Source of the DNA: Patescibacteria group bacterium
Lineage (GTDB): Bacteria > Patescibacteriota > Patescibacteriia > Magasanikbacterales > UBA922
Length of the DNA stretch: 64,000 nt
Reading direction: 5' to 3'
Assembly (NCBI GenBank): GCA_041658785.1
Contig: JBAZZL010000001.1
Span: 5,478 to 69,477, forward strand
The notes under the pieces are model-generated. The model made no database searches and was not told the origin of the DNA. It saw nothing but the letters and a program-made list of their open reading frames with translations. This document shows, piece after piece, positions 1 through 64,000 of the stretch. Position numbers and translations under genes: made by a program. The stretch's first letter is position 1. Each line of letters opens with the position of its first letter.

Positions 1-29
1 ATTATTTCAAAAAAATAGTGAAGTACTTT

Positions 30-110
30 GAATTACGAAACAGGCGTAAACTGTCATTCCCGTCCGCCAGCTGGCGGACGGGAATGACAAATGATGACGT
101 TTCGTAATTC
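30..110. repeat. Nested palindromic MITE-like element, family 1 (gaattacgaaac...gtcattcccg..cgggaatgac...gtttcgtaattc)
   Basis: Outer inverted repeat gaattacgaaac/gtttcgtaattc encloses inner inverted repeat gtcattcccgtccgccagctggcggacgggaatgac. Related copies at 1808-1935, 8767-8893, 51724-51829. Confidence 0.7.
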
Positions 111-376
111 AAAGGAAGTAGAAAAAAACGCCTTTTGCTTAATGGCATCCCTCCGCTATTTTTTATTCGCCTACGCCTGAATACCGCGGGGCTTGCCCCG
201 CGGATAAAAGGCGGAGCGAATCCGCCGATGAGGCAGATAAACCACGGGTGCTTCGGCGAATGAACTCTTATTTGCCTGATACCCCGAGGCTTGCCTCGGG
301 GAGGGGTTCATTGTTTATATTATAACATAATGTATTTAATAGCGCCAAATGGCCGAACTAGCATGATTTCAGACAG

Positions 377-405
377 TTGATATTTATCTCCCAAAGGCGT
401 ACAAT
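377..405 (+). promoter_or_regulatory. Sigma70-like promoter for ruvB (TTGATA-N17-TACAAT)
   Basis: ttgata at 377-382, 17-nt spacer, tacaat at 400-405, 9 nt before the ATG at 415. Confidence 0.45.
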
Positions 406-414
406 ACCCCTGCT

Positions 415-1455
415 ATGCCCAAAAATACACCTGAAACAAAGACCCGGCGCGTCGTGGCTCCAGAAGACAATGAAGAGGAGCTTATTTTTGATCTGACGCT
501 CCGTCCCCAGTGGTTAAAAGAATTTGTGGGTCAATCTCATATCAAAGAGCCTTTGTCAATTTCCATGCAAGCGGCCAAAAAACGCAACGAGCCGATTGAA
601 CATGTCTTGTTGTATGGAAACCCCGGGCTGGGAAAAACTACTCTGGCTCATATTATCGCGAAAGAAATGGGCAGCAGTATCAAAATGACCGCGGGTCCGG
701 CGCTGGAGCGGGTGGGAGACCTCGCGGCCATTCTTTCCAATCTGCAAAAAGGCGATGTCTTTTTTATTGACGAGATCCACCGGATGAACAAAACGATTGA
801 AGAAATTTTGTACACCGCGATGGAGGAGTACGCGCTTGATATTATTGTGGGAAAAGGCCCGGCCGCGCGGATCCTGCGGATGGCTCTTGAACCATTTACC
901 CTGATTGGAGCGACAACAAAAGTAAATCTTCTCTCCAGCCCCCTGCGCGATCGATTTGGCCATGTTTATCATTTGAATTTTTATGAGGTGGATGATATAG
1001 AAAAAATCGTTGCCCGCAATGCCAAATTGCTTGATGTAAAAATAGACCAACCCGCCCAAAATATAGTTGCCGGCCGATCCAGGCGAACGCCGCGGGTGGC
1101 CAACCGGCTATTGAGGCGCATCCGCGACTTTGCGGAAGTGCGGCATGATGGTATAATAACCGAGGCGATTGCCGAAGACGCCCTTGACATGCTAAACATT
1201 GACGCGCGCGGCCTGGACGAAGTTGACCGCAAAATTTTGCTCGCCATTATAGAAAAATTCAATGACGGGCCGGTTGGTTTGAATACTCTGGCGGCGGCAG
1301 TGGCAGAAGACATGGATACAATAGAAACTGTTTACGAGCCGTATCTCTTGCAGATCGGAATGATTGAAAGGACGCCGCGCGGCAGAAAGGTAACAAAGTT
1401 GGCCCATGAGCATTTGAGAAAAAATCAGGGACAAGCGCAAGAAACCCTTTTATAA
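415..1455 (+). CDS. ruvB: Holliday junction branch migration helicase RuvB
   Basis: Walker A GNPGLGKTTLAHIIA, AAA+ sensor motifs, winged-helix C-terminal domain; 346 aa, full length. Confidence 0.93.
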   Translation: MPKNTPETKTRRVVAPEDNEEELIFDLTLRPQWLKEFVGQSHIKEPLSISMQAAKKRNEPIEHVLLYGNPGLGKTTLAHIIAKEMGSSIKMTAGPALERVGDLAAILSNLQKGDVFFIDEIHRMNKTIEEILYTAMEEYALDIIVGKGPAARILRMALEPFTLIGATTKVNLLSSPLRDRFGHVYHLNFYEVDDIEKIVARNAKLLDVKIDQPAQNIVAGRSRRTPRVANRLLRRIRDFAEVRHDGIITEAIAEDALDMLNIDARGLDEVDRKILLAIIEKFNDGPVGLNTLAAAVAEDMDTIETVYEPYLLQIGMIERTPRGRKVTKLAHEHLRKNQGQAQETLL

Positions 1456-1462
1456 ATTATTT

Positions 1463-1720
1463 ATGATAGAAGTTCCACTCTACCTCTTTCTCTTCCTCTA
1501 CTTTATATTTCTCGCGTTATTCGCCGGCTTTTATTTGGCGATAATGTACCACATTATAAGCAGCGCTTCTTTTACCTTGGCCAGTTTTTTCGCCTCTTTT
1601 TTTATTTTTGCCCTGACAGCGCTGACATTTTACGCCACTAGGCAGCTTTTGCTCGAAGTGGATTGGCGGCAGATCGTCTTTAGTGTTGATATGAGTTATT
1701 TATACTCAATTGTTATTTAA
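1463..1720 (+). CDS. Small hydrophobic membrane protein (hypothetical)
   Basis: 85-aa ORF 8 nt after the ruvB stop, with two or three predicted TM helices. No recognisable family. Confidence 0.3.
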   Translation: MIEVPLYLFLFLYFIFLALFAGFYLAIMYHIISSASFTLASFFASFFIFALTALTFYATRQLLLEVDWRQIVFSVDMSYLYSIVI

Positions 1721-1807
1721 TTCCGGCACTGGTAGGCGTTTTAGGGGCTGCCAATGAATAAATAATGTAAATAAACTGTTAATGTTGAGAGCGTTAAATA
1801 ATTCAAC

Positions 1808-1935
1808 TGTCATTCCCGCCCCCGTTTCCACGAGGGTAAACTCCGGCGGGAATCCAGTCGCCTCGTATTATAGCTTAGCCATGTTTCTGGATTCTGCCGG
1901 AGTTTATCCTCGCGCAGGCGGGGGCGGGAATGACA
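1808..1935. repeat. MITE-like family 1 copy (gtcattcccgcccccg ... cgggggcgggaatgac)
   Basis: Inverted termini gtcattcccgcc/ggcgggaatgac; internal ggtaaactccggcgggaatccagtcgc block shared with the copy at 51724-51829. Confidence 0.7.
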
Positions 1936-2048
1936 TATCCACCGCGAACCCCGGGGCAGAGCCCCGAGGAATTAGTTGATTAATAAAGCGAAGGGGCATA
2001 TCCGGGATGTTTTAGTCCTTAATCCGCGCCAGCCGAGGGCGGCAATTT

Positions 2049-2606
2049 ATGAGCATACCCAATCTTATCAGACAAAAAGCGTACGAACGCGTTGAATACA
2101 TCTTGCGGCGGCATCCGATTACCTTCCTGCCGATTTTATTTTTATTTTTAATTTTGCTTGCCGCGCCGGTGGCTGTTTATTTTTTGATCCACGCCATTTA
2201 CCCGGCGCTGTTTGGCAATGAAATATTATTTTCGCTGGGAGTTTTGCTTGGCAGCGCTTATTATCTCGGCATTTACTTGTTTTTTTACGCGCAATTTATA
2301 GAATATTATCTGGATATCTGGGTGGTTACCAATGATCGCATTATTGATGTGGAACAGCTTGGCCTTTTTTCTAAAACAATCTCGGAATTAGACTTATTCA
2401 GAATTCAGGATGTAACGGCCGATGTTCATGGTTTTTTTGCGACCATCTTCAATTATGGGAATTTATCAGTCAATACCGCGTCTGCCAATGTCGGTATTAT
2501 TTTCCGAAATATATCGCATCCAAACGAAATACGCGAGAACTTGATCCGTCTGTCTCATGAAGACAGGAAACACCATTATTTTACCCCGGGCGACGAGCAC
2601 GACTAA
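2049..2606 (+). CDS. Membrane-flanked bacterial PH-domain protein (YdbT/DUF304-like)
   Basis: Two N-terminal TM helices followed by a roughly 100-aa domain with the bPH_2 pattern (IIDVEQLGLFSKTISELDLFRIQDV...). Confidence 0.55.
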   Translation: MSIPNLIRQKAYERVEYILRRHPITFLPILFLFLILLAAPVAVYFLIHAIYPALFGNEILFSLGVLLGSAYYLGIYLFFYAQFIEYYLDIWVVTNDRIIDVEQLGLFSKTISELDLFRIQDVTADVHGFFATIFNYGNLSVNTASANVGIIFRNISHPNEIRENLIRLSHEDRKHHYFTPGDEHD

Positions 2607-2647
2607 ACCCGATGCGCGGATCAACGCGTCGCAACGGAATCCCGAAT

Positions 2648-2938
2648 ATGAATTATTTTTTTGAATTGCCGCTATTGAGCCAGCTCGCGCTGATATATTT
2701 TGTTGCCATCAATATCCTGGCCTTTTTTTATTATGGAATTGACAAATTAAAGTCGCAATTCGGCAAGCGGCGAATTTCTGAAAAACACTTATGGCTGCTG
2801 GCGCTCTCCGGCGGATCTCTCGGCGCCATTGCGGCAATGGAATTTTTTCATCACAAAACAAAAAAAACTTCGTTTCAGACCATATTTTTGATAATCTTTT
2901 TTGTCCAAATTGCCGCGCTGACATTATTGATACAATAG
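2648..2938 (+). CDS. DUF1294 family membrane protein
   Basis: Motif DKLKSQFGKRRISEKHLWLLALSGGSLGAIAAMEFFHHKTKK is typical of DUF1294. The ORF opens at 2612; the MNYFF start at 2648 seems more likely. Confidence 0.55.
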   Translation: MNYFFELPLLSQLALIYFVAINILAFFYYGIDKLKSQFGKRRISEKHLWLLALSGGSLGAIAAMEFFHHKTKKTSFQTIFLIIFFVQIAALTLLIQ

Positions 2939-3060
2939 AACGCCAACCGCAAGCAACAAAAAATCCGCCCCGAGTATTCGGGGCGGATTTTTAATTCTTT
3001 CCCTATTTTTTTATCCATCACCCATGACTTATCGCTCTATCGCTTATGGCTTATCGCTTA

Positions 3061-3627
3061 TTACTCGCTCGCTCTCCCGGCATATTCTCCAGTCTCGGTA
3101 TTAACCAGCACCTCTTCGCCTTCTTTTATAAATATCGGAGCTCTTATTTTTAATCCATTGTCCAGCGCTATTTCTTTGGTAACATTGCCGCTCGCCGTGT
3201 CCCCTTTTACCGCCGGAGGCGCTTCTGCCACACTATACTTTATTTTTTTTGGCAATTCTATCGCCACCGGATTGCCATCATGCAACGCCATTACCACTAC
3301 CAGTCCGTCTTTCAAATATTTCGCGTCCTCGCCGATTATATTCAAATTAACATCCAAAGTTTCATAATTTTCTTGATCCATAAATGAATAAACCGCGCCG
3401 TTGTTATAAAGATATTGCATGCTTTTTCTGTTTATATAAACGGTGTCAACCGCTTCTCCGCTTTTGTAGGTAATTTCAATCGTCTTCCCCGAAGCAATTC
3501 CCTTCATTTTTGTTTTGGTAAAAGCCGCGCCCTTTCCCGGATTTACAAATTGAAAACCAACCACAGCATAAAGCTCGCCATGGCGGCGGATGACCGATCC
3601 CTTTTTAATGTCGTTGGTGTCTCCCAT
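3061..3627 (-). CDS. efp: Elongation factor P
   Basis: 188 aa. Conserved loop VNPGKGAAF carries the modifiable Lys (equivalent to E. coli K34). Three-domain EF-P layout. Confidence 0.93.
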   Translation of the reverse strand: MGDTNDIKKGSVIRRHGELYAVVGFQFVNPGKGAAFTKTKMKGIASGKTIEITYKSGEAVDTVYINRKSMQYLYNNGAVYSFMDQENYETLDVNLNIIGEDAKYLKDGLVVVMALHDGNPVAIELPKKIKYSVAEAPPAVKGDTASGNVTKEIALDNGLKIRAPIFIKEGEEVLVNTETGEYAGRASE

Positions 3628-3628
3628 A

Positions 3629-3760
3629 AAGCATTAAAGCACTAAAGCACTAAAGCACTAAAGCACTAAAGCACTAAAGCACTAAAGCACTAAAGCACTA
3701 AAGCACTAAAGCACTAAAGCACTAAAGCACTAAAGCACTAAAGCACTAAAGCACTAAAGC
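3629..3760. repeat. 9-bp microsatellite (gcactaaag) x about 14.5 in the efp upstream region
   Basis: Perfect tandem copies read directly. A second AT-rich repeat (ttttaatgttttaaag x3) lies at 3853-3897, overlapping the epmA 3' end. Confidence 0.9.
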
Positions 3761-3871
3761 AAAAAAAACATTCATTTTTGATTTTAATATTTGTTTGTAA
3801 TTATCTGTCACACGCCTTATTTTATTTTGCTTTTTTATTTTCTTGCTTTTATGTTTTAATGTTTTAAAGTT

Positions 3872-4891
3872 TTAATGTTTTAATGTTTTAAAGATTATAG
3901 ACGCTGGTAATACTAGCACATCATCAATATTTTTGCAACCGGCAAAGACTTGGACCAGACGATCAATGCCCAGAGCGATTCCCGCCGATGGCGGCATCAG
4001 GGCTAGCGCCCCGATAAATTCTTCATCAATGTCATAAACATCTTTCCCCGCCTTTTCGCGCTGCCGCTTTTCTTCTTCCAGACGGCGGAGCTGCTCCACA
4101 GGGTCGGTCAATTCAGAAAAAGCGTTCGCCAGTTCAATGCCATTGATATAAAGCTCAAATCTTTCCGCGTACTTTGGTTCTTGATCAGAAATTTTTGACA
4201 AGGCCGCCATCCGGGCGGGATAATGATGAACAATTTGCGGATTTTCTCTGCCCAAATGAGATTCAATTTCATTAAGAAAAATGCGGTAAAACAAATCTTC
4301 ATAATTCTCATTTTCCCCGGCATTGTATCCTTTATCAATGCACAATTGGCGCAAAGAAGCCGGTTCTAGATATTTGTCCAGATCAGCTTTGGCGTATTTT
4401 TTCCAAAGGTCTCGCATGTGGGTTCTTTCGCATTTTTCAAAATTAGCGACCTGGGCCGAGCGATCCCTTTTCAAACCGGAAACAATTTGGCCCAAAAGCA
4501 GATCAATATCATCCATGATTTTCCAAAAATCAACGTTGGCGCGGTACCATTCAATCATGGTGAATTCCGGGTTGTGCAATCCGCCAAAACTTTCATAATC
4601 GCGAAAACATTTGCAGATAGAAAAAATATTCTCAAATCCAACCGCCAGCATTTTTTTCATTGCGTATTCAGGCGAGGTATGAAGATAGCCGCGGCGCTTC
4701 TTCTTTGTTTCATCATGAATATCAATCGGCATTGGGGACAAGTGCGGTTCTTGGCCCGGGAGCCTGACGATCTGCGGGGTTTCTACTTCAAAAAAATTGT
4801 TTTGCCAAAAAAATTCGCGAATGGCGCGAATGATGTTAAACCGAAGTTCAAAATTTTTTTTATTTTTTTGAAGATGTGTTAGTTCGTTCAT
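3872..4891 (-). CDS. epmA: EF-P-lysine lysyltransferase EpmA (PoxA/GenX, truncated class II LysRS paralogue)
   Basis: 339 aa with no anticodon-binding domain. Class II motif 2 FRDYESFGGLHNPEFTMIEWY and motif 3 GIALGIDRLVQVFAG. Immediately upstream of efp on the same strand. Confidence 0.75.
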   Translation of the reverse strand: MNELTHLQKNKKNFELRFNIIRAIREFFWQNNFFEVETPQIVRLPGQEPHLSPMPIDIHDETKKKRRGYLHTSPEYAMKKMLAVGFENIFSICKCFRDYESFGGLHNPEFTMIEWYRANVDFWKIMDDIDLLLGQIVSGLKRDRSAQVANFEKCERTHMRDLWKKYAKADLDKYLEPASLRQLCIDKGYNAGENENYEDLFYRIFLNEIESHLGRENPQIVHHYPARMAALSKISDQEPKYAERFELYINGIELANAFSELTDPVEQLRRLEEEKRQREKAGKDVYDIDEEFIGALALMPPSAGIALGIDRLVQVFAGCKNIDDVLVLPASIIFKTLKH

Positions 4892-4919
4892 ATCAAAATA
4901 CTAGTGTGTTGGCGCGCTG

Positions 4920-5888
4920 TCAGTAAATTTTTACTGGGTTCATTTTATAAATTTTTAACAAACGATTAATCTGCGCTCTATTCAACAGCCCTTTTTGCGC
5001 GCCGAATTTTTGAATTACACTGCCGGCATTAACCGTGCCCCACCGCATCGCTTCTGGAATCGTTTCGCCTAAAATTATCGCTGACAAAAACCCGCTGGTG
5101 TACGCATCCCCGGCGCCGGTCTTGGCGATCGCTTTCACTGGAGAAGCCGGCATGCGCCAGCACGCCTCCCCATCAAACGCGTATGACCCGTTTAGGCTGT
5201 CAGTGATCACAACCGTTTCCACACCTTGTTTATGAAGCGCCAGGCACAATGCCCGCGCGTCTTTTTTCTTGCCAGCGATTTTTTGCGCTTCTTCTTTGTT
5301 TACAATCAAAAGACTGGCATGGGGTATTATGGACTTAATCGCCGGCAATCCTTTTTGGATTTGATACGACCCTGGATTCATGGCCAATTTTACATCAGGA
5401 TTATTTTTTAAATGACGCAATAATTTTTTTTGCAATTTTTCAAAAGAAGCTCCGAGCGAAGTGTAATAGATCCATTTTGTGCGTGGTAATTTGGGTAAGG
5501 AATAATTTCGTTTGGCGTGATAAGAAAGGATAGTGCGTTCACTTTGGTAATTCAACACCACTGCGTAGCGGGTTTCTCTGCCTCGCAGGCAACGAACCAA
5601 TCTGGTATCCACGCCTGCCTGCGCCAGATCCTCTTTTATCGTATAACCGTTGATATCATCTCCCAGTTCGGTGACGATGGCGGTTTTCAATCCGAGTTTT
5701 TTCGCGCCCGCCGCCACATTGGCCGCGTTGCCGCCAACCGACTGCGCGGAGTGTTTAATCGGGATTTTTTCCGCGTAATTAAAACAAAGCTGGCAATGTT
5801 CTTTTTTCAAATCACAATGCAGGGTTGCATCATCAATAATCAAAAAAGTATCAATGGTGCTATCGCCGATGGTGATGAGATCGAACAT
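4920..5888 (-). CDS. PfkB-family carbohydrate kinase (ribokinase-like)
   Basis: N-terminal GG motif (SVGGNAANVAAG) and C-terminal GAGDAYTSGFL anion-hole motif. The ORF extends to 5972; MFDLITIGD at 5888 is the likelier start. Confidence 0.8.
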   Translation of the reverse strand: MFDLITIGDSTIDTFLIIDDATLHCDLKKEHCQLCFNYAEKIPIKHSAQSVGGNAANVAAGAKKLGLKTAIVTELGDDINGYTIKEDLAQAGVDTRLVRCLRGRETRYAVVLNYQSERTILSYHAKRNYSLPKLPRTKWIYYTSLGASFEKLQKKLLRHLKNNPDVKLAMNPGSYQIQKGLPAIKSIIPHASLLIVNKEEAQKIAGKKKDARALCLALHKQGVETVVITDSLNGSYAFDGEACWRMPASPVKAIAKTGAGDAYTSGFLSAIILGETIPEAMRWGTVNAGSVIQKFGAQKGLLNRAQINRLLKIYKMNPVKIY

Positions 5889-5889
5889 A

Positions 5890-6204
5890 TTATTTTTTCC
5901 CAATATACTTATAAACTTCCACATCTTTCCTTGTATGGTGATGATAGCCGAGATAAATCTCAATAAACTCAATGAGCGAGGCGATAAAAATACCGAACGA
6001 GGCGATGATGAAAATGAGATTTAAGAGGGAGAGCGAATAAACCAAAAGACCCATCGCGCCAATCATGCGGATAAGATCGCGCCGATTTTCGACCTCCACG
6101 AATTGAGAGTAAATAAGCATGATAACGCCAAGGACGGCGATGATAAAAATCATTGTTTCCAATGGTCCTGCCGGCAATTGCGGGAAGAGGGATTCTAAAA
6201 ACAT
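5890..6204 (-). CDS. Small membrane protein (hypothetical)
   Basis: 104-aa ORF with two hydrophobic helices between trxB and the kinase. No family recognised. Confidence 0.35.
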   Translation of the reverse strand: MFLESLFPQLPAGPLETMIFIIAVLGVIMLIYSQFVEVENRRDLIRMIGAMGLLVYSLSLLNLIFIIASFGIFIASLIEFIEIYLGYHHHTRKDVEVYKYIGKK

Positions 6205-6379
6205 ATTTTTAGTGATCAGTGATTAGTGAACAAAGATCAATGGCAGTGTCGTTGTAATAAAATAAGTATAGCATAAAGTTGAATAAAATTGAACAAAATT
6301 AGATAAATTGAACAAAATTAATTATTTTATTATAAAACCGCTGTGAGGCGGTTGTTTGGTATGTGTTGAGTGGTACCTG

Positions 6380-7348
6380 TTAATTCTCCATTTTGTTAAT
6401 ATACTCAATCGCGCTTAAAGCCGCGGTAACTCCGTGTCCGGCGGAGATGGCGATTTGTTTGAATGGAATATCAGTAACATCGCCGGCGGCAAAAACACCA
6501 GGGCAATCAGTCTGGCATTTGGTGTTGACCATAATTTCCCCCAATTTATTTTTTTTGCCGCAAGTGACAAAATCTGAATTTGGAATCATGCCAACATGCG
6601 CCATCACACCCTGAACGGCAAGCCCTTTTATTTCTTTCGTCTTCTGATCTTCATATTTAACGCCCGCGACCATTTTGTCGCCGACAATTTCTTTGGTATT
6701 CGCGTTATAGACAATCTCTATATTTTTGAGTTTTTTAACTTTATCCACCAAGATGTTTTCCCCTTTGGGAAAGCCCCAACCGTTTTCTTTGTCATTGGGA
6801 TATTTGGTGATTAAATAAACTTTTTGGGCGATTTCGCCCATCATGAGAGCCGATTCCAGCGCCGCGTTGCCAGCGCCGATAGTCGCGGTGATTTTGCCAT
6901 GGAATAGAGGCCCGTCGCAGACCGTGCAATAAGTAACGCCCAGCCCGCGGTATTTTTTTTCTCCCGGAATTTTTAATTCGCGCGGATGAATGCCGCTCGC
7001 GACAATTACGGCCTTGGTTTGGTACTGCTTTTCTTTGCCCAGCGAGTCTTTGGCGCTTACTATGTGGTAATTTTTTTCTTTTTTAATGCTCGCGACTTCC
7101 ATTCCTTCGTCAATTTTAACCCCATAGCTTTTCATGTGCTCATGGAAATTTTTGGCAAGTTCAATGCCTGTGGTCTTGATGATTCCGGGCCAGTTTTCCA
7201 CTTCGCCGGATAAGGCAACCTCGCCGCCAATGTCTTTGGCGACGACTACGAAGTTGAGTTTTCTTCGAGCGGCGTAAACAGCGGCCGAGGATCCAGCGGC
7301 CGCGGCGCCGATGATGACGAGATCTAGCAGTTCATTTTTTTCAACCAT
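6380..7348 (-). CDS. trxB: Thioredoxin-disulfide reductase
   Basis: N-terminal FAD GxGxxG (VIIGAAAAGSSAA), redox-active CTVCDG, second NAD(P) GxGxxA motif; 322 aa. Confidence 0.9.
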   Translation of the reverse strand: MVEKNELLDLVIIGAAAAGSSAAVYAARRKLNFVVVAKDIGGEVALSGEVENWPGIIKTTGIELAKNFHEHMKSYGVKIDEGMEVASIKKEKNYHIVSAKDSLGKEKQYQTKAVIVASGIHPRELKIPGEKKYRGLGVTYCTVCDGPLFHGKITATIGAGNAALESALMMGEIAQKVYLITKYPNDKENGWGFPKGENILVDKVKKLKNIEIVYNANTKEIVGDKMVAGVKYEDQKTKEIKGLAVQGVMAHVGMIPNSDFVTCGKKNKLGEIMVNTKCQTDCPGVFAAGDVTDIPFKQIAISAGHGVTAALSAIEYINKMEN

Positions 7349-7455
7349 AGATTAATGGGTATTGGGTTAGGGTTAAGAAGCCGGATTTTTTGTATTTTTC
7401 GAAATTTCTGGCTTCTTAACCCTTACCCTTACCTTCGGGAAAGAATAGTTAACAT

Positions 7456-8103
7456 TCACCACTGCGTCAACTTGTCAATTATCTCTCTCATCCTTTTTAT
7501 ATTCTCTGCCGGTTTTCCATTTTGCCAAACCGCGCTACCCGGGCAAATCGCATCTACTCCGGACATGACAATTGAAGGCAGAGTTTCTTCATTTACCGCT
7601 CCATCCAGCTCAACAAAATGATTGGTTTTTTTTGCTTTGAATTCTTTTATCCGGTCAATCGTTTGGGGAATAAATTTCTGTCCCTGAAATCCCGGGTAAA
7701 CACCCATAAACATCACTCCTTCTATTTTGTCCAGATAAGAATCAAGCGCGCCAACCGGCGTGTCGGGATTTAAAACAATACTCGCCTCCCAGCCGTTCGC
7801 GTGAATGGCGGCGATTGTTTTTTCAATATCGTCTTTTGCTTCAAAATGGAAAAGCGCCCGTTTAACTTGCGGCACATTTTTCCATTTTTTTATTTCCGCA
7901 ATTGGATGTTCAACCATCAGATGCAGTTCAACATTGATTTTTGCTTCTTTTTTTACCGTTGCTGGTTCCGCCCACGTGGTATTGGGAACAAACTTGCCGT
8001 CGGCGATGTCCAGTTGGATTTGATTGAGGGTGTTTTCAACAGCGTGTATTTGGGCGGTGAATTCCTCTGCAGATTGAACTAAAATTGAAGGAATTATTTC
8101 CAT
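7456..8103 (-). CDS. rpe: Ribulose-phosphate 3-epimerase
   Basis: 215 aa. PSIL..D.....HLMVEHP pattern and a C-terminal GAD/G block typical of RPE TIM barrels. Confidence 0.85.
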   Translation of the reverse strand: MEIIPSILVQSAEEFTAQIHAVENTLNQIQLDIADGKFVPNTTWAEPATVKKEAKINVELHLMVEHPIAEIKKWKNVPQVKRALFHFEAKDDIEKTIAAIHANGWEASIVLNPDTPVGALDSYLDKIEGVMFMGVYPGFQGQKFIPQTIDRIKEFKAKKTNHFVELDGAVNEETLPSIVMSGVDAICPGSAVWQNGKPAENIKRMREIIDKLTQW

Positions 8104-8196
8104 AATCTAACAAAATTATACAGAATTGGACAAAATTAAACAAAATTTTTACAAAAATAATTTTGTATAATTTTGTATAATTTCGTTTAATTTTCT

Positions 8197-8655
8197 TTAA
8201 TTCCGTTTCTCATACTCCTCAATCTTCTCATTCCTCCGCTCATACTTCCCTCCAAGAAACTCGGTCGTTTCCAACCACTTCTTCACTATCGCCATAGCGT
8301 GGTCTTCGGTTAAGACTCTGCCAGCCAAAGCAAGCCCGTTGGCGTTGTTGTGTTTAATTGAGAGTTCCGCCGCTTCAATGTTATAGCCAAGGGCGCAACG
8401 CATTCCCGGCACTTTGTTGGCCGCGATAATGTCTCCTGTGCCGCTGCCGCAGATAAAGATTGCCCGGCCGTTCGTTTTCACCGTTTTTTGCGCCGCCGGA
8501 ATAATATAGTCGGGAAAATCGTCTTCGGCATCATATTCATGCGCGCCAAGGTCTTCCACTTTAAGATTGAGCTCATTTTCAATATAACGCGCGATTCGTT
8601 TTTTAAGCTGGTAGCCGGCGTGGTCCGCGGCGATGTAGAGATAGCCTTGGTACAT
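8197..8655 (-). CDS. rpiB: Ribose-5-phosphate isomerase B (RpiB/LacAB family)
   Basis: 152 aa. IAADHAGYQLK start and ICGSGTGDIIAANK active-site region. Confidence 0.88.
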   Translation of the reverse strand: MYQGYLYIAADHAGYQLKKRIARYIENELNLKVEDLGAHEYDAEDDFPDYIIPAAQKTVKTNGRAIFICGSGTGDIIAANKVPGMRCALGYNIEAAELSIKHNNANGLALAGRVLTEDHAMAIVKKWLETTEFLGGKYERRNEKIEEYEKRN

Positions 8656-8766
8656 ATGTTTAAGAGGGGTTTAAGAGGGTGGTAGCGAGAATTTAACGAA
8701 ATTATACAGAATTAAACGAAATTAAAGTAAATTATAAAAAATTTTGTTCAGTTTTGTTTAATTTCT

Positions 8767-8893
8767 GTGAATTACGAAACTATCTCTTTTTGTCATTCCC
8801 GCGGAGGCGGGAATCCAGTCGTAAGGTGAATCTGGCTCGATTTCTGGATTCCCGCCTCCGCGGGAATGACAGACAATGCATTTCGTAATTCAC
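8767..8893. repeat. MITE-like family 1 copy with outer gtgaattacgaaac/gtttcgtaattcac inverted repeat
   Basis: tgtcattcccgcggaggcgggaatccagtcg ... gattcccgcctccgcgggaatgaca, nested inside the outer inverted repeat. Flanked by AT-rich aattaaacaaaat-type degenerate repeats (8105-8195, 8690-8765). Confidence 0.75.
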
Positions 8894-9019
8894 AATAATT
8901 TAGTAAGTTATTTAAGTTGATTGAATTGTAGCATAGATTGGAGCTCGGGGCAATAATTGACTTTTGACGTTAGATTTATTATTATTAAAGAACAATTTAC
9001 ACTAATGAATCAGTAAGTT

Positions 9020-11989
9020 ATGCCATACAACGCCGACCAAAACGAAAAAGAAATTCTTGCGTTTTGGGATAAAAATAAAATTTTTGAAAAATCTATTTCA
9101 GAGCGTCCGGAAAACAAGCCGTACGTGTTTTATGACGGCCCGCCGTTTGCGACCGGGCTGCCTCACTACGGACATATTGTCGCATCATTAATGAAAGATG
9201 TTGTTCCTCGTTACTGGACAATGCGGGGATATAGGGTAGAACGCGTTTGGGGTTGGGATTGTCATGGACTGCCGATTGAAAATATTATTGAAGAAGAACT
9301 TGGGTTGAAGACCAAACAAGATATTGAAAAAATGGGTGTGGCAAAGTTCTGCGATGCTTGTAGAAATACGGTTTTGAAATACGCCGAAGAATGGAAAAAG
9401 ACAATTCACCGCATGGGGCGATGGGTGGATATGGACCATGCTTACCAAACTATGGATTTGGGCTACATGGAAAGCATTTGGTGGGTTTTCAAACAACTTT
9501 GGGAAAAAGATTTGATTTATGAAGGCAGGAAATCCATGCATATTTGCCCGCGCTGTGTTACTCCGCTTTCCAATTTTGAAGTAACGCAGGGGTATAAGGA
9601 TGTGAAGGATATTTCAGTGGTGGTGAAGTTTAAAGTCATAAATCATAAGACTAAAGTCAAAAGTCTAGAGAATTTGGATAATTTATATATTTTAGCCTGG
9701 ACAACCACTCCGTGGACGTTACCGGGAAATGTGTTGCTTGCGGTGGGAAAGAGTATTCAGTATTCAGTAGTGAGTATTGAAGGCGAAGATGGATTGTTTG
9801 TGGTAGCCAAAGATAGAGTGGAGAAAATGATGGGAAATAAGAAATTTGAAATAAGAAATAGTATTTTAGGGAGTAACCTTATTGGATTAGAATACGAGCC
9901 GTTGTTTCCTTATTTCGCCAATACAGAAAATAGCTTTCGCGTGGTAGAAGGCGGAGATTTTATTACTACCGAAGAAGGAACGGGCGTGGTGCATATTGCG
10001 CCGGCTTTTGGTGAGGACGATTATCAAGTAGGTTTGCGAGAAAAGACTGGCTGGGTACAGCACGTAACCATGGAGGGTAAATTTATTCCAGAAGTAACTG
10101 ACTTTGCCGGCAAAGAAGTAAAGCCAAAAGAAGATCCGACAAAAACAGACGTTGAGATTATTAAATGGCTGGCGGCTAATGGCAAATTGTTTGCTAAAGA
10201 AAAAGTTGAACACAGCTACCCGCATTGCTGGCGCTGTGACACCCCGCTTCTCAATTATTCTACCTCCTCGTGGTTTGTAAAAGTGACAGAATTAAAAAAT
10301 GATTTATTAAAAAATAATAAAGATATCAATTGGGTGCCGGCACACATCAAAGACGGCCGGTTTGGATTATGGCTGGAGGGAGCGCGCGATTGGGCGATTT
10401 CGCGCAATCGGTACTGGGGCACTCCATTGCCGGTTTGGAAATGTGAGGAAGATTGTAAAAATGTCGCAGTCGTCGGTTCAGTGGAGGAATTAGAAAAGTT
10501 GACTGGGAAAAAGGTAGACGATTTGCATAAAAATAAAATCGATAACCTAGTTATTAAGTGCGACAAGTGCGATGGGGAGATGAAGCGCATTACCGAGGTG
10601 CTGGACTGCTGGTTTGAATCCGGCTCCATGCCTTATGCCCAGTTTCATTATCCATTTGAAAATAAAGAAAAAGTAGAAGCCGGTTTTCCCGCAGAATTTA
10701 TTGCCGAGGGCCAAGATCAGACGCGCGGCTGGTTTTATACTTTGCATGTCTTGGCCACCGCCCTGACTCGGGGCAAAAAGCCGCCCATTCCAGTGAAAAA
10801 AATGAGTTCGTCATTCAAGAATGTGATTGTGAATGGCATCGTGCTGGCGGAAGACGGCAAAAAAATGAGCAAACGTTTAAAAAATTATCCTGATCCAACA
10901 GAAGTGCTGGCAAAATATGGAGCCGACGCCATGCGTTATTATTTGGTTTCTTCACCAGTCATGTATGCGGAGAATTTGAATTTTTCTGAGAAAGAAGTGA
11001 GAGAGATGTATAATAAAGTGATGAATATTCTCTGGAACGTATTTGAGTTTTATCAGCTGTTCTCTAAACATGGAACATGTAGCATGAAACATGTAACAAG
11101 TGACAAAAACATCCTTGACCTGTGGATTTTGGCGAAATTACATTTATTGATTAAAGAAGTGACGGAGAGGATGAATGAATATAAACTTGCCGAGGCAAGC
11201 AGGCCGATTGGGGAATTTATTACTGAATTATCGCAGTGGTACGTTCGCCGTTCGCGCGATCGCTTTAAAGGCGAGAATGAAACCGACAAACAAAATGCGC
11301 TCGCCACTTTGCGCGAGGTATTACTGACGCTGTCAAAAGTAATGGCGCCGTTTACGCCGTTTATCGCGGAAAAGATATTTAGGCAAATCATAAATCCTAA
11401 ATCCGAAACCATAAATGACGATTTGTCGGTGCATTTGGAGGCGTGGCCGGAGGCGGACGAGGGGCTGATTGATGAAAAATTATTAAAAGAAATGGCCCAG
11501 GCGAGAAAAATTGTGGAGATGGGGCACGCGTTACGCAAAGAGGCGGGTATTCCGGTAAGGCAACCGCTGGCAGGACTTACGGCTTACGGCTTACGGCTTA
11601 CGGACGAGTTGAAGCAAATCGTAGCTGAAGAGTTGAATGTAAAGAGCGTTGAAATAGGAAATAAAGAAATAGGAAATAATTTTGTAGTTAAAGAAGAAGG
11701 TGGTATTAAGGTGGCTTTGGATACAAAAATTACTGATGAACTCAAAAAAGAAGGTCTGGCGCGCGAGATTGTGCGGGCGATAAATCAGCTGAGGAAAAAA
11801 CAGGGGCTCACCATTCAGGATCAAATTGCTGTTCAGTATCACACTGATGATAAATTATTAAAGCAAGTATTTGCAGAATATGGCGGGAAAATTAAACAGG
11901 GAGTATTGGCAGTGGAGTTGAAAACAGGCGCTGGAGAGGCGGTGGAGATTGGTGGAGTTAAAATTCAATTAAACATCCATAAAGTTTGA
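9020..11989 (+). CDS. ileS: Isoleucyl-tRNA synthetase
   Basis: HYGH (PHYGHIV) and KMSKR (KKMSKRLKNYPDP) class I motifs, editing domain, 989 aa. Carries in-frame tandem repeats at 11576-11603 (cttacgg x4) and 11648-11680 (gaaataggaaataaa). Confidence 0.95.
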   Translation: MPYNADQNEKEILAFWDKNKIFEKSISERPENKPYVFYDGPPFATGLPHYGHIVASLMKDVVPRYWTMRGYRVERVWGWDCHGLPIENIIEEELGLKTKQDIEKMGVAKFCDACRNTVLKYAEEWKKTIHRMGRWVDMDHAYQTMDLGYMESIWWVFKQLWEKDLIYEGRKSMHICPRCVTPLSNFEVTQGYKDVKDISVVVKFKVINHKTKVKSLENLDNLYILAWTTTPWTLPGNVLLAVGKSIQYSVVSIEGEDGLFVVAKDRVEKMMGNKKFEIRNSILGSNLIGLEYEPLFPYFANTENSFRVVEGGDFITTEEGTGVVHIAPAFGEDDYQVGLREKTGWVQHVTMEGKFIPEVTDFAGKEVKPKEDPTKTDVEIIKWLAANGKLFAKEKVEHSYPHCWRCDTPLLNYSTSSWFVKVTELKNDLLKNNKDINWVPAHIKDGRFGLWLEGARDWAISRNRYWGTPLPVWKCEEDCKNVAVVGSVEELEKLTGKKVDDLHKNKIDNLVIKCDKCDGEMKRITEVLDCWFESGSMPYAQFHYPFENKEKVEAGFPAEFIAEGQDQTRGWFYTLHVLATALTRGKKPPIPVKKMSSSFKNVIVNGIVLAEDGKKMSKRLKNYPDPTEVLAKYGADAMRYYLVSSPVMYAENLNFSEKEVREMYNKVMNILWNVFEFYQLFSKHGTCSMKHVTSDKNILDLWILAKLHLLIKEVTERMNEYKLAEASRPIGEFITELSQWYVRRSRDRFKGENETDKQNALATLREVLLTLSKVMAPFTPFIAEKIFRQIINPKSETINDDLSVHLEAWPEADEGLIDEKLLKEMAQARKIVEMGHALRKEAGIPVRQPLAGLTAYGLRLTDELKQIVAEELNVKSVEIGNKEIGNNFVVKEEGGIKVALDTKITDELKKEGLAREIVRAINQLRKKQGLTIQDQIAVQYHTDDKLLKQVFAEYGGKIKQGVLAVELKTGAGEAVEIGGVKIQLNIHKV

Positions 11990-11992
11990 GGC

Positions 11993-12146
11993 ATAGAACT
12001 CACATTCCAAAATCGGACTGAAAAGCCAGACACAACCGATAATCATTTCTGCCGCGAGGACTGTTTGAGTGAGAATACACGAGTTCCGCAGCAAAGAAAT
12101 GATTAGCGGTTGTGCGGCCAGTCCGATTTTGGAATGTGAGTTCTAT
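11993..12146. repeat. 154-bp near-perfect palindrome (28-bp perfect outer arms) downstream of ileS
   Basis: atagaactcacattccaaaatcggactg ... cagtccgattttggaatgtgagttctat, with further complementary inner segments. Confidence 0.85.
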
Positions 12147-12243
12147 ATGTCTAAAACGAACAAAATGGAAGCGAACAAGATGGCGGATCATTAAGTTGAT
12201 GATTTGAAAGTCCGTTGTTTTAATCGCGTGTTGACTATACGTG

Positions 12244-12271
12244 TTGACTATAATTGTATAAGCGGTATAAT
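12244..12271 (+). promoter_or_regulatory. Sigma70-like promoter (TTGACT-N16-TATAAT) upstream of the ATP-grasp gene
   Basis: A direct repeat gtgttgactata x2; the second copy supplies the -35 box, with tataat at 12266-12271. Confidence 0.45.
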
Positions 12272-12433
12272 AATATCTGAACATAAAGTTCCTCTCCGCA
12301 TGCCCCCAGCCTGCGGATTGCGGCCATTACCCATTTTATTTTTATGAACCTTAGCGGTTCGCAAATAGAGGATCCTCTACCAATAAAATTTATCCAACTG
12401 ATTTAAATTATAAACCCAAGCCGATGAGTCAGC

Positions 12434-14917
12434 TTGGTTTTTGTTACTATTATGCCCTCTGATAACCAAATAAAAAATAATGGCAAGCTTCGCGGCAGCA
12501 ATAAATGCTTGGAAGGTAAAACTATCCTTTTAGTAAATACGGGGTCTCCAAAAAAAAAATTTATTATCCAGCGACTCAAAAAACTGGATCTCAATTTGGT
12601 TATTTTGAATAAAAATAAAAATTGGGCGCAGATATATGCTGATCACTGGATTATCGCCGACACCTACAATCACACCGAGTCAATCCAGGCGGTAAGAAAT
12701 TTTATCAAAGAAAATCCGCAGATAAAAATTGAGGGGGCTCTGACTTTTTGGGAGGATGACGTTTTGTTAACTTCAAAAATTATTGACCGATTCAATTTTA
12801 TCGGCATACCATTGAGTGTGGCGAAAAAAGCCAGAAATAAATATAGCTTTCGCGATTTTTGCAAAGCCAACAGCATCAATGCCCCGCGCCACATTTTAGC
12901 CAGGACGGCTGCTGATATTAAATTTGCCTGTGATAATTTTAATTTTCCGGCGGTAGTCAAGCCTGTTTATGGATCTAGCAGCGCTGGTGTCACCAAAGTA
13001 ATGGACAAAGAAAGCCTGTCTCGCGTCTATACGCAGATTAAAAATAGTCTGTCAACGAATGTGGAAAGCGCCCTGACCGACGGCATGGATATTTTGGTAG
13101 AAGAATTTATTGATGGCGATGAGGTTGATATTGATCTGGTTTTACAGAATGGTAAAGTAAAATTTTACTGTATTTCTGACAATTACGACAAAAGCAAGGA
13201 CGAATTTTTTATTGACCGCGGCCAAGCCACGCCTTCCAGCCTGCCAAAAAAAACGCAGGACGAACTTTTTGCCATGACCGAAGAGGTCTTGGAAAAACTG
13301 GGCATCCAAAATGGTATAATTCATTTTGAAGCCAAAACAACTTCCAAAGGACCGTTTCCGATCGAGGTAAATCTCCGCATGGGCGGTGATTATGTTTATT
13401 CATATATAAAAGGCGCTTGGAATATTGACTTAATAGATTGCGCGGCAACAATAGCTTTGGGGAAATATCTGAATATAAAAAAGATAATTGAACCCAAAAA
13501 ATATATTATTGGCTGGGACTTTCATGCCGAAAATTCTGGAATTTTGGTGGAATTGAGCATAGATGAGGAGCTGTACAAAAAACAATATTTTGAAGACTTG
13601 CAGATAAATAAAGAAATCGGCGATGCCGTGCTGGTCCCGCCCGAAGGTTATGATTATCTAGGTTGGATAACAGTTTCCGGCGATAATATTCTTGATACCC
13701 AAGATAATCTGAAAAAAGCTTTGGAGTTGATAAAATACAATGTGGCTCGATTCCACAAAGCATCGTCAATCGGCCGAACTTTGCGCAAATCCAACTCATC
13801 GGTAGCGATGCTCAATAAAAGCATGCTGCTGGGCGCGGCAAAAATTGAAAAAATCAGGCGACTGACAAGCAAAAACCAGAGAAACTTAAAAGTTGGCATT
13901 GCTTGCAACATCTATGATGATTCCACCGGAGAAAAAGTGGAAAAGGAGCTAATGACAGTAGGAAAAAACATTGAGGCTACTCTGAACTCCAGGGGTTATC
14001 GGACAGAATTCTTGGATTTCAACAATATTGACAAAGTCTTTAATGAACTCAAGCGAAGCGATATTGATTTGGTGTTTAATGTCTGCGAAAGAATAAACGA
14101 CTCCAGCCTGCTTGAACCACACGTTGCCGCGTTGCTGGATATTCTGCAAGTGCCATATACCGGGTCCAATCCTTTCACATTGGGGCTCTGCATAGATAAA
14201 ATTAGAGTCAAAAAACTTTTGGCTTATCACAACATCCCAACACCTGATTGGGACTATGCTTATACGGTGGATGATAAAATCAGAAATGATCTGGAATATC
14301 CGTTGATTGTAAAACCAGCGAACACGGACAATTCAATCGGCATAACCAATGAATCGGTGGTCGTTGATGAGCCGGGACTCAAAAAACAAATAAAAAAGAT
14401 TATAATTGATCTAAACAGTCCGGCTTTGATTGAAGAATATATCGAAGGCGACGAGTACGATGTTCCCATTCTGGGCAGCGATGAAAATGATTTGCGAGTC
14501 ATGCCATTGGTTCGTTCAATTTTTGACCGCATGCCGAAAGGAAAGTGGCATATTTTTTCTTATGATTCAAAGTATGGCGAAAAGGATTTCAAAAATTCTG
14601 GAATCACGCAACAATACCCGGCCAAAGGCGTAAACAAAAAATTGATTTCCCTGATTACCGAAATTTCTCTTGATACTTACAATATTTTGGACTGCCATGA
14701 CTACGGCCGGATAGAGGTAAGAGTTGATGAAAATGACAACCCCTATGTGCTTGAGTTGAATCCAAATCCTTCTATTAATATTGGCAACTGTCTGCCGAAA
14801 GCGGCCGAACTAGCTGGCATGGATTATGGTGATTTTATAGAAGAAATAATTAGAATGAGCATCAAAAGGTATAAAAATCGCCCTCCCTATTATCATTTAC
14901 AAGGCGGCATAATATAA
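12434..14917 (+). CDS. Tandem ATP-grasp ligase (two D-Ala-D-Ala-ligase-like ATP-grasp modules in one polypeptide)
   Basis: Module 1: FPAVVKPVYGSSSAGVTKV, EEFIDGDEVDIDLV, IIHFEAKTT...EVNLRMGG. Module 2: YPLIVKPANTDNSIGIT, IEEYIEGDEYDVPILG, DYGRIEVRVDENDNPYVLELNPNPSI. A hairpin plus T-run (12415-12445) overlaps the predicted start; an alternative start is at 12452. Confidence 0.7.
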   Translation: MVFVTIMPSDNQIKNNGKLRGSNKCLEGKTILLVNTGSPKKKFIIQRLKKLDLNLVILNKNKNWAQIYADHWIIADTYNHTESIQAVRNFIKENPQIKIEGALTFWEDDVLLTSKIIDRFNFIGIPLSVAKKARNKYSFRDFCKANSINAPRHILARTAADIKFACDNFNFPAVVKPVYGSSSAGVTKVMDKESLSRVYTQIKNSLSTNVESALTDGMDILVEEFIDGDEVDIDLVLQNGKVKFYCISDNYDKSKDEFFIDRGQATPSSLPKKTQDELFAMTEEVLEKLGIQNGIIHFEAKTTSKGPFPIEVNLRMGGDYVYSYIKGAWNIDLIDCAATIALGKYLNIKKIIEPKKYIIGWDFHAENSGILVELSIDEELYKKQYFEDLQINKEIGDAVLVPPEGYDYLGWITVSGDNILDTQDNLKKALELIKYNVARFHKASSIGRTLRKSNSSVAMLNKSMLLGAAKIEKIRRLTSKNQRNLKVGIACNIYDDSTGEKVEKELMTVGKNIEATLNSRGYRTEFLDFNNIDKVFNELKRSDIDLVFNVCERINDSSLLEPHVAALLDILQVPYTGSNPFTLGLCIDKIRVKKLLAYHNIPTPDWDYAYTVDDKIRNDLEYPLIVKPANTDNSIGITNESVVVDEPGLKKQIKKIIIDLNSPALIEEYIEGDEYDVPILGSDENDLRVMPLVRSIFDRMPKGKWHIFSYDSKYGEKDFKNSGITQQYPAKGVNKKLISLITEISLDTYNILDCHDYGRIEVRVDENDNPYVLELNPNPSINIGNCLPKAAELAGMDYGDFIEEIIRMSIKRYKNRPPYYHLQGGII

Positions 14918-15081
14918 ATCATCAACTGCGGCGGCTGCTTTGGCCTTGTTTTTTTTGCCGCCAGAACTATGCTGAGCTGCTAGCCGTCGGCTTTTTCGAT
15001 TTTGACGATGGCGCCGGCGGCGGTTTGACTAAAAGCGTAATCTAGGCTAGAATAAGAACAATTTATTATTAACAAATATCT

Positions 15082-16047
15082 ATGCTGACAATAAACCAAA
15101 TTTTTGATCTGGCAATCAAAATGGCCGTCAAAGCTGATCCTCGCGGCGAAAAAGGAATCAAGGAGTATTTGAACGCCGTGGGCAAAGAGTATGAGGACGC
15201 CAAGCCAAAGGATAAAAGATTTTTTGACAGCGAAAAATTGACCAACCCTTACGCCGACAGCCGCGTTCATTTAGACGACGGCAAGACCGCGGTCAAACGG
15301 GTTTTGGTCGGCATTGACATTGACGGAGCGGAAATTATTTTGGCCAGCCAGCTAAATGAGCGGGGCAAAAAAATTGATTTGGTTATGGCCCACCACCCGC
15401 TTGGCCGCGGGTTGGCGGATCTGCATTCGGTAATGGATATGCAGGTGGAGATATTTTTGAAAGCGGGCGTGCCGGTGCATGTGGCGGAAAAGGTGATGGC
15501 CGAGCGGATAAAAGAAGTGGGGCGCGGCCTGCACCCGATCAACCATTCCAAAATTATTGACTTGGCGCGCCTGCTTGGCATCAATCTTTTGAACGTCCAT
15601 ACGCCCACCGATAATTTGGTGTATAAATATCTGAATGATTTTTTGATTAAAAAGAAAGTGCGGATCATCCGGGACGTAATTGACGCCCTGCTGGAGCTGC
15701 CGGAATACGAAGCGGCGGCGCGCCTGGGCGCCGGTCCGAAGATTTTTTCCGGCGATCCCGGTCATAAAGTAGGTAGATATATTTTGGAAATGACCGGGGG
15801 TACCAACCCTTCAGAAAAGGTTTATAAAGAATTATCTCGCTATGGAATCAGTACCACGGTCGGCATGCACATGAAAGAACCCGCCCGCGAGTTGGCTTCC
15901 AAACACCACATGAACGTGGTAATTGCGGGACACATGGCATCAGATTCTTTGGGCATGAATTTATTTTTGGATGAGTTGGAGAAGAGAGGAGTAGAGATTG
16001 TGCCGTGCGGTGGGTTGATACGAGTGAGCAGAGTGAAGCAGAGGTAA
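15082..16047 (+). CDS. Nif3-family dinuclear metal centre protein (YqfO/YbgI-like)
   Basis: DLVMAHHPLGRGL and C-terminal AGHMASDSLGMN blocks match the NIF3 HHP and GHYxSE motifs; 321 aa. Confidence 0.55.
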   Translation: MLTINQIFDLAIKMAVKADPRGEKGIKEYLNAVGKEYEDAKPKDKRFFDSEKLTNPYADSRVHLDDGKTAVKRVLVGIDIDGAEIILASQLNERGKKIDLVMAHHPLGRGLADLHSVMDMQVEIFLKAGVPVHVAEKVMAERIKEVGRGLHPINHSKIIDLARLLGINLLNVHTPTDNLVYKYLNDFLIKKKVRIIRDVIDALLELPEYEAAARLGAGPKIFSGDPGHKVGRYILEMTGGTNPSEKVYKELSRYGISTTVGMHMKEPARELASKHHMNVVIAGHMASDSLGMNLFLDELEKRGVEIVPCGGLIRVSRVKQR

Positions 16048-16209
16048 GGGTGAGGCAGGTGGAATTAAAAGTGTGGGATTGCAAGATACAGTTTTGAAGA
16101 TTGAAAGATTACGATTTTTTGTTGGACAAAGTATTAGGATACAAAATGATCTTTTAATCTTCACTTCGCCAATAATCTTTTAATCTTTTAATCTTCTAAT
16201 TTTTGAACC

Positions 16210-16785
16210 ATGATTTCCTCAATCCGCGGCACAACCGTCGCCAAAACCGCCACCAGCGTTCATATTCAAACCTCCGGCGGTGTTGGCTATGAAATTTCTT
16301 TAACTCCGCTCCACGCGGCGAAGCTGGTTTTGAATAAGGAAGCGGAATTGCCGACTTATTTGCGGGTGACGGAAAGCGCGCTGGATTTGTTCGGTTTTCA
16401 GAATGATGAAGAGAGAGGTTTTTTTATTTTATTGATTTCCGTTTCCGGCGTCGGCCCGAAGACCGCGTTGAACATTTTGTCTTTGGGATCGTTATCGGAA
16501 ATAAAATCCGCCATCGCCCGCGGGGACGCGAAGTATCTTTCGGCGGTCAAGGGAATCGGGAGGAAGACGGCGGAGAGGTTGTGCGTGGAGCTTAAGTCAA
16601 AAATCACGAGGCACGAGGCATACAGCACGACGCAAACGAACGGCGGAGTGCTATCTGAAGTAATAGACGGACTGGTTGCCTTGGGATATTCTCGGGAAGA
16701 GGCGCGGGAGGCGGTCGCGGGGGTGGAGAGCGAAGGGAAGACGACGGAGGGGATTTTGAGAGAAGTTTTGAAGAATAAAAAATGA
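16210..16785 (+). CDS. ruvA: Holliday junction DNA helicase RuvA
   Basis: OB-fold N-terminus, two HhH motifs (LISVSGVGPKTALNIL; LSAVKGIGRKTAERL), C-terminal RuvB-binding domain. Confidence 0.88.
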   Translation: MISSIRGTTVAKTATSVHIQTSGGVGYEISLTPLHAAKLVLNKEAELPTYLRVTESALDLFGFQNDEERGFFILLISVSGVGPKTALNILSLGSLSEIKSAIARGDAKYLSAVKGIGRKTAERLCVELKSKITRHEAYSTTQTNGGVLSEVIDGLVALGYSREEAREAVAGVESEGKTTEGILREVLKNKK

Positions 16786-16981
16786 TTAGAAATTGGTAAT
16801 TGGTAATTGGTTACATTGTTAAATTGTTGTCGTGTTGTGGCGTTGCCGTGTTGCAGTATTGTTGTGTCATGGTTGAAAAATAAATTGGAAACAAAAACCC
16901 CGGCCGCTCGGTCGGGATTTGTATTTTATTTCATTATTCATTATTCATTTTGAGTCGTGTTGCGCGCCTCGTGCTTTGTGA

Positions 16982-19477
16982 TTACAAAAGCGCGATACTC
17001 GCCACCTTATCCCCCTCTTCCTTAAACCGCATCACGCGCACGCCTTGGGTGGCGCGGCCGAGAGTGGATACGGAATTGAGCGGAGTGCGGATCACCTGGC
17101 CTTTGACCGAGATCATCATCAGATCTTTTTCTTCGGTTCTGTTAATTACCCGCGCGCTGATAATTTTGCCGGTCTTGTCAGTAATGGCCATGGTCTTGAT
17201 GCCAGAGCCGCCTCTGCCTTGCACTTTGTATTCATTCAAATTAGTGCGCTTACCTAGGCCGTTTTCCGAAATTACCAAAAGCTCCAATACTTTTTGTCCT
17301 ACCAGCTTGGGATCAATAATTTCCATTCCCACTATCGCGTCTTTGTTTGATTTAAGCCTAATGCCGCGCACGCCAGCCGCCGCCCGGCCCATGGCCCGCA
17401 CATTTGTTTCCCTGATGCGGATTGATTGTCCGCCGGCAGTAACCATCATAATTTCGTCTTTGCCAGCGGATGGGTGCACCCATTCTAGCCTCTCGTCTTC
17501 TTTGAGCTTGACCGCGATTAGGCCTGATCGGCGAACATTGACAAAATCTTCTATCTTGGTTTTTTTGATGGTTCCTTTGTTGGTAACCATTACCAAGAAC
17601 GCGAATTTATTTATATCACCCATGGAGAGCATCACTGCCACTTTTTCATTCGGCGCCAGTTGCAAAAAGTTTACCATTGCTTGTCCTTTGGAAGTGCGGG
17701 TAGCTTGGGGAATATCATAAGCCATGAGTTGGAAGACTCGGCCGCGGCTGGTGAAGAACAGCATGTTATCATGAGTGTTGGTAGAGATGATTTGTTCTAC
17801 CACATCCTCTTCTTTGGTAGTCAATCCAATTACGCCTTTGCCGCCCCGGCCTTGGGTTTTGAAAGTGTCGGGCGGCAGGCGCTTGATGTAGCCATCGTGA
17901 GTCATCATGACGATAGTTGGTTCGTTGGGGATGAGATCTTCCATGCTAAAGTCGCCTACGGCTCCGGCGACAATTTTGGTGCGGCGCTCATCGCCGTATT
18001 TTTCTTTAATTTCTTTAATTTCTTTTTTGATTAAATTCAAAACTTTTTTTGGACTAGCCAGCAATTCTTGCAATTCTTTAATTTGAGTTATTTTCTCTTT
18101 AAGCTCATCCAAAACTCTTTGCCTTTCCATATTAGCCAGTTGTTGCAGGCGCATCTCAAGAATAGCCGCCGCCTGGCGGTCAGTAAACTTGAATTTGCTC
18201 ATCAAGTTTGTTTTGGCGATATCTTTGTCTTTGGATTTGCGAATGACGCTGATTACCGCGTCGATTTTATCAATCGCCTTTTTCAGACCTTCAAGAATGT
18301 GGGCGCGTTCTTTGGCCACATTCAAATCAAACTGGGTTCGGCGGGTAATTATTTCTTGCCGGTGTTTGATATATTCTTCCAAGACTGATTTCAAATTCAT
18401 CAGGCGCGGCTGGATTCTTTCTACTAAAGCAATCATGTTTACGTGGAAAGTAGTTTGCAGTTCAGTAAGATTGAACAAGCGATTCAAAACTTTTTTGGGA
18501 TAAGAATCTTTTTTAAGGTCAATTACCACGCGCACGCCATCTTTGTTGGATTCATCGCGCAGATCTTTGATCCCATCAATTTTTTTCTCTTGCACCAAAG
18601 AAGCGATTTTTTCAATCAATTTCGCCTTGTTGATTTGATAAGGAATTTCGGTGATCACAATCTGAAATAAGCCGCCCTTATCTTCTTGGATTTCTGTCTG
18701 TCCGCGCAGGACAATGCCGCCGCGTCCGGTGGCATACGCGGCAATGATGTCTTTTTTATTATAAATAATACCGCCCGTAGGAAAATCCGGTCCTTTGACA
18801 AATTGCATCAATTCTTCAATCGTGGCTTTCGGGTCGTCAATCAAATGGGCGGCGGCAGCGCATAACTCTGACAAATTGTGCGGCGGAATATTCGTCGCCA
18901 TGCCGACAGCAATACCCATGCTTCCATTCAAAAGTAAGTTTGGCAGCTTGCTTGGCAGCACCCTCGGCTCTTTGGTGGAGCTGTCATAGTTCGGGGTAAA
19001 ATCAACCGTTTCTTTTTCAATATCAAAAAGCATTTCTTCGGCAATTGATTGCAGTTTGGCTTCGGTATAGCGCATAGCCGCGGCGCTGTCTCCATCCATA
19101 GAACCAAAATTGCCCTGGCCATCAATCAAGGGATTTCTCATGCTAAAGTCCTGCGCCATTCTAACCAAAGAATCATAAATAGCGGCATCGCCATGGGGAT
19201 GGTATTTAGCCATTACTTCACCCACCACATGAGCCGATTTTCTAAATTTTGCGTTGTGCCTTAGGCCGATTTTCCACATGGCATAAAGAATTCTACGGTG
19301 AACCGGCTTAAGACCGTCTCGGACATCGGGCAGGGCGCGCGACACAATGACACTCATTGCATAATCCAAATAGGAACGTTTCATTTCATCAACCAGCTGG
19401 ATTGGCTCAATTCTGCCGGTCGGCGCTTTTGGCTCGCCTGGCCGCGGCATGGATTTTAACATTTGTTTCTTTGGCAT
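16982..19477 (-). CDS. gyrA: DNA gyrase subunit A
   Basis: [28 protein letters not shown] with the active-site Tyr region; GyrA box QGRGGKG in the C-terminal beta-pinwheel; 831 aa. Confidence 0.95.
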
Positions 19478-19484
19478 AAAAAAA

Positions 19485-20066
19485 TTAAAATTCAGTTGTT
19501 GTGTTTTCGGTTGATGTTGATGTTGATGTTGATGTTGCAGTACTGGTCACTGCCCCAAACAGTCCTGCCAACGTTTCTCTAATTGCTTCTTCGGCGGTTA
19601 TTTGCCTCGGCTGTTCTGGGACTCCATTTTCTTTTTTGATTTCCTGTTTTACGCCTTCTGCGTTCTCAGCAATCGCTTCCTTGCTTTGTTGTGAAAGTCT
19701 GGAAAAAATCGAGCCAAGATCTTCGCCAGCCGAACCCAAAATTTCGCTTTTTATATTTTTCTGGCTGAAGTCGTTGATCATCGTTTTAACATTCCAGCTC
19801 CACATGATAAAAATCGCTGCCGCGAGCGCAATCACGCCAAACCACATCAACCCTCTCCCCTGTTTCGGGGGTTGATAATAAGTTTGCCTGCCTCGTTTTT
19901 GGTTCTCAGCCTTGCTCGGGGGCGCCGCTTGGTCCGACGGTCTCTCTTGCCTGAAGACGGCCTCTTCCAAAATAAAACCGGGAATTGATTCGACCGCATG
20001 GGCAATGTCTTTTTTAATCTTGCTTTTGGCCGCGCGCTTTGCTTTTTGTCTAATTCTTCTTTTCAT
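19485..20066 (-). CDS. Hypothetical membrane protein (basic N-terminus, one TM, C-terminal (ST)n tail)
   Basis: 193-aa ORF, 8 nt upstream of gyrA on the same strand. The C-terminal [13 protein letters not shown] is encoded by a gttgat hexamer repeat at 19505-19535. Confidence 0.45.
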
Positions 20067-20090
20067 GATTATCGGGGTTATCGACGCTAT

Positions 20091-20702
20091 TTATTCCTTG
20101 TATAATAAGGCGACTGTTGTTTCTTCTTGCGGTAATTCTTTTTTCTTTAAAATTATTTTCTTTTCAGGTTTTAGGCTGCAGCCAATTTCTTTGAGAAACA
20201 TTTGCTCCGTGCCTGCCTGCGGATCGTTGTCAGATCTAAATGCTGTTGGAATAATTATTCGAGGTTCAATAATACTAACAACCTTCATCGCTCCTTCTGG
20301 CGTCAAAGCATCCTTCGCTCCAACCGGCAAGCACAAAACATCCACGCCGGATAACACATCAAGGGCTTGGTTTGGCGGTGTTTGGCCAATTAATCCGAGA
20401 TGCCCCACGCTTATGCCTTCGGCATCAATACGGACAACAATTGTCCCGGGTTCCCGTCCTGCCGCCGCAGTAACCAAAACGCCTTTTGTTTCGCATTCTC
20501 CAGGAGCTGAAAGTATAAATGGATCGCCAGAAAGCGTAATTGATCCTTTTTCTCCCCGAGTAAACAGCGCGATGTCCGGCGCCAAGCTCCTGGGAAAGCT
20601 GCCATGCGCTGGCCGATATGGATCAATAACAACAACCACATCCTTGCCGGCGTGCTTGGTCTGAATTTTTATCGCTGTGGTTCCGAGCCAAGTAAAATGC
20701 AT
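20091..20702 (-). CDS. MBL-fold metallo-hydrolase (putative)
   Basis: Pattern HFTWLGTTAIKIQ...VVIDPY...SVGHLGLIG...VLCLPVG resembles the UPF0173/beta-lactamase-fold hydrolases. Confidence 0.5.
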   Translation of the reverse strand: MHFTWLGTTAIKIQTKHAGKDVVVVIDPYRPAHGSFPRSLAPDIALFTRGEKGSITLSGDPFILSAPGECETKGVLVTAAAGREPGTIVVRIDAEGISVGHLGLIGQTPPNQALDVLSGVDVLCLPVGAKDALTPEGAMKVVSIIEPRIIIPTAFRSDNDPQAGTEQMFLKEIGCSLKPEKKIILKKKELPQEETTVALLYKE

Positions 20703-20788
20703 ATGTGTTCAAACTTTAGCTAAAAAAACGAAAAATGTAAGATTGTGGAGATATTATAGAGGATTTTAAAGGAGTTTGCAAGAGGCGC

Positions 20789-20817
20789 TTGCCACGCGAC
20801 AACTGTTATGTTATAGT
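20789..20817 (+). promoter_or_regulatory. Sigma70-like promoter for rpsA (TTGCCA-N17-TATAGT) with a roughly 135-nt GC-rich leader
   Basis: ttgcca at 20789-20794 and tatagt at 20812-20817. The leader 20818-20951 contains G-runs (gggcggggcggcggg). Confidence 0.45.
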
Positions 20818-20951
20818 ATTCTGGCTCCAAAACCCAAAACCTTTTGTACAGCCAAAAAGGGCGGGGCGGCGGGCAGTGCATATACCCAAGTCCAGGCACA
20901 AGGACGCCCTCTTTTTGGGGGGTTAAATTTAAAAGTGGGGGGTAAGTATTT

Positions 20952-22244
20952 ATGATGGCAATAAATGAAAAAGTAAAGGGGCAGTTTGCCGAACTGCTCA
21001 AAGATTATTCCGTCAACATCCCAAATGTTGGTGACATAGTTAAAGGCACGGTCATTTCTATCGATCGAGGCATAGTGCGAATTGACATTAGCGGTATAGC
21101 CACAGGTGTGGTGCGCGGCAAAGAATTGTTTGCCGAATCGCAGGAATATACTAATATTGCGGCCGGGGATGAGGTTGAAGCAACCGTCTTGGAGCAAGAA
21201 AACGAAACTGGCGAGATGGAGATGTCTTTTCGCAGCGCCGGCAATCAGCGCGTATGGAATCGCATGGAACAATTTCTAAAAGACGGCATCACCCTTTCTT
21301 CCAAAGTGCTGCAGGCCAACAAAGGCGGGCTGATGATGCAGGTTGACGCGCTGGCTGGATTTCTGCCAGTTTCTCAACTCAACCCAGACCACTATCCTCG
21401 CGTTCCCGGCGGAGACAAGAATCGTATTTTGGAACACCTCAAACAACTTATTGGCAAAGAAATTCAGGTTAAAATAATTGACGTAAATCAAAAAGAAGAA
21501 AAATTAATAGTTTCAGAAAAAGCGGCCTGGGAGGATGACCAAAAAGCGGTGCTGGACGCATACAAAATTGGCGATACGATCGAGGGCGAGATAAGCGCGC
21601 TTACTTCATTTGGCGCCTTTGTAAAATTTGGCGACGGGCTGGAAGGTTTAGTTCATATTTCCGAAATTGTTTGGCAGCGAATTGACCACCCTAGAGATAT
21701 TTTAAAAGTCGGCGACATTGTCAAAGCCCAAATAATTGATCTAAATAAATCCAAAATCTATTTATCAATCAAGCGGCTGATCAATGACCCCTGGAAATCG
21801 GTAAAGGATAAATATAAAACCGGACAAATCGTAGAAGGCGAAGTGCACAAGATAGAACCTTTTGGCCTAATGGTAAAATTGGATGAAGACATTCACGGAT
21901 TGGCGCATATTTCCGAATTATCAAACAAACAAATTCATTCTGTTGATGAGCTGAGAACCGTGTTTGAAGTTGGAAAAAAATATCAGTTTGAGATTGTCAG
22001 CATTGAGCCTGCGGAGCATAGATTGGGATTAAAAATCGGGGGCGTAAAAGGAAGAAATGAAAAATTTAAAGACCAAAAAGCAGGAGAAAGCGAACCACCA
22101 GAAGCGCCGGAAGCAAAAGAGAGGCCGGCAAAAGAATCAAAGCTAAAAAAAGAGAAAAAAAGAGCGCCAAAAATATCAGGTGATAAAGCACCGCCAGCAG
22201 AAAAAAAAGAGGAGAAGAGTGAGGCTGAAGAAATAAAAAGTTAA
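20952..22244 (+). CDS. rpsA: 30S ribosomal protein S1
   Basis: Four S1 (OB) repeats (GDIVKGTVISI..., GDTIEGEISAL...GLVHISEI, GDIVKAQIID..., GQIVEGEVHKI...GLAHISEL) and a Lys/Glu-rich tail. Confidence 0.85.
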   Translation: MMAINEKVKGQFAELLKDYSVNIPNVGDIVKGTVISIDRGIVRIDISGIATGVVRGKELFAESQEYTNIAAGDEVEATVLEQENETGEMEMSFRSAGNQRVWNRMEQFLKDGITLSSKVLQANKGGLMMQVDALAGFLPVSQLNPDHYPRVPGGDKNRILEHLKQLIGKEIQVKIIDVNQKEEKLIVSEKAAWEDDQKAVLDAYKIGDTIEGEISALTSFGAFVKFGDGLEGLVHISEIVWQRIDHPRDILKVGDIVKAQIIDLNKSKIYLSIKRLINDPWKSVKDKYKTGQIVEGEVHKIEPFGLMVKLDEDIHGLAHISELSNKQIHSVDELRTVFEVGKKYQFEIVSIEPAEHRLGLKIGGVKGRNEKFKDQKAGESEPPEAPEAKERPAKESKLKKEKKRAPKISGDKAPPAEKKEEKSEAEEIKS

Positions 22245-22258
22245 AACAACAAATAAAA

Positions 22259-22283
22259 CACTCCAGACCAGCTGGAGTGTTTT
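22259..22283 (+). terminator. Rho-independent terminator after rpsA
   Basis: cactccag-accag-ctggagtg hairpin followed by tttt. Confidence 0.7.
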
Positions 22284-22311
22284 GATTTCTTGAGATGCGG
22301 CGGGGTATCCT

Positions 22312-22917
22312 TCAAAGCATCCTTGCGGCTTTGAGCGCCCTCGCCCACCAGAGCAAATCATCAAAGAATATTTGTACGCGATCCCCCATCACGCCCTCAT
22401 GGATTGGCTTGAACATTTCATTGCCTGTCGGTCCCTTGCCCATCATCGCCGCCATAAAGATATCAACTGGAATATGAATAGCATTTCTGATCGGAGCCAT
22501 TTGGAGCTCAACCGCGACTTGGCGAAGCTGTTCAACCGAACGCGCGCCAAGCGCGCTGCCGTAGCTTACAAAACCGACCGGCTTTTTGTTCCACTCCGGG
22601 TAGATAACATCCATTGCGTTTTTGAGTACCGCGGAATAGCCGTGATTATATTCTGGCGCGACGATGATAAATGCGTCTCCATCGTTTATTTTTTCTGCCC
22701 ATTTTTTGACAAATTCGTCTGAGTACTGCCCCTTCGCCATTGAAGGCGACATCGGGCTGTCAAAAAACGGCATCGGATAATCGCGCAAATCCAAAAGCTC
22801 GGCTTCCACGCCCTCCAGCTTCTTTGCTTCCTCAAAAATCCACTGTGCGGGCTTTTCACTGAAGCGATTTTGCCGCACGCTGCCAAGAATGATTTTAATT
22901 TTGATTAAGGTATTCAT
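22312..22917 (-). CDS. NAD(P)H-dependent FMN reductase (flavodoxin-like fold)
   Basis: IKIILGSVRQNRFSEK..., IVAPEYNHGYSAVLKNAMD; 201 aa. Confidence 0.75.
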   Translation of the reverse strand: MNTLIKIKIILGSVRQNRFSEKPAQWIFEEAKKLEGVEAELLDLRDYPMPFFDSPMSPSMAKGQYSDEFVKKWAEKINDGDAFIIVAPEYNHGYSAVLKNAMDVIYPEWNKKPVGFVSYGSALGARSVEQLRQVAVELQMAPIRNAIHIPVDIFMAAMMGKGPTGNEMFKPIHEGVMGDRVQIFFDDLLWWARALKAARML

Positions 22918-23059
22918 ATAAATTTATTTACTCTTTTTAATAACCTCGCGGATCGTATCTAATCAACCCGAAAGATGCGACGCGAACTGTTCAACCTTCA
23001 AGAGCTTGGCGAGCGCGATCATGTCGCGCCCCATACCAAACACAAGGAGCTTGTCTCCT

Positions 23060-23650
23060 TTATATTTTCCCTACCAAATCTGAACCGGGTTTGAGGGTTT
23101 TGCCGCCGGGTTTCCAGCTGGCGGGGCAAACAAGACCGGGGTGTTCTCGGACAAATTGCGAGGCTTGGAGTTTACGAAAAATCTCTTCTATGTTGCGGCC
23201 GATAGAATTATCATGGATATCATAAGATTTGATCGTCTGATCAGGATCAACAATAAAAGTGGCGCGAAGAGACAGGCCTTCTTCTTCTATAAAGGTGCCG
23301 AGAGCATGGCAAAATTTTCCGGTTGGATCCGCTAACATCGGGTACTTTACCTTTTTAACGGACGGAGAAGTATCATGCCATGCTTTATGAGCAAAGGCAG
23401 TGTCGGTGCTGATACTGACGATTTCGGCGCCGATTTTCTTGAATTTACTATAATATTCAGCCGCGTCTTCAAGTTCAGTCGGACAGACAAAAGTGAAGTC
23501 GGCTGGATAAAAAAGAAGCACAAGCCATTTCCCTTTATAATCGCCCATGGTGATATCTTTGATATCATTTTGGTAATAAGCGGAAAGAGTAAACTTTGGG
23601 AGCTTCTTGCCAATTAGTGGATAAATGAGATTGTTGTTATCTTCAATCAT
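23060..23650 (-). CDS. Peroxiredoxin (AhpC/TSA 2-Cys family)
   Basis: Peroxidatic Cys motif FTFVCPTE and resolving Cys near the C-terminus (GLVCPASW); 196 aa. Confidence 0.9.
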   Translation of the reverse strand: MIEDNNNLIYPLIGKKLPKFTLSAYYQNDIKDITMGDYKGKWLVLLFYPADFTFVCPTELEDAAEYYSKFKKIGAEIVSISTDTAFAHKAWHDTSPSVKKVKYPMLADPTGKFCHALGTFIEEEGLSLRATFIVDPDQTIKSYDIHDNSIGRNIEEIFRKLQASQFVREHPGLVCPASWKPGGKTLKPGSDLVGKI

Positions 23651-24042
23651 ATTTTTAGTAATTAATTTTTTTAATTATATCAGTCGATCTTATTTCAAAA
23701 TAATGGATATTATTCCATCGCCACGCCGAAAAACTTGTTGAATTCCATAAGAAAAACAATCATGAAATCCCGCCAAGCTGGGCTTTATCCAACGATTTTT
23801 ATGAAATAAAATCATTGACGGAAAAAATTGGAACGAACCGCCGTTTGCTTTCCCGAAAAACTGAATTTGAATTTGTCCGCCCCTTTGATTTAATTCCGAA
23901 ATATTTACCCGCCGTAGCTGAAAAAGCGCAGGAGGGCAAGGCTTTCTGCGAAGCGAGACCCGCTCCCGCATCGCCGTGCGGGATAAACTCCGGCGGGGCG
24001 AGCGAGCAACCAAATGCTCCTCAATTTTCAAAATGTCTATCT

Positions 24043-24119
24043 TGGTCGGGGTGAAAGGACTTGAACCTTCGGCCTTCTGGTCCCAAACCAGACGCTCTAG
24101 CCAACTGAGCTACACCCCG
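24043..24119 (-). tRNA. tRNA-Pro (TGG)
   Basis: Hand-folded reverse complement: CGGGGTG acceptor, anticodon loop TTTGGGA, T-loop GGTTCAAGTCC, 3' ACCA encoded. Confidence 0.85.
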
Positions 24120-24206
24120 AAAACATGATGCACGAGGCACGTAGCACGACTCATTTTGGACAATTTGTCGTGCGTCGTGCTGTGTGCATCGTGCCTCGTG
24201 AATAAG
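24120..24206. repeat. MITE-like family 2 (catgatgcacgaggcacg ... ttggacaatt ... cgtgcctcgtg), between tRNA-Pro and tRNA-Phe
   Basis: Imperfect inverted repeat around the ttggacaatt core. Homologous copies at 50968-51059 and 52640-52790, partial at 51136-51175 and 43640-43680. Confidence 0.65.
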
Positions 24207-24278
24207 TGCCGAGGGCGAGGATCGAACTCGCGACGCAAGGATTTTCAGTCCTTCGCTCTACCACTGAGCTACCTCGGC
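24207..24278 (-). tRNA. tRNA-Phe (GAA)
   Basis: Reverse complement GCCGAGGTAGCTCAGTGGTAGAGC...anticodon loop CTGAAAA...GAGTTCGATCCTCGCCCTCGGCA. Confidence 0.85.
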
Positions 24279-24279
24279 G

Positions 24280-24358
24280 TTACGGATTACGGATAATCCT
24301 GATTTACGGATATGGCGAAATTGTCATCCGTAAATCAGGATTATCCGTAATCCGTAAG
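24280..24358. repeat. Perfect 35-bp-arm hairpin (ttacggattacggataatcctgatttacggat ... atccgtaaatcaggattatccgtaatccgtaa) between tRNA-Phe and tRNA-Ala
   Basis: Read directly. Contains the ttacgg/aatccgta motif that recurs at 11576, 26300 and 46160. Confidence 0.85.
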
Positions 24359-24361
24359 CAG

Positions 24362-24434
24362 TGGACCCGAGCGGATTCGAACCGCTGACCTCCGCGATGC
24401 AAACGCGGCGCTATACCAGCTAAGCTACGGGCCC
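24362..24434 (-). tRNA. tRNA-Ala (TGC)
   Basis: Reverse complement GGGCCCGTAGCTTAGCTGGTATAGCGCCGCGTTTGCATCGCGG...GGTTCGAATCCGCTCGGGTCCA; G3:U70 present. Confidence 0.85.
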
Positions 24435-24544
24435 ATATCAGTTAGAGAGTTCATAAAGTTTATGAACTTTATGAACTTTTTGAACTTCGGGGCAAATTAT
24501 AACAGCTAAAAGACCCAAATGTCAAGGAAGTTAGAAGAGTGTTA

Positions 24545-26239
24545 TTAGTGATGAGTTCCCGCGGTAAAGCGCAGTTTCATTTCTTCTTTTTGTTCGCGGC
24601 GTAGAAGTTCAAAAGTTTTTTTGGTCCAAGGAGAATCTTTGAGCACCGAGGCTACCCAGTTGCCGCCAAGAAGATGCGGCATCATTACATAATCGGCTCC
24701 AGCGTCATATAGTTCTTTGAGATAAGTATTGTGGTAAAGATTCGCGATGATGTTAGTTTTAGAATTCAGGCTCTTGATGTGTTTGATCATAACTAATTGA
24801 TCGTCAGGTTCGGGCAAAGTAGAAACCACTAGTTTTGCTTCAGACAGCGGTAAAGAAGAAAGAAATTCAACATCAGCCGCATCGCCAAAATAACAAGGAA
24901 TACCGCGGTGTTTTAATTTTTGGATGGCATCAGGATTAAAGTCCACGACCGCGAAAGTAATTTTCTTTTCCGCCAAGGCTTCACACAGCTTCCAGCCAAT
25001 GCGGTGGTAGCCAAAAATAATTACCTCATATTTTTTGCCCACATCTTCTTTTTGGAGATGTTTATCTTTACCAAAGATATTGAAAAAAGGAATTAAGAAA
25101 CGATATAGCTCTTCATTGTAGGTAATAAGGTAAGAAGAAATAAAAATAGTGATCAGCGCGACAATCGTAAAGGTGGGCAATTCTAATCCACCCAGATGGC
25201 CCGCCAGCCCGCCGGTAAAAATTAAAATAAAACCAAACTCGCTTACTTGCGCGCCAGTAACGCCAGCCAAAAAACTATTGCGGCGGGAGAATTTTTGCAT
25301 TCTGAATAAATGATATAGGATGAGCGGTTTAATAAATAAAATGAAAGCGGCCAAAATCAAGCCGGGCATTAAAATTTTATTTATTCCCGCCAAGCTCATT
25401 TCACTGCCTAAAATGATAAAGAACAAAATAATGAAAAAGTCGCGCAAAGGCCTGACGCGGCTCGCGATCTGTGTTTGATATGGGGAAGAGCCTAGTGATA
25501 ATCCCGCAATTACGGCGCCTATTTCTATTGAAAATCCCGCCCAGTATAGCAGGCTGGCAACGCCAAAACACCAAGCAATGGTAAAGATAAACAAAAACTC
25601 GCTGGATTTGGCGACATGGTCAAGCAGTCTTGGCAAGAGATAACGGGATAAAAAGAAAACTATAGCGACTAAAATAAATCCTCGCACCAGCAAATCTATC
25701 GCGCTGCCAGACGGCATCCCCGCGCCGCTGGCAGAAGTAATAAAAAGCATGAGGATGATGGCGATAATATCTTGGACAATCATGAGACCGAGGGTGTGCC
25801 GGCCATAAGCGGATTCAGCGTCTTTTTTTTCATTCAGAAGCTTGACAATAATAATCGTGCTGGAAAAAATGATCGCGACGCCAAGATATAAAGCGGATAA
25901 TACCGGGAAATTTAGATAGCGCAAAAGTAAAAAACCGATCGCGCCGGTAAGAACAAACTGAACCAGACCAGTAACCACAGCCACCCGGCCGATTTTTTTA
26001 ATATGGCTGATATTCAAACTCAAACCGACAACAAAAAGAAGCAAGACCACGCCGAATTCAGCGAAAGCGTTGTATGCTTTTTGATCTCCGGCAACGAGAT
26101 TCAAAAAAAGCGGGCCAGCGATTATTCCGGCGACAATATACGCGCTCATCAGTGGTTGGCGAAGCAGGCGCATGACGGCGGCAATTGTGACGGTGATGCC
26201 GAGGAGAATGCTGAGTTGGAAGAAGATGTTGTCAATCAT
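24545..26239 (-). CDS. Kef-type cation:proton antiporter with C-terminal TrkA-N (RCK) domain (CPA2 family)
   Basis: About 12 TM helices, then Rossmann GYHRIGWKLCEALAEKKITFAVVDFNP; 564 aa. Confidence 0.8.
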   Translation of the reverse strand: MIDNIFFQLSILLGITVTIAAVMRLLRQPLMSAYIVAGIIAGPLFLNLVAGDQKAYNAFAEFGVVLLLFVVGLSLNISHIKKIGRVAVVTGLVQFVLTGAIGFLLLRYLNFPVLSALYLGVAIIFSSTIIIVKLLNEKKDAESAYGRHTLGLMIVQDIIAIILMLFITSASGAGMPSGSAIDLLVRGFILVAIVFFLSRYLLPRLLDHVAKSSEFLFIFTIAWCFGVASLLYWAGFSIEIGAVIAGLSLGSSPYQTQIASRVRPLRDFFIILFFIILGSEMSLAGINKILMPGLILAAFILFIKPLILYHLFRMQKFSRRNSFLAGVTGAQVSEFGFILIFTGGLAGHLGGLELPTFTIVALITIFISSYLITYNEELYRFLIPFFNIFGKDKHLQKEDVGKKYEVIIFGYHRIGWKLCEALAEKKITFAVVDFNPDAIQKLKHRGIPCYFGDAADVEFLSSLPLSEAKLVVSTLPEPDDQLVMIKHIKSLNSKTNIIANLYHNTYLKELYDAGADYVMMPHLLGGNWVASVLKDSPWTKKTFELLRREQKEEMKLRFTAGTHH

Positions 26240-26246
26240 AATAATA

Positions 26247-26310
26247 CATACGAATTATACGAATGTACGGATACCATTATAAAAATTCGTACATTCGTAT
26301 AATTCGTAAT
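26247..26310. terminator. Long perfect hairpin (atacgaattatacgaatgtacg ... cgtacattcgtataattcgtaat) 3' of the LTD surface-protein gene
   Basis: Stem of 21 bp or more, read directly. Lies between the stop of the 26354 gene and the start of the kef gene. Confidence 0.55.
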
Positions 26311-26353
26311 CCGTATGTTGAGTATTATAGCAGAAAATGAGTAAATTGTCTTT

Positions 26354-29300
26354 TTATTTTTTCCTCCTCACCACCGCCACCGCCACTCCGCCAAATCGTT
26401 TAACCAATCCAGCGACCGCCGCCCCCCTTGCCCTGGCGAATAGGCCGGCCAAGAGGGCAGTGAGTCCGCCGGCCGTGGCGGTTAAGTATGTTTCAGCCAC
26501 GTCTTTTGACGAGGCCGCGCCGGAGTCGGGCAGATTATTTATAGCCGACTCGGCTACGCCGGTTTTGACGATGTCGGCTTGGCCGCGGGGCAGGAGTTGG
26601 AAGCCGTCTTTGGTGCGGCTGACGATGCCAGTAACTTGGGCCAGGTCGCCGAGCTGCAGTGTTTGGCGATTGATGCCGGCGCCGCGTTTGAAATAAATCC
26701 GTACTTCTTCAGTGCCGTCGTCAACGTACATGTAAGATGATTTTATTTCCGTAATTTCTCCGTGTACTTGCGCCAGCCAGCCCTCGTAGCCCTCGCCGAC
26801 GTCCGTAACATCAAGCGTTTTTGCTTGAGGTTCGCCCGGGTGGTCAATTTTGACGATATCGTCTTTGGTCTGGGTTTTGAGGCGGGCTTCGCCGTTGATC
26901 TGCGAAATCTCGCCGGTTACTTCCACGCGGTCGCCGACTTTTAAATCCGACGGGAAGTCCTTTTTGTAAGAATAAATTTGCACGCCCGGGCTTCCCACAA
27001 TGTAAAAATACTGCGAACCTAAAACGCCGGGCAGAACCGCCACAATGCCGGCCACTTTTACGCGGTCGCCGACGTCTTCTTCGCGGATTTTTTCCAAGGT
27101 AGTGTTAATGACCGGCTTAATATATTTGCTTTTGTTTTTGGTTATTTTTGTTCCAGCCACCGCTTTCGGAACGGAGATAATATTGGCTTCGCCCGGGGTG
27201 ATGCTCGCGGTCCAGGTCCAGTTTTCATCCGTATCCGGCGCATAGCTCGCGCCTTCGGGCGCGTCGTCGTAGCGGACTTCGGTTAAAATTGTTCCATCCG
27301 GGTACAGTATTCTGACCGAGTCGCTCACATTATTCAGCGCCAGTTTTGTCTCCTGCTTGCCAAAGACCTTGTACTCGCCGGCCGCGATAATCGTGCCGTC
27401 GGGAATCGTATAAGCGCGCGAGCCGCCCTCTTCATCATCCAGTTTTAATTGAGAAATATCAATTTCCTCCGCAGTCGGATTCCAGAGTTCAATAAATTCC
27501 GCGGCGTCCGAGCCGGCCGGGTTGGGAATGAATTCGGAAACTCTGATTTTTTCCACCGGTTCAGTTGATAAATATCCGCCGGCGAAGTCCGCCTCGTTTT
27601 TTACCGTGATAATCACGTTTTTTTCTGATTCATTACCGCTCGTATCGGAGACGGTCAGTTTGATCGTATAAACACCCATCGCGATAAAACGATGTTCCAC
27701 GAGCGCGCCTTCGCCCCCGCCGCCATCGCCAAAATCCCAGACAAACGTCATTTCATCGCCATCCGGATCAGTTGTGTCCGACGCGTCAAACATTACCGGC
27801 TCGTTTACGGCGACCTCGGTATCCACATCAATCGCGATAATCGGCGCCGCGCTTTTTCCTTCTAAAATATTTTTTGTTCCGGGCGTGGATTTAACGGTCC
27901 AGGCCCAGGAATTATCATCGCGGCGGGCGTAGCTTTCGTTTTCTCCGGCGCTACCGGTGTATCTTATTTTGTCCGCGACGGCGCCGCTCGCGCCATACAG
28001 AGCAATTTCATCGCCGCCGGTGTTATTTAGCGCGATGCCGGTCATTGAGCGTTTGAAAACAATAAAGCCGCCCGCGCTTAATGTTCCCTGGGTGATAGTA
28101 TAACGTTTGCTGGAGCTGTCTCCGAGCTTCCAACCGGCTAGGTTGATTGTTTCCGCGCCGGTATTTTTTAATTCAATCCATTCCCCGTCATCATCGGCCC
28201 CGGCCGGATTGGGCAGAAGTTCGTTAATAACGACATTGGTTGGCATGGTTGCCGGAGCGACTGTTTTGCCCTCTGGCGTCGTGTTGGTGATGATATTCGC
28301 GCGGCCGGAAGTAATCGTGGCCGTTAAAACAAAATCATAATAATCATTGTTGCTGTCTTGGCCGTTCACTTTTCTGATCAAACTCGTGGGGTCGGCCGGA
28401 ACAGGCGCGTTGTCCGCCAGATTGCCATCGTCCCAAGTTCCATAAGTAACGCTGTCTATTTCTTTTCCGCTCGGATCAAAAATTTTTACAATGTCGCCGC
28501 TATTATTCAAACTGCCTTTCGGTTCTTCAATGACAAAATATCCTTTTGCAGCGACACTGCCAGCAAGCGCGGTTTTGGTTTCGCTGCCATCCTCAATCCA
28601 CCAGCTGTCAAGAGCGATCATGCTGCCGGTAGTGTTAAAAATCTCCACGAACTCTTCCGCGTCGTCGGCCGGATCGCTTACCAATTCATTGATCACCAAG
28701 CTCCCGGGATTAAACGAAGGCAAAAGAGCGCCTCCGCCGCCGGCAGGAGGCGGCGGCGCGGGCAAAGCCGGCGCGGTGATTTGATTATCCGTTCCCTTGG
28801 TCGGCGTTGCGGTTTCGGCAAAATCATTTTTGTCATTATTTGTGTCTTGCCCGTCTACGATTCTGGCAACAGTGTTCGGATCACTTACCGCCGGCGCATT
28901 GTCCGCGGTGTTTCCGTCGTCCCAATTGCCATAAACCGCTTTGTCAATAATTTCTCCAGTTGGATTTTTTAAAATAATAATATCGCCGCTGTTATTTAAT
29001 TTACTGCTAGCCAAAGCAATCACCGCGAAGCCGAGAGTTTCAATCGTATTTGTCGGGGAAGAAATAGTACCTACGCCATCAGCCAAAGTCCAACCGGTTA
29101 AATTAACAGTTAAAGTGGACGCATTGTACAGTTCAATCCATTCATTTTGGCCTTCAGGCGCGTCGCTGACAAATTCATTAATTACAATTAAAGCTGGTGT
29201 TGAAGTTGGTGTGGGGATTGAATCGCTAACCACAATGTTTAAAGTTTCTAAATCAGTCGCGCCATCATCATCCGTAACAGTAAGAGTAACCGCAAATGTT

Positions 29301-30055
29301 CCTGCCGTAGTGAAAGTGTGGGTAATTGTTGCTTCGTTACCGATAATGGCATCCTCTATTTTCCATTCATAACTAATTATTGTTCCATCAGAATCAGTTG
29401 AATTATTGCCGTTTAGCGCGACTGGAGTATTGACATCGGCTGTGGCGCTCGCAGAAATAATTGCCGTAGGAGGATTGTTCGCTGGTGGTGTAAAACCTGA
29501 CCAATAGTTTTGAACGCCGGCAGTATTTCCGTTCGGGTGTTCTATCCAGTTTGAGCTGGTGTAATCTGGCAAAGAGGCGTCTTTTCTTTCCAGCGAATAA
29601 TCAAAGGCCGGGACATAGGTAAATTGTTCAACAAAATTGCCATCAGCGTCTTTTAAGCCGATTTCTTCTCCGCTTTCGTTCAGCGTACTCCATGAGCTAT
29701 CAAAAATAGTAACGCTTACACTCGGATAATCCGCTCGAAAATTAATATCGTTTTGGGTGATGACCGCATATTCTCCCGGGCCAATTAAATAATCATCTCC
29801 CTGAATTAAACTAAGTCCATGATTGGTTGCTTCTTCCCAAAATTTCCAGTCTTCCATATTTATTGGTTCGGTTCCTTTGTTAAAAATTTCTACCCATTCA
29901 TGCCCGCTGGATTCGTAATTGCCAATTTCATTAATTACAATGTCCGCATTATTTCCTAAAACTTTCCCGCTAAATAAAAAAACGCTCCCAAGCATTATAA
30001 TACTCGCGAGCGCTATACCCCCGTTTCTTTTCAGAATATTTATTTTACTATCCAT
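26354..30055 (-). CDS. Large secreted surface protein with five lamin-tail (LTD) domains, two PKD domains, an OB-fold-like module and a C-terminal TM anchor
   Basis: Signal peptide. LTD pattern repeated (VINEIGNYESSGHEWVEIFNKG..., VINEFVSDAPEGQNEWIELYNAS..., VINELVSDPADDAEEFVEIFNTT..., VINELLPNPAGADDDGEWIELKNTG..., VSEFIPNPAGSDAAEFIELWNPT...). PKD-like segments with WDFGDG. Terminal hydrophobic helix plus RRKK. Confidence 0.85.
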   Translation of the reverse strand: MDSKINILKRNGGIALASIIMLGSVFLFSGKVLGNNADIVINEIGNYESSGHEWVEIFNKGTEPINMEDWKFWEEATNHGLSLIQGDDYLIGPGEYAVITQNDINFRADYPSVSVTIFDSSWSTLNESGEEIGLKDADGNFVEQFTYVPAFDYSLERKDASLPDYTSSNWIEHPNGNTAGVQNYWSGFTPPANNPPTAIISASATADVNTPVALNGNNSTDSDGTIISYEWKIEDAIIGNEATITHTFTTAGTFAVTLTVTDDDGATDLETLNIVVSDSIPTPTSTPALIVINEFVSDAPEGQNEWIELYNASTLTVNLTGWTLADGVGTISSPTNTIETLGFAVIALASSKLNNSGDIIILKNPTGEIIDKAVYGNWDDGNTADNAPAVSDPNTVARIVDGQDTNNDKNDFAETATPTKGTDNQITAPALPAPPPPAGGGGALLPSFNPGSLVINELVSDPADDAEEFVEIFNTTGSMIALDSWWIEDGSETKTALAGSVAAKGYFVIEEPKGSLNNSGDIVKIFDPSGKEIDSVTYGTWDDGNLADNAPVPADPTSLIRKVNGQDSNNDYYDFVLTATITSGRANIITNTTPEGKTVAPATMPTNVVINELLPNPAGADDDGEWIELKNTGAETINLAGWKLGDSSSKRYTITQGTLSAGGFIVFKRSMTGIALNNTGGDEIALYGASGAVADKIRYTGSAGENESYARRDDNSWAWTVKSTPGTKNILEGKSAAPIIAIDVDTEVAVNEPVMFDASDTTDPDGDEMTFVWDFGDGGGGEGALVEHRFIAMGVYTIKLTVSDTSGNESEKNVIITVKNEADFAGGYLSTEPVEKIRVSEFIPNPAGSDAAEFIELWNPTAEEIDISQLKLDDEEGGSRAYTIPDGTIIAAGEYKVFGKQETKLALNNVSDSVRILYPDGTILTEVRYDDAPEGASYAPDTDENWTWTASITPGEANIISVPKAVAGTKITKNKSKYIKPVINTTLEKIREEDVGDRVKVAGIVAVLPGVLGSQYFYIVGSPGVQIYSYKKDFPSDLKVGDRVEVTGEISQINGEARLKTQTKDDIVKIDHPGEPQAKTLDVTDVGEGYEGWLAQVHGEITEIKSSYMYVDDGTEEVRIYFKRGAGINRQTLQLGDLAQVTGIVSRTKDGFQLLPRGQADIVKTGVAESAINNLPDSGAASSKDVAETYLTATAGGLTALLAGLFARARGAAVAGLVKRFGGVAVAVVRRKK

Positions 30056-30318
30056 ACCCCCTAATGTTAAGAACTAAAAATAAAATTATTTTGATTATAG
30101 CATTTTTTAAAAAATAAAAAAATACCCGCTGGCCAAGCAATCTATCCACCTGTCCTCCTTCCTTTTTGAAAGGAAGGAGGAACGTGGTAAAAATGTTATT
30201 GTTAAACCAACTTTTTTTGAGCAAAAATGAGAGAGGACTTTAGAAAACTTTTATTAACGGGTTCCCTTTCCCCTCATAAGGGAAAGGGGCAGGGATAGAG
30301 TTGTCGGGCTACCACGAT

Positions 30319-31383
30319 TTAGTTGTTATCTAGTTCACCGTGATAGTAGCAATTATAGATGGAGATAATAGCCAAAAACAACGAGGCGATAATCGGCCCG
30401 ATCACAAAACCGGAAATACCAAAAAGAAAAATGCCGCCCAAAGTAGTAAAGAGAATAATGAGCGGATGCATTTGAGTATCCTTGCCAATGAGCGGCGGAC
30501 GGATAATATTGTCTATGGTGCTGATGAATAATCCGCCAATGAGGATAACCAGCCCTTGCCAGGTATTTCCAAGAGCAAGCATAATGATGCCGGCGGGAAG
30601 CCAGATAACAAACGAACCAATGGCCGGGACTACGGACAAAGCGATCATAATAATACCCCAAACCAAAGCTCCTTGAATGCCGGCAATCCAAAAAAAGATT
30701 CCGCCCAAAGTGCCTTGCAGACCGCCGACAATGAGCGTGCTTTTCAAAGTAGCTCTAGCCGTAGAAGTGAACTTCTGATAAAGCATTGCTTCATATTTAT
30801 CGCCCAAGGGAGAGACGCGCATGAGAAATTTGAGCAGGCGCGGGCCATCTTTGAAAAAGAAAAACAAAGTGTAGAACATGATAAACAGCATGAAGACAAA
30901 CTTGACTGACACTTGTGTTAAATTTTTAACATTATTAAATAAAAAGATGCTGATTACCTTGGTCGCGTTTGTGGCATAACCTGTCCATTCCGTTTTGATA
31001 TTTTCCACATAAGGAGCAAGGGGGGTGGACTCTAGCCATGCCGTAGCGCCTTGAACATTATTGATAAGACCGTCTCCTCGCGAGACTCGCGTGTACAATT
31101 CAATTGATTCATTGACAATGAGAATAGAAAGCAAGGTAAGGGGAAGGAATATGGTTACGATCACTAAAACCAAAACAAAAACGGAGCTTAAGCGCGGCAG
31201 TTTGATGTGTTTGTCCAGCCAGCTATATATCGGATAAAACAAAATTGCCAATACCGCGGCCCAGAAAATCGGATAAAAAAACGGACGAATGAGATAGAGC
31301 ATGGCAATGGTCAAAATGATGATCAACCCGAAAAAGAAGGCTGAGCGCATTGTGCTAAAATTTACTTTCTCGTTTTTCGGCAT
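30319..31383 (-). CDS. AI-2E family transporter (YhhT/PerM-like)
   Basis: Eight TM helices with the AI-2E conserved C-terminal region. The ORF extends to 31578 across a repeat; MPKNEK at 31383 is the likely start. Confidence 0.75.
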   Translation of the reverse strand: MPKNEKVNFSTMRSAFFFGLIIILTIAMLYLIRPFFYPIFWAAVLAILFYPIYSWLDKHIKLPRLSSVFVLVLVIVTIFLPLTLLSILIVNESIELYTRVSRGDGLINNVQGATAWLESTPLAPYVENIKTEWTGYATNATKVISIFLFNNVKNLTQVSVKFVFMLFIMFYTLFFFFKDGPRLLKFLMRVSPLGDKYEAMLYQKFTSTARATLKSTLIVGGLQGTLGGIFFWIAGIQGALVWGIIMIALSVVPAIGSFVIWLPAGIIMLALGNTWQGLVILIGGLFISTIDNIIRPPLIGKDTQMHPLIILFTTLGGIFLFGISGFVIGPIIASLFLAIISIYNCYYHGELDNN

Positions 31384-31394
31384 ATTTTTATTTT

Positions 31395-31500
31395 TTAATC
31401 CGTCTACGCCTGTGGGCTGCGCCGGACAAGAAGGTGGTTTAATTCCCCGCAGCTTGCTGCGGAACAAGAGTCCAGAGCTTGCTCTGGGGTTCATACCTTT
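31395..31500. repeat. Palindromic repeat family 3 (cttaatccgtctacgcctgtgggctgcgccggacaag ... ccgcagcttgctgcgg ... ccagagcttgctctggggttcatacc)
   Basis: The reverse-complement copy at 51238-51440 is interrupted by a family-1-like insert of about 100 bp. A partial copy lies at 31931-31975. Confidence 0.7.
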
Positions 31501-31657
31501 GATTTTTTTTAAGGCCCTTTGAGGTTTGGGGCGGCAATCGAACGAACTACGCCCCCTTTCCCTTTCAAAGTATAGCACAATTTACAAATCCACAAAATAG
31601 TCCAGCTTTTTGGTTGTCGGTTTTCCGCTCGTTATACCACTCAATTGTTAATCAAAA

Positions 31658-31690
31658 AACCCCGGAGTCCGGGGCTTTTTTATTATCTTG
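31658..31690. terminator. Bidirectional rho-independent terminator (ccccggagtccgggg flanked by A/T runs) at the rpmH 3' end
   Basis: aaaaaccccggagtccggggcttttttatt. Confidence 0.7.
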
Positions 31691-31859
31691 TTTTTCGCGT
31701 CCTTTTGCCAGTCTTTTCATCACTTACTGTCAGCTTGGCTCTGGCTTTGTTCCTGCGCCGTTTCAATACGTCTCTGCCGTTTTTTGTCTTCATTCGAGAA
31801 CGAAATCCGTGGGCTTTCGCGCGTTTCCTTTTTTTGGGTTGGTAGGTTCTTTTTGGCAT
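31683..31859 (-). CDS. rpmH: 50S ribosomal protein L34
   Basis: Hand-translated 58-aa [48 protein letters not shown]..., matching the L34 consensus MKRTYQPS.RKR...HGFR.RM.T..GR.VL..RR.KGR. Too short for the ORF track. Confidence 0.85.
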
Positions 31860-32139
31860 AAAAATTTGTTATACTCAATTGCTAATTAAATTCCGTATAA
31901 TACTCCGTTTTCCCGGCCGCCGACTTTGTGTCGGGATGGAACAATAGTCCAGAGCTTGTTGTAAGGTTCATACCTTCATACCATTGATTAATTTTTTATC
32001 TCTCTACAATTCCCCGCCTTTCCAGCTTCCTAACAATTAAACAGTTTACTTGAATTATAATATTTTGTCAACATCCCATCCTAACTCCTTTCCCAACATA
32101 CTCAAGAAACCAAAATATCCGTCGTTTTATTTTAAAAAT

Positions 32140-33258
32140 TTACTGCCTGATTGGCATTATAATATATAAATAATCCTCTTTTCCTTTTTCTTTTATTAAG
32201 CATGGGGCGTCCGCGCTGTTCATCAACAATTCAATATCACCGCTCATCTGCAGCAAGCCGTCAAGAAGATACCGGTGATTGAGTAGAATTGAATTCTCTT
32301 CGCCCGTTACATCAGCATCAATTTCTGAACTATGTTCTCCTTTTTGCGTGCTCATAGAAGAAATACCAACAGTATTATTTGACGCGTTAAAATCAAAAGA
32401 AACAGCATTCACTCCTGCGGTAGTAAACAAACTGGCGGCCTTTATTTTGTTTATCATTACTTCTAAAGGAAAAGTCGCTGTTGTTTTGAAAGCTGCTGGA
32501 ATTATCTGCGTGTAATCTGGGTACTTTCCATCAATCAGCCTGGTGCTAAATTCGTAATTATCATATTGAAAGAGAAGTTGTGTATTGCTGATCAAAACAC
32601 GCGCCTGTATTTCATCATTCTTTTTTTCCAAACCAAGCAACCTCGCCATTTCATACGCTGCGCGAGCAGGCACTATGCAATTACACCCATCTTCTCCTTG
32701 CGCTACAGATACTTTTTTTTCCGCCAGACGATAAGAGTCTGTTGCCGCCAAAACCAACCCGCGGTATCTCTCGGTAAAAAATGAAAAGTTGACGCCTGAC
32801 AACTCAGGTCTTATTTCATTTTTTGCGGCGGCTATCGCTGTTTGAGACAGCGCCTGCCGGAATGGTTCTCCCAACAACAGATAAATGTGCGACGCTTCCA
32901 CCTCTGGCAATATGGGGAATTCATCCGCGGGTGTTCCTTTTATTTTTGTGCTTGAATTCCCGCAAGATACTTTTAATTCGTTTTCTTTTAAACTTATTTC
33001 AACCTGATCTTCTGTGAGCAGGTGAATATAATCACTCAATGTCTTTGCTGGCGCGGTAAATGTCCCTGCCTCTTCTATTTTTGCCCTCAGGTTTGCTTTT
33101 ACTGACATTTCCAAATTTGTTGCTACAAATTCAACTTTCGACTCGCTTACAATAATTAAAATATTTACCAAGATTGGCAGATTGACCTGTCTGCCAGCCA
33201 CAGAACTCACAATATCTAGAGTGTGTGACAAATTTTCTCGCGTGCATGTAAATTTCAT
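32140..33258 (-). CDS. dnaN: DNA polymerase III beta sliding clamp
   Basis: 372 aa with the three-domain beta-clamp pattern, directly downstream of dnaA. Confidence 0.9.
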   Translation of the reverse strand: MKFTCTRENLSHTLDIVSSVAGRQVNLPILVNILIIVSESKVEFVATNLEMSVKANLRAKIEEAGTFTAPAKTLSDYIHLLTEDQVEISLKENELKVSCGNSSTKIKGTPADEFPILPEVEASHIYLLLGEPFRQALSQTAIAAAKNEIRPELSGVNFSFFTERYRGLVLAATDSYRLAEKKVSVAQGEDGCNCIVPARAAYEMARLLGLEKKNDEIQARVLISNTQLLFQYDNYEFSTRLIDGKYPDYTQIIPAAFKTTATFPLEVMINKIKAASLFTTAGVNAVSFDFNASNNTVGISSMSTQKGEHSSEIDADVTGEENSILLNHRYLLDGLLQMSGDIELLMNSADAPCLIKEKGKEDYLYIIMPIRQ

Positions 33259-33589
33259 ATTTTAATTATTTAATTTATTTTCTATTATCACTTTCTTTAT
33301 TTATTATTAATAATATTGTTGTGTATTGTAGAGGAGTGGATAGAGTGGATAAAACATGAAATTGCTTTTTATTGAGTCTAAAATTGAAGGTGGCGGACGT
33401 GGTGTGTTTGTGTTTTTTTGTTGATTAATTGTTTATATTTTTTTGTATTATTTTTTGTTTGTGTATAAGGTGTTTTTGATTTTTATATTTTTCAACAGGC
33501 TGGCGGCAGTTTAATTTTTTTTTCAACAATATTATCCACCGATATATTATTTTTTTAAATCAATTCAATCTGCCTGCGCCGCCTTGAAA
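33259..33589. other. Candidate oriC segment (dnaA-dnaN intergenic, AT-rich, DnaA boxes)
   Basis: Near-consensus DnaA boxes gtggataaa (33345-33353), agtggatag (33335-33343) and ttatccacc (33533-33541), in very AT-rich sequence. Confidence 0.6.
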
Positions 33590-34972
33590 TTATAATGATT
33601 GGGAAAATAATTTTTGTTTTATCAGTTCCAAATCTTGTTTTAACTTTAGATCGTTGTCAATATTGGTGGCAATTTTTGTGTGGGCATGCATTGCCGTGGT
33701 GTGGTCTCTTCCTCCCAGCTCATTTCCGATTGCTGGGTAAGAAAGTTTTAATTCCTCGCGCAGAAGAAACATTATTATCTGGCGGGGGAAAGACACTCTT
33801 TTCTCTCTGCTTTTTCCCAACAGATCCTCAAGAGCAACATCATAAAATTTTGCTATGCCAAAGATAAGCTCTCTTGGCGTTACCGATTTTTTTAGGGTTT
33901 GGCTTTCAAAACTGGCCAAGATTGATTTTACTGTTTCTTCGGTAGGTGTGCTGTTTTTGAGATCATGGTAAGCGGCGATTTTATTCAGCGCTCCTTCTAA
34001 TTCGCGGATATTGCTTTGGATAGAAGACGCGATAAGTTGCAACATTTCTTCCGACAAATCAAATTGTTTTTCTTGGCATTTTTTTTGCAAGATCGCCACT
34101 CTTGTTTCCATATCCGGCGGAGCGATGTCGGCAATCATCCCCCACTCAAAACGGCTGCGGAGCCGATCTTCCATCGCTGGAATGGCTTTTGGCGGCCGGT
34201 CGCTCGTAAGAACAATCTGGTTGCCATTTTGGTGCAGTTCATTGAAGGTGTGGAAGAATTCTTCTTGTGTTTGTTCTTTTCCGCTGATGAACTGGATGTC
34301 GTCGATGAGCAGTAGGTTAACATTCCGATAGCGCTCCTTGAATTCTTTTGCCCTGCCTTCTTTTACAGCGTTTACAAATTCGCCGGTAAATTTTTCAGAG
34401 CTTACATAAAGTACTTTTATTTGCGGATTATTTTCTAGCATTTTGTTGGCAACAGCCTGTATTAAGTGTGTTTTTCCAAGGCCGACGCCGCCATAGATAA
34501 ACAGAGGATTGTACGCATCTCCCGGACGGTCGGCGACCGCGCGCGCAGCCGCGTGCGCGAGCTCGTTTCCTTTGCCCACAACAAAAGAAGTAAAATTATA
34601 TTTTGCGTTTAGACCGAATTGAGAAAGTATCTGTTTTGTTTCACGAGAGTAAATCGGAGTTTGGATGCTGGAAACAGAAGCGTCCTTGGAAAAGGTACAC
34701 TCCAACTCCTGAATATGTTTAATGTTTTCAACCTTATATTCAATTTTTTTAATCCGTTTGTCGGTAATGCGCTCCAGAAGTCTGACAACATCAGGGTGGT
34801 ATTTTTTTTCTAGCCAGCTTTTTGTGAAAGTGTTTGGAACGCAGACAACCACTTCTCCATCTTTTGAAAATTGGCCAATTCCAGTATTTCTAAACCATGT
34901 GGTAAAGTTGGCTTTGGAGATTTTTAGTTCAAACTCAGCAAGAACAGCCTGCCAGATTTCATGATTAGTCAT
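33590..34972 (-). CDS. dnaA: Chromosomal replication initiator DnaA
   Basis: Walker A GGVGLGKTHL, sensor and arginine-finger region, C-terminal DNA-binding helix-turn-helix (ELKLSYPAIGNELGGRDHTT); 460 aa. Confidence 0.95.
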   Translation of the reverse strand: MTNHEIWQAVLAEFELKISKANFTTWFRNTGIGQFSKDGEVVVCVPNTFTKSWLEKKYHPDVVRLLERITDKRIKKIEYKVENIKHIQELECTFSKDASVSSIQTPIYSRETKQILSQFGLNAKYNFTSFVVGKGNELAHAAARAVADRPGDAYNPLFIYGGVGLGKTHLIQAVANKMLENNPQIKVLYVSSEKFTGEFVNAVKEGRAKEFKERYRNVNLLLIDDIQFISGKEQTQEEFFHTFNELHQNGNQIVLTSDRPPKAIPAMEDRLRSRFEWGMIADIAPPDMETRVAILQKKCQEKQFDLSEEMLQLIASSIQSNIRELEGALNKIAAYHDLKNSTPTEETVKSILASFESQTLKKSVTPRELIFGIAKFYDVALEDLLGKSREKRVSFPRQIIMFLLREELKLSYPAIGNELGGRDHTTAMHAHTKIATNIDNDLKLKQDLELIKQKLFSQSL

Positions 34973-35234
34973 AGAAAAATTATAACACCAAGGCTACGAA
35001 TTTATACTAATGATACCCAATATTGCTCCGTCTTTTTTACTTAGCGCAATCTGATTAAAGAATATTTGCGGCACTGGCATTTATTTGTAGATTTGTATTA
35101 TTTTGGAGCAACTGTCGTATTTTAACACACTTTCAAAAAACAAAAAATGGCTTAAAATAGCCAAAAAGTGGGTAAAATGGGGATAAGCTGTGGATAGTGG
35201 GGATAACAGCTTGCGCCACACTGTATCAGCTTAA
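34973..35234. promoter_or_regulatory. dnaA upstream region with clustered DnaA boxes (second candidate oriC half)
   Basis: tggggataag, tgtggatag and tggggataac within 35179-35210, preceded by an AT-rich stretch of about 180 bp. Confidence 0.55.
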
Positions 35235-38200
35235 TTAGTTGATAACAATAGAATGTCTTTCCCCTTCTCGTACAGCGCCATTTTTTAGCTCTACCTCCGC
35301 AATCAGCGCCCACTCCCCCTCCGAGGGCAGACTGTTTAATACAAAAGTAATTTGATTATTAAACAAGTTTGAAAAATCATTAATAGAGGAAAGAAACAAT
35401 TTTTCTTCTCCCGATTTTTGCGCATAGAGATTGATTTTATTGATTTGTTCAAGCTTAAACGGACTGAGGAAAAGCGTGTGTGGAAAATCACCGCGTGAAA
35501 GCGCAAGGTCTTTTCCAATCCACGACACCCCCGGGGGCTCTTCTGGCACGTCTAGGATAAAAGGCACTTTTTCTTCCAAACGATTGCCGATGTCATCTTC
35601 TACCAAAATTGTTAAGGTGTGGGCGCCAGGCGCAAAGTCGCGGGCGTAATAATCCAAATTAAATGGGTATTCGCGCAAAACACTCACAAAGCGCTCGTCA
35701 AGCTTATAAGTGACTTTTGTTACGCCGCGGGGGGCGTTGGCGCGTATATCAGTTTTAATTTGTCTGGTTTTGATGGTAGAGCTTGGAGCAGGGTAAATTA
35801 CACTAAGGCTTGGCATGAGTTCAATTGAATATTCGTCATCCTCTGCGGTTGGCGGTTCTTCAAACGAGATTTCCCACTTCGGCTCTTTTTCTTTTTTCCT
35901 TTTTATCCAATCTTGAATGGCCGCTTCCCAAATATCATACTGGGGATCCTCTCCGGGGCTCGTTGGATAATCTCCTCGCGGGTTATCTTTGTCAACATAA
36001 TGAAGAATGCTGTGTGGCTGAATAAAACTCCTTTCAACAATCAGATGCTCTGGTGTTGAACTGGTTGCCAGCCTGCCGGTCACTTTATTTATTTTCAAAG
36101 CAACACTGCCGTCGGTGGATCCGCGAAGCGTTGGTTTTTTGGCGTCGTTTGCGGGCGGCTCAGGGAAGCCTTCTACGGGCGAGTCTTTGAGAGCCTCCTT
36201 CATAAAAGCGTTCCAAATTTTTGCTGCCACCATGCTGCCGCCGGACCCTTTTTTCATTGGAGCGTTGTTTGTGTTGCCTGCCCAAACTCCAACAGCAAGA
36301 GACGGGGTGTAGCCTACGGTCCAGGCATCAACATAATTATCCGTTGTACCGGTTTTTGCCGCTACTGGCCGATCGGGCAAAGTCAATACTCCACCAGCGC
36401 CAAAAATATATGATCGAGCGCTATCATCACTGAGAATATTTGACATCAAATCAGCAATTTGTTCGTCAAGTACCTTTTCTCCTTTATTTTTTTTGTTTTC
36501 CAACAAAACATCACCACGATCATCCTCTACCAACAAGATGCTTACCGGCTGGTGTCGTATGCCGCTGTTTGCAAACACACCATAAGCGGCAACATGTTCC
36601 AACAATTTGACCTCTCCTCCGCCCAAGACTAAGGTCAAGCCAAAATTGCCCTCGCTTAAAGTGGTATAGCCCAAACGTTCAGCGAATTCTACGCCCTTTT
36701 TTGACCCGACCAGATATAATGTTTTTACTGCGGGGATGTTTAACGACCCTTGTAATGCTTGGCGCATAGTAACCGGGCCGCGTTCTTCCAAATCATAGTT
36801 GAGGGGACGGTAAGATGGCCCGCTTACCGCAAAGTCAGTCACCACATCATAAAGTATTGTGTCAGGAGTGTATCCTTTTTCAAAGGCGGCAGCATAGACA
36901 ATCGGTTTAAATGAAGATCCTGGCTGTCGTTTACCCAATGTGGCAACATTAAATTGACCATTGATTTCTTCATTATTAAAGTTTTTTGAACCAACCATGG
37001 CCAAAATTTCACCATTTTGAGGGTTTAGGGCGACGAGGGCGGTATTATTTGCGTTTGCCTCTTCTAAAATTTTCGTTCCTGGGTCTTCAATAATTTTTTC
37101 TGCTATTTTTTGCATTTCCCAATCTAATGTGGTGATTACTTTATATCCGCCGATGTCTACCGCCTGTTCGCCAAATTTGCTTACCAGCTGCTCTTTTACA
37201 TAGAGAACAAAATGCGGCGCTTCAATTTCGCCGTAATGCTTTTCAAGCGTGAGCGGCCATGCTTGCGCGGCATTTTTTTGTTCCTCAGTAATATATCCCT
37301 CCTCAAACATTCGGCGGAGCACAAAGTCGCGGCGCTGTTTCAAGGCAATAGGATCGTTCAAGTAGCGCGTGGGCGCCTTAGGCAGGCCGGCCAATGTAGC
37401 TGATTCTTGCAGATCAAGCTCTGACACATGTTTGCCAAAATAGCTTTGAGCCGCGGATTCGGCTCCGTAGTTGGTAGAGCCATAAGGAATTTCATTGAAA
37501 TAAATTTTAAGAATTTGTTCTTTTGAATATTTTTGTTCCAGCCGGAGGGAAAGAATTATCTCTTTAAGCTTGCGGCCGACTCGGCGCTCGTTGGTCAAGA
37601 TAGCATTTTTAACCAGTTGTTGGGTGATTGTTGACGTTGCTTCTATCCGTCTGCCGGGCAACAGGCTTTTGACAAAAGCCCGAAAGATGCTGAGGGGGCG
37701 TATTCCTTTGTGTTCATAAAATTTTGTATCCTCGGTGGCAATAACGGCATTGATAAGATTTTGCGGAATATTTTCCCATTCTACGATGGTTCGTTTTTCA
37801 TTAGAAAAAATTTCATAAAGAAGACGTTTTCCTGTTCGGTCGTATATTTTTGTGCTTTGGGCGACTTGGCGGTCGGTCAATTTGTCTGGATCCGGCAGAT
37901 CTTTGCTCGCCCAAGCGATAACAACTGTTCCGCTCAAAAAAGAGAGTACCGCCAAAACTATGATTGCCATGATTAGTTTTTTAAGCAGTTTTTTTTTGGC
38001 GCTTTTTTTGAGCATTGGGCGCTTTTTCCAGATTTTCCATATTTGAGCAAGGAAGAAACGAGTAATTCTAAAGGGTAATAATAAAAAAATGATCAAGGAT
38101 GCTGTTGTTCTGCCAATTATTCTTTTTTTTTGTTTAAAGGCTGCCTGCGGGATTTGCTGTTTTTGGTCGCCATAACTGCGAGATTCTCTGGTTGGGGGCT

Positions 38201-38327
38201 TGTTTATAAATCCGTAGGAGCGCTTATTGGATTGATTGTCCCGCATAAATTTTTTGAGTATTTGACTATAATACCGCCATATCCGTCTTCCATTATAGCA
38301 CGGACAGGGGCGGCTGAACACTTGCAT
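35235..38327 (-). CDS. Penicillin-binding protein 1A (bifunctional glycosyltransferase/transpeptidase) with long terminal extensions
   Basis: GT51 motifs (ATEDTKFYEHKGI; RRIEATSTITQQLVKN), transpeptidase SSFKP, SxN and KTG(T) motifs, a C-terminal extension of about 250 aa. An alternative start MLKKSAKKK (basic stretch plus TM) is at 38015. Confidence 0.85.
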   Translation of the reverse strand: MQVFSRPCPCYNGRRIWRYYSQILKKFMRDNQSNKRSYGFINKPPTRESRSYGDQKQQIPQAAFKQKKRIIGRTTASLIIFLLLPFRITRFFLAQIWKIWKKRPMLKKSAKKKLLKKLIMAIIVLAVLSFLSGTVVIAWASKDLPDPDKLTDRQVAQSTKIYDRTGKRLLYEIFSNEKRTIVEWENIPQNLINAVIATEDTKFYEHKGIRPLSIFRAFVKSLLPGRRIEATSTITQQLVKNAILTNERRVGRKLKEIILSLRLEQKYSKEQILKIYFNEIPYGSTNYGAESAAQSYFGKHVSELDLQESATLAGLPKAPTRYLNDPIALKQRRDFVLRRMFEEGYITEEQKNAAQAWPLTLEKHYGEIEAPHFVLYVKEQLVSKFGEQAVDIGGYKVITTLDWEMQKIAEKIIEDPGTKILEEANANNTALVALNPQNGEILAMVGSKNFNNEEINGQFNVATLGKRQPGSSFKPIVYAAAFEKGYTPDTILYDVVTDFAVSGPSYRPLNYDLEERGPVTMRQALQGSLNIPAVKTLYLVGSKKGVEFAERLGYTTLSEGNFGLTLVLGGGEVKLLEHVAAYGVFANSGIRHQPVSILLVEDDRGDVLLENKKNKGEKVLDEQIADLMSNILSDDSARSYIFGAGGVLTLPDRPVAAKTGTTDNYVDAWTVGYTPSLAVGVWAGNTNNAPMKKGSGGSMVAAKIWNAFMKEALKDSPVEGFPEPPANDAKKPTLRGSTDGSVALKINKVTGRLATSSTPEHLIVERSFIQPHSILHYVDKDNPRGDYPTSPGEDPQYDIWEAAIQDWIKRKKEKEPKWEISFEEPPTAEDDEYSIELMPSLSVIYPAPSSTIKTRQIKTDIRANAPRGVTKVTYKLDERFVSVLREYPFNLDYYARDFAPGAHTLTILVEDDIGNRLEEKVPFILDVPEEPPGVSWIGKDLALSRGDFPHTLFLSPFKLEQINKINLYAQKSGEEKLFLSSINDFSNLFNNQITFVLNSLPSEGEWALIAEVELKNGAVREGERHSIVIN

Positions 38328-38345
38328 AGCAAAGGAGTTTCAGTC

Positions 38346-38374
38346 TTGACACAATTGAGGGGATATGGTATAGT
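38346..38374 (+). promoter_or_regulatory. Canonical sigma70 promoter TTGACA-N17-TATAGT for the 3D-domain gene
   Basis: ttgaca 38346-38351 and tatagt 38369-38374. Confidence 0.55.
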
Positions 38375-38492
38375 AGAAGCACCAAAAATATAGTAATAGT
38401 ACCCTGGGTATATTCCTAGGGTATTATATTTGAACGGTATTATTGAATTAAAAAATTGGCTTAATTTAGCCAAAAAAAGTAAATAAGAAAAT

Positions 38493-39029
38493 ATGGCCAT
38501 ATTTAAGCGAAAAATATACCAAAGCATATATGAAGCCTCAATCTCTGTTGTTTTGGTTGTTAGTTTGTCTATATCAATAACTACCCCACAGGTGGTAAAT
38601 GCCGAAACGCAAGAGGATGCAGGGCATGATTTGATGATTTTAAATGTTCCGTTTGAAGCGGAAGAATTAAATACATTTTCAGGAGCTTTTCCTCTTTCGG
38701 CAGACCGAAAGCCAGTAAAAACCATCAAAGCGGTTGCTACTGCTTATACTAGCCATGTTTGGCAAACAGACGATACGCCATGTATTACGGCTAATGGGTT
38801 TGATTTATGCGAGTTTTATGAAAAGAAAGGTTTTGGCAACACCATTGCCTCCAACTTTTTGCCTATGGGGACGCAAGTTCGTTTTCCGGAAATATTTGGT
38901 GACAAGATTTTTGTCGTACGTGACCGGATGAATGCCAGATATGGATATGGCAGAATTGATATCTGGATGCCAGAATTGCCCGAAGCCAAGGTCTTCGGCG
39001 TGAAGCGGTTGGTGATGGAAGTATTTTAA
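38493..39029 (+). CDS. 3D-domain protein (MltA/YuiC-like cell-wall-binding domain)
   Basis: Signal peptide plus a C-terminal 3D domain (...TASG...VAVDP..IPLGT.V...G.....A.DTG..I.G..IDIW...). 178 aa. Confidence 0.65.
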   Translation: MAIFKRKIYQSIYEASISVVLVVSLSISITTPQVVNAETQEDAGHDLMILNVPFEAEELNTFSGAFPLSADRKPVKTIKAVATAYTSHVWQTDDTPCITANGFDLCEFYEKKGFGNTIASNFLPMGTQVRFPEIFGDKIFVVRDRMNARYGYGRIDIWMPELPEAKVFGVKRLVMEVF

Positions 39030-39093
39030 TCATGAGGCAGGATGCACCCTTCGGCTTCGCTCAGGGCAGGCTCCGCACGACTCATAACAGAAT

Positions 39094-39120
39094 AAAAATC
39101 CCCTGATGGGGATTTTTATT
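39094..39120 (+). terminator. Rho-independent terminator (aaaaatcccctgatggggatttttatt)
   Basis: Perfect hairpin followed by a T-run. Confidence 0.75.
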
Positions 39121-39155
39121 GTATTGTGCTGCGTGTATCGTGCACCGTGATTCAG

Positions 39156-39227
39156 AGGTACGGGCGGGAATCGCACCCGCGTATAAAGGTTTTGCAGACC
39201 TTTGCCTTACTGCTTGGCTACCGTACC
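39156..39227 (-). tRNA. tRNA-Cys (GCA)
   Basis: Hand-folded: perfect 7-bp acceptor stem GGTACGG/CCGTACC, 3-bp D-stem, anticodon loop CTGCAAA, discriminator U73 (a Cys identity element). The T-loop TGCGATT is atypical (G55). Confidence 0.6.
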
Positions 39228-39468
39228 GTTTGATTTTAGATTTATGATTTTAGATTTCAGATTTTGTAGACCTTTCTCTGGATTTATCTGCCGCAGTTTT
39301 GTTGGGTGAAGAAATAAACGGAAAACACAAAACAAGAATATCATGTTTCTTGTCTTTTTTCAAGGCTATAAACACTCCCCTATTCTTGACACTATTTTCA
39401 TCCTTTGTTATTATTATAAAAGTATGTTTTGGACGGGGCCGAAGGCCCCTCCATGGAAGGAGGGAAAC

Positions 39469-39594
39469 ATGGAAGTGGTGGGATATGGAGTGGTCGGGTA
39501 CTTGGCTGTTGCCACGCTATTTGCGATCGGCGGTGCGTTGCGGGAAGCCATCTTGCACCATCGGCGGTTGCGAAAGCGGACGAAGATCAAGTAA
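39469..39594 (+). CDS. Small GC-rich ORF (41 aa, one TM helix plus basic tail) with a strong Shine-Dalgarno sequence
   Basis: GGAAGGAGGGAAAC ATG. Peptide MEVVGYGVVGYLAVATLFAIGGALREAILHHRRLRKRTKIK. Followed by the hairpin-plus-T-run gcagccggaggcggctgttttttt. Local GC content is far above the window average. Confidence 0.35.
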   Translation: MEVVGYGVVGYLAVATLFAIGGALREAILHHRRLRKRTKIK

Positions 39595-39714
39595 CCGGCA
39601 GGGACGGTGGGTCTGGACGCCAACAGTCCGGTAACCCGCCCTCCCCAATTTATTTTTATGCAGCCGGAGGCGGCTGTTTTTTTGTTTGCGTAAACATGTT
39701 ACAATCTATGTGAT

Positions 39715-42432
39715 ATGCTAAAAGAGAAACAACGTTTTATCATCATTGACGGCAACGCCATTATCCACCGCGCTTATCACGCCCTGCCGCCCATGACGGC
39801 CAAAGATGGCACCATGGTGAACGCGGTCTATGGCTTTACTTCAATGTTGCTCAAAGTTATTAATGATTTGAAACCCACGCACCTCGCGGTTAGTTTTGAC
39901 GTGGCCGGACCGACGTTTCGCGATAAATTGTACGCGGATTACAAAGCTACGCGCGTGAAAGCCGACCAAGATTTGTATGACCAGATTCCGCTTTGTTATC
40001 AGATTGTGGAAGCGTTTGGGATTCCGATCTATACGAAAGAGGGATTTGAGGCGGATGATGTGATTGGGACGATAACCAAGAAACTGGAAACTGGAAATTT
40101 GAAATTAGATATTGAAGCGATTATTGTGACCGGCGACAAAGATATGTTACAACTCGTTGAAAATGAAAAAGTTGAAGTGTATTTGTTGCGCAAAGGAATG
40201 TCTGATTACCATTTGTTTGATGAGAAAAAAGTAAAGGAAGAGTTTGGTTTTGGACCGGAGATGATAGTAGATTACAAAGCCCTGCGCGGTGACGCATCGG
40301 ATAATATACCGGGGGTGAAAGGGATTGGGGAGAAGACGGCGACGGAGTTGATTACAAAGATTGGGGGGGTTGAAGATATTTACCGAAAGATTGAAAGATT
40401 GAAAGATTATAAGATTAGTGATTCGGTGATTAAAAAATTGGAAGATGGAAAAAGAGATGCGGAGATGAGTAAAAAGTTGGCAACGATTGATACGGACGTG
40501 AAAGGGCTGAAGTTTAGTTTGGATGATTGCGAGACGGGTCGGTTTGACGCGGGGAAGATTGAGGGGATGTTGAAGAAGTTTGAGTTTTTTTCACTGCTTA
40601 AACGTATCCCAGGAGCGAGCGTTGAAAATAAGTTACAAGTTACAAGTTACAAGTTACAGAATGAGAGTAGGAAAAAAATAGACGGCGGCATTGAAATAGA
40701 AATTATTAAGTCAGCCGATGAGGTTAAAAAGTTGGCAAACGAGATTAAAAAAGCCGGAGTTTTTGCGTGTAAAGAAATAGTTAGCGGGAAAAATATTATT
40801 GAAGGAAAATTTGAGGGGCTGGTTTTTGTGGTTGATGGAAATAGTTATTTTGTGGATGGGCGGTTTGACGAATTGGCGGAGATTTTTACTGATCAGAAAA
40901 TTTTACTTATCGGGCACGACCTCAAACAATTAATAAAGGTACTTCAATGTAACAATGAAACAATGAAACAATGTAACAATTTATTTGACACCATGATTGC
41001 TTCCTATGTTTTAAATTCCAGCACCAGAGCCCATGATTTGAAGGCGATTATAATGCGCGAGCTAGGCAAGGATCTGCCGGGAAGTTCTGATCAGGCCAGC
41101 TTGTTTGGAGTGAATCCAAAGATTGCGGCAGAAGAGTTAATTTTGGTTTTGCAAGTTTATCAAAAATATGACAAACAACTTAGTGAGATGGAAGATAAAG
41201 GATTGTTTGAAAAAATAGAAATGGCGCTGATTCCGGTTTTGGCGGAAATGGAATTAAACGGCGTGGCGGTTGATAAGGAGATGCTCGGGCGGCTTTCCAA
41301 AGAAGTGGTCAAAGATATTGACAAAGTTACTAAAAAAATCTGGCAAGAAGCCGGCGAAGAATTTAATGTGTCTTCGCCTGTTCAGTTGCGGGACGTTTTA
41401 TTTGAAAAAATGGGACTGCCGGCGCAAGGAATCAAAAAAGGCAAAACCGGCTATTCCACGGCCTCGCCGGAATTGGAAAAACTGCGGGGCGCGCACCCGA
41501 TTGTTGAATTGATTGAAGAATATCGGGAATTGGAAAAACTGCGCAATACCTATATTGACGTTTTGCCGAATTTAATCAACAAAAAGACCGGTCGCATTCA
41601 CACCACTTTTAATCAGGCAGTAACTACCACCGGCCGACTTTCCAGCTCAGATCCGAATTTACAAAACATTCCCATCAAAACCGAACTGGGGCGGGAAATC
41701 CGCAAAGCGTTTTTGGCGGAAAAAGGATATTGTCTGGTGGTGGCGGATTATTCCCAGATTGAACTGCGCATCGTCGCCTCGCTCGCCGAAGACAAAATTA
41801 TGATGGAGATTTTTGAACGGGGAGAAGACATCCATCAAGCCACCGCGGCGGCCATTAATGGCGTTGGTCTGGACAAAGTAACCAAAGAAATGCGGAGCGC
41901 GGCCAAAGCGGTTAATTTTGGCGTTCTCTACGGCATGGGGTCGTACGGATTATCCTGGCGGGCCGGAATTTCCCAGAGCGAAGCGCGGGAGTTTATTGCC
42001 AAATATTTTGAACAGTTTGCCGGAGTGAAAAAATATCTTGACCAGACGCTTGAATTTGCTAAAAAAGAGGGCTATGTGGAAACCCTGTTCGGCCGGCGGC
42101 GGTATATTCCGGAATTAAAATCCGACAATTTCCAAATGCGAAGCGCGGGCGAGCGAATGGCGATTAATATGCCGATTCAGGGCACGGCCGCGGATTTGAT
42201 GAAGATGGCGATGATTGAGGTGAGCGAAAAGATTAAAAGATTAAAAGATTATAAGATTGGAGAGGTGAAGATTATTTTACAAGTGCATGATGAGTTGGTG
42301 TTGGAGGTGAAGAAGGGGTTGGAAGATGAAATTTCTAAATTAGTAAAAGAAGCGATGGAGGGGGTGGCGAAGTTGCGCGTGCCGATTGGGGTGGATGTGC
42401 GGGTGGGGGCGAGGTGGGGGGAATTAAAATAA
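39715..42432 (+). CDS. polA: DNA polymerase I
   Basis: 5'-3' exonuclease domain (IIDGNAIIHRAYHAL), polymerase motifs A (LVVADYSQIELRI), B (RSAAKAVNFGVLYG) and C (LQVHDELVLEV). In-frame oligonucleotide repeats at 40385-40412, 40632-40659, 40951-40980 and 42226-42257. Confidence 0.95.
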   Translation: MLKEKQRFIIIDGNAIIHRAYHALPPMTAKDGTMVNAVYGFTSMLLKVINDLKPTHLAVSFDVAGPTFRDKLYADYKATRVKADQDLYDQIPLCYQIVEAFGIPIYTKEGFEADDVIGTITKKLETGNLKLDIEAIIVTGDKDMLQLVENEKVEVYLLRKGMSDYHLFDEKKVKEEFGFGPEMIVDYKALRGDASDNIPGVKGIGEKTATELITKIGGVEDIYRKIERLKDYKISDSVIKKLEDGKRDAEMSKKLATIDTDVKGLKFSLDDCETGRFDAGKIEGMLKKFEFFSLLKRIPGASVENKLQVTSYKLQNESRKKIDGGIEIEIIKSADEVKKLANEIKKAGVFACKEIVSGKNIIEGKFEGLVFVVDGNSYFVDGRFDELAEIFTDQKILLIGHDLKQLIKVLQCNNETMKQCNNLFDTMIASYVLNSSTRAHDLKAIIMRELGKDLPGSSDQASLFGVNPKIAAEELILVLQVYQKYDKQLSEMEDKGLFEKIEMALIPVLAEMELNGVAVDKEMLGRLSKEVVKDIDKVTKKIWQEAGEEFNVSSPVQLRDVLFEKMGLPAQGIKKGKTGYSTASPELEKLRGAHPIVELIEEYRELEKLRNTYIDVLPNLINKKTGRIHTTFNQAVTTTGRLSSSDPNLQNIPIKTELGREIRKAFLAEKGYCLVVADYSQIELRIVASLAEDKIMMEIFERGEDIHQATAAAINGVGLDKVTKEMRSAAKAVNFGVLYGMGSYGLSWRAGISQSEAREFIAKYFEQFAGVKKYLDQTLEFAKKEGYVETLFGRRRYIPELKSDNFQMRSAGERMAINMPIQGTAADLMKMAMIEVSEKIKRLKDYKIGEVKIILQVHDELVLEVKKGLEDEISKLVKEAMEGVAKLRVPIGVDVRVGARWGELK

Positions 42433-42968
42433 ACGAGCGCACACGCGTTCCTTCTCCTCGTAGGAGAAGGACAGGTAGAGGTCTCAACGAGCGCATGGTA
42501 ACAAACGAGCGTATGTCAAAAAGAGATCGTTATATCATAGACGACCTGACAAAACAAAGACGAAAACGTTTGCGAATCGGTCCGACAAAAGCAGAGTATG
42601 TGCTGTGGCAGGATTTGAGAAGACAGAAAACCGGGTATAAATTTCGCCGACAAACAAGCATCGACAAGTTTATTGTTGATTTTTATTGTCATGAATTGCG
42701 TTTAGCAATAGAGGTGGATGGATCAATTCATTTAGATGATTTTCAGGCGGAATATGATAGGCGAAGAGAAGAATTTTTACGTCGCCGAGGGTATGTGGTG
42801 ATAAGATTTAAGAATGACGAGGTTTTGTTTGAGCGGGAGAGGGTGATGGGGGTGATTGACGAGTGGTGTAGCAGGTTGGCGGTTAAATATTGAGACATTT
42901 TTTATTGTGCCTGCGCTCGTTGAGACCCTTCCCTGTCCCCCGGACGGGGGAACTCGTTTACCCTCGTT
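42433..42968. mobile_element. Inverted-repeat-flanked mini-element carrying a DUF559 gene, inserted at the polA stop codon
   Basis: Left arm 42433-42492 (aacgagcgcacacgcgttccttctcctcgtaggagaaggacaggtagaggtctcaacgagcgca) and right arm 42912-42968 (reverse complement aacgagggtaaacgagttcccccgtccgggggacagggaagggtctcaacgagcgca). Shared ends, internal hairpins with compensatory sequence. Confidence 0.55.
42513..42893 (+). CDS. DUF559 endonuclease-domain protein (Vsr-like / restriction-endonuclease-like fold)
   Basis: AEYVLWQDLRRQKTGYKFRRQTSIDKFIVDFYCHELRLAIEVDGSIH...RRREEFLRRRGYVVIRFKNDEV matches the DUF559 consensus. The ORF opens inside polA at 42414; the 42513 start is preferred. Confidence 0.7.
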   Translation: MSKRDRYIIDDLTKQRRKRLRIGPTKAEYVLWQDLRRQKTGYKFRRQTSIDKFIVDFYCHELRLAIEVDGSIHLDDFQAEYDRRREEFLRRRGYVVIRFKNDEVLFERERVMGVIDEWCSRLAVKY

Positions 42969-43054
42969 TATTTATCCCCACCCCGCTTGCATTTTAGAGA
43001 GAGAGAGAGTATCCTCCTATTATAGGGAGGATTTTATTTTTAAATTGTATAAAT

Positions 43055-43588
43055 ATGGCGGATACAATGTTCTCTAAAAATTTAGCGGAAACGCACCAGA
43101 AAGCGGAGGGAGCTAAAGAGACCCGGGCAGAACACAAAGCAGTAGAAGATTTGATGACAGCGATTGGCCTGCAAGCCAAATATAATGCCGTCAGGGAAGC
43201 ATATAATAACGGTGTTTTTTCCGGCAAAGCACTTCCAACGGCAGACTTTCTTTTAGGTTCCGAAAGCGCTACACATAGTGGAGACTGTATTAAACTCTAT
43301 AAAGATGAAGATTTTCCGGCATTAAGAAATTTATCTACAGGAGTACACACTAAGGTTGAAACAGAAGAACTATTTCTGGCTTTGCTGACTGATTTGGCAA
43401 ATATTGCCATGAGCGAGCGGGACGATGAAATATTAAATATTAAAAAATGTAAGGTCATCAAGGGTGAAAATGACCAAGCGATCTTTATGACTCGCAAAAG
43501 ATTGGCCGAAGCAGCAATCAAAAAGGTGATTGACGCCATGTATGGCTGGTCGGAAAATTACAAGCAAGAGAAAGCGCAAGTAAAGTAA
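43055..43588 (+). CDS. Hypothetical protein
   Basis: 177-aa soluble ORF with no recognisable family. Preceded by the terminator atcctcctattatagggaggat and followed by a hairpin plus T-run at about 43600-43640. Confidence 0.5.
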   Translation: MADTMFSKNLAETHQKAEGAKETRAEHKAVEDLMTAIGLQAKYNAVREAYNNGVFSGKALPTADFLLGSESATHSGDCIKLYKDEDFPALRNLSTGVHTKVETEELFLALLTDLANIAMSERDDEILNIKKCKVIKGENDQAIFMTRKRLAEAAIKKVIDAMYGWSENYKQEKAQVK

Positions 43589-43735
43589 TAAAAATTGAAG
43601 AAAATAAAATACCGCCCCGAGTCTCCGGGACGGTATTTTTGTTCGCATTGCATGCCTCGCTACATGCGTCGCGCCTCGTGTTTCTTCCCATCCTTCCACA
43701 AAAAATCAAAATACGCGCGGTAGGCCTGAGCGGTT

Positions 43736-44575
43736 ATGAGCTGTAGAAGAATATCGGACAGATGTGATAAAATAGATATGATTCTTTTTATGTTCAACGA
43801 ATTGTTTCGCAATAAATACCGTATCGCATCAGCCCGCCATCCGAATTGGAATTACACGTCCGTTGGGCGTTATTTTGTGACGATTTGCACGGGCGGACGG
43901 ATTTGCCATTTTGGCAAAATTGAAAATGGTGGTATGATATTATCCCCGACGGGCAGAATTGTTCGGGAGGAATGGTTGAAAACGCCGCGAATTCGCGATA
44001 ATATAAAATTGGACGCGTGGGTGGTGATGCCGAACCATTTGCATGGGATTGTGGTGATAAAAACATTGGGGGAAAATAAAATGGCGGTAATGTCAGGTTC
44101 AACGACAAATGGCGGTGATGAAAACGTGGGTGATGGGAATGATGCGGGCGGTGGGGAAAACGTTGGTGACGGAATAAACGTTGGCGGTGGGAATAACGTT
44201 GGCGGTAGAGACGCCCCGCCGGGGCGTCTCTACGATTGCATTCCACCAAACGATTGCATTCCACCAAACGATTGCATTCCACCAAACGATTGCATTATTA
44301 CCAACGTTGACAATGCATCCGTGAACGCAATCAACCGATCGTCCAATACCGGCGGCCCCAATCCCAATTGGAAACCCAATTCGTTGGGTTCAATTGTCAA
44401 CCAATTTAAATCAATTTGCACCAAACGGATTCGTTCGGCCGGACATTCGGATTTTTCCTGGCAGGCGCGATTCCACGACCATATTATCCGCAACGAAATC
44501 GCGTTGAATAATATCCGCCGATATATTAAACAAAATCCCCAAAAATGGGGTACGGATTGTTTTCATGTTTTATGA
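43736..44575 (+). CDS. IS200/IS605-type Y1 (HuH) transposase, REP-associated (RAYT-like), with a roughly 100-aa low-complexity and palindrome insert
   Basis: HuH motif WVVMPNHLHGIVVI; C-terminal SWQARFHDHIIRNEIALNNIRRYIKQNP block. Insert = G/N/D-rich segment, 29-nt palindrome (44205-44233) and 4x DCIPPN from an 18-bp repeat (44231-44296). Confidence 0.6.
   Translation: MSCRRISDRCDKIDMILFMFNELFRNKYRIASARHPNWNYTSVGRYFVTICTGGRICHFGKIENGGMILSPTGRIVREEWLKTPRIRDNIKLDAWVVMPNHLHGIVVIKTLGENKMAVMSGSTTNGGDENVGDGNDAGGGENVGDGINVGGGNNVGGRDAPPGRLYDCIPPNDCIPPNDCIPPNDCIITNVDNASVNAINRSSNTGGPNPNWKPNSLGSIVNQFKSICTKRIRSAGHSDFSWQARFHDHIIRNEIALNNIRRYIKQNPQKWGTDCFHVL
44205..44233. repeat. Perfect REP-like palindrome GTAGAGACGCCCCGCCGGGGCGTCTCTAC inside the RAYT ORF
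   Basis: 13-bp perfect arms. A second copy with an added 18-bp direct repeat sits at 45215-45261 inside holA. Confidence 0.85.
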
Positions 44576-45708
44576 TTATATTTTTATACGGCCCGGACAC
44601 CTTCCGTAGCCGGCAACAATTGAAAAAAATGATCGCCAAGTTCAAACATGACCGCGACCCGCAAGGGCTGAATGTGGTTCGTTTGGACGCGGAAAAAGAA
44701 GAAGACACCCGCCGGGTTACGAGCGAAATTTTGGCTACGCCGTTTTTGGCCGAGCGGCGGATGGTGGTGATTGAAAATTTGTTAAATTCTAAACAGACGG
44801 ATTTATTGGAAGGGTTATTGAAAAGAATTGAAGAAAAAAAAATGCCGGAATCAAACGTGATTATTTTTTGGGAAGCGCTGGACGATCCGGCGCAAAAGAA
44901 AAAAGGGGATGAAACGGCAACGCCAAAAACCAAGGCGGCGAAAGAACTGTTCGCGCGTTTGCAAAAAGAAAAATACGCCCAGCGGTTTGAATTATTTTCC
45001 GGCGCCAAACTGGCGACCTGGATCGCGGGCGAAGTAAAAGAACGCGGCGGCGTCATTGACCGGCCCGCGGTCGATTATCTGGCCGCGAACGTGGGGGGCG
45101 ACATGTGGCGGTTGAATTCGTTGATTGGACAATTGGTGGCGTATTGTTATTCCGAAGGCGGCGACGGTGCGTTGCGTGGGGACGCCACGGCACATGGGGA
45201 CACCCCGGCGGCGGGTAGAGACGCCCCGGCGGGTAGAGACGCCCCGGCGGGGCGTCTCTACGCCGTTGACAGGGTTGCGGAGGCAATACGGGCAAAGGAC
45301 GTCCAATTGTTTCTAGACGAACGCGCCGACGACAACATTTTCAATCTGGTAGACGCCATTGTCGCGAAAAATCCCAAACAGGTTTTTGTCATGATTCAGG
45401 AACAATATAATAAAGGCGAGGACGCGCAGTATATTTTTGCGATGTTAATAAGGCAGTTTCGTATTTTGTTGGAACTCCGAGACATGTTTGACCGCGAAGA
45501 TAATATCCAGAGCGGCGTTCTGGCGCAAAAGTTGGGGCTCCATCCGTTTGTGGTGAAAAAATCACTGCCTTTGGTCAAGCGATACACCATGGCGGAATTA
45601 AAAAACATTTACGAACGCCTGCTTGAGCTGGATATCCAAACAAAAACCGGCCAGGGCGGCCAGTCGTTGTTGTTGGATATTTTCGTTGGGAGAATCTGCG
45701 CGGAGTAG
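44572..45708 (+). CDS. holA: DNA polymerase III delta subunit
   Basis: About 380 aa, clamp-loader delta-like N-terminal (IIFLYGPDTF) and C-terminal helical domains. ATGA overlap with the RAYT stop. Convergent with rpsT, a common arrangement. Contains an in-frame REP-like insert (AGRDAPAGRDAPAGRLY). Confidence 0.65.
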   Translation: MIIFLYGPDTFRSRQQLKKMIAKFKHDRDPQGLNVVRLDAEKEEDTRRVTSEILATPFLAERRMVVIENLLNSKQTDLLEGLLKRIEEKKMPESNVIIFWEALDDPAQKKKGDETATPKTKAAKELFARLQKEKYAQRFELFSGAKLATWIAGEVKERGGVIDRPAVDYLAANVGGDMWRLNSLIGQLVAYCYSEGGDGALRGDATAHGDTPAAGRDAPAGRDAPAGRLYAVDRVAEAIRAKDVQLFLDERADDNIFNLVDAIVAKNPKQVFVMIQEQYNKGEDAQYIFAMLIRQFRILLELRDMFDREDNIQSGVLAQKLGLHPFVVKKSLPLVKRYTMAELKNIYERLLELDIQTKTGQGGQSLLLDIFVGRICAE

Positions 45709-45741
45709 GTGTGGTAAAGAGTCCAACACCTCATCCTCTGC

Positions 45742-45775
45742 CCCCTTCCCCTACGAGGGGAAGGGGAACTTTTTA
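45742..45775. terminator. Bidirectional terminator between holA and rpsT (ccccttcccctacgaggggaagggg)
   Basis: Perfect 10-bp stem followed by T-run on plus strand. Confidence 0.7.
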
Positions 45776-45796
45776 AGAAGGTTGGAGGGCAGGGTG

Positions 45797-46057
45797 TTAT
45801 TTAACTGTTTTTACTTTCTTCATCAGCCGCGACAGCTTTCTCGCCGCGGTTTGTTTTTTTATTACTCCTCTTTTAGCGGCTTTGTCCAATTTTTTCTGGG
45901 CCAGGCGGAGTTTTTCGGCCAGGTCCTTTTCGCCGGCCGCGAACGCTTTAGTTACGTCTTTGACCGCTTTTTTGTAAGCATCCTTAACAGCCAGGTTTAG
46001 AGCGGTTCTTTTTTTGATTTTACGCAGTTCTTTTTTAGCGCTTTGTTTGATTGGCAT
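45797..46057 (-). CDS. rpsT: 30S ribosomal protein S20
   Basis: 86 aa, MPIKQSAKKELRKIKKRTALNLAVK..., a Lys/Ala-rich helical protein matching the S20 pattern. Confidence 0.85.
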   Translation of the reverse strand: MPIKQSAKKELRKIKKRTALNLAVKDAYKKAVKDVTKAFAAGEKDLAEKLRLAQKKLDKAAKRGVIKKQTAARKLSRLMKKVKTVK

Positions 46058-46222
46058 AATGGGGTGAATTGTTTATTGGTTTAAGGGTTTATGAGTGATT
46101 GATTAATGATTGTTACACTGTTAAATTGTTAAATTGCTTCATTGTCTTACTGTTTTCTTATGACTTACGGCTTATAACTTACAGCTGTCGTGCGAAGAGT
46201 ATAGCGGAAATGACCGCCGCTG

Positions 46223-47065
46223 TCAACACTTTACGCAGGTTTCTTTTTTCAGCAGGTTCGTGAAGGGTTTGAGTTTTATGAATTCAGTGGAAGTGACGGC
46301 GTTGCCAAGGGTCCAAAGATGGCAGGCATTGTCCAAGGCATCGGCGGCGCAGGCATAGCCGAGGGATTTGAACGCGGTTAACAGTTCAGCTGTCGGCTCG
46401 GCATTGCTAAATAATTCAACTTGCGACCCCAGCGCGTAGCCGTTTTTGTAAACGGCCGCCAATTCGTCGTTTCGTTTTTTGCCGCAATCATCAGCCGTAA
46501 AGAATTGTCCCAGATTGCTCAGGCCAAAATAGCGCGGATGGACCGGATAGGTGGACGAGGCGGTGGCGGACGCTTTTGGATTTTCGGCGCAGAGCGCGGG
46601 GAGTTTGGCGGTTTGGTTCTGTTCGCGTTTGGCGCGGATTTCCTGCTCTTCTATTTTTTGTTTTGTTTCGCCCCACAACCGCGTGACATTTTCCAATTTT
46701 TCGGTCAGCTTTTGCCGCTGATCCTCTACCTGCTTTTTGAGCTCGTCAATCGCGCTGGTTTGTTCTTCCACGGTTTCTATTTTTGCCGCCAATTCTTTTT
46801 GCTGGGTTTTGCTGGAGACGGTCTGTTTGATATAAAGGCCGACCACGACGACAAGTAAAATTAAAAATCCGCCGGCGATCACCATTCCTGTTTTTTTGTT
46901 CTTTGCCGGCTCGCGCGCTGGCGCGATCTTAATTCCTTCTCGTTTTTTCGCCGGTGTTTTTTTCTTGGGCGGTCTTTCCAATTTTTTTTCCGCCGCCGCG
47001 TCGGTCGCGGGGCTATTTTCTTTTTTAATTTCCTCCCCAGTTCCTCCAATTTGATTTTTTGGCAT
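46223..47065 (-). CDS. Hypothetical membrane-anchored protein (coiled coil plus Cys-containing C-terminal domain)
   Basis: 280 aa. Basic N-terminus, one TM, heptad-like segment (EEQTSAIDELKKQVEDQRQKLTEKLENV), then a C-terminal domain of about 120 aa with 6 Cys. Confidence 0.5.
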   Translation of the reverse strand: MPKNQIGGTGEEIKKENSPATDAAAEKKLERPPKKKTPAKKREGIKIAPAREPAKNKKTGMVIAGGFLILLVVVVGLYIKQTVSSKTQQKELAAKIETVEEQTSAIDELKKQVEDQRQKLTEKLENVTRLWGETKQKIEEQEIRAKREQNQTAKLPALCAENPKASATASSTYPVHPRYFGLSNLGQFFTADDCGKKRNDELAAVYKNGYALGSQVELFSNAEPTAELLTAFKSLGYACAADALDNACHLWTLGNAVTSTEFIKLKPFTNLLKKETCVKC

Positions 47066-47377
47066 AAATTTGGTTATTGGATTATTAGTTTAAGGGCTTT
47101 GGATCTAATCTACCCCGCTTTAGCGGGGGTTCGTGGAGCTTTAGCTCCTGCGAACGTAACCAGAAACTGGTAATTAGTAATTGGTAATTGGTTTTAAAAA
47201 TAATCGTTAATTACCAATTATCCTGCCGCTCCGCATTGTGCGGGGTGGGACGACTTACTGTTTACTATCATCAATTTGCCTTACTCTGCTTTATTTGTTA
47301 TCGTGCGGCGAGTATAACGGCAATCACCAATTTATGTCAACAGTTTTTGGAGGCCGACCCATAAACCAATAAACCTT

Positions 47378-48496
47378 TCACTCCTCCCCCCTCGGCCCCT
47401 CTATCGCGAGCGGTTCAATCGTTCTCTCTCCTTCCGTAATTCTCATTACATCCTTATCAACTTTACCTAGCTCTTTATATGCCGTGTTATAGCTATTAAC
47501 GGTCGTGCCTAGGTTGGTGCCGAGTTTTTTCATGTAGTCCTCGTAAGCATTGATATGCTTGCCGAGCATTTCCACGTTTTTTCTAATTACCATAGCGCTC
47601 TCTTCAATTTTCAAGGCCCGCAGTCCCTGCAAGACCGTTTGCAAATACGCGGCAAAAGTGGTGGGCGAGACGATGATCACTTTTTTATTGTTAAACGCGT
47701 ATTCAATCAGACTTTTCGTGTTTACCTTTACCGCGCCCACCTCGTTGACTAACAGATCATAATAAATCGCTTCGGCCGGAATAAACATAAAAGCGAATTC
47801 CAGAGTGCCGTATTTGGGTTTAATGTATTTAGCGGTTTCGTCAATCCGTTTTTTCAGATCATTTTTAAAGTCCTTTTCATATTCTTCTTTTTGCCGCTCG
47901 TCGATCGCTTCCAAAACGCGATTATAGTTGTCTAATGAAAATTTAGCATCCACCGGAATCAGGCCGTCTTTGGTTTTCACTACTGCGTCCACGGTGTCGC
48001 CGTCTGGAAATGAATACTGCAATTCAAACGCAGTCGGCGGCAGGATATTTTCCAAAACTAATTGCAATCCGGCCTCCCCGAGATTGCCGCGCTGTTTTTG
48101 ATGAGTCAAGACCTTTTGCAGATTGTTTAGCTGTTCAGAAAAACCGATCACCTGCTGATTGGTTTTGTCCAGACTAGTTAATTTTTCCGTGATTTCCGAA
48201 ATCATTTTGGTACTCTGGCCGCTGATGCCCTGGATAATCCTGGCGTTTTGGCCAAACTGCTCCTGCAAGGTTTTATTAAGGTTCTGCTGGGTTTCGTTCA
48301 TGGTCTTGTGCGTCACGCTCATTTTTTCATCAAACACCCGCGCGAGTTCCTGCATCTGGTTTTGCAGCATGACGAAGAGGTTTGGTTCGCCTTCTTTGGG
48401 TTTATTATTTTCCGACAGTTTTTTGTATAGAATAAAAAGAATAGCGAGCGTGGCGACTAGTCCGATGGAGAGGATGATTAATAAAGTAGTTTGCAT
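47378..48496 (-). CDS. rmuC: DNA recombination protein RmuC
   Basis: N-terminal TM, long coiled coil, C-terminal RmuC domain (FSFPDGDTVDAVVKTKDGLIPVDAKFSLDNY...FAFMFIPAEAIY). Confidence 0.8.
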   Translation of the reverse strand: MQTTLLIILSIGLVATLAILFILYKKLSENNKPKEGEPNLFVMLQNQMQELARVFDEKMSVTHKTMNETQQNLNKTLQEQFGQNARIIQGISGQSTKMISEITEKLTSLDKTNQQVIGFSEQLNNLQKVLTHQKQRGNLGEAGLQLVLENILPPTAFELQYSFPDGDTVDAVVKTKDGLIPVDAKFSLDNYNRVLEAIDERQKEEYEKDFKNDLKKRIDETAKYIKPKYGTLEFAFMFIPAEAIYYDLLVNEVGAVKVNTKSLIEYAFNNKKVIIVSPTTFAAYLQTVLQGLRALKIEESAMVIRKNVEMLGKHINAYEDYMKKLGTNLGTTVNSYNTAYKELGKVDKDVMRITEGERTIEPLAIEGPRGEE

Positions 48497-48499
48497 ATT

Positions 48500-48763
48500 T
48501 TACCGAACAAATTCTAAAGATAATTTTACTGATTTGTTGTCTGACGGCAGTAAAATCACTTGATTGGGGTATTTTTCTTTTAGAGCGGAGATGAATTCGT
48601 CGGCCCACGAGGGAGTCAAGACCGCTACGCCAGAAAAATCAATCTCTATTTTTTGATCAGGCCTAACATCATTTAAAATATAGGCTCGGGTTGCCAGCCA
48701 TGCCTCTTTAGCCGCCGGCCGGGAGCTCAAAATTGTGCCAAATTTTTTTAACTCAAGTCTCAT
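48500..48763 (-). CDS. DUF4325 (STAS-like) domain protein
   Basis: 87 aa. IEIDFSGVAVLTPSWADEFISAL is the characteristic DUF4325 core. 3 nt upstream of rmuC and 8 nt downstream of the ATPase gene. Confidence 0.65.
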   Translation of the reverse strand: MRLELKKFGTILSSRPAAKEAWLATRAYILNDVRPDQKIEIDFSGVAVLTPSWADEFISALKEKYPNQVILLPSDNKSVKLSLEFVR

Positions 48764-48771
48764 AATACTAA

Positions 48772-49533
48772 TTAAAATTCTATTATTGCCGCCGTGCCTT
48801 TAACGTTTTTCTCTGCCTTTAAAAATTTTATCCCCCCATTTTCTATGAGGCACTTTCCCTGGCCGGAATAAAACGTGAGTGTCAGTTTATTTTCTTCTAT
48901 TACCCGTCTAACAAATTTCAAACCATTGCCACGGTGTTCAGGCGAGCGGCCGGAGATGATTTCGGTAAAGGCCGTTCGTAGCGCTTCGGTATCATCGGCA
49001 ATGTTCGGGCGGATTTTTTTTAAAGTTGTCAGCACTCCCTGTCCTCTGTCTGCCAGCATGATAAGCCGTTCAGGCAAATCTACTTTAAAAAATACTCCAG
49101 GGATATCGGGCCAATTGCCCAAATTATGATCATATGAATTGTTGCCTATTTCTCCAATCACGGCTACAAGCAGGTATGATAGCGATTCGTCTAATCCGCT
49201 GTCAAGTAATGCCTTTAGTATTCGTTCGGTTCTAAATTGAAAAACATCTCTTGTCGGACAATAGAAGTCTTTATTGTTAATAATTTCCGCCTGAATATTA
49301 ATCACCCACAAAATTGTTTCTTGAATTAATCTTTCCTTTGGAGTCATTGGTAGATGATAAAGCACCCGCGGAGGAACACCGCTTTTTTGGATTAATTCTC
49401 GTTCTTGGAGTTTTTTTAATTGGCGAAAAACAGCCGGGGCGCTAAAACCAATAAAATCAATAATTTTTTTAGGTGTTGTCTGCCCTTGCTCTTGAATAAA
49501 TTTATATATTTTTTCAGCAGTATTTGTTCGCAT
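48772..49533 (-). CDS. Winged-HTH plus GHKL (histidine-kinase-like) ATPase protein
   Basis: N-terminal wHTH (KIIDFIGFSAPAVFRQLKKLQERELIQK). C-terminal Bergerat-fold motifs: N box EIGNNSYDHN, D box LADRGQGV, G2 HRGNGLKFV. Confidence 0.65.
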   Translation of the reverse strand: MRTNTAEKIYKFIQEQGQTTPKKIIDFIGFSAPAVFRQLKKLQERELIQKSGVPPRVLYHLPMTPKERLIQETILWVINIQAEIINNKDFYCPTRDVFQFRTERILKALLDSGLDESLSYLLVAVIGEIGNNSYDHNLGNWPDIPGVFFKVDLPERLIMLADRGQGVLTTLKKIRPNIADDTEALRTAFTEIISGRSPEHRGNGLKFVRRVIEENKLTLTFYSGQGKCLIENGGIKFLKAEKNVKGTAAIIEF

Positions 49534-49778
49534 ATTTCATAGTTTATGGTTTATTGTATATAAAATGTATTATAAACTATATACTTAATTTTGTCAATAC
49601 ACGGGTGTGGATAAACAAAAAATCCGCCTCATCAGCGGATTTTTTTGTCCTTATTCTTTGCCTCATTTGCTTTAGAGCTGAGAAAAAGAAAGGGAAACCA
49701 GCTTGTCTTGGATGAGACTTGAATCCTGTATCGATTCCTCCCGAAAATGTTTTTGCCCGCCCCGAAGTGAATCGAGGC

Positions 49779-49934
49779 GGGCGTTGTCCTACTTCTCCGC
49801 CTTTTCGGCAGGAGGTTCGGGGTTTGGCCGCCGAATGACCTGATTCGGCGGTTGGTTGGTGTAGGTGCGCATTGACCGGTCAAGGCCGAAACCCCCGCGG
49901 ATCTCATAGTGTATCCTCGGGATCCACACTTTTT
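49779..49934 (-). CDS. Small GC-rich ORF (51 aa) with a strong SD (AGGAGG about 7 nt upstream)
   Basis: Hand-translated MTRQKVWIPRIHYEIRGGFGLDRSMRTYTNQPPNQVIRRPNPEPPAEKAEK. Followed by the hairpin gcccgccccgaagtgaatcgaggcgggcg. No family recognised. Confidence 0.3.
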
Positions 49935-50114
49935 GTCTTGTCATGGCAAAACCTCCTAATTAAAGTTTTGCATATTTGTATATTTTGTAAATCATATTTA
50001 TCAATATATAAGTATAAGTTTGTTATAATTTGCTTATTTTTTATAAAATTATAAAATAATGTAAATTAAGATTGACATAATTTAAAGGATAAATTATAAT
50101 ATCATTGATATTAT

Positions 50115-50933
50115 ATGGACAAGAATTTAGAACAACTCGGTTTGGACAAAACAGAGTCAAAAATATATTTGGCTTTGCTTGAACTTGGCCCCTCAACCGT
50201 TAGTGAGATAACTAAAAAAGCCAGTGTGACGCGCACGCTTGGCTACCATGTGCTCCAAAAACTCGGCTGGTACGGGTTGGTGGATCGGGTTTCTGGACGC
50301 GGGAGCAAAATTATTTTTTCCGCGACGCATCCGCGCCAATTGGTTCAACACTTACAAAATAAAAAAAATACCTGGGAAAAAAAGTTGAAAGAGGCAGAGA
50401 AGCTCTTGCCAGAATTGATTTCTTTGTATAAAATTGCGGAGAAGCCGACGATTCGCTTCCAGGAAGGTTTGGTCGGGATTAAAAACACTTATAGCGAAAC
50501 CTTGGAATCAAAAACAGAGATTTTTTCTATTCTTGATATTGAGGGCTGGGATATTCCGGAGTTGCGCCAGTTTGGCAAGGATTACAACCGTGAACGAAGC
50601 AGACGAAGAATTAAAGAACGTTTTTTGATATTAGACACGCCCCAAGCCCGGGAATGGATGAAATTTTACAAGGGATCGTTAAAATACACGGATTATCGTT
50701 GGATTAGGTCGGATCAGCTACCCGGAATAGCGGAGTTCGGCGGGGAAATTAATATCTATGAGGATAAAGTGGCGATGATGCTCTTGAAAAAGCCCAACAG
50801 AATGGGTATAATGGCGCAGAGTTCGGCTTTGGCGAATATTTTGAAGGGGCTCTTTGAGCTCGCCTGGCAAGCAGGAACACCGGCGCGGAGAAAAAGACCC
50901 CGTAGTTCAACGGATAGAACAAGACACTCCTAA
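50115..50933 (+). CDS. TrmB-family transcriptional regulator (wHTH)
   Basis: N-terminal TrmB HTH (ESKIYLALLELGPSTVSEITKKASVTRTLGYHVLQKLGWYGLVDRV) plus a C-terminal domain. The ORF 3' end overlaps the tRNA-Arg gene by 38 nt, so the true stop is uncertain. Confidence 0.6.
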   Translation: MDKNLEQLGLDKTESKIYLALLELGPSTVSEITKKASVTRTLGYHVLQKLGWYGLVDRVSGRGSKIIFSATHPRQLVQHLQNKKNTWEKKLKEAEKLLPELISLYKIAEKPTIRFQEGLVGIKNTYSETLESKTEIFSILDIEGWDIPELRQFGKDYNRERSRRRIKERFLILDTPQAREWMKFYKGSLKYTDYRWIRSDQLPGIAEFGGEINIYEDKVAMMLLKKPNRMGIMAQSSALANILKGLFELAWQAGTPARRKRPRSSTDRTRHS

Positions 50934-50967
50934 CGTCTAGATACAGGTTCAATTCCTGTCGGGGTCA
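50896..50967 (+). tRNA. tRNA-Arg (CCT)
   Basis: Hand-folded: perfect 7-bp acceptor GACCCCG/CGGGGTC, D-stem GTTC/GAAC, anticodon loop CTCCTAA, T-arm ACAGG-TTCAATT-CCTGT, discriminator A. Confidence 0.75.
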
Positions 50968-51059
50968 CCGAGTTCATGATGCATGATGCACACAACACGA
51001 CCCAATTTGGACAATTCGTGATGAATCATGCTGTGTGCATCATGTATCGTGATAAAAAC
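50968..51059. repeat. MITE-like family 2 copy between tRNA-Arg and tRNA-Ala
   Basis: catgatgcatgatgcacacaacacgacccaatttggacaattcgtgatgaatcatgctgtgtgcatcatgtatcgtg aligns to 24123-24205. Confidence 0.65.
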
Positions 51060-51132
51060 GGGCTCGTAGCTCAGCTGGTAGAGCACGGCATTCGCATTGC
51101 CGGGGTCAGGGGTTCGAATCCCCTCGAGTCCA
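51060..51132 (+). tRNA. tRNA-Ala (CGC)
   Basis: GGGCTCGTAGCTCAGCTGGTAGAGCACGGCATTCGCATTGCCGGGGTCAGGGGTTCGAATCCCCTCGAGTCCA; G3:U70 pair present. Confidence 0.85.
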
Positions 51133-51237
51133 CTGTTTCGTGTTCATGATGTATAATACATGTAGCGTAATACATTACAATTGTATACACTAGTGTATAC
51201 AAAAATTGGTCAAAAGCCAATTTTTTATTATTTTGTC

Positions 51238-51440
51238 ACACGTGAAATAATCAATGGTATGAACCCCAGAATAAGCTTTGGGTCCTTGTTCCGCAACAAG
51301 CTGATGAGAATTAAATTGTTTTTTTGTCCGGCCCGTCTTCTCCAGCCCGCCAGCTGGCGGACGGGCGACGCAGGGTAAACTCCGTCAACTGGCGGAGACG
51401 GAACTTGTCCGGCGCAGCCCACAGGCGTAGACGGATTAAG
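51238..51440. repeat. Family 3 repeat copy (reverse complement of 31395-31500) split by a family-1-like insert (about 51300-51410)
   Basis: Termini align to both ends of 31395-31500. The insert carries cccgtcttctccagcccgccagctggcggacggg, related to 45-95. Confidence 0.65.
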
Positions 51441-51723
51441 GATTGATAAAATGTGTACAAATCTGTGGTTATGAGTGGTAGTATGTTAATAACTTTATCT
51501 GACTGGCAATAATAATCCTGCTATTTAAATTAAAAGGTTTTTTGTGGAACAAGAATTTAGAGATAAGTTTAAGATAAATAGGCGATTTAAGTTGAAAGAT
51601 AATAGATTTACGAAGCTATTTTAGATATAATTTATAAATTATTATTTATAATTTAGATATAAAATAATGTCGTACAATATAATATAGTTTATAAAGTTGA
51701 GAGCAGCGTTGAATAATTCAAAT

Positions 51724-51829
51724 GTCATTCCCGCCCCCGCCTGCGCGAGGATAAACTCCGGCGGGAATCCAGTCGCAATGCTGGATAAATTAGCCAATTT
51801 TCTGGATTCCCGCCTCCGCGGGAATGACA
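51724..51829. repeat. MITE-like family 1 copy
   Basis: gtcattcccgcccccgcctgcgcgaggataaactccggcgggaatccagtcgc ... ggattcccgcctccgcgggaatgaca. A related outer-arm remnant tttcgtaattcac lies at 51933-51946. Confidence 0.7.
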
Positions 51830-51993
51830 AATTAAAGCAAAATATCAATTATTCAACGGTCTAAAAGTTAAAAAGAAAGTAAGCAATCTGTCATTATGTG
51901 GTTGTCGCCGAATGACAATAAAGAGGTGGTTTCGTAATTCACAGTAATTACCAAACTTTTTAATAATCTTATTTTGTGGTATAATTTTTTTGT

Positions 51994-52650
51994 ATGAAAA
52001 AAATATTCACAGGATTAATAATCACTGCGCTGGTTTTGTGGACACAGCCAGTAAATACCGCAATGACTGGCGGGAGTTATAATATTCCTGTTGATAGTTT
52101 GATAATGTCAGAGGGTGATTTAATAATAGGCGGCAATTATTCGTTGGAGGGGGCGGTTGAGGGTATAAGCGCAGATGACACCAAGAGCGGAGGCGTCTAT
52201 TCATTGATTGGCGGTTTTGCCGGAGCGACTGGCTCCGGCTCATTAACCGTTTCTTTTAATAAAAGCTCTATCAGTCTGGATTTTGGAAGCAGTCCTGTTT
52301 CGATTGTTGCTAGCGACAGCTTGATACTTACTGTTACAGCCGACTCTATCACTGGATATGGCGCGACGATCTCTGAAAGCGGCAATTTGGCGTCAGGAGC
52401 GAATGATATAAACGACGTTTCCGATGGATCGGTTACGGCTGGTACAGAAGAATACGGAATTAGAACCAGCAGCGGCGATGGGTTGCTTGTAAGCGATACA
52501 GCGATTAATGGCTCGGTAGTAGTCGCATCTTCATATGTTCCAGTCTCAAATAGCCAAACTGCGGTTGTATTTAGCGCCGCCGCCTCGCAAAATACCAAGG
52601 CAGGCGCGTATTCCCACACTGTAACATTTACTATTACGGCCAATCCGTAA
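51994..52650 (+). CDS. Secreted protein, WxL-domain-like (C-terminal AGAYSHTVTFTITANP resembles the second WxL motif with W>F)
   Basis: Signal peptide. G/S/T-rich 218-aa beta-type sequence. C-terminal motif similar to AGxYxGTLTWTLxxxP of Gram-positive WxL surface proteins. Confidence 0.45.
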   Translation: MKKIFTGLIITALVLWTQPVNTAMTGGSYNIPVDSLIMSEGDLIIGGNYSLEGAVEGISADDTKSGGVYSLIGGFAGATGSGSLTVSFNKSSISLDFGSSPVSIVASDSLILTVTADSITGYGATISESGNLASGANDINDVSDGSVTAGTEEYGIRTSSGDGLLVSDTAINGSVVVASSYVPVSNSQTAVVFSAAASQNTKAGAYSHTVTFTITANP

Positions 52651-52766
52651 AAACATGATGCACGATTCACGCAGCATGACCCATGACATGATACATGAGG
52701 CAGATAGCATGAGGCAAGACGCGATGCATAATACGCGCAACAGGACTCAATTCGCCGTAATTCGTT

Positions 52767-55460
52767 ATGCATCATGCCGCGTGCGTTGCGCATCAGGTAG
52801 TTTGTATGTCTCGTTTTACCACAATCCTTTTATTTACTTCTCTAGTTTTGGGCAGTCTTTTTTTGGCCATGCCGTCCGCCATGGCCGTTACCATTTCTCC
52901 TGCGCGGCAAGCGGCAGTGATCAATCCTGGGCAGAGTCAGACAGTAATGGTGGAAGTGTTTAATGATGAAAGCGAGAGCAAAATTTTTGTTCCGGAGATT
53001 GATGCTTTTGCGATTGATGAGACAACCGGCGCGGCGATTTTTGGGCAGGAAGATGAAGCAAAAAATTGGATATCAGCGAACCCGCAAAAAATAGAACTGC
53101 GCCCCAATGAAGAGGGTGAATTTAATTTTATTATAGCTGTTCCTCTGGATGCCGAGCCAAGAAGCCGTTATCTTGGATTGTTTGTAAAACAAGAATCAAA
53201 AGAAGGCCGTGTGGCAGTAGATTCAAGGACAGGTTCGCTGTTATTTCTTCATGTTGCAGGCGTTGTTAATGAAGATTTAACGCGAGAAATATTTTCATTT
53301 GATCAAGATTGGACAACGAGCGGTCCTATTCAGCTGTCATTACGTCTGCGAAATAATGGCAACATCCATTTGATCCCCAAAGGACAGATTGTTGTTCGCG
53401 ACAGGCAGAACAATGAAATCAGAATTTTCACTATTAATCCAAGACAACGAAAGGTGCTGCCCAACGGCGCATGGGAAGATAAGTACGTTTTAGAAAGCGA
53501 GACAATAAAGGGGGCTTATGGTCCGATTCAAGCAACAGCGGAAATTATCTATGGGTTATCAGAAAAAAAAATTATGGATGTGGCAGTATTTTGGTTTGTT
53601 CCCAAATGGGCAATTGGTTTGGCTTTCATTCTAGCGCTTGGCGCAGCCATTATTTTTATTTGTTTCCGCCCGCCAAATCGGCGGGCGGGCGGCGCTCGGA
53701 ATGACAAACGCGCAAATCCTAAAAGTAATAGAAATAGAATTATGAGCCGAGATAGAAAAATTTTATTATCAACCATGAGTGTGTTATCGGCTTTCTTTTT
53801 TTTGTTTTTTGTTCATGCGGCGCAAACGGCTACCAGCCAAATTGATGTGAACGCGACAATTACCGCTATTTGCGGCAATGGGAGTATTGATAGCGGCGAA
53901 GAATGCGATGACGGTAATATTATAAATGGAGATGGGTGTTCTTCAGTTTGTAAAACAGAAAGCAGCGGAGGCGGTGCGTTGCCAGTCGCACCTCCAGTAG
54001 AGCCGCCGGTTGAACCTCCGGTTGAACCGCCAGTAGAGCCGCCAGTAGAGCCGCAGGTTGAACCTCCGGTTGAACCGCCAGTAGAGCCGCCGGTTGAATC
54101 AGCATTTCATACTTCGCCAGGCGCTGGATCATCTGTCAGCGGCGCGTATATTCCTTTGCCGGTTGAGGATGTTATTGATAATGAATTGAATCTTAATCAA
54201 AGCGAACCCGAAAAAAAAATTGTTAATATTTTTCAGAAGAAAGCGAGGGAATTTGTCCAAAATGCGTTTAAATTTTTAGGTCTGGAACAGACTGCTAAAA
54301 AAATTGGCGAGCAGGCGGTGAAAATGATTGGGATGTTCAAGAGAACAGCAGATAATCCTATAGTTGAAAAAACAACAAGAAGACTGATTGCGCCAGGTGT
54401 TGTGGCCACTTCTGTTATTATAGTAACGCCATCGTTGTGGAGTATTCTTTTTCCTTTGCTGCGTTTTCTATTTCTGCAGCCATTGCTATTGCTTGGCAAA
54501 AGAAAGAGAAAAGAGTGGGGGGCGGTGTATAACAGTTTGACAAAAATGCCGCTTGATTTAGCAACTGTTCGGCTGATAGATCCAAAGACGCGCAAAATTC
54601 TTCAATCTCGGGTTACGGATAGAAAAGGAAGATTTTTATTTATTGCCGAGCCGGGCGACTATACGTTGGAAGCGGCCAAGCAAGGATTTCAATACCCAAC
54701 GAAATTGCTGGCAGGAATTAATGAAGATGGAAGAATTACGGATGTGTACCATGCCGAGCTCATACATGTAGAAGAAGCAAATACAAGCATAACTCCAAAT
54801 ATACCTGTTGATCCTGACGGGGAGACAAAACCTATTCGCCGCGTTGTCTTGGAGAGCAGGGTGCGAGTGGTACAGCATACGGTCTCCGTTTTTGGCATCG
54901 CGGCGACACTCATCGCTTTTTACATTAGTCCGGTGTGGTACGTGGCGGTTTTTCTCGCGGCGCATATTGGTTTGTATATTCTTTTCATTCATTATGTTAA
55001 GCCAAAGAAACCAAAGGGTTGGGGCATTGTCTATGATCAGTATGATAAAAAACCAATTGGCAGAACAGTCGCCAGGCTGTTTAGCAAAGAATACAATAAA
55101 TTGGCAGCGACAGAGCTGACTGATAAAAAAGGCCGGTACGCCTTTCTTGCGGGGCCAAATGATTATTATGTGACATTTGAAAAAGAAGGGTATAAAGAAG
55201 GGCGCACCAAGGACATCAATTTGAAAGAAGCAGAAGATGTTATTGTCAAAGAAGATGTTTCAATGGAAAAGAAAGGTGATGATTCAGCAAGTTTGTCTGG
55301 CAAGCAAATGCTGTCCAGCTATGAGAAAGTTTCTGATTTTATTGATAGCCAAAAGAGCGGAGAAGCAACAAAAGTAAAAGTAGACGAAGAGAAAAAAGCT
55401 TCGCCCGTTTCTCCTGCCGATAAATCTGAAGAGAGCGAAGACGCTGGTAATAAAAAATAG
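52767..55460 (+). CDS. Large surface/membrane protein: signal peptide, ectodomain of about 270 aa, TM, myxo-type Cys-rich repeat, (PVEPP)n linker, TM helices, two carboxypeptidase-regulatory-like domains, acidic tail
   Basis: CGNGSIDSGEECDDGNIINGDGCSSVC (TIGR02232-like). PPVEPPVEP x about 10 (54000-54100). VRLIDPKTRKILQSRVTDRKGRFLFIAEPGDYTLEAAKQGF and ARLFSKEYNKLAATELTDKKGRYAFLAGPNDYYVTFEKEGY (CarbopepD_reg-like). Confidence 0.7.
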   Translation: MHHAACVAHQVVCMSRFTTILLFTSLVLGSLFLAMPSAMAVTISPARQAAVINPGQSQTVMVEVFNDESESKIFVPEIDAFAIDETTGAAIFGQEDEAKNWISANPQKIELRPNEEGEFNFIIAVPLDAEPRSRYLGLFVKQESKEGRVAVDSRTGSLLFLHVAGVVNEDLTREIFSFDQDWTTSGPIQLSLRLRNNGNIHLIPKGQIVVRDRQNNEIRIFTINPRQRKVLPNGAWEDKYVLESETIKGAYGPIQATAEIIYGLSEKKIMDVAVFWFVPKWAIGLAFILALGAAIIFICFRPPNRRAGGARNDKRANPKSNRNRIMSRDRKILLSTMSVLSAFFFLFFVHAAQTATSQIDVNATITAICGNGSIDSGEECDDGNIINGDGCSSVCKTESSGGGALPVAPPVEPPVEPPVEPPVEPPVEPQVEPPVEPPVEPPVESAFHTSPGAGSSVSGAYIPLPVEDVIDNELNLNQSEPEKKIVNIFQKKAREFVQNAFKFLGLEQTAKKIGEQAVKMIGMFKRTADNPIVEKTTRRLIAPGVVATSVIIVTPSLWSILFPLLRFLFLQPLLLLGKRKRKEWGAVYNSLTKMPLDLATVRLIDPKTRKILQSRVTDRKGRFLFIAEPGDYTLEAAKQGFQYPTKLLAGINEDGRITDVYHAELIHVEEANTSITPNIPVDPDGETKPIRRVVLESRVRVVQHTVSVFGIAATLIAFYISPVWYVAVFLAAHIGLYILFIHYVKPKKPKGWGIVYDQYDKKPIGRTVARLFSKEYNKLAATELTDKKGRYAFLAGPNDYYVTFEKEGYKEGRTKDINLKEAEDVIVKEDVSMEKKGDDSASLSGKQMLSSYEKVSDFIDSQKSGEATKVKVDEEKKASPVSPADKSEESEDAGNKK

Positions 55461-55623
55461 TTTTTCTTAAAAAAAAATGACTTATTAACATGTCATTTTT
55501 TTGTTATTTATGATAGAATATAGATGAAATCATCAATGAATGCATCATTGAAGATTTCATTAATCAGCCCTGCTCGCGCGGCAAATATTTGTGAACGCGG
55601 CAGACGCCTAACTTACGAAATCC

Positions 55624-58600
55624 ATGTTTGTTCGTAAGCTTTTTTGGGCAATAAACAGAAAGGTTCAGAAAACAGATGAGAACCGCTCGTTTGTGTTTTT
55701 GGTTATTTGTATTACAGCATTTGCGAGCTTGTTTACTTTTCTCTTTTTGTTTGGCCTGCAGGGCAATCGGGTTGAAGCGGCTTCTCCACCAAGCATTATC
55801 ACTTATCAAGGCAAGCTTTTGCAAAGCAGCGCTTCGGTTACAACAACGAAAAAAATGGGGTTTTCTATTTACGATTCTTTGACCGGAGGCAATATTCTTT
55901 ATACGGCATCTGGAACTTTGGCTGCTAGCAATACTGTTAACATTATTCCGACTAATGGAGTTTTTTCAGTAGAAATTGGCAAGACTACAGGAGCGACCAG
56001 CACCAATTCTCTGGGTTCATCAATATTTCAAAATAATCAAAGTCTTTATCTTGAAGTAATTGTTGTTGATAGCGGGGCAACCACAACATTGTCGCCAAGA
56101 AAGCAACTGACTACTGCCCCTTACGCATTTAATTCTGAATACTTGGCAGGCGCGGCTGCGACGAGCACTGCTTCAACCACAACTTACATTCCTATTTCAG
56201 GCAGTGATGGCAGTTTTTCTTTTAATACCACAACGATTTCAAATTTAATTGTTTCTGGATTTGTCAGAACCTCATCAACTTTATTGTTGGGCTCGGCTGG
56301 CGGCAATGATGATTTGTTTATTGACGGAACGCGGGTTTTTGTCGGTACAAGCACTTGGGGCGGCGGCGCTGCCGGCTTGCTGGCGCTTGATGCTGACAAA
56401 GCGAATTTAATCGGTCTCTCCATTCGCGCCAATTCGTCAAAGAATGCTCTGGTCATTGAAGGCAGTAACGCGTCTTCTGTTTTCGTGATTGATGCCGCCG
56501 GCGGAGTTTCTGCCTCAAGCTCAATACGCGCGTACGGCAATGTTACTTCCACCGGTATTTTGTATGCAAGCAACGGTTTAATTTCCAGTGCGAGTTCAAC
56601 ATTTGCTTCCAATCTGCAAGTGACTGGCGGGGTCTGGGCATCTTCCACATTACAGGTTACCAACACCTCCACGCTATATAATGATTTACTTCTTGGCACT
56701 GCGGCCTTCGGTCATCTCACCGGCACCAACAATCTTTTGGTCAACGGCCAGTCCGAGTTTGACGGCACGGTTTGGTTTGATGGTTCGCTTCGCGCTTCAT
56801 CTACTTTGCTATCAACGGGACTTATCACTGCCTACGATTCAGTCTCGGTGGCGAAGAATGTAACTTCCACCGGCATTATCTACGGCTTGGGCGGGCTGAT
56901 TTCCAGCGCTTCATCCTCATTTGGCGGACTTTTGACTGCCTCCGGCGCTTTGGATGTGGAGGGAGCGATTACCGCGTCGTCTACTTTTCTTGTTGGCGGA
57001 TCATCCGGCTCTGACGATTTCTACGTGTCGGACGGATCGTCCCGTTTTGGCAATACTAACGCCAGCAGTAGTTTGGCGATTTATGGTTATGTAACTACGA
57101 CCGGCAACATTGAACCGCAGCATAATAATGCTTATGATCTCGGCAAATATAATAATGCCTGGCGGAATGTTTACGCGTCCGGCACTCTGATTGTCGGCGG
57201 CACGGGGACTTCCACTTTTGGCGGGGGCGTTCAGACCGCGACGTTGGATGTTACTTCCCAGAGCGCGAGCTCCACTTTTGCCAATGGTATTATTTTATCT
57301 AAAGGTTGCGTGCTCGTTGGCGGAACTTGTTTATCTGCCGGCGGTTCTGTCGCCGGTTCCGACGGTCAGATTCAATACAACAACGGCGGGGCATTTGGCG
57401 GCGCGAGCGCGCTGGTTTATGACGACGGCACCAATCGCGTGGGCATCAACAGCTCAACGCCACAGGCGCGGCTTTCGGTTGAAGACACGGCTGAACAATT
57501 CCGGCTCGGTTATAATTCTGGAAATTATGCGTCGTTTACTGTCGGCTCTAATGGGGTGCTTACTATCAACCCGTTAGCTTCAGGAACATCTGTCACCACC
57601 ACGTTGTCTGGCGGATTAACAGTTGACTCTAATAGTTTAATAGTTGATTTTTCAACGAATCGGGTGGGCATTTCAACATCTTCTCCCTCGGCTCTTTTTG
57701 CCGTCGGCGGCAACGCTTTTTTCTCCGGCGATATTTCCAATGTCGCGAACATCACCGCCACCGGCACGGTTAATTTCACCGGTGCGGCGGTAACAACGAC
57801 GATCTCGGGCGGATTGGTGGTGGATTCTACGACGTTGGTGGCGGATTATTCGACGAGTCGAGTGGGGATTGGGAACGCATCACCGGGGGCACCACTTCAT
57901 GTTTTGACTAATTCAAGTGGCAGAACAATACGATTAGAAGAAAATTCTGGAGGGGAATATGTGGAGTTTGGAATCAATAGCAGCGGCGATTTTACCATTT
58001 ATGATGATATAAACCTTCCATTATTTACCGTCAACAATCTTAATGGCTATGTGGGAATAGGAGATACGGATCCGGATGGGATGTTGGAGTTATCGTACGA
58101 CGGCGGGGTAAAGCCGTCCTTCTTGGTCAGTTCTTTAGATAATAATGATGGCGATGTTTTTGTTATTAATTCCAGTAAATATGTTGGTATTAACTCTTCT
58201 ACCCCCCAAGTCCGATTGGCGGTAGAGGACACGGCCGAACAATTCCGCCTTGGTTATAACTCTGGCAATTACGCTTCGTTTAGCGTGGTTGCCGACGGCG
58301 CGCTAATTATTACTACGGCCGGTACGGATGAAGATATTACTTTGCAAACAGGCTCGTTCAGCAATGCTTTGTTTATTGACGATTCAGCCACTACTGTCGG
58401 AATCAATTCATCAACTCCTTGGGGCAAGTTTTCTGTGGAAATGGATACAGTAAATCCAGCGTTTGTTGTCGCTAACAGCGGTTCATCAACGCCGGCACTG
58501 TTTGTCTCCGGCGTTAACAAGATGGGCAGAATCGGCATGGGCACGGTCGCCCCGGGAATATCAACCGGCAATGACCCAGTCCTTACTTTGGAGAGCGCGA

Positions 58601-60444
58601 GTTACGCGCCGAGTATTGAAATTTCGCGTAAAAGCGATGGTTTAACAGACGCGGAGACAGTCGGGGTATTACGATTTTTCAGCGGCTCCAACACCCAAAG
58701 ACAATTAGCGGCAATTGAAACCATTGTTGACGGTACGAATGAGGACGCCGGAGAACTGGTATTTTGGACAACACCCACTGGCGGTTCTATCACCCGGCGC
58801 ATGACCATATTGGATACCGGTGAGATTGGGATCGGCACTACCGCACCGGTCCGTCCATTGGATGTTAGCGCTTCCGATGGCCAAAATTTACGTTTGACGC
58901 ATGATCAGTCCGCTGTTAATTATACTGATTTTCTTACCAACGGCAGTGGCGAGTTGGGTATTTTTCCAAGAGGCAGCGCTCCTTTGGTTATGATTGACGC
59001 TAATTCCAATACCGCGGCACTGCGCCTGCGCGGCGCGGACGATCCGGTTGAGGTCGTTGATATATACGTTGGCACAAGCGGAGAATTAATTCTTAACGCT
59101 ACCGCGGGCACTGGCGCGGCCGCTTTTATTGATCTGCGTCCCGAAGATAATCAGTATGGTGTGCTTATCCGCGAGTCAGACGGCACGGGCACGGCTACTT
59201 ACGCCAATTTGTATGTTACGGACGCGACTGATGATTATTTGACGATTAATGTTAATTCGGTTACTGATGGAGACGCTTTAGTAATCACGGCGGCTGATTT
59301 AGTTGGTGTGGGGACTTCAACTCCGTGGGGTAAATTTGCGGTGGAGATGGGAACAACCAATCCGGCGCTGGTCATTTCTAACACCGGTTCATCAACGCCC
59401 GCCTTCTTTATCGGCGGGGTGAATCAGAATGGCCATATTGGAGTAGGTACGAGCACGCTTTCGCAGGCGCTCACGGTGGAAGGTTCAATTTTGGCTTCTA
59501 ACTTGTATGGCGGGGCAGTGAATGTGACGGTTGATGCCGGCGGCAAAATTATTAGAGACCCGTCCGACGTGCGGCTTAAAGAAAATATAAACACGATTCA
59601 AGGGGCATTGGATAAAGTGCTGGGGTTGCGGGGCGTTTCTTTCAGTTGGAAACCCGAATCCAATATGGGCAGTCAGACGGATTTTGGTTTGATCGCGCAA
59701 GAGGTGGAACAGGTGGTGCCGGAATTGGTTAGCCATCCGTCGGTCGGCTGGATGGGTGTTAAATACACCAATATGGTCGGTTTGCTTATTGAAGCAATCA
59801 AAGAACAGCAAACACAAATTCAATCACTCGCTATTGGCAATAATTTGCAGGGAAATCTAAATGGAAACATTACCGCGGATAAATTAACGGTGCGCGGAGA
59901 GGCCGCGTTTGGCCGCGATACTGTGGGCCAGGCGAAAATTTTGGCTGGCGCGACCGAAGTCCGCGTTACTTTTGCAGAGGAATATGAACATCAGCCGATT
60001 GTTACAATTACCTTGCGCGGTGAAGAAGGGCTGGCGGCTGATGTTAATTATGCGGTGGTCAATGAAAACACGCGGGGATTTATCATCAAGATCAGCCGCG
60101 CGGTTGATGTTGATTTGTCATTTAATTGGCACGCGTTTGGCAGCAGCGGCGGGAAAGTGTTTGTGAGCGATGGGGGGGTGCTGGATTTACAGATTGTTGT
60201 GGAGGAAGAGATCGCTGGTGGTGCGGGTACCGCCGATGATACGAGCGATAGGACGAATACGACGGATGGGACGGATAGGACGAATGTGGACGCGGTCGAC
60301 ATGGTGGATGCGGTGGATACCGCTGACGCGACGAATACGGCGAATACAGTGGATATGACGAGTGGGACGGATGAGACAAATATGACTGACGATAGTAACG
60401 GTGAACCAGCGGAGGAAAGTCCAGATGGAGAAGGATCACTATGA
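55624..60444 (+). CDS. Giant tail-fibre-like surface protein (1606 aa) with an internal peptidase-S74 intramolecular-chaperone domain and an acidic Thr/Asp-rich C-terminal tail
   Basis: N-terminal TM. Ser/Thr/Gly-rich beta-helix-like repeats with internal duplications (VGINSSTPQ[AV]RL[SA]VEDTAEQFRLGYNSGNYASF x2; VG..TSTPWGKF[SA]VEM.T.NPA x2). S74 motif DPSDVRLKENINTIQGALDKVLGLRGVSFSWK...FGLIAQEVEQVVPELV...VKYTNMVGLLIEAIKEQQTQIQSL at about aa 1290-1400. Confidence 0.8.
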   Translation: MFVRKLFWAINRKVQKTDENRSFVFLVICITAFASLFTFLFLFGLQGNRVEAASPPSIITYQGKLLQSSASVTTTKKMGFSIYDSLTGGNILYTASGTLAASNTVNIIPTNGVFSVEIGKTTGATSTNSLGSSIFQNNQSLYLEVIVVDSGATTTLSPRKQLTTAPYAFNSEYLAGAAATSTASTTTYIPISGSDGSFSFNTTTISNLIVSGFVRTSSTLLLGSAGGNDDLFIDGTRVFVGTSTWGGGAAGLLALDADKANLIGLSIRANSSKNALVIEGSNASSVFVIDAAGGVSASSSIRAYGNVTSTGILYASNGLISSASSTFASNLQVTGGVWASSTLQVTNTSTLYNDLLLGTAAFGHLTGTNNLLVNGQSEFDGTVWFDGSLRASSTLLSTGLITAYDSVSVAKNVTSTGIIYGLGGLISSASSSFGGLLTASGALDVEGAITASSTFLVGGSSGSDDFYVSDGSSRFGNTNASSSLAIYGYVTTTGNIEPQHNNAYDLGKYNNAWRNVYASGTLIVGGTGTSTFGGGVQTATLDVTSQSASSTFANGIILSKGCVLVGGTCLSAGGSVAGSDGQIQYNNGGAFGGASALVYDDGTNRVGINSSTPQARLSVEDTAEQFRLGYNSGNYASFTVGSNGVLTINPLASGTSVTTTLSGGLTVDSNSLIVDFSTNRVGISTSSPSALFAVGGNAFFSGDISNVANITATGTVNFTGAAVTTTISGGLVVDSTTLVADYSTSRVGIGNASPGAPLHVLTNSSGRTIRLEENSGGEYVEFGINSSGDFTIYDDINLPLFTVNNLNGYVGIGDTDPDGMLELSYDGGVKPSFLVSSLDNNDGDVFVINSSKYVGINSSTPQVRLAVEDTAEQFRLGYNSGNYASFSVVADGALIITTAGTDEDITLQTGSFSNALFIDDSATTVGINSSTPWGKFSVEMDTVNPAFVVANSGSSTPALFVSGVNKMGRIGMGTVAPGISTGNDPVLTLESASYAPSIEISRKSDGLTDAETVGVLRFFSGSNTQRQLAAIETIVDGTNEDAGELVFWTTPTGGSITRRMTILDTGEIGIGTTAPVRPLDVSASDGQNLRLTHDQSAVNYTDFLTNGSGELGIFPRGSAPLVMIDANSNTAALRLRGADDPVEVVDIYVGTSGELILNATAGTGAAAFIDLRPEDNQYGVLIRESDGTGTATYANLYVTDATDDYLTINVNSVTDGDALVITAADLVGVGTSTPWGKFAVEMGTTNPALVISNTGSSTPAFFIGGVNQNGHIGVGTSTLSQALTVEGSILASNLYGGAVNVTVDAGGKIIRDPSDVRLKENINTIQGALDKVLGLRGVSFSWKPESNMGSQTDFGLIAQEVEQVVPELVSHPSVGWMGVKYTNMVGLLIEAIKEQQTQIQSLAIGNNLQGNLNGNITADKLTVRGEAAFGRDTVGQAKILAGATEVRVTFAEEYEHQPIVTITLRGEEGLAADVNYAVVNENTRGFIIKISRAVDVDLSFNWHAFGSSGGKVFVSDGGVLDLQIVVEEEIAGGAGTADDTSDRTNTTDGTDRTNVDAVDMVDAVDTADATNTANTVDMTSGTDETNMTDDSNGEPAEESPDGEGSL

Positions 60445-60995
60445 TAGTTCAGCAGACGAAATTGGTTCCGGCACATGGAGGGTATAGAAAATTGCGTTCG
60501 TATCAGAATGCGACGATTGTGTATGATCTTACAGTAGTGTTCTGTGATTTGTACATTAACAAGTTTAGCAGGACAAAGGATCAGATGGTTCAAGCGGCTC
60601 GCAGTGGAAAGCAGAACATAGTAGAAGGCAGTATGGCATCGGGCACCTCAAAGAAGACGGAGATAAAATTGGTGGGGGTGGCGCGGGCCAGTTTAGAAGA
60701 GCTGCTTGCGGATTACGAGGATTTTTTGCGACAGCGGAGGATGGCGGCTTGGGGGAAAGATGACCCCAAGGCGCGAGGAGTCCGGCAGTTGTCCTACGGG
60801 TCGGATAGGTCATATATGACTTATAACGCCTATTTGGAGAGTCCTGAAGAAGGAGCCAATATGATGGTTTGCCTTATTCACCAGACAAACTATTTACTGG
60901 ACCAACAACTGCGCGCGTTGGAAAAGCAGTTTTTGCAAGACGGTGGCTTTACAGAAAGACTTTACCAGCAAAGGAAAAGCTACCGTGGCTATTAG
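60441..60995 (+). CDS. Four-helix-bundle protein (TIGR02436; Avd / 23S-rRNA-intervening-sequence-protein family)
   Basis: YRKLRSYQNATIVYDLTVVFCDLYI...TKDQMVQAARSGKQNIVEGS...ARASLEELLADYEDFL matches the family pattern. ATGA overlap with the giant gene stop. Confidence 0.65.
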   Translation: MIVQQTKLVPAHGGYRKLRSYQNATIVYDLTVVFCDLYINKFSRTKDQMVQAARSGKQNIVEGSMASGTSKKTEIKLVGVARASLEELLADYEDFLRQRRMAAWGKDDPKARGVRQLSYGSDRSYMTYNAYLESPEEGANMMVCLIHQTNYLLDQQLRALEKQFLQDGGFTERLYQQRKSYRGY

Positions 60996-61018
60996 TTTGA
61001 CATCTAAACTAGCGCCTC

Positions 61019-62692
61019 TTGACAGGGCGTTTTTTTTGTGTTAATTTAGAATTAAATCAGTTCTTTCTGCGTTCGGCTGCGCGAGTCGCGGTCGGCGCAT
61101 ACAAACCTAAGAGGGACATCATGGTAGCGAAGCGTCAGGTGCGATTTCTTTGGGCGCTGACTTTCGTCCTCGTCGCCGTCATGGCGGCGAGGTTCTGGAT
61201 GTACACGGTAGATGACGCGTTCATCTACTTTCGGTATGCGGCTAACTGGCTGGCCGGGCTTGGCCCGGTGTTCAATGCCGGCGAGCCGGTGGAGGGCTAC
61301 ACCAGCCCGCTCTGGCTTGCCGAGTTGACAATGTTGGGCTGGATTGGGTTGTCTCTGCCGCTCGCCTCCAAGGTTCTTGGATTGTTGTACTTGGTGGCGA
61401 CCATCCTTTTCTTTCTGCTCCAGTGTGATCTGAAAATGAAGGTGGGGGCGCTCCTCGTCGCTCTTTATGGCGAAGCTGTTCTGTGGGCTGTAGGAGGGCT
61501 GGAGACATTGGCGGTTGCGGCACACCTTCTCACCGCTGTCGTGATGTTCTTCAGGATGAAGAACGTGCGGCAGGCGAGTGGTGTCGGAGTACTTCTTGGT
61601 CTCGCCTACTTAGCCAGACCGGAGGCGGTGTTGCTTTTCGGAGTGTTGCCGTTAGTCGCTGTCAGTTCCGCGAGAACTGACAGGATGGTGAGGCGGTGCA
61701 TTCTTGCGGTCCTTGGGATAGGTGGAACCATCGTCATCAGTCACCTCGTTTGGCGGTATTCCTATTACGGGGAGTGGCTACCGAACACGTTCTTTGCCAA
61801 GGCCGGCGGACCAGAAATGGTGCCGCTTGGCCTTGAGTACGTGGAGGGATGGCTCCCATGGGTTCTACTGCCTGTGGCTATGGTAGTGGCGGGGCTGGCA
61901 TATCCGGAAGTGCGCCGATATGCATGGGCCGTTTTGCTCATCGCCCTACCATGGACAGCTCACGTGGTTTGGGCCGGCGGCGACCACATGCGGGCACACC
62001 GTTATTTGGTGCCGCTCTTTCCCCTTTTCATTTGGGCAGCGGCAAAGACGGCGAGCTACCTCTGGCAGAAGACCGCCAGGTTGCGGCCGGCGATCATTGT
62101 GTTGGTTCTTATCCAGGCCTGTTTGCAGGCGTGGCTGGGAACCAAGTTGAACGACCAGTCGGAGATGACTGTTGTCCAAGGCAGGTTCATCGGCGAGTGG
62201 CTTGATGATAATCTGCCGGAGGACGCGGTCGTTGCCGGCAACATCGCCGGAGTAATTCCGTATTACTCTCGGCGGGCGTTCATTGACATGCTGGGTCTCA
62301 ACGACATGGTGATCGCCCGCACCCCCGCGGTAGAGCTTACTATCCGGCAGCTCGCGCGGTTGAGCGCCTGGGCCAATCGGCCGGGGCATCTCCGTGGAAA
62401 CGCGGAGTATGTTCTTGGCCGGCGTCCGGATGCTATCATCGTCGGTGCGACCAACGGTTGCGGCGGGCTGCTTTCGCATCACTCCCAGCCGTTTTTTCGA
62501 GCGGACTTTCCTCTGCTCGCCGAGCTCCAACCGCTCAACGGTTTGGTCTATCAACCGCGAACGGTTGAAATCAGACCAAGTCAGGAGGATCTTGCCGCCG
62601 CAGCGCGATACTTTGACCCCGGGCTCCTGGATCCCATCATGTTCTGTTTTTGGGAAAGGATTCCGGGGCAGCGATTGGTTATGGTGGAATGA
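61019..62692 (+). CDS. GC-rich polytopic membrane protein, putative GT-C-fold glycosyltransferase (ArnT/PMT/arabinofuranosyltransferase-like)
   Basis: At least 10 TM helices. First-loop motif YTVDDAFIYFRYAANWLAGLGPVFNAGEPVEGYTSPLW (DD motif typical of GT-C enzymes). GC content far above that of neighbouring genes. Confidence 0.5.
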   Translation: MTGRFFCVNLELNQFFLRSAARVAVGAYKPKRDIMVAKRQVRFLWALTFVLVAVMAARFWMYTVDDAFIYFRYAANWLAGLGPVFNAGEPVEGYTSPLWLAELTMLGWIGLSLPLASKVLGLLYLVATILFFLLQCDLKMKVGALLVALYGEAVLWAVGGLETLAVAAHLLTAVVMFFRMKNVRQASGVGVLLGLAYLARPEAVLLFGVLPLVAVSSARTDRMVRRCILAVLGIGGTIVISHLVWRYSYYGEWLPNTFFAKAGGPEMVPLGLEYVEGWLPWVLLPVAMVVAGLAYPEVRRYAWAVLLIALPWTAHVVWAGGDHMRAHRYLVPLFPLFIWAAAKTASYLWQKTARLRPAIIVLVLIQACLQAWLGTKLNDQSEMTVVQGRFIGEWLDDNLPEDAVVAGNIAGVIPYYSRRAFIDMLGLNDMVIARTPAVELTIRQLARLSAWANRPGHLRGNAEYVLGRRPDAIIVGATNGCGGLLSHHSQPFFRADFPLLAELQPLNGLVYQPRTVEIRPSQEDLAAAARYFDPGLLDPIMFCFWERIPGQRLVMVE

Positions 62693-62721
62693 GATGAAGT
62701 TGGAATGAATTGGAATGTAGG

Positions 62722-62812
62722 TGCAAGCGAAAACCCCCGTTCGCTTCACCTGCTTTCTTTCTGACAGTTTGTTGGAAAAAAAGCAGGGAGGATTAGCGAA
62801 CGGGGGTTTTGT
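62722..62812. repeat. 16-bp perfect inverted repeat (aaaacccccgttcgct / agcgaacgggggtttt) separated by about 45 bp, 3' of the GT-C gene
   Basis: Read directly. Probable terminator or structured element. Confidence 0.6.
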
Positions 62813-63030
62813 AATTGGCAAAGAATTATTTTTTTGGTATAATGACACCAATAGGACTTACGCATTTGAGGAATAGCGGATTGAGTCCCGATTCGCATCG
62901 GGACGAAATCCGCGCTGTTCGAGTGCGAAATTCTCCCGATTCAATCGGGATCATTTCGCTACTCCGCGTAAAATAACCAAACGCGTAAGTCATAACCAAA
63001 TGTAGATATCATAAAACAAGAAAAAAATCT

Positions 63031-63816
63031 ATGCCAAAAAAAGAAAACGCGGCAAAAGAAATAAAATCTATTGCAGACGGTAAGCCGCCCCGCACTCGGA
63101 GTTCAGGTTCAAAATGGATAGGGATATTAATTATATTATTACTAATCTCTTTGATCGGCCTGTTCTGGTCTTTTTATAAATACCAAACAACCAAAAAGCA
63201 GATTGCTGTTTTGTCCGCGCAGACGGGACAGGCCCAACTGTCTGATCAAGAAATAGACGAACTATTAGGCAAAGTAAGCCGTCACATTTTACTGCCTAGC
63301 GAAGAAAAACCGACCGTCGCCACCATTGTGAACGCCGCGGTTTTGGCCGAACAGCAGGATTTTTATCGTGACGCTCAAAACGGAGATCGCTTATTGATTT
63401 ATAAAAACAAAGCGATAATCTACGATCCGGATAACGATATTATTGTTAACGTGGGGCCGGTTATTATTCAAAACAGCGGCCAGCCCGCGAGCGGAGACAT
63501 CCCCGTCGCGCCCGCCGTGGACGGACGCGTCAGCGTGGAATTGAGAAACGGCACGGAAACAAGAGGGCTGACCAGAACGCGAGCGCCGGAGTTTGACGCC
63601 AATTTATATAATATTATCAATATCACGACTGCGGCGAGGACCGATTACGCGGAAAATATTGTCGTTAATTTAAAAGGCGCGGAGGTGGGCGCGCTGGCGG
63701 ATCAGTTTGGCGCCGCGGTGGTTGACGTTCTGCCTGAAGGAGAGGCGGATTCAACCGCGGACGCGGTGGTAATTTTTGGTCAAGAACAGTATGGCAATGA
63801 AAATACCAATCAATAA
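63031..63816 (+). CDS. Membrane protein with LytR_C (LytR/CpsA/Psr C-terminal) domain
   Basis: N-terminal TM. C-terminal RVSVELRNGTETRGLTRTRAPEFDANLYNIINITTAA...IVVNLKGAEVGALADQFGAAVVDVL fits the LytR_C pattern. Confidence 0.6.
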   Translation: MPKKENAAKEIKSIADGKPPRTRSSGSKWIGILIILLLISLIGLFWSFYKYQTTKKQIAVLSAQTGQAQLSDQEIDELLGKVSRHILLPSEEKPTVATIVNAAVLAEQQDFYRDAQNGDRLLIYKNKAIIYDPDNDIIVNVGPVIIQNSGQPASGDIPVAPAVDGRVSVELRNGTETRGLTRTRAPEFDANLYNIINITTAARTDYAENIVVNLKGAEVGALADQFGAAVVDVLPEGEADSTADAVVIFGQEQYGNENTNQ

Positions 63817-64000
63817 AAAAATCGCGGCGTTGATTTTAGTTGTCGCGATTGTTATTTTTGCTTCCGTCTCGCTCGCCATCTGGCTGTCGGCGCGATCCGC
63901 GCTGTCGGCGGAAAAATATCAGGCGGTTTTTCTCGCGAACGGCCAGGTTTATTTTGGCCGCGCGGAGAAAATAAACAGCCGGTATGTGCGGCTCTCGGAC
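63810..64000 (+). CDS. Partial ORF (N-terminal TM protein), truncated by the window end
   Basis: MKIPINKKIAALILVVAIVIFASVSLAIWLSARS... continues beyond 64000. Confidence 0.3.

Follow-up and report, generated by a model that had tools for sequence, protein, structure and literature searches.

Palindromic intergenic repeats in a Patescibacteria genome: probable non-autonomous mobile elements that combine an NTS/SRM-type hairpin pair with a transposon-like shell

The stretch of DNA analysed here (the window) comprises 64,000 nucleotides of a contig (JBAZZL010000001.1) from an uncultured Patescibacteria and harbours a family of palindromic repeats of ~90–150 bp, all of them intergenic and none coding. 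An earlier note, made from the sequence alone, had listed four full copies, here termed A (30–110), B (1808–1935), C (8767–8893) and D (51724–51829). All four were recovered at these positions, far above chance, and the flanking DNA contains a fifth copy ~8 kb beyond the window end. The common termini proved genuine: allowing up to one mismatch, GTCATTCCCGC matches nine times against 1.19 expected, a count reached by none of 100 shuffles, and eight of the nine matches are the paired termini of A (53–63/78–88, one mismatch each, ...CCCGT), B (1809–1819/1924–1934), C (8792–8802/8860–8870) and D (51724–51734/51818–51828). Likewise, two copies are indeed nested in a second inverted repeat, since both arms of this shell, GAATTACGAAAC, are present in A (30–41/99–110) and C (8769–8780/8880–8891, the right arm, ATTTCG..., with one mismatch); the window holds six shell matches against 0.57 expected, the fifth being a lone right arm (51929–51940) and the sixth, at 25090, being probably due to chance. 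The internal block TAAACTCCGGCGGGAATCCAGTCG, thought to be common to the copies, occurs in B and D only, C having just GGCGGGAATCCAGTCG and A being devoid of it. The arms of C (28 nt) are 100% complementary and those of B (40 nt) 88%, and the core of A is a 36-nt perfect palindrome.

Both shelled copies have the anatomy of complete MITEs. Copy A (20–120, no strand assigned), delineated by its sequence, motif matches, target-site duplication (TSD) and fold, lies in the divergent nrdR/ruvB spacer. Its perfect 6-bp TSD, GAAGTA (20–25 and 115–120), encloses a terminal inverted repeat (TIR), CTTTGAATTACGAAAC at 26–41 and GTTTCGTAATTCAAAG at 99–114, with 16/16 complementary positions, followed by non-complementary linkers (42–51 and 90–98) and a collapsed core (52–89), a perfect palindrome of TGTCATTCCCGTCCGCCAG abutting CTGGCGGACGGGAATGACA, with both outward GTCATTCCCG ends retained. 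Copy C (8759–8901, no strand assigned), supported by motif matches, TSD, fold and blastn, lies between the divergent promoter-like sites of rpiB and ileS. Here, the perfect 6-bp TSD TAATTT (8759–8764 and 8896–8901) borders the TIR (CTGTGAATTACGAAAC, 8765–8780; ATTTCGTAATTCACAA, 8880–8895) and, inward of the linkers (8781–8790 and 8872–8879), a plus-oriented SRM hairpin, TGTCATTCCCGCGGAGGCGGGAATCCAG (8791–8818), is separated by a 25-nt spacer (8819–8843) from its minus-oriented counterpart (8844–8871). As ssDNA, A and C are predicted to fold at –37.3 kcal/mol (z –12.2) and –51.4 kcal/mol (z –13.8), respectively, and blastn matched C to ~45 MITE copies of Patescibacteria. A RuvB identical to the one encoded in the window is listed by NCBI under 'Patescibacteria group bacterium', and the nearest relative shares 80% identity with it.

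Copies B and D are shell-less hairpin pairs, and neither TIR nor TSD was found at them; the earlier idea of MITE-like elements thus holds for A and C, with their 16-bp TIR and perfect 6-bp TSD, and may or may not extend to B and D. Copy B (1790–1935, plus strand) starts with a flank shared with D (1790–1807), followed by a long-loop hairpin(+) at 1809–1857, in which a 26-nt insert, CCCCGTTTCCACGAGGGTAAACTCCG, lies between GTCATTCCCGC and GCGGGAATCCAG, a spacer (1858–1886) and a long-loop hairpin(–) at 1887–1934 (predicted ssDNA fold –46.7 kcal/mol, z –9.2). Copy D (51705–51829, plus strand), delimited by aligning it with B, comprises the shared flank (51705–51722), a long-loop hairpin(+) (51724–51772), a spacer (51773–51801) and a short hairpin(–), CTGGATTCCCGCCTCCGCGGGAATGAC (51802–51828), with a dRS3 motif at 51806–51825 (–32.2 kcal/mol, z –6.3). 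Adjoining D is a lone right-hand MITE end (51889–51944, minus strand), which the earlier note had not separated out: a degenerate hairpin, TGTCATTATGTGGTTGTCGCCGAATGACA (51889–51917), a linker and the TIR GTTTCGTAATTCACAG (51929–51944). A convincing left partner was not found, the sole candidate being GATTTACGAAGC at 51605–51616, with two mismatches and no TSD.

The degenerate fragments that had been suspected are real insofar as they share sub-blocks with the full copies: in the window, GGRTAAACTCCGKC has five matches (23981 and 51373 among them) against 0.06 expected, and CCGCCAGCTGGCGG, with 0 expected, has matches at 64 and 51347. One of these relatives (51324–51412, plus strand), defined by a filled/empty alignment and its sub-blocks, carries an insertion signature. 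Its palindromic 73-nt insert (51332–51404), which holds CCGCCAGCTGGCGGACGGG (compare the core of A) and GGGTAAACTCCG (compare the loop insert of B), is bracketed by an 8-bp direct repeat, TTGTCCGG (51324–51331 and 51405–51412), and the uninterrupted paralogous site has a single CTTGTCCGG at 31422–31430 on the minus strand. The predicted fold of this relative is weak (–20.5 kcal/mol, z –1.5). The other fragment (23959–23998, plus strand), CCCGC-TCCCGCATCGCCGTGCGGGATAAACTCCG-GCGGGG, has the same type of loop insert, enclosed by a CCCCGC/GCGGGG stem, but lacks the GTCAT ends.

What is the GC-rich core of these elements? Judged by its sequence, GTCATTCCCGC-N4-GCGGGAATCCAG is the NTS/SRM hairpin, an extended Neisseria dRS3, and thus a widespread rather than a private repeat. 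Hairpins of this kind are bound and cut, exclusively as ssDNA, by the ~94-aa GIY-YIG nuclease Ssn, the cut falling a few nucleotides 5′ of a GTC that governs cleavage, with the C after the palindrome being most critical for binding (Chenal et al. 2025, PMC11893778). The window hairpin TGTCATTCCCGCGGAGGCGGGAATCCAG equals the published NTS, CGTCATTCCCGCGMAVGCGGGAATCYRG (PMC11893778), at 26/28 positions and keeps both the GTC and the 3′ C; with two differences, it misses the consensus where Chenal et al. allowed one mismatch. The degenerate SRM search string of that paper has no match in the window, because one loop position, a G in the window's GGAG, has to be H in the string. Three window sites, the one in D and two in C (8795–8814 and 8848–8867), match the dRS3 motif ATTCCC-N8-GGGAAT exactly. 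This likens the repeats to the dRS3/NIMEs of Neisseria, as does their mosaic make-up of variable segments between inverted dRS3-type hairpins in intergenic DNA, albeit in another phylum. To our knowledge, NIMEs possess neither a 16-bp TIR shell nor a TSD. Neisserial filamentous prophages also integrate at dRS3 (cited in PMC11893778); no comparable feature was seen in the DNA analysed here.

The arrangement of the hairpins points in the same direction. We inspected 80 metagenomic loci with genes for proteins related to an Ssn-like GIY-YIG protein of Harrisonbacteria (Pfam GIY-YIG, E ~1e-18); by size, single domain and hairpin flanks, these proteins are putative cd10448/Ssn members. A (+) arm lies ≤200 nt upstream of the gene in 72/80 loci, a (–) arm downstream in 70/80 and both are present in 66/80. 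Five of the loci (L221, L223, L262, L285, L287) carry GTCATTCCCGC-GGAG-GCGGGAATC, which is the 24-nt core of the window hairpin with its GGAG loop (the locus hairpins match at 23/28 nt), in L221 and L223 placed 38 nt upstream of ssn; the long-loop variant of copies B and D lies directly 3′ of the ssn gene in L239. Each window core is an inverted hairpin pair, equivalent to an SRM-ssn-SRM cassette without the gene. Hairpin sequence, inverted arrangement, multiple copies and intergenic location agree with the published cassettes (PMC11893778). Unlike these, the window pairs enclose no ssn, and neither tblastn nor Pfam searches of ~45 ORFs revealed an ssn/GIY-YIG gene in the window; nor was one found in the 10 kb on either side (84 kb in total). 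Moreover, the host belongs to the Patescibacteria, absent from the main text of PMC11893778, and A and C have a shell and TSDs, neither of which that paper describes.

Could the repeats instead act as RNA? The earlier note had considered a small RNA or attenuator, and conservation might reflect a structured RNA (also a terminator or mRNA stabiliser), given the very stable predicted hairpins beside gene starts. In Rfam, the hairpin has a sub-threshold match to the Francisella sRNA FtrB, scoring 28.6 bits where the gathering score is 66, and the string gcgggaatgac occurs in a paper on Francisella sRNAs, which shows that transcription of such hairpins is possible. On the other hand, no Rfam family was hit at gathering score, the sub-threshold matches being to generic hairpins; the promoter-like sites of ruvB and ileS are located downstream of A and C, respectively; and neither copy is followed by a terminator-like T-run, none having turned up around C. 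The elements are freely found in either orientation, and the TSDs signify insertion. Lastly, SsnA fails to bind the hairpin as RNA (PMC11893778). We regard an RNA role as highly improbable. One weak terminator-like match is located inside B (1885–1902).

The shell extends well beyond this genome. Scanning species-representative genomes for GAATTACGAAAC-N5-35-GTCATTCCCG returned 93 stretches with shell plus core in 40 assemblies, mostly Patescibacteria (24 labelled as Patescibacteria lineages, 6 as unlabelled 'bacterium'), where chance predicts ~2 (our estimate for a pattern of 22 fixed bases and 31 possible gap lengths, sought on both strands of 596 Gb). Perfect 6–8-bp TSDs abut the TIR in 33 of the 66 complete elements, compared to 1.2% (sd 1.4%) with shuffled flank pairing, and the register-specific z reaches 9.6. 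All 16 TIR positions pair in 47–66 of the 66 elements, with linkers unpaired. Conserved termini and TSDs, which the earlier note had proposed to look for outside the window, are therefore present there, and the 16-bp TIR CTTTGAATTACGAAAC appears by these sequence criteria to be the end of a MITE family spread through Patescibacteria. Size, non-coding nature, TIRs, TSDs, high copy number, intergenic location and strong fold-back potential are shared with other bacterial MITEs, such as the Correia elements of Neisseria and the RPEs of Rickettsia. Correia elements have the TIR TATAGTGGATTAACAAAAATCAGGAC and duplicate TA, whereas the window TIR is unrelated in sequence and the TSD measures 6–8 bp. 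Unlike in those MITEs, the interior is an SRM pair, a protein-target module, rather than the remnant of a transposase gene, and our search did not turn up the parent transposon: no autonomous element with the 16-bp TIR was found, long TIR pairs enclosing host genes only, and neither the window nor the 10 kb on either side encodes a matching transposase. A nearby IS481-like transposase was rejected as partner, lacking the 16-bp TIR. Lone TIRs elsewhere adjoin housekeeping genes.

The RAYT-like gene at 43736–44575, named earlier as the one conceivable partner, would make the elements REP/BIMEs. The ORF is genuine (NCBIfam REP_Tyr_transpos, E = 2e-16; HLHGIVV and WQARFHDHII motifs) and the elements are palindromic and extragenic, yet it scores below the family cutoff (60 versus 80 bits), is broken up by a REP together with tandem repeats, and its own flanking and embedded REP, GTAGAGACGCCCCGCCGGGGCGTCTCTAC, has the usual GTAG head and is unrelated to GTCATTCCCGC. 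REP/RAYT systems, as far as we know, make no TSDs, and we give this reading almost no credence. Chenal et al. draw a REP/BIME–RAYT analogy for Ssn (PMC11893778): in both systems, a small dedicated nuclease recognises hairpin repeats in their ssDNA form, and copies of these repeats flank the nuclease gene. Ssn, however, has a GIY-YIG fold rather than the HUH/Y1 fold of the IS200/IS605-related RAYTs and another motif, and the window's own REP/RAYT pair is separate and differs in sequence.

We consider it likely that these repeats represent mobile DNA, non-coding and non-autonomous, in two layers, an ssn-less NTS/SRM pair as core and, in A and C, a TIR shell. This builds on the observed motif identity, ssn-flanking architecture elsewhere, TIRs, TSDs, wide distribution and one filled/empty pair of a degenerate relative. 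The first layer consists of inverted hairpins, GTC-ATTCCCGC-loop-GCGGGAAT-C-CAG, equivalent to the SRM(+)-ssn-SRM(–) cassette that surrounds Ssn nuclease genes in many bacteria, minus the ~280-bp gene. With its two hairpins in opposite orientation, an element would offer one cleavable site on each DNA strand, predicted to fall in the variable linker immediately inward of either shell arm. In the second layer, the shelled MITE would insert at AT-rich sites with 6–8-bp (usually 7-bp) TSDs, which suggest that a cut-and-paste-type transposase acting in trans moves it. The packaging of a known hairpin pair inside a classical transposon shell was not reported in the literature we searched.

Alternatively, the whole element might transpose via a single-stranded fold-back intermediate, with Ssn itself as part of the machinery. 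The shell would then form the base of one long ssDNA hairpin instead of a TIR bound by a transposase, and the element would be released or processed when Ssn cuts its linkers; if true, this would constitute a new GIY-YIG-dependent transposition pathway. Shell and hairpins are strongly conserved over hosts of 30–54% GC while linkers and central spacer drift, suggesting that both parts are needed for propagation, and two-sided changes preserve shell pairing (position –2, TA 40/GC 8; –1, TA 55/CG 5; +3, TA 60/AT 4). These covarying positions may, however, mark one or two subfamilies derived from single master copies and would then not be independent events. The published cut site does coincide with the variable linker that separates the hairpin from the shell, and NTS-ssnA-NTS has been called IS-like in appearance (PMC11893778), but cuts inside the shell would leave the shell itself unmobilised. 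In L174, an ssn gene lies inside a right shell arm (ssn, SRM(–), 10-nt linker, right TIR), an arrangement that equally speaks for the shell as a transposon end. Among the 80 ssn loci, by contrast, none has the TIR within 400 nt of the gene, so shell and ssn are normally separate. The 6–8-bp TSDs, moreover, indicate that the target is a duplex cut in a staggered fashion; ssDNA transposition of the IS200/IS605 type makes no TSD that we know of. Overall, fold-back transposition seems unlikely.

The shell could also be a pre-existing palindromic site into which hairpin pairs preferentially insert. Its distance to the hairpin falls into few classes (10 nt, 34 cases; 14 nt, 16; 20–21 nt, 17), and shell-less pairs occur (B, D, most ssn loci). 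Still, the direct repeats border the shell and not the core, no empty shells with abutting arms were seen, the shell is found at unrelated loci of 40 assemblies with different flanks each time, and L204 is a complete element with the same arms around a divergent interior. We therefore deem this very unlikely.

Under the preferred reading of mobile, two-layered elements, the MITE may act as a vehicle spreading Ssn sites in Patescibacteria, and B and D presumably arose by whatever process multiplies SRM hairpins around ssn genes. By analogy with Neisseria, a cognate Ssn in this genome might cut the hairpins in ssDNA during uptake, replication or repair, and thereby modulate recombination. The hairpin pattern is also present in >120 viral contigs, with a GC content of 0.41–0.70 among the matches listed.

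What are the palindromic elements in this window made of? The four full copies that an earlier note had read from the sequence were all recovered where it had placed them: copies A (20–120), B (1790–1935), C (8759–8901) and D (51705–51829). Each has a core of inverted hairpins, here called SRM(+) and SRM(−); in A and C this core is enclosed by a shell, a 16-bp terminal inverted repeat (TIR), and B and D are shell-less. The 11-nt terminus GTCATTCCCGC, with up to one mismatch, matches the window nine times compared with 1.19 expected, eight of these matches being the paired ends of A–D, and a 12-mer of the shell matches six times compared with 0.57 expected. The 28-nt arms of copy C are perfectly complementary, the core of copy A is a perfect 36-nt palindrome, and the predicted single-stranded DNA folds of the four copies range from −32 to −51 kcal/mol, at z-scores between −6 and −14. 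The 24-nt internal block previously ascribed to all copies is present in B and D only. All four copies are intergenic, occupying the nrdR/ruvB, ruvB/bPH-domain gene, rpiB/ileS and tRNA-Ala/ORF 51994 spacers, and a fifth, of the B/D type, lies on the same contig ~8.2 kb past the window end (positions 19161–19282 of the flanking locus L324). This contig is a 125.8-kb ENA assembly (ERZ27247322, k141_305148), and the window stretch has also been assembled from a JGI sample (3300028032) and a Logan sample (SRR8449812).

A precedent for the core comes from Neisseria, where the 28-nt Neisseria Transformation Sequence (NTS), CGTCATTCCCGCGMAVGCGGGAATCYRG, extends the classical dRS3 repeat, and degenerate "Ssn-related motifs" (SRM) border ssnA homologues across many phyla (Chenal et al. 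2025; PMC11893778). SsnA, a single-domain GIY-YIG protein of 94 aa, binds the hairpin solely as ssDNA—dsDNA, RNA and the reverse strand are not bound—and cuts a few nucleotides upstream of it, with the three bases 5′ of the palindrome controlling cutting and the C directly 3′ controlling binding (PMC11893778). In N. meningitidis, the Ssn/NTS system reduces the integration of transforming DNA bearing the NTS; the authors likened NTS-ssnA-NTS to an insertion sequence, and left open both the function outside Neisseria and the mode of repeat spread (PMC11893778).

Sequence identity establishes the core of the window elements as a predicted Ssn target hairpin. On this point the earlier MITE reading was incomplete, as the core is the NTS/SRM hairpin known since 2025. 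The exact dRS3 core is present at three window sites. The NTS consensus, for which its authors allow one mismatch, has no exact match in the window; the best hairpin, TGTCATTCCCGCGGAGGCGGGAATCCAG, is two positions off (T for C at position 1, G for M in the loop) and keeps both critical features, the 5′ GTC and the 3′ C. The published degenerate SRM string, HGTCWYN(0-2)YYVSBRHN(0-5)WNVSBRGN(0-2)RNCYNB, matches nowhere in the window (0.17 matches in shuffles), missing the window hairpin because of a single loop base, at the "H" position; we therefore tested membership by genomic context. In C and D, GTC-ATTCCCGC...GCGGGAAT-C-CAG forms both arms; in B it forms only the left one, the right being degenerate (CAGAAT-C-CAG), and A retains only the two outward GTC ends of the directional hairpin flanks.

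For the contextual comparison, we collected 80 loci of ssn, the Ssn nuclease gene, as metagenomic relatives of one Harrisonbacteria Ssn-like protein; matches to the GIY-YIG Pfam family had E-values of 1e-15 to 4e-18. A (+) arm lies within 200 nt upstream of the gene in 72 of these loci and a (−) arm downstream in 70, with both present in 66. Five of the 80 carry a GGAG-loop hairpin that agrees with the window hairpin over 23 of 28 nt, which in two of them (L221 and L223) precedes ssn by 38 nt, and in L239 a long-loop variant—the hairpin with a 26-nt loop insert seen in the left arms of B and D—directly follows the gene. Thus, the window cores correspond to SRM(+)-spacer-SRM(−), an ssn cassette minus its gene. 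Neither the window nor the 10 kb on either side contain ssn (84 kb; tblastn, and Pfam over ~45 window ORFs). The 26-nt loop insert bears what we take to be a resemblance to type I-E CRISPR repeats, but with no array and no spacing a CRISPR reading was dropped as unsupported. When viral contigs were scanned for GTCATTCCCGC-N4-34-GCGGGAATCCAG, at least 120 matched; among the matches listed, GC content ranged from 41 to 70%, hairpins often came in inverted pairs, and some stood immediately before small GIY-YIG genes. A search of the PDB returned no solved Ssn structure, its only GIY-YIG match being the distant UPF0213 entry 1zg2; stronger matches to WD-40/WRAP-T chains look spurious.

The shell, in turn, behaves as a transposon end. 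One scan across species-representative genomes, for GAATTACGAAAC-N5-35-GTCATTCCCG, yielded 93 stretches in 40 assemblies, where we estimate ~2 by chance, with up to ~17 in a single assembly; CAYIIG01, CAZOIN01 and JAPLZG01 are rich in such elements. Twenty-four of the 40 are labelled as Patescibacteria lineages, six merely as "bacterium", and ten carry other labels, some of the latter being partial or chance matches (L137, L187, L216). The Patescibacteria labels comprise Uhr-, Moran-, Nomura-, Taylor-, Harrison-, Vogel-, Lipton- and Buchananbacteria, Parcubacteria and several TPA "Saccharibacteria" MAGs. The common architecture reads CTTTGAATTACGAAAC, a variable linker of 9–21 nt, SRM(+), a spacer of ~25 nt, SRM(−) (often as the variant CTGGATCCCCGC..GCGAGGATGACA), a linker of ~10 nt and GTTTCGTAATTCAAAG. 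With a size of mostly 100–160 bp, the elements are small, non-coding, multi-copy and located at unrelated loci, as befits a MITE. Among 66 non-redundant elements, the 16 TIR positions are complementary in 47–66, and the linkers are not. Perfect direct repeats abut the shell in 33 of the 66 (6 bp in 12, 7 bp in 17 and 8 bp in 4), compared with 1.2% perfect 6–8-bp repeats in a control with shuffled flank pairing; all are AT-rich and different at each site. The earlier note had staked its reading on conserved termini and target-site duplications (TSDs) in copies beyond the window, and both are found there. Together, these data establish a TIR/TSD transposition signature and its phylum-wide spread. 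In the window itself, the MITE reading holds for the shelled copies, A (TIR pairing 16/16, TSD GAAGTA) and C (14/16, TAATTT), but does not extend to B and D, which have neither TIR nor TSD. Junction queries against all fetched loci produced no junction-spanning match and one weak paralogous match only, and no orthologous empty site was found for A or C; an identical RuvB carries the NCBI name "MAG: Patescibacteria group bacterium", and the nearest RuvB relatives after it, labelled Parcubacteria or Magasanikbacteria, are at most 80% identical.

How did shell and hairpins come together? Most simply, the hairpin pair was captured by a MITE family on one or a few occasions and amplified from there. 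We lean, with some confidence, towards an ordinary MITE having captured the pair and spreading Ssn target sites, as their vehicle, across CPR genomes. The shell is absent within 400 nt of ssn in all 80 loci, and L204 is a complete element with the same arms around a divergent interior that keeps only GTCATT. Alternatively, hairpin pair and 16-bp shell might form one transposable unit in Patescibacteria, propagated via an ssDNA fold-back that is processed by an Ssn-type GIY-YIG nuclease. Shell and hairpins are strongly conserved while linkers drift, and changes on both sides keep the shell complementary, which leaves room for a functional link between the two. In one Harrisonbacteria locus (L174), whose left side is masked by Ns, degenerate hairpins come after ssn, and then SRM(−), a 10-nt linker and a right shell arm. 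We nevertheless regard a functional link as unlikely and the single-unit scenario as quite improbable; if true, Ssn-processed fold-back would be a previously unknown transposition chemistry, accounting for NTS/SRM multiplication. A patescibacterial Ssn would, judging by the motif, recognise the window copies and find one cleavable site per strand, in the linker inside each shell arm. Cutting of incoming or exposed ssDNA could then modulate recombination in these organisms, with the MITE acting as a vehicle for spreading Ssn sites. Most Patescibacteria MITE copies (L124–L216; e.g. L130, L152, L191 and L195) pair a hairpin of the type GTCATTCCCGC..GCGGGAATCCAG with one of a different type, GTCATCCTCGC..GCGGGGATCCAG, on the opposite side, which hints at two recognition specificities, by analogy with NTS and NTSvar in Neisseria.

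An autonomous element with the shell TIR was not found in ~0.7 Mb of fetched loci. Where two TIRs are separated by over 260 bp, they bracket ribosomal and other host genes, and lone TIRs adjoin genes for a Mur ligase, a methyltransferase and a cytidylyltransferase. An IS481-like transposase encoded on the window's contig, ~6.5 kb to the left of where the window begins (L326 3053–4141, minus strand; NCBIfam 175.6 bits, cutoff 224; Pfam rve/rve_3), carries no shell TIR and was likewise rejected. Scanning viral contigs with the shell 16-mer gave 27 single matches, about chance by our rough estimate. The RAYT suggested earlier as a mobility partner can be discounted, as the RAYT-associated REP, GTAGAGACGCC..., differs from the element sequence; the RAYT-like ORF is genuine, but sub-threshold and interrupted. 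A REP distinct from the elements, GTAGAGACGCCCCG(C/G)CGGGGCGTCTCTAC, occurs at 44205–44303 and 45214–45262, in frame within two ORFs: in the RAYT-like gene (43736–44575) it is followed by ~3.5 copies of an 18-nt tandem repeat, and in holA (44545–45708), as AAGRDAPAGRDAPAGRLYA, it falls between two Pfam delta-subunit domains. Such in-frame palindrome insertion is reminiscent of the Rickettsia RPEs.

A role as small RNA or attenuator, also proposed in the earlier note, finds no backing. At gathering threshold, Rfam 15 reports tRNAs only, and E-value thresholds brought up nothing relevant either; for the element regions, matches stayed below threshold and were miRNA-like or to FtrB. Promoter-like sites of ruvB and ileS, recognised by consensus matching only, are positioned downstream of A and C, which speaks against a leader or attenuator role. 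The SRM hairpin resembles the Francisella sRNA FtrB below threshold (28.6 bits against 66; 51785–51848, minus strand, and 8771–8845, plus strand). A Francisella sRNA paper (PMC3091763) includes the string gcgggaatgac, so to go by the sequence, a described Francisella sRNA may embed an Ssn-type hairpin.

What had been listed as a degenerate fragment at 51335–51410 is a 73-nt palindromic insert (51332–51404) between 8-bp repeats, TTGTCCGG, having sub-blocks in common with A and B. It sits in a repeat unit of ~130 nt whose other copy (31381–31508, minus strand) lacks the interruption and contains CTTGTCCGG only once. This degenerate relative, compared with a paralogous unit, is the sole filled/empty pair, and deletion between the 8-bp repeats is a viable alternative to insertion. 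The unit copies (31381–31508, minus strand, and 51245–51453, plus strand) are 80–88% identical, hold two short hairpins with GCAA loops (CCAGAGCAAGCTCTGG, CCGCAGCAAGCTGCGG) and fold as RNA no better than shuffles (z −1.2); one precedes an AI-2E transporter gene and the other follows tRNA-Ala.

While the core was already known (2025), the shelled composite, its Patescibacteria distribution and the MITE-hairpin association are unreported in the literature searched, which contained neither shell arm (GAATTACGAAAC or GTTTCGTAATTC) and no relevant link between Patescibacteria and MITEs; the main text of PMC11893778 does not mention Patescibacteria. The window thus bears on two questions from the 2025 Ssn/NTS work, hairpin multiplication and the role outside Neisseria. 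In Patescibacteria, Ssn-type hairpins are plentiful and move as the cargo of a conventional TIR/TSD element present in at least 40 assemblies, and this cargo status offers a concrete, testable dissemination route. The natural hairpin and linker variants may further be harnessed to probe Ssn specificity, and annotators gain a name for a repeat that otherwise yields spurious ORFs and breaks assemblies.

Several further features of the window deserve mention. Because it carries dnaN and dnaA (32140–34972, minus strand), the window is likely to include the region of the chromosomal origin; its GC-skew profile shows no clean switch. A perfect inverted repeat of 28 nt, ATAGAACTCACATTCCAAAATCGGACTG, follows directly on the ileS stop codon, with 98 nt separating its arms (11993–12020/12119–12146). 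Upstream of ruvB, a GC-rich stretch (208–324) matches Rfam HgcC below threshold (24.8 bits, gathering score 50, E = 0.004), and a terminator-like hairpin lies at 210–226 on the minus strand. A DUF559/Vsr-like endonuclease-domain ORF (42414–42893) and the end of polA share 19 nt. Many AT-rich spacers hold 7–8-nt tandem repeats (3627–3766, 40378–40440, 42228–42282, 16792–16826 and 24280–24357): TAAAGCAC recurs ~17 times between efp and a class-II tRNA synthetase gene, and AAAGATT and ATTGGTA are other spacer repeats. A 32-nt perfect inverted repeat of TTACGGA units adjoins the tRNA cluster. Finally, two 85-nt spacers between tRNA genes (24117–24201 and 50968–51052) are 78% identical and internally palindromic, with CACGAGG/CATGATG-like heptamers and related arms at 16601–16635 and 52650–52750.

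What the first reader, a model, noticed from the sequence alone, without database searches (positions are those of the whole stretch)
9020..42432. Short tandem oligonucleotide repeats inserted in frame into essential genes (ileS, polA), including the same octapeptide twice in PolA
ileS carries cttacgg x4 (11576-11603, peptide TAYGLRL) and gaaataggaaataaa (11648-11680, EIGNKEIGNN). polA carries gttacaa x4 (40632-40659, VTSYKLQ) and aatgaaaca x2 (40951-40980). It also has two separated copies of aagatt(g/a)aaagattataagatt encoding ERLKDYKI / KRLKDYKI (40385-40412 and 42226-42257). The same heptamers also occur in intergenic DNA (ttacgg at 24281 and 46160; aagatta at 16085-16200). The same simple repeats that litter the spacers have therefore expanded inside conserved enzymes without frameshifting. 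They could be phase-variable linkers, or neutral insertions into surface loops.
Basis: seen in the sequence. Interest (0 to 1): 0.5.

Follow-up and report, generated by a model that had tools for sequence, protein, structure and literature searches.

The report
Old repeat arrays inside ileS and polA
Two housekeeping genes of an uncultured Magasanikbacteria (CPR) bacterium carry runs of about four copies of 7- or 8-base units in frame; these are not recent insertions but old arrays kept at fixed sites, whose units change together, and one of them differs in copy number between near-identical genomes and splits ileS.

Summary
The repeats are real and far beyond chance: six perfect period-7/8 arrays of at least 3 copies against 0.00 expected, and about 26 times the density in 1.36 Mb of unrelated bacterial loci.

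The "insertion" reading mostly fails. In alignments of 33 Magasanikbacteria orthologues, most arrays add no length, and relatives carry the same residues.

DNA from relatives shows concerted evolution. The ileS array is CTTACGG x4 here, CTTACAA x3.9, CTTACGA x4.1 and a decayed version in three other species, always at the same site and length. polA sites carry arrays in three species, sometimes with different units.

Copy number is unstable. Another assembly matches 21.6 kb of the window with no substitutions outside the two arrays, yet has CTTACGG x3. That frameshift splits ileS into 861 and 126 aa. It also has 8 rather than 17 units upstream of efp.

Arrays of at least 3.5 copies inside genes sit almost only in ileS and polA (27, against 1 in about 95 kb of other coding DNA).

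Best reading: self-homogenising slippage arrays tolerated in indel-permissive segments, with selection on frame and length. Adaptive phase variation is not shown. This is a new variant of known heptanucleotide repeats.

The parts
9020..11989 (+). ileS, 989 aa, eukaryote-like (type 2) isoleucyl-tRNA synthetase. It hosts seven period-7/8/15 arrays.
   Evidence: The best solved-structure matches are yeast and human cytoplasmic IleRS. Pfam domains: tRNA-synt_1 12-653, Anticodon_1 700-850, DUF5915 871-989.
11576..11603 (+). CTTACGG x4, encoding LTAYGLRLT (aa 853-861), at the junction between Anticodon_1 and DUF5915.
   Evidence: TRF reports 100% match. Orthologous arrays are CTTACAA x3.9 (L204), TTACGAC x4.1 (L205) and a decayed array (L207), at the same site and length. 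A 3-copy allele in L083 splits the gene. The model places a beta-strand at 850-856 followed by a loop.
11651..11679 (+). GAAATAGGAAATAAA x1.9 (15-mer, in frame), encoding EIGNKEIGNN in a hairpin loop.
   Evidence: L207 has GAGATAGGAGATGAG GAGATAGGAGATAAT (EIGDEEIGDN): most substitutions (at unit positions 3 and 12) appear in both units. The length matches the orthologues.
9631..9665 (+). Degenerate TAAAGTCA-type array, about 4.9 copies (aa 204-216), in a variable loop.
   Evidence: At the same site L204 has AAGATTAA x4.1, encoding KIKRLRDCKIK.
9752..9778 (+). AGTATTC x3.9 (aa 245-253).
   Evidence: There is no length change against most orthologues. The model places a strand at 247-253.
9834..9860 (+). 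GAAATAA x3.9 (aa 272-281).
   Evidence: There is no length change.
11067..11098 (+). AACATGT x4.6 (aa 683-693), in a hypervariable, low-confidence loop.
   Evidence: pLDDT below 50 at 685-693.
11385..11416 (+). AAATCAT-type array x4.6 (aa 789-799). This is the one site where the query is 6-7 aa longer than the commonest orthologue length.
   Evidence: L207 has a period-14 array at the same site.
39715..42432 (+). polA, 905 aa DNA polymerase I. It hosts five arrays.
   Evidence: The AF2 model has mean pLDDT 84.5.
40080..40097 (+). GAAACTG x2.6 (site A, aa 122-128).
   Evidence: The same site carries AAAAGATT x4.1 in L002 and AAGATAC x4.3 in L206.
40385..40416 (+). GAAAGATT x4 (site B), encoding KIERLKDYKI, a short helix at the end of the 5'-nuclease SAM fold.
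   Evidence: L002 has AAAAGATT x4.1 and L206 has AAGTCAA x5.1 at the same site. The model places a helix at 226-232 with pLDDT about 90.
40630..40658 (+). AAGTTAC x4.1 (site C), encoding KLQVTSYKLQ, in the disordered linker between the 5'-nuclease and the exo-like domain.
   Evidence: pLDDT is below 50 at 303-324. L002 has AACAGAAC x4.5 in the same linker.
40945..40980 (+). CAATG(T/A)AA x4.5 (site D), encoding QCNNETMKQCNN, in a loop of the exo-like domain.
   Evidence: L206 has CAATGGAA x3.6 and L002 has GTTACGR x4 at the same site.
42227..42258 (+). AAAAGATT x4 (site E), encoding KIKRLKDYKI, at the end of a long helix of the polymerase domain and the following loop.
   Evidence: The 33-mer GAAAAGATTAAAAGATTAAAAGATTATAAGATT is identical to L002 polA site A.
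16097..16204 (.). Intergenic AAGATT octamer copies in inverted orientation, between a 321-aa ORF and ruvA.
24279..24358 (.). Perfect long hairpin built from TTACGGA units, in the spacer between tRNA-Phe and tRNA-Ala.
46157..46186 (+). Intergenic degenerate CTTAYRR x4.3 array, from the same unit family as the ileS array.
3627..3761 (.). 17 units of AAAGCACT (TAAAGCAC x16.9 by TRF), directly abutting the efp start codon on the minus strand. The copy number varies between assemblies.
   Evidence: L083 has 8 units, including two variant units.

Best explanation
These are members of a lineage-wide class of short tandem-repeat arrays: 7-8 nt units, typically about four units, 28-36 nt in total. They litter this Magasanikbacteria genome.

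Inside genes they survive almost only in ileS and polA, two enzymes that tolerate insertions and deletions. There they lie in or next to variable segments, though several encode modelled secondary-structure elements. They are not recent insertions. They occupy positions and lengths that orthologues also have, and several are shared with related species.

Proposed mechanism, with shown and inferred steps marked:
1. Shown: the arrays are DNA-level entities, not by-products of the peptide sequence.
2. Shown: within each species the units of an array are alike, while arrays at the same site differ between species by the same substitution in every unit. This is concerted evolution.
3. Shown: copy number changes faster than point mutation.
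4. Inferred: homogenisation comes from repeated slipped-strand mispairing, or unequal exchange within the array, that removes and re-duplicates units. Selection keeps the frame and the loop length. An array is therefore self-perpetuating once formed.
5. Inferred: out-of-frame intermediates such as the 3-unit ileS allele are at least transiently viable, which would allow 4 to 3 to 4 cycles.

No function needs to be invoked.
For: Excess over chance and over other bacteria.

No net insertion, and residues shared with orthologues.

Concerted evolution at the DNA level:
- ileS: CTTACGG x4 (window), CTTACAA x3.9 (L204), CTTACGA x4.1 (L205), decayed CTTACAG/CTTATGG/CTTAAAG/CTTACAG (L207).
- polA site D: CAATGWAA (window) against CAATGGAA (L206).
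- polA site B: spacers GA, GA, AT (window) against AA, AA, AT (L002).
- The 15-mer: GAAATAGGAAATAAA (window) against GAGATAGGAGATGAG (L207).

The peptides of P0122 (TYNLQLT) and P0137 (TYDLRLT) were predicted from the heptamer model before the DNA was fetched, and the DNA then confirmed them.

DNA-level conservation beyond the protein: only 4 of 58 Leu columns conserved in four species keep the same codon in all four. Two of those four are the array's TTA and CTT.

Instability:
- L083 has no substitutions against 21.6 kb of the window outside the two arrays.
- It has CTTACGG x3, and 8 rather than 17 octamer units upstream of efp.
- The 3-unit allele yields ORFs of 861 and 126 aa.

Permissiveness:
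- Length SD among about 118 homologues is 17.2 for PolA and 17.0 for IleRS, against 5.8 for GyrA.
- Alignment columns per query residue are 1090/905 and 1162/989, against 861/826.
- Orthologues carry unrelated insertions of 10-40 aa at the same loops.

Heptanucleotide repeats are a known over-represented class in some bacteria, attributed to polymerase slippage (PMC4679880, summarising Mrazek et al. 2007; PMC4692102).
Against: The concentration in ileS and polA is extreme: 27 arrays in 20 kb against 1 in about 95 kb of other coding DNA. Indel tolerance explains this only qualitatively. Large surface proteins in the window (1233 aa and 1606 aa) carry only triplet-compatible repeats.

A sharp mode at about four units is also seen in intergenic arrays. 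A simple slippage model does not predict it.

How an array forms without changing segment length is not explained.

Identical 33-mers at different polA sites in two species hint at copying between sites rather than purely local evolution.

Only one coding array was seen to vary. Four other assemblies showed no array changes over 6-22 kb.
Confidence: 0.6

Rival explanations
1. Adaptive contingency loci. The non-triplet arrays are kept in ileS and polA because gaining or losing one unit reversibly switches these genes off. For ileS, it would toggle between a fused and a split enzyme. Either way this would give a bet-hedging subpopulation, for example dormant or slow-growing cells.
For: - A natural out-of-frame allele is the consensus of one assembly, so it is not immediately lethal.
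- It cuts exactly between Anticodon_1 and DUF5915, and leaves an intact downstream ORF that overlaps the stop codon (TTGA).
- The arrays are retained at the same sites across species, with DNA-level conservation.
- Coding arrays sit almost exclusively in these two genes.
Against: - Both genes are normally essential. Known phase-variable genes are mostly surface or restriction-modification genes (PMC2651432, PMC11868660).
- The arrays are short, at four units.
- Only one variant was seen, and reversibility was not shown.
- No variation was seen at the polA arrays in the one other assembly that covers four of the five.
- Self-perpetuating neutral arrays explain the retention equally well.
Confidence: 0.15
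2. Copying between sites. Arrays of about 30 nt spread by short-patch ectopic gene conversion or template switching, from other arrays (including intergenic ones) into sequences that already share flanking microhomology. This would replace the resident sequence without changing its length.
For: - There is no net length change at most sites.
- The same unit families occur in intergenic and coding arrays.
- An identical 33-mer sits at polA site E in the window and at site A in L002. AAGATTAA x4.1 also occurs in the ileS of L204.
- Orthologues without an array at the ileS site carry L-T ... L-T seven codons apart (for example QLAINNEQLT). If encoded as CTTAC, these could provide anchors 21 nt apart. 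This is an inference.
Against: - The shared TAT variant in the AAGATT arrays can instead be explained by avoidance of the in-frame TAA stop that a perfect array would create.
- Lineage-specific unit variants homogenised within a single array point to local processes.
- No donor-recipient pair was demonstrated.
- AAGATTNN arrays with many spacer variants occur widely in metagenomes, so recurrence of one unit is weak evidence.
Confidence: 0.12
3. Protein-level selection only. The peptides (for example an amphipathic KIKRLKDYKI helix) are what is conserved, and the DNA periodicity is incidental to codon usage.
For: - KI.RLKD.KI-like residues recur at polA site B in many orthologues, and partly in Taq polymerase.
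- The segments have conserved length.
Against: - The period is 7 or 8 nt, so each unit is read in a different frame.
- Leu codons in the array are identical in four species, against 7% of Leu columns gene-wide.
- Substitutions between species hit every unit of an array together, and change amino acids accordingly.
- The same units form arrays in non-coding DNA.
Confidence: 0.05
4. Assembly or sequencing artefact.
For: The window comes from a metagenome assembly. The efp-upstream array, at 135 nt, is close to the assembler's k-mer size, so its length could be misassembled.
Against: - The window sequence from 14,545 to 42,010, including the intergenic arrays there and four of the five polA arrays, recurs without array changes in JGI, ENA and Logan assemblies.
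- The full-length IleRS sequence is on record from NCBI, JGI, Logan and ENA.
- Orthologous arrays occur in other species from other studies.
- The 28-nt arrays are far shorter than a read.
Confidence: 0.02

Closest known systems
Over-represented heptanucleotide simple sequence repeats of bacteria: the long SSRs of Mrazek et al. 2007, cyanobacterial STRR, TAACTGA repeats of Beggiatoaceae (PMC4679880), and GGGNATC repeats of Xanthomonas and Nostoc (PMC4692102)
   Same: - Tandem 7-nt (here also 8-nt) units, far more frequent than chance in particular lineages.
- Inverted pairs that form hairpins in spacers.
- A marked preference for four units was also reported for GGGNATC (PMC4692102).
- Slippage is the proposed origin.
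   Different: - The known cases are dominated by one unit per genome and are mostly intergenic. Non-triplet units are reported as rare in coding DNA.
- Here many different units occur. The arrays sit in frame inside two housekeeping genes, at conserved sites, with concerted evolution across species.
- The four-unit preference cannot be explained by G-quadruplexes, because the units are A/T-rich.
SSR contingency loci (phase variation) of Haemophilus, Neisseria, Campylobacter and Mycoplasma (PMC2651432, PMC11868660)
   Same: - A non-triplet tandem repeat inside an ORF, or between promoter and start codon.
- Copy number differs between otherwise identical genomes, and a one-unit change shifts the frame.
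   Different: - The known loci have many copies of 1-5 nt units, and control surface or restriction-modification genes.
- Here there are four copies of 7-8 nt units in ileS and polA.
- Reversibility and phenotype are unknown.
Rickettsia palindromic elements inserted in frame into protein-coding genes (Ogata et al. 2000; cited from memory, not checked here)
   Same: Repetitive DNA shared with intergenic regions lies in frame in essential genes, at structurally permissive places.
   Different: - RPEs are palindromic dispersed elements of about 100-150 bp that add residues.
- The arrays here are tandem repeats of about 30 nt that add no net length at most sites.
- Some orthologues (P0003, P0140, P0138, P0059) do carry RPE-like extra peptides at the same loops.
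Concerted evolution of tandem arrays ("molecular drive", as in minisatellites and rDNA; general knowledge)
   Same: Units within an array are more alike than orthologous units are between species.
   Different: The scale (four units of 7 nt) and the setting (inside a reading frame whose period does not match the codon) are unusual.

Membership tests
Over-represented bacterial heptanucleotide-class SSRs | Head-to-tail copies of a 5-11 nt unit | tested here: met
   TRF rows. Perfect arrays.
Over-represented bacterial heptanucleotide-class SSRs | A frequency far above what composition predicts, specific to the lineage | tested here: met
   - 6 arrays against 0.00 expected.
- 16 arrays against 0.61 per 64 kb in unrelated loci.
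- Relatives L002 and L204-L207 are also rich in arrays.
SSR contingency locus (phase variation) | A repeat inside an ORF or promoter whose unit length is not a multiple of three | tested here: met
SSR contingency locus (phase variation) | Copy-number polymorphism among near-identical genomes | tested here: met
   - ileS has 3 or 4 units, and the efp-upstream array has 8 or 17.
- No variation was seen at the other arrays covered by other assemblies.
SSR contingency locus (phase variation) | Reversible on/off switching with a selectable phenotype | not testable with these tools
   This needs read-level allele frequencies, time series or culture.
   The lengths are equal at 11576, 11651, 9752, 9834, 40385 and 42227. 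Site 40945 adds at most 1-2 aa. Only 11385-11416 shows 6-7 extra residues.
   Shared peptides: TAYGLKLT, TTYNLQLT, TTYDLRLT, KINRLKDYKI, KIKRLKDYKI and NNGTMKQC.
RPE/MITE-like mobile element in coding DNA | A dispersed element with terminal inverted repeats or a palindrome, whose insertion adds its own length | tested here: not met
   The arrays are direct tandem repeats of 28-36 nt, with no inverted ends and no added length.

The most novel reading that the evidence does not exclude
The arrays are maintained because they make ileS and polA phase-variable. Slippage by one unit would reversibly break or split a core housekeeping enzyme: IleRS would be cut into a catalytic/anticodon fragment and a separately translated C-terminal domain. 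This would give an episymbiotic CPR bacterium a heritable, reversible switch into a slow-growing or dormant state.
Probability: 0.1. Interest if true: 0.8.

Novelty: new variant of a known kind. Interest (0 to 1): 0.5.

Why it matters
Non-triplet tandem repeats are expected to be purged from essential genes. Here they persist in frame at fixed sites across species, and their units change together. This is a compact natural example of concerted evolution acting inside a reading frame.

The arrays also show that part of what looks like lineage-specific "protein sequence" in CPR enzymes is dictated by DNA repeat dynamics.

The 3-unit ileS allele shows that these arrays generate frameshifts in housekeeping genes on very short time scales. 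This matters in two ways:
- For annotation: apparent pseudogenes and split genes in CPR metagenome-assembled genomes may be repeat-length variants.
- As a hypothesis that metagenomic reads can test directly: that phase variation reaches core metabolism in these organisms.

Tried and rejected
1. The related-loci scan of genome contigs with the PolA alignment picked universal PolA motifs. It returned 80 loci of which 79 are from other phyla (L003 is a distant Patescibacteria genome). They were useful only as a negative control.

Most were non-coding arrays with many spacer variants, from many kinds of sample. It says nothing about taxon or mobility. The few coding cases were not followed up and add nothing to the question.

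3. The idea that four units reflects a frame rule (one original unit plus three added) was rejected. Intergenic arrays show the same four-unit mode, and the sites have no added length.

4. Hierarchical duplication (1 to 2 to 4 units, giving an ABAB pattern) is inconclusive. Identity at lag 2p exceeded identity at lag p in 17 arrays, was lower in 9 and equal in 9. The high identity at lag 3p is probably an artefact of how TRF sets array ends.

5. Purine loading or Lys/Glu content does not explain why ileS and polA are special. They are not outliers among the window's genes.

6. Whether the 126-aa ORF of the split allele can be translated could not be judged from a ribosome-binding site, because the genes here largely lack Shine-Dalgarno motifs.

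7. Literature searches found no report of such arrays in Patescibacteria.
Full report
**What is there**

The window comes from a Candidatus Magasanikbacteria (CPR/Patescibacteria) genome. The best non-self PolA and IleRS hits are Magasanikbacteria MAG proteins at 60-77% identity. It is identical, over the 21.7 kb compared, to ENA contig ERZ27247322 k141_305148 (125,764 bp).

- ORF 9020-11989 is a eukaryote-like (type 2) IleRS.
- ORF 39715-42432 is DNA polymerase I.

Two corrections apply:
- The 40951-40980 repeat is an 8-mer array, CAATG(T/A)AA x4.5, at 40945-40980.
- The array near 46160 is a degenerate CTTAYRR array.

TRF also finds five further period-7/8 arrays in ileS and one more in polA.

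**Is it more than chance?**

Yes.
- Perfect period-7/8 arrays of at least 3 copies: 6 observed against 0.00 expected in 100 third-order Markov simulations.
- AAGATTNNAAGATT: 9 matches against 0.02 expected.
- TTACGGNTTACGG: 5 matches against 0.24 expected.
- Arrays with TRF score >=40 and period 7-8: 16 in the window, against 0.61 per 64 kb in 1.36 Mb around the polA genes of 80 other bacteria, about 26-fold.

The copy-number distribution has a distinct mode near four units:

| Sequence set | 3-3.4 copies | 3.5-4.9 copies | 5-6.9 copies |
|---|---|---|---|
| Window (64 kb) | 1 | 17 | 0 |
| Five related loci (67.6 kb) | 3 | 17 | 1 |
| Controls (1358 kb) | 9 | 17 | 7 |

The mode holds for intergenic arrays too, so it is not a reading-frame effect.

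**Are they insertions?**

Mostly not. I aligned PolA and IleRS each with 32 Magasanikbacteria orthologues (A1 and A2).

- CTTACGG site (LTAYGLRLT, aa 853-861): no orthologue in the alignment differs in length except one. Among 85 parsed homologues the segment is 9-10 aa in 82.
- KIERLKDYKI (aa 225-234): this is in the shortest length class. It is matched by KINRLKDYKI (P0002), KIKRLKDYKI (P0011), KIERLKDYNI (P0013) and KIEKLKDLKI (P0016). Taq polymerase aligns DRLKP-AI with a single gap.
- C-terminal KIKRLKDYKI: same length as P0003 (KIKRLKIKD), P0009 and P0059. The whole family is about 6 aa longer than Taq here.
- QCNNETMKQCNN: matched by QWNNGTMKQ-C in P0004.
- EIGNKEIGNN: matched by EIGDEEIGDN in P0128.
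- ileS 11385-11416: the only site that looks like a net gain, at 6-7 aa over the commonest length.

Placement on the AF2 models (IleRS mean pLDDT 67 but 80-90 in the C-terminal part; PolA mean pLDDT 84.5):
- CTTACGG array: beta-strand 850-856 plus a loop, just before helix 862-872. Pfam puts this at the junction between Anticodon_1 (700-850) and DUF5915 (871-989).
- polA site B: a confident short helix, 226-232.
- polA site C: the disordered linker, 303-324.
- polA sites D and E: helix ends and loops.

**What they are: old arrays evolving in concert**

From alignment A2 I noticed that several orthologue peptides at the CTTACGG site are exact translations of other variants of the heptamer xCTTACy. 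Read as (xCT)(TAC)(yxC)(TTA)(Cyx)(CTT)(ACy), these give:
- AYGLRLT for x=G, y=G
- TYNLQLT for x=A, y=A
- TYDLRLT for x=A, y=G

I recorded this prediction, then fetched the DNA:

| Locus | Protein | Array at the ileS site |
|---|---|---|
| L204 | P0122 (about 77% aa identity) | CTTACAA x3.9 |
| L205 | P0137 | CTTACGA x4.1 |
| L207 | P0128 | Decayed: CTTACAG CTTATGG CTTAAAG CTTACAG |

All are at the same codons. The array therefore predates these species. Differences between species are the same in every unit of an array.

The same pattern appears elsewhere:
- The 15-mer: GAAATAGGAAATAAA here, GAGATAGGAGATGAG in L207.
- polA site D: CAATGWAA here, CAATGGAA in L206.
- polA site B: spacers GA, GA, AT here; AA, AA, AT in L002.

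Codon usage confirms a DNA-level effect. Of 58 Leu columns conserved in the four IleRS genes, only 4 use the same codon in all four species. Two of those are the array's TTA and CTT.

The peptide signature of the array is restricted to the query and five of its closest relatives. It therefore arose in a subclade, in a segment whose length did not change.

**Recurrent sites, recurrent units**

polA carries arrays at the same protein sites in three species, sometimes with unrelated units:

| Site | Window | L002 | L206 |
|---|---|---|---|
| A | GAAACTG | AAAAGATT | AAGATAC |
| B | GAAAGATT | AAAAGATT | AAGTCAA |
| C | AAGTTAC | AACAGAAC | none found |
| D | CAATGWAA | GTTACGR | CAATGGAA |

The converse also holds: the same unit turns up at different sites and in different genes.
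- The 33-mer GAAAAGATTAAAAGATTAAAAGATTATAAGATT is identical at site E here and at site A in L002.
- AAGATTAA x4.1 sits in the ileS of L204.
- The AAGATT and TTACGG families also form intergenic arrays and hairpins.
- A perfect AAAGATTA array would contain an in-frame TAA in any reading frame once it spans about three units. This explains why the coding copies all carry a deviating unit (GAT TAT).

Orthologues that lack arrays sometimes carry other extra peptides of 10-40 aa at the same loops (P0003, P0012, P0016 and P0059 in PolA; P0140 and P0138 in IleRS). These places accept foreign sequence generally.

**Instability**

P0121 is a 100%-identical IleRS that stops at 861 aa. Its contig (L083; ENA ERZ27249422, 54,307 bp) aligns to window 1-21,612 with no substitutions outside the two arrays. 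The only differences are in those arrays:
- CTTACGG x3 instead of x4. This shifts the frame to ...LTAYGLRTS* and leaves a 126-aa ORF (DUF5915) that overlaps the stop codon.
- 8 rather than 17 octamer units directly upstream of the efp start codon, including two variant units.

The full-length 989-aa protein is on record from NCBI (two accessions), JGI, Logan and ENA. The split form comes from that one assembly only.

Other assemblies cover window 14.5-42 kb. They show at most 1-3 substitutions and no array changes.

Array length therefore changes faster than point mutation, but I saw only two such differences.

**Where the coding arrays are**

Across the window and five related loci, period-7/8 arrays of at least 3.5 copies inside genes number 27 in ileS and polA (seven genes, about 20 kb). 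There is 1 in about 95 kb of other coding DNA, in the ruvA of L204. In the window alone the split is 11 to 0, although the two genes make up about 10% of coding DNA.

Part of the reason is tolerance to insertions and deletions:
- Homologue length SD is 17.2 (PolA) and 17.0 (IleRS), against 5.8 (GyrA).
- The alignments need 185 and 173 extra columns, against 35 for GyrA.

This is not a full explanation. The large surface proteins in the window carry only repeats with periods of 12-48.

**Mechanism**

Shown:
- The arrays are DNA-level entities.
- They are old and positionally stable.
- They are homogenised within arrays.
- Their copy number is labile.

Inferred:
- Slipped-strand mispairing or unequal exchange within an array repeatedly deletes and re-duplicates units.
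- Selection keeps the frame and the segment length.
- Once formed, an array is therefore self-perpetuating.
- Out-of-frame intermediates such as the 3-unit ileS allele may be transiently tolerated.

Not explained:
- How an array first forms without changing segment length.
- Why four units are favoured.
- Why ileS and polA are so strongly preferred.

Short-patch conversion from other arrays would account for the first point and for the identical 33-mers. It remains unproven.

Adaptive phase variation of housekeeping genes is the most exciting reading, and I give it about 0.1-0.15.

**Comparison with known systems**

Over-represented heptanucleotide repeats are known in several bacterial groups and are ascribed to polymerase slippage. 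Non-triplet units are reported to be rare in coding regions (PMC4679880, summarising Mrazek et al. 2007). A four-unit preference was reported for GGGNATC repeats and attributed to G-quadruplexes (PMC4692102). That cannot apply to these A/T-rich units.

SSR contingency loci share the frame-shifting logic but not the gene class or the array size (PMC2651432, PMC11868660).

Rickettsia palindromic elements share the "selfish DNA in essential genes" theme but not the structure (cited from memory).

I found no report of such arrays in Patescibacteria.

**Verdict**

The "insertion" interpretation is mostly refuted, and the "phase-variable" suggestion is partly supported. This is a new variant of a known kind, of moderate interest.

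Noticed in passing
window 3627-3761 (and L083 4673-4744): 17 units of AAAGCACT directly abut the efp start codon on the minus strand. A near-identical genome has 8 units, including two variant units (AAAACATA, AAAACATT). The same unit (AAGCACTA) forms an array upstream of dnaA in another species (L002 3936-3972). This could act as a promoter or 5'-end rheostat.
   Followed up: partly
window 24206-24434: tRNA-Phe and tRNA-Ala (minus strand) are separated by a perfect hairpin of about 32 bp per arm, built from TTACGGA units (24279-24358). It may be a processing or terminator structure made from the same heptamer family as the ileS array.
   Followed up: partly
window 11993-12147; L083 68-222: A 155-nt element lies just downstream of ileS. 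It is itself an imperfect palindrome (76% self-complementary). It recurs inverted at 98.7% identity about 13 kb away, upstream of the window start. One JGI contig would begin about 12,026, just inside this element (computed from its length and end point), so it seems to break assemblies.
   Followed up: partly
upstream of start codons across the window (for example dnaA 34973-34997, rpe 8104-8128, and the ORF at 51994): Most genes lack a Shine-Dalgarno motif. Several have TATAAT only 7-12 nt upstream of the ATG, which suggests leaderless or near-leaderless mRNAs.
   Followed up: no
window 33232-33589: The dnaA-dnaN spacer holds GAGTGGATA x2 (33334-33351), which resembles DnaA boxes, and A/T-rich repeats. 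It is a candidate oriC. Cumulative GC skew does not turn here; it follows gene strand instead.
   Followed up: no
orthologues P0003, P0012, P0016, P0059 (PolA) and P0140, P0138 (IleRS): Extra peptides of 10-40 aa (for example ...CHSERSPDSHQGVVEESL..., ...LDPRLRGDD..., ...PKILKRVQDD...) sit at the same loops that hold arrays here. They look like in-frame translations of dispersed palindromic repeat elements, in the manner of RPEs.
   Followed up: no
window 8109-8208 and 8690-8743: Inverted arrays of 10-mers (AACAAAATTA and ATAATTTTGT) lie between rpe and rpiB. AATTAAACGA x4.5 lies in the divergent rpiB-ileS spacer. L204 has comparable 10/20-mer arrays in the corresponding spacers.
   Followed up: no
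window 44110-44296, 45209-45251, 53994-54098, 57814-57855, 60239-60292: Triplet-compatible repeats (periods 12, 18, 21, 36 and 48) occur in putative surface or large proteins. This contrasts with the non-triplet arrays in ileS and polA.
   Followed up: no
L210 12304-12699 against window about 23,540-23,937: A second contig from sample ERZ27249422 is identical to the window down to 23,937, apart from three substitutions clustered just before that point, and then diverges. This indicates a strain-variable region or rearrangement next to the tRNA cluster.
   Followed up: no
P0187, P0209, P0232: Some related IleRS proteins (1176-1199 aa) are fused to a histidine-phosphatase domain (PF00300).
   Followed up: no
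L008 (Candidatus Methylomirabilis), L003 (another Patescibacteria), L074: Among the 80 control loci, heptamer arrays cluster in a few genomes: five arrays in 9.8 kb of L008, and four in L003, none of them inside polA. Richness in heptamer arrays is lineage-specific, and in these two genomes the arrays lie outside polA.
   Followed up: no

Follow-up and report, generated by a model that had tools for sequence, protein, structure and literature searches.

A family of heptamer-built palindromic repeats enriched at tRNA-gene borders in a Patescibacteria genome

The window analyzed here, a 64-kb stretch of DNA, originates from a Magasanikbacteria-like groundwater bacterium of the Patescibacteria (CPR) with a tiny genome. 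Together with contigs L210, L212, and L133, the window provides about 88 kb of this genome, on which all same-genome counts are based. A minus-strand cluster of tRNA genes (24043–24434) comprises tRNA-Ala(tgc) (24361–24434), tRNA-Phe(gaa) (24206–24278), and tRNA-Pro(tgg) (24043–24119). The promoter ahead of it (24496–24525, minus strand; TTGACA-18-TATAAT with a TG extension) matches the consensus at 12 of 12 positions, implying that the spacers are co-transcribed, and is kept in the related contigs L217 and L219. On the plus strand, tRNA-Arg(cct) (50896–50969) and tRNA-Ala(cgc) (51060–51133) form a pair (50896–51133) preceded by a promoter-like site (50784–50812, plus strand; TTGAAA-17-TATAAT, 11 of 12 consensus matches). 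As read from the sequence, the pair is followed on the same strand by a short canonical terminator (51201–51234), AAAAATTGG-loop-CCAATTTTT and a T run. The gene for tRNA-Cys(gca) is located at 39155–39227 on the minus strand, with a GATTTTA tandem array on its 5' side. These tRNA genes were found where the preliminary description had placed them.

As initially proposed, a long palindrome occupies every inter-tRNA spacer of the window (three of three). Copy c1 (24120–24205) constitutes the whole tRNA-Phe/tRNA-Pro spacer and copy c2 (50970–51059) the whole tRNA-Arg(cct)/tRNA-Ala(cgc) spacer, with respective scores of 90.3 and 97.1 bits against the family model. The two copies, correctly described as alignable, are 78% identical over 85 nt, both in the + orientation; since the host tRNAs are encoded by opposite strands, c1 and c2 are oppositely oriented relative to transcription. 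The arms of c1 consist of the heptamers CATGATG, CACGAGG, CACGTAG, and CACGACT and of their imperfect complement, separated by the center CATTTTGGACAATTTG. The third spacer, between tRNA-Ala(tgc) and tRNA-Phe, is fully occupied by an unrelated heptamer-built hairpin of the TTACGGA type (24279–24360), whose perfect arms are 32 nt long (24280–24311 and 24326–24357, with a 14-nt loop) rather than the 35 bp first reported. Its predicted folding energy is -52.7 kcal/mol (z -12.7). The same junction harbors an imperfect 90-nt TTACGGA version in L217, and single TTACGGA arms at other loci (L129 and L137) display 100% identity over about 35 nt.

Additional copies were located away from inter-tRNA spacers. 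The third copy originally listed, at 52640–52790, is real, although longer and more complex than described: c3 extends from about 52650 to 52801 between co-directional surface-protein-like genes (51994–52650 and about 52807–55460) and is expanded and cluster-like, with three left-arm-like arrays, one loop, and one right arm. The inner unit of c3 (52716–52801) scored 48.3 bits, and the folding z of the whole copy was only -2.4. The original list of three was incomplete, as two members had been overlooked. The first, c4 (39030–39154), is a composite located 3 nt from the 3' end of tRNA-Cys, with arm matches at 39031, 39126, and 39133; the outer family arms surround additional sequence, with a short terminator-like hairpin nested in the loop (39094–39119), and the predicted folding energies are -52.1/-45.3 kcal/mol. 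Because of this nested insert, c4 escaped the covariance model. The second, c5 (16604–16634, plus strand), is a single arm, TCACGAGGCACGAGGCATACAGCACGACGCA, which lies within ruvA and is 94% complementary to the right arm of c1. Its in-frame translation, ITRHEAYSTTQ, forms part of the flexible RuvA linker and does not lengthen the protein; a diverged arm is present at the equivalent position of ruvA in L220, for a RuvA that is 62% identical. Two more copies, outside the window, adjoin tRNA-Leu and tRNA-Ala.

The family consists of dispersed imperfect palindromes in which two inverted arms flank a conserved 16-nt center, CAATTTGGACAATTCG, in agreement with the initial reading of an imperfect inverted repeat around a core. 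The canonical unit is about 77–86 bp long, and single arms and multi-arm clusters exist beside these doublets. Each arm, roughly 28 nt, is an ordered series of four tandem heptamers of the CAYGANN type (CAYGAKR CAYGAKR CACRYAR CAYGAYN), of which the third differs. Among 72 heptamers, C was found in 71, A in 68, Y in 68, G in 56, and A in 52, followed by two variable positions; part of the apparent conservation of CAYGA is circular since the search pattern itself demanded this motif. The pattern CAYGAKGCAYGAKGCAC, with up to three mismatches, gave 17 matches for 0.88 expected, and a 26-nt arm pattern gave 6 exact matches for 0.00 expected. All copies were predicted to form long hairpins on both strands, with energies between -37 and -44 kcal/mol and z about -6, save for the values given above for c3 and c4. 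In an alignment of 10 copies, paired cells amounted to 91.8% of 243, with both-sided changes at seven pairs. The copies have diverged by 17–40%, and pairwise identity between copies at different loci never exceeded 83%.

Members of the family are enriched next to tRNA genes. In the 88 kb of the same genome, five of nine members are located within 15 nt of a tRNA gene, and seven of eight tRNA genes adjoin a member. In a wider sample of related contigs, a tRNA gene was present within 20 nt of 11 of 48 distinct model hits versus 6 of 123 other strong inverted repeats (Fisher p=0.001). Members in inter-tRNA spacers of other contigs involve Lys/Arg (three times), Thr/Tyr, Gly/Met, Glu/Met, Val/Ile, and Leu/Leu. 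The claim that the family specifically flanks tRNA genes therefore holds as an enrichment but not as a specificity: about three quarters of the members of the wider sample lie between protein genes in co-directional, divergent, or convergent arrangements (for instance between SecD and SecF or beside rpsK), and one arm lies within ruvA. Among the matches listed in a broad genome scan, 5 of 112 arm matches had a tRNA gene within 150 nt. Long hairpins as such are not peculiar to the tRNA spacers of the window, since 18 of its 36 intergenic regions showed a folding z of -4 or below.

Comparison with the nearest relatives revealed empty junctions. In L217, in which the adjacent antiporter is 90% identical, the same promoter is followed by tRNA-Ala, the TTACGGA hairpin, tRNA-Phe, and then tRNA-Pro. 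The Phe/Pro spacer comprises 0–1 nt in L217, AAAG in L219 (69% identical), and 86 nt in the window. In L215, which is syntenic (PolA 67% identical), TrmB and tRNA-Arg(cct) are followed by 8 nt, GTTCATTT, by tRNA-Ala(cgc), and by a terminator. Because the same tRNA pairs are separated in these relatives by 0–1, 4, or 8 nt devoid of the element, c1 and c2 are clean lineage-specific insertions, as anticipated by the suggestion that the spacers are insertion hotspots. No target-site duplication was found at c1 or c2, and the family model detected no member in about 65 kb of the nearest relatives.

The elements could be functional spacer hairpins kept by selection, with stems of about 30 bp that insulate neighboring tRNAs in the precursor or are cut by an RNase III-type double-strand RNase, thereby separating the tRNAs or protecting their ends. 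They fill spacers exactly, leaving 0–8 nt on each side. A member is present in the Lys(ctt)/Arg(tcg) spacer of three syntenic lineages, in which the flanking gene is only 74–76% identical at the protein level, and this spacer is 78% identical between L083 and L185 versus about 72% for neighboring coding DNA; such persistence suggests that the member has been retained for a long time, possibly because it is functional. Arm-to-arm covariation was weak, 0.220 versus 0.168 in shuffles, with 2 of 500 shuffles as high as the observed value. The leader of the antiporter gene (26240–26353 in the window, 2013–2134 in L217) has kept a hairpin despite replacement of its sequence. However, the same tRNA pairs work without any hairpin in the nearest relatives, and c1 and c2 are oppositely oriented relative to tRNA transcription; both observations weaken the processing-signal role put forward in the preliminary description. 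In addition, folding was better on the tRNA-sense strand for only 4 of 12 tRNA-linked copies, and the same element is also present in gaps between divergent protein genes or in the form of single arms. Selection for such a function thus appears fairly unlikely.

We also consider it unlikely that the repeats are local mutational scars, built in place when breaks in fragile, heavily transcribed tRNA genes are patched by slippage and by snap-back or template-switch synthesis, generating heptamer arrays and inverted copies. In favor of this origin, the window contains 88 tandem arrays of 7–10-nt units, of many different kinds, 36 of which have a period of 7–8, and strong structure pervades half of its intergenic regions. 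In many bacteria, no long simple repeats are commoner than those of heptanucleotides, whose origin has been ascribed to polymerase slippage (Mrazek, 2007, as summarized in PMC4679880). The lack of target duplications and of near-identical copies is also in line with this origin, as are partial tandem tRNA duplications at the tRNA loci of relatives and a possible microhomology at the c2 junction (GTTCAT in L215 versus GAGTTCAT|GATG in the window). In contrast, unlinked copies share the ordered four-heptamer arm and the 16-nt center, indicating common descent rather than independent local birth, and the identity of single TTACGGA arms at different loci likewise argues against it.

Heptad arrays may also be bound by proteins, as exemplified by the omega repressor of plasmid pSM19035. 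The heptamers would then be contiguous 7-bp operators, direct and inverted, for a dimeric protein, and the hairpin potential a by-product. In both arms, heptamer positions 1, 2, 4, and 5 show almost no variation and positions 6 and 7 vary freely, the arm within ruvA is kept at the nucleotide level in two lineages, and CPR genomes widely carry CAYGANN arrays with an inverted partner: at least 104 loci, mostly in Patescibacteria, were detected for about 9 expected according to our own calculation, based on the degeneracy of the pattern and the size of the database; none was found in viral contigs. Binding arrays are nonetheless quite improbable, as the elements are located between tRNA genes and between cistrons rather than ahead of promoters, the arrays lack a linked candidate for the binding protein, the conservation of CAYGA was partly built into the search, and the same genome contains many heptamer units other than CAYGANN. 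The early suggestion of intrinsic terminators or attenuators is barely credible: in the tRNA sense, UUUU comes after c1 and runs of 7–8 U after the Lys/Arg copies of L083 and L185, but c2 and the copies of L203 and L208 precede A-rich sequence, a consensus scan flagged none of the copies, their stems of about 30 bp with large loops differ from the 5–10-bp stem and T run that this genome uses after the last tRNA (after tRNA-Ala(cgc) in the window, where this separate terminator indicates that c2 does not end the operon, with equivalents after tRNA-Ala in L215 and after the last tRNA in L203), and a stop within the operon would silence a downstream tRNA gene that is the sole copy in the DNA examined.

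We lean, with some reserve, towards a small non-autonomous REPIN- or MITE-like hairpin element that arrives by insertion and either targets tRNA borders or survives best there. The element would insert into a spacer of 1–8 nt, leaving both flanking tRNAs intact, with a bias for tRNA-gene borders, survival restricted to these borders, or both. The hairpin would be co-transcribed in the tRNA precursor and then presumably trimmed off and discarded. RNase P and the 3'-end processing enzymes remove all precursor sequence outside the mature tRNA, so an 85-nt hairpin would be harmless at a tRNA border; elsewhere in this tightly packed genome, an insertion would mostly disturb promoters, leaders, or translation. 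The occupation of entire gaps between protein genes in every orientation, 0–10 nt from stop and start codons, is the behavior of a selfish repeat. Mobilization may depend on an enzyme acting in trans. No Y1/HUH transposase was detected among the open reading frames scanned or annotated in about 83 kb with gene calls. The ends of the one rve-type insertion sequence nearby are unrelated to the family. The ceiling of 83% identity between loci gives no sign of recent transposition, and a different process, for example templated repair or recombination, could have produced the insertions instead. Hairpin formation alone leaves the strict C-A-Y-G-A periodicity unaccounted for, which counts against an element of this kind.

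REPINs are inverted doublets of REP sequences moved by RAYT transposases in Pseudomonas and Enterobacteria (PMC3116915; PMC3337134). The family resembles them in combining two inverted short repeats and a spacer into a non-coding, non-autonomous hairpin of about 80–110 bp, in lying mostly between genes and within operons, in the coexistence of singlets and clusters with doublets, and in the divergence of seemingly long-lived copies without a recent burst. In contrast to REPINs, the arms are direct heptamer arrays rather than small palindromes, they lack a GTAG/CGTC end tag, no RAYT gene was found in the DNA available here, the host is a CPR bacterium, and the marked tRNA-border excess is not a described REPIN property. 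MITEs, such as the Correia elements of Neisseria, are likewise short and non-coding, with terminal inverted repeats and variable presence at orthologous sites, but here target-site duplication is missing from both filled sites that have an empty counterpart for comparison, no full-length insertion sequence related to the family was detected, the copies are 17–40% diverged, and the whole element is essentially one hairpin. The Rickettsia palindromic elements reportedly occur, in a reduced genome, between genes and in frame inside protein genes (Ogata and colleagues, 2000), as does the present family with its arm in the ruvA linker; the latter is a single, heptamer-built arm of unrelated sequence that does not lengthen the protein. 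Mobile DNA targeted to tRNA genes is known in compact genomes, including yeast Ty3, the Dictyostelium TRE elements, and bacterial islands at tRNA 3' ends. These insertions similarly gather at tRNA genes with little harm in a gene-dense genome, but they are autonomous, several kb long, and served by known integrases or reverse transcriptases, whereas the present element is an 80-bp hairpin between adjacent tRNA genes. Long heptanucleotide simple repeats, exemplified by the STRR of cyanobacteria and the Beggiatoaceae TAACTGA arrays (PMC4679880; Mrazek, 2007, as cited there), likewise consist of tandem 7-nt units of many types that are concentrated in intergenic DNA and distributed patchily across the phylogeny; the present family differs by its short, ordered four-unit arrays, its inverted partner around a conserved center, and its dispersal as a recognizable family.

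Most likely, the hairpin is neither an operon terminator nor a required processing signal. In this bacterium, small parasitic DNA seems to land or survive preferentially at tRNA-gene borders, which do not look like sites of a tRNA-specific signal.

Six tRNA genes were identified in the window by ARAGORN and Rfam, in agreement: a cluster of tRNA-Pro, tRNA-Phe, and tRNA-Ala(tgc) on the minus strand (24043–24434), tRNA-Cys on the minus strand (39155–39227), and the pair tRNA-Arg(cct) and tRNA-Ala(cgc) on the plus strand (50896–51133). One copy of the CAYGANN family occupies the entire Phe/Pro spacer (c1, 24120–24205) and one the entire Arg/Ala spacer (c2, 50970–51059), with 78% identity between the two across 85 nt. 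A longer copy (c3, ~52650–52801) is located between two co-directional genes for surface-protein-like products. These three copies, including those in both tRNA spacers, were all found where the preliminary description had placed them, but two further members had been overlooked: a composite copy that begins 3 nt past the 3' end of tRNA-Cys (c4, 39030–39154) and contains a nested short terminator-like hairpin in its loop, and a single arm lying in-frame within ruvA (c5, 16604–16634). The Ala/Phe spacer harbors a hairpin composed of TTACGGA units (24279–24360), which is unrelated to the CAYGANN family; it is perfect, as had been reported, but its arms are 32 nt long rather than 35. The CAYGANN arm pattern was matched 17 times in the window versus 0.88 expected, and the 26-nt arm pattern had six exact matches versus 0.00 expected. 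Every CAYGANN copy folded as a long hairpin, whichever strand was used. Across c1 and c5, four assemblies made independently from this strain agree at 99.95–100% identity. Since they come from ENA, JGI, and Logan data, the repeats do not stem from faulty assembly. The initial observation is thereby confirmed and extended.

The canonical unit, defined from an alignment of ten copies (A2), spans 77–86 bp and is composed of two arms of 26–30 nt and a centre of 17–25 nt. Each arm consists of four heptamers in the fixed order CAYGAKR CAYGAKR CACRYAR CAYGAYN. Among 72 heptamers, the first position is C in 71, the second A in 68, the third C or T in 68, the fourth G in 56, and the fifth A in 52. The most conserved part among the closest copies is the CAATTTGGACAATTCG centre. 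Folding energies of the hairpins range from –37 to –44 kcal/mol (z about –6). Arm-to-arm pairing is kept in 91.8% of the cells of the ten-copy alignment, and covariation between the arms is modestly higher than in shuffled controls (0.220 versus 0.168, the observed value being reached by 2 of 500 shuffles). Tandem Repeats Finder detected a period of 7 at positions 16605, 24167, and 50975. Besides doublets, there are isolated arms and clusters of several arms. When 39 copies were all compared with each other, the highest identity was 83%, and recent transposition was rejected on this basis.

The sites of c1 and c2 were compared with the orthologous junctions of the nearest relatives. In L217, in which the neighboring antiporter is 90% identical, the same promoter, tRNA-Ala, an imperfect TTACGGA hairpin, and tRNA-Phe are found, and the gap between tRNA-Phe and tRNA-Pro is at most 1 base versus 86 nt in the window (junction alignment A4). 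L219 (69% identity) has AAAG at the Phe/Pro junction. In L215, which is syntenic and encodes a 67% identical PolA, the order is TrmB, tRNA-Arg(cct), tRNA-Ala(cgc), and a short terminator, the two tRNAs being 8 nt apart (GTTCATTT). Scanning with R1, the covariance model of the CAYGANN family, did not detect any member in the ~65 kb available from these three relatives. Because the orthologous junctions are short and empty and no members were detected in this DNA, c1 and c2 are derived, clean insertions into spacers of 1–8 nt. The tRNAs on either side of both copies are intact. At the c1 site, the window reads GGCAC, TTAT...GTTTT, and CGGGG, versus GGCAC directly followed by CGGGG in L217; no duplicated target flank was found at c1 in comparison with L217, nor at c2 in comparison with the GTTCATTT of L215. 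The empty junctions of the relatives bear out the proposal that the tRNA spacers are insertion hotspots. Intergenic DNA amounts to ~9 kb in the window, about 14% of its length; compared with survival anywhere in this DNA, there is very little chance that an insertion at random would persist in a slot of 1 nt. Thus, there is a strong bias in either the landing or the persistence of the element.

The association with tRNA genes was evaluated in ~88 kb of the same genome, consisting of the window, 10 kb on each side (L210 and L212), and L133, a piece of the same JGI contig. Beyond the window, a canonical copy (96.9 bits) is located 11 nt from the 3' end of tRNA-Leu(taa) and a single right arm immediately 5' of tRNA-Ala(ggc); the sample also includes two degenerate members away from tRNAs. 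Five of the nine members are at most 15 nt from a tRNA, and seven of the eight tRNA genes are touched. Nine members in ~88 kb, including one intragenic arm, correspond to ~100 per Mb if the sample is representative. In related metagenome contigs, members occupy Lys/Arg, Thr/Tyr, Gly/Met, Glu/Met, Val/Ile, and Leu/Leu spacers. Distinct matches to R1 were at most 20 nt from a tRNA in 11 of 48 cases versus 6 of 123 for other strong inverted repeats of the same DNA (odds ratio 5.8, p = 0.001), the latter set being provided by a crude seed-based finder that overlooks most imperfect family members. Most members are located away from tRNAs and fill entire gaps between co-directional, divergent, or convergent protein genes, often 0–10 nt from the stop and start codons, as exemplified by the gap between SecD and SecF and by one adjoining rpsK. 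A broad genome scan identified CAYGANN arrays with inverted partners at 104 or more loci (at least), mostly in CPR lineages, versus a chance expectation of ~9 estimated from pattern degeneracy and database size; 5 of 112 arm matches were at most 150 nt from a tRNA, among the matches listed. The genome and metagenome scans are no census: 100 metagenome stretches are among the matches listed, and the window's own copies are absent from these, although the contig of L003 carries c1. These results indicate that the CAYGANN family is enriched at tRNA genes yet not tRNA-specific. The claim that the family specifically flanks tRNAs holds for enrichment only, since most members lie between protein genes.

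The long palindromes are located inside tRNA operons, downstream of consensus promoters. Ordinary terminators of the genome combine a stem of 5–10 bp with a T run and follow the last tRNA of each cluster, as observed at 51201–51234, after tRNA-Ala(ggc) in L210, and in L215, L203, and L219. The element stems are ~30 bp long, and that of c2 is followed by UAAAAAC. A role as intrinsic terminators, which had been suggested for the palindromes, was rejected because separate canonical terminators follow the last tRNA, because consensus scans called no element, and because the elements lie between tRNAs that are probably co-transcribed. Copies c1 and c2 are in identical orientation even though the tRNAs next to them are encoded on different strands. 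Folding was better for the tRNA-sense strand in only 4 of 12 tRNA-linked copies; sense and antisense folding being unbiased in this set, RNA-level selection on the transcribed strand was also rejected. The shared orientation and the folding of the sense strand both argue against a strand-specific RNA signal. A promoter function of the TTGGACA centre or of the ...CGTGATAAAA ends, assessed by inspection of the sequence alone, was discarded since, at 0–2 nt from the tRNA 5' end, they do not have the spacing of a –10 box. With Rfam 15, only the six tRNAs reached the gathering threshold, the hairpins giving merely sub-threshold matches to generic miRNA-precursor models.

Among known repeat classes, the best-supported assignment places the family closest in kind to REP/REPIN/MITE-like hairpin repeats, with an unusual preference for tRNA borders in a CPR bacterium. 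REP/REPIN sequences occur in many extragenic copies per genome and have a cognate RAYT (Y1 transposase) gene, present once and usually with repeats on both sides. No RAYT was found among scanned or annotated ORFs of the window, L210, and L212. Likewise, neither a RAYT nor another transposase was found between paired members in related contigs, where the genes code for SecF, a 23S-rRNA-IVS protein, an endonuclease III-like protein, and similar products. As in REPINs, inverted short repeats and a short spacer form one long hairpin. A REP unit is a small imperfect palindrome of 20–40 nt with a conserved GTAG or CGTC end (PMC3733652), whereas the arms of the CAYGANN family are direct heptamers that are not self-complementary and lack the GTAG/CGTC tag. 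CAYGANN copies share with MITEs their terminal inverted repeats and their presence or absence at orthologous sites, c1 and c2 being missing in L217, L219, and L215, but differ from them by insertion without direct target duplication. The sole transposase gene seen (rve type, L212 3053–4141) has flanks unrelated to the family. A classical-looking MITE of 155 bp with perfect 28-bp terminal inverted repeats is present directly after the ileS stop codon (11993–12147); its copies elsewhere in the same genome or population (L212 8599–8756 and L112 3228–3385) are 98% identical, in contrast to the old, diverged CAYGANN family. Heptanucleotide simple repeats (LSSR/STRR), whose unit number varies between strains through slippage, resemble the family arms by their head-to-tail 7-nt units. 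The omega/ParG operators are contiguous 7-bp direct and inverted units located at promoters and bound by a ribbon-helix-helix dimer; the CAYGANN arms appear to have a similar heptad arrangement, but their arrays are found between tRNA genes, downstream of promoters. TIGR arrays comprise tandem 36-nt units with two spacers and box C/D-like motifs, adjoining a Tas gene encoding a Nop domain (PMC12045711). This class was rejected since the members are single dispersed hairpins devoid of 36-nt tandem units, and no Nop-domain protein was found among the neighbors scanned. A phage origin was rejected as the arm pattern had no match in IMG/VR.

The window is part of a bacterial chromosome and carries ileS, ruvA, gyrA, dnaN, dnaA, polA, and holA. 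Its proteins bear the label 'Patescibacteria group bacterium'; for PolA and the antiporter, the best homologues with a name come from Candidatus Magasanikbacteria (60–69% identity). The window contains 88 short-period tandem arrays, 36 of them with a period of 7 or 8, and 18 of its 36 intergenic regions fold at a z of –4 or lower. Thus, long hairpins are the rule in the gaps of this genome rather than a peculiarity of tRNA spacers. Arrays of 7–10 nt units are pervasive (3627–3761, 11576–11603, and many others) and include a (TAAAGCAC)x17 array between genes, a perfect (CTTACGG)x4 encoding GLTAYGLRLT inside ileS, and further heptamer arrays inside ileS and polA. Period-18/36 arrays (44110–44296) and a perfect 29-nt palindrome (GTAGAGACGCCCCGCCGGGGCGTCTCTAC, 44204–44234 and 45232–45262) are located inside an unannotated ORF of 279 aa and holA. 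Another palindromic family, (T)GTCATTCCCGC...GCGGGAATGAC(A), presumably the first of the two families distinguished in the preliminary description, was found at 1808–1935, 8791–8871, and 51722–51831 and in L210 (19160–19285), some copies having 100% complementary arms of 28–41 nt.

An in-frame octamer-array module of 32 nt, GAAAAGATTAAAAGATTAAAAGATTATAAGATT, encodes the peptide KIKRLKDYKI in polA. Sites of this type are present at 40378–40424 and 42222–42262 in the window (polA), in L215 (10384–10420), and in L216 (10357–10393), and the module also occurs between genes (16174–16204). The DNA of the module is 100% identical in three species, the PolA proteins being only ~66% identical, and it lies at different PolA positions (aa 838 in the window, 129 in L215, and 120 in L216). 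At aa 228, the window and L215 share a variant; the codons on either side vary freely. This pattern points to nucleotide-level conservation or repeated insertion of a tiny module inside an essential gene. In the leader of the antiporter gene, a heptamer-built palindrome of ~70 nt lies between the same TGCTATAAT –10 box and the start codon in the window (26240–26353) and L217 (2013–2134), with unrelated units of the TACGAAT and TTGTAAG types; the hairpin has been kept and its sequence replaced. An ORF of the DUF559 family (Vsr-like endonuclease fold, 42414–42893) overlaps the polA end and is absent from this position in L215 and L216. L197 harbors, at 5871–6433, a gene for a 129-aa 23S-rRNA-intervening-sequence protein (PF05635, bAvd-like) between two CAYGANN members; a faint PF05635 match was detected at 60441–60995 in the window.

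Contig L002 (ENA ERZ27249422 k141_505995) matches the window at 99.95% until 140 nt before tRNA-Pro; past its position 17695 (window 23904), it contains diverged sequence, a different tRNA-Pro, and different genes, reflecting either a recombination break or a chimeric join at the tRNA cluster. In relatives, partial and sometimes tandem copies of tRNA halves are present beside intact tRNAs (L208 1950–2090, L219 7876–7955, L218 3940–3960, and L141 4980–5030), such as three 45-nt repeats of the 3' part of tRNA-Val. Generally, tRNA loci are hotspots of rearrangement in this clade. A group of three perfect or nearly perfect DnaA boxes (TTATCCACA) is found in L210 (18810–18930), ~7.8–8.0 kb beyond where the window ends on the right; the tRNA-Leu copy adjoins it, and rpsF-ssb lies downstream. 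Since this cluster is ~37 kb from dnaA (33590–34972), the replication origin may not adjoin dnaA.

The best-supported interpretation is that of a non-autonomous hairpin element accumulating at tRNA borders. The element would be co-transcribed with the tRNAs and trimmed from the precursor by RNase P and 3'-processing enzymes, so that, in a genome this compact, insertion at a tRNA border would do less harm than anywhere else. A simple transposon does not fully account for the data, as target duplication is absent, the DNA seen contains no mobilizing gene, and no pair of copies exceeds 83% identity. Room is left for a domesticated function or for a protein reading the heptads, in favor of which are the retention of a member in the Lys/Arg spacer of three syntenic lineages, the retention of the ruvA linker arm in two lineages, and the strict heptamer periodicity. 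We consider it doubtful that placement at tRNA borders is active and structure-guided, possibly by an enzyme recognizing the foot of the acceptor stem of the tDNA or tRNA, with the element, bracketed by RNase P and 3'-processing sites, being released as a discrete hairpin RNA of ~85 nt that would have a conserved loop and possibly a role of its own. Small-RNA precursors linked to tRNAs are known from some viruses and plants, and such an RNA would be their bacterial counterpart. It is unlikely that the copies arose purely locally by slippage and snap-back synthesis, given that the ordered arm and the centre are common to them.

The genomes of CPR/Patescibacteria are among the most compact known, and to our knowledge their non-coding DNA has hardly been studied. 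Here, the short intergenic gaps are largely filled by hairpins made of 7–10 nt units. The elements account for unusually long tRNA spacers, can be used as markers for typing strains and lineages, and flag breaks or wrong joins in metagenome assemblies. At least one hairpin family has entered gaps of 1–8 nt between intact tRNA genes, with a preference for tRNA borders. If this bias reflects targeting, some new enzyme or mechanism would recognize the ends of tRNA genes. If it reflects survival, the family would show in a bacterium the tRNA 'safe haven' logic that applies to the retroelements of yeast and Dictyostelium.
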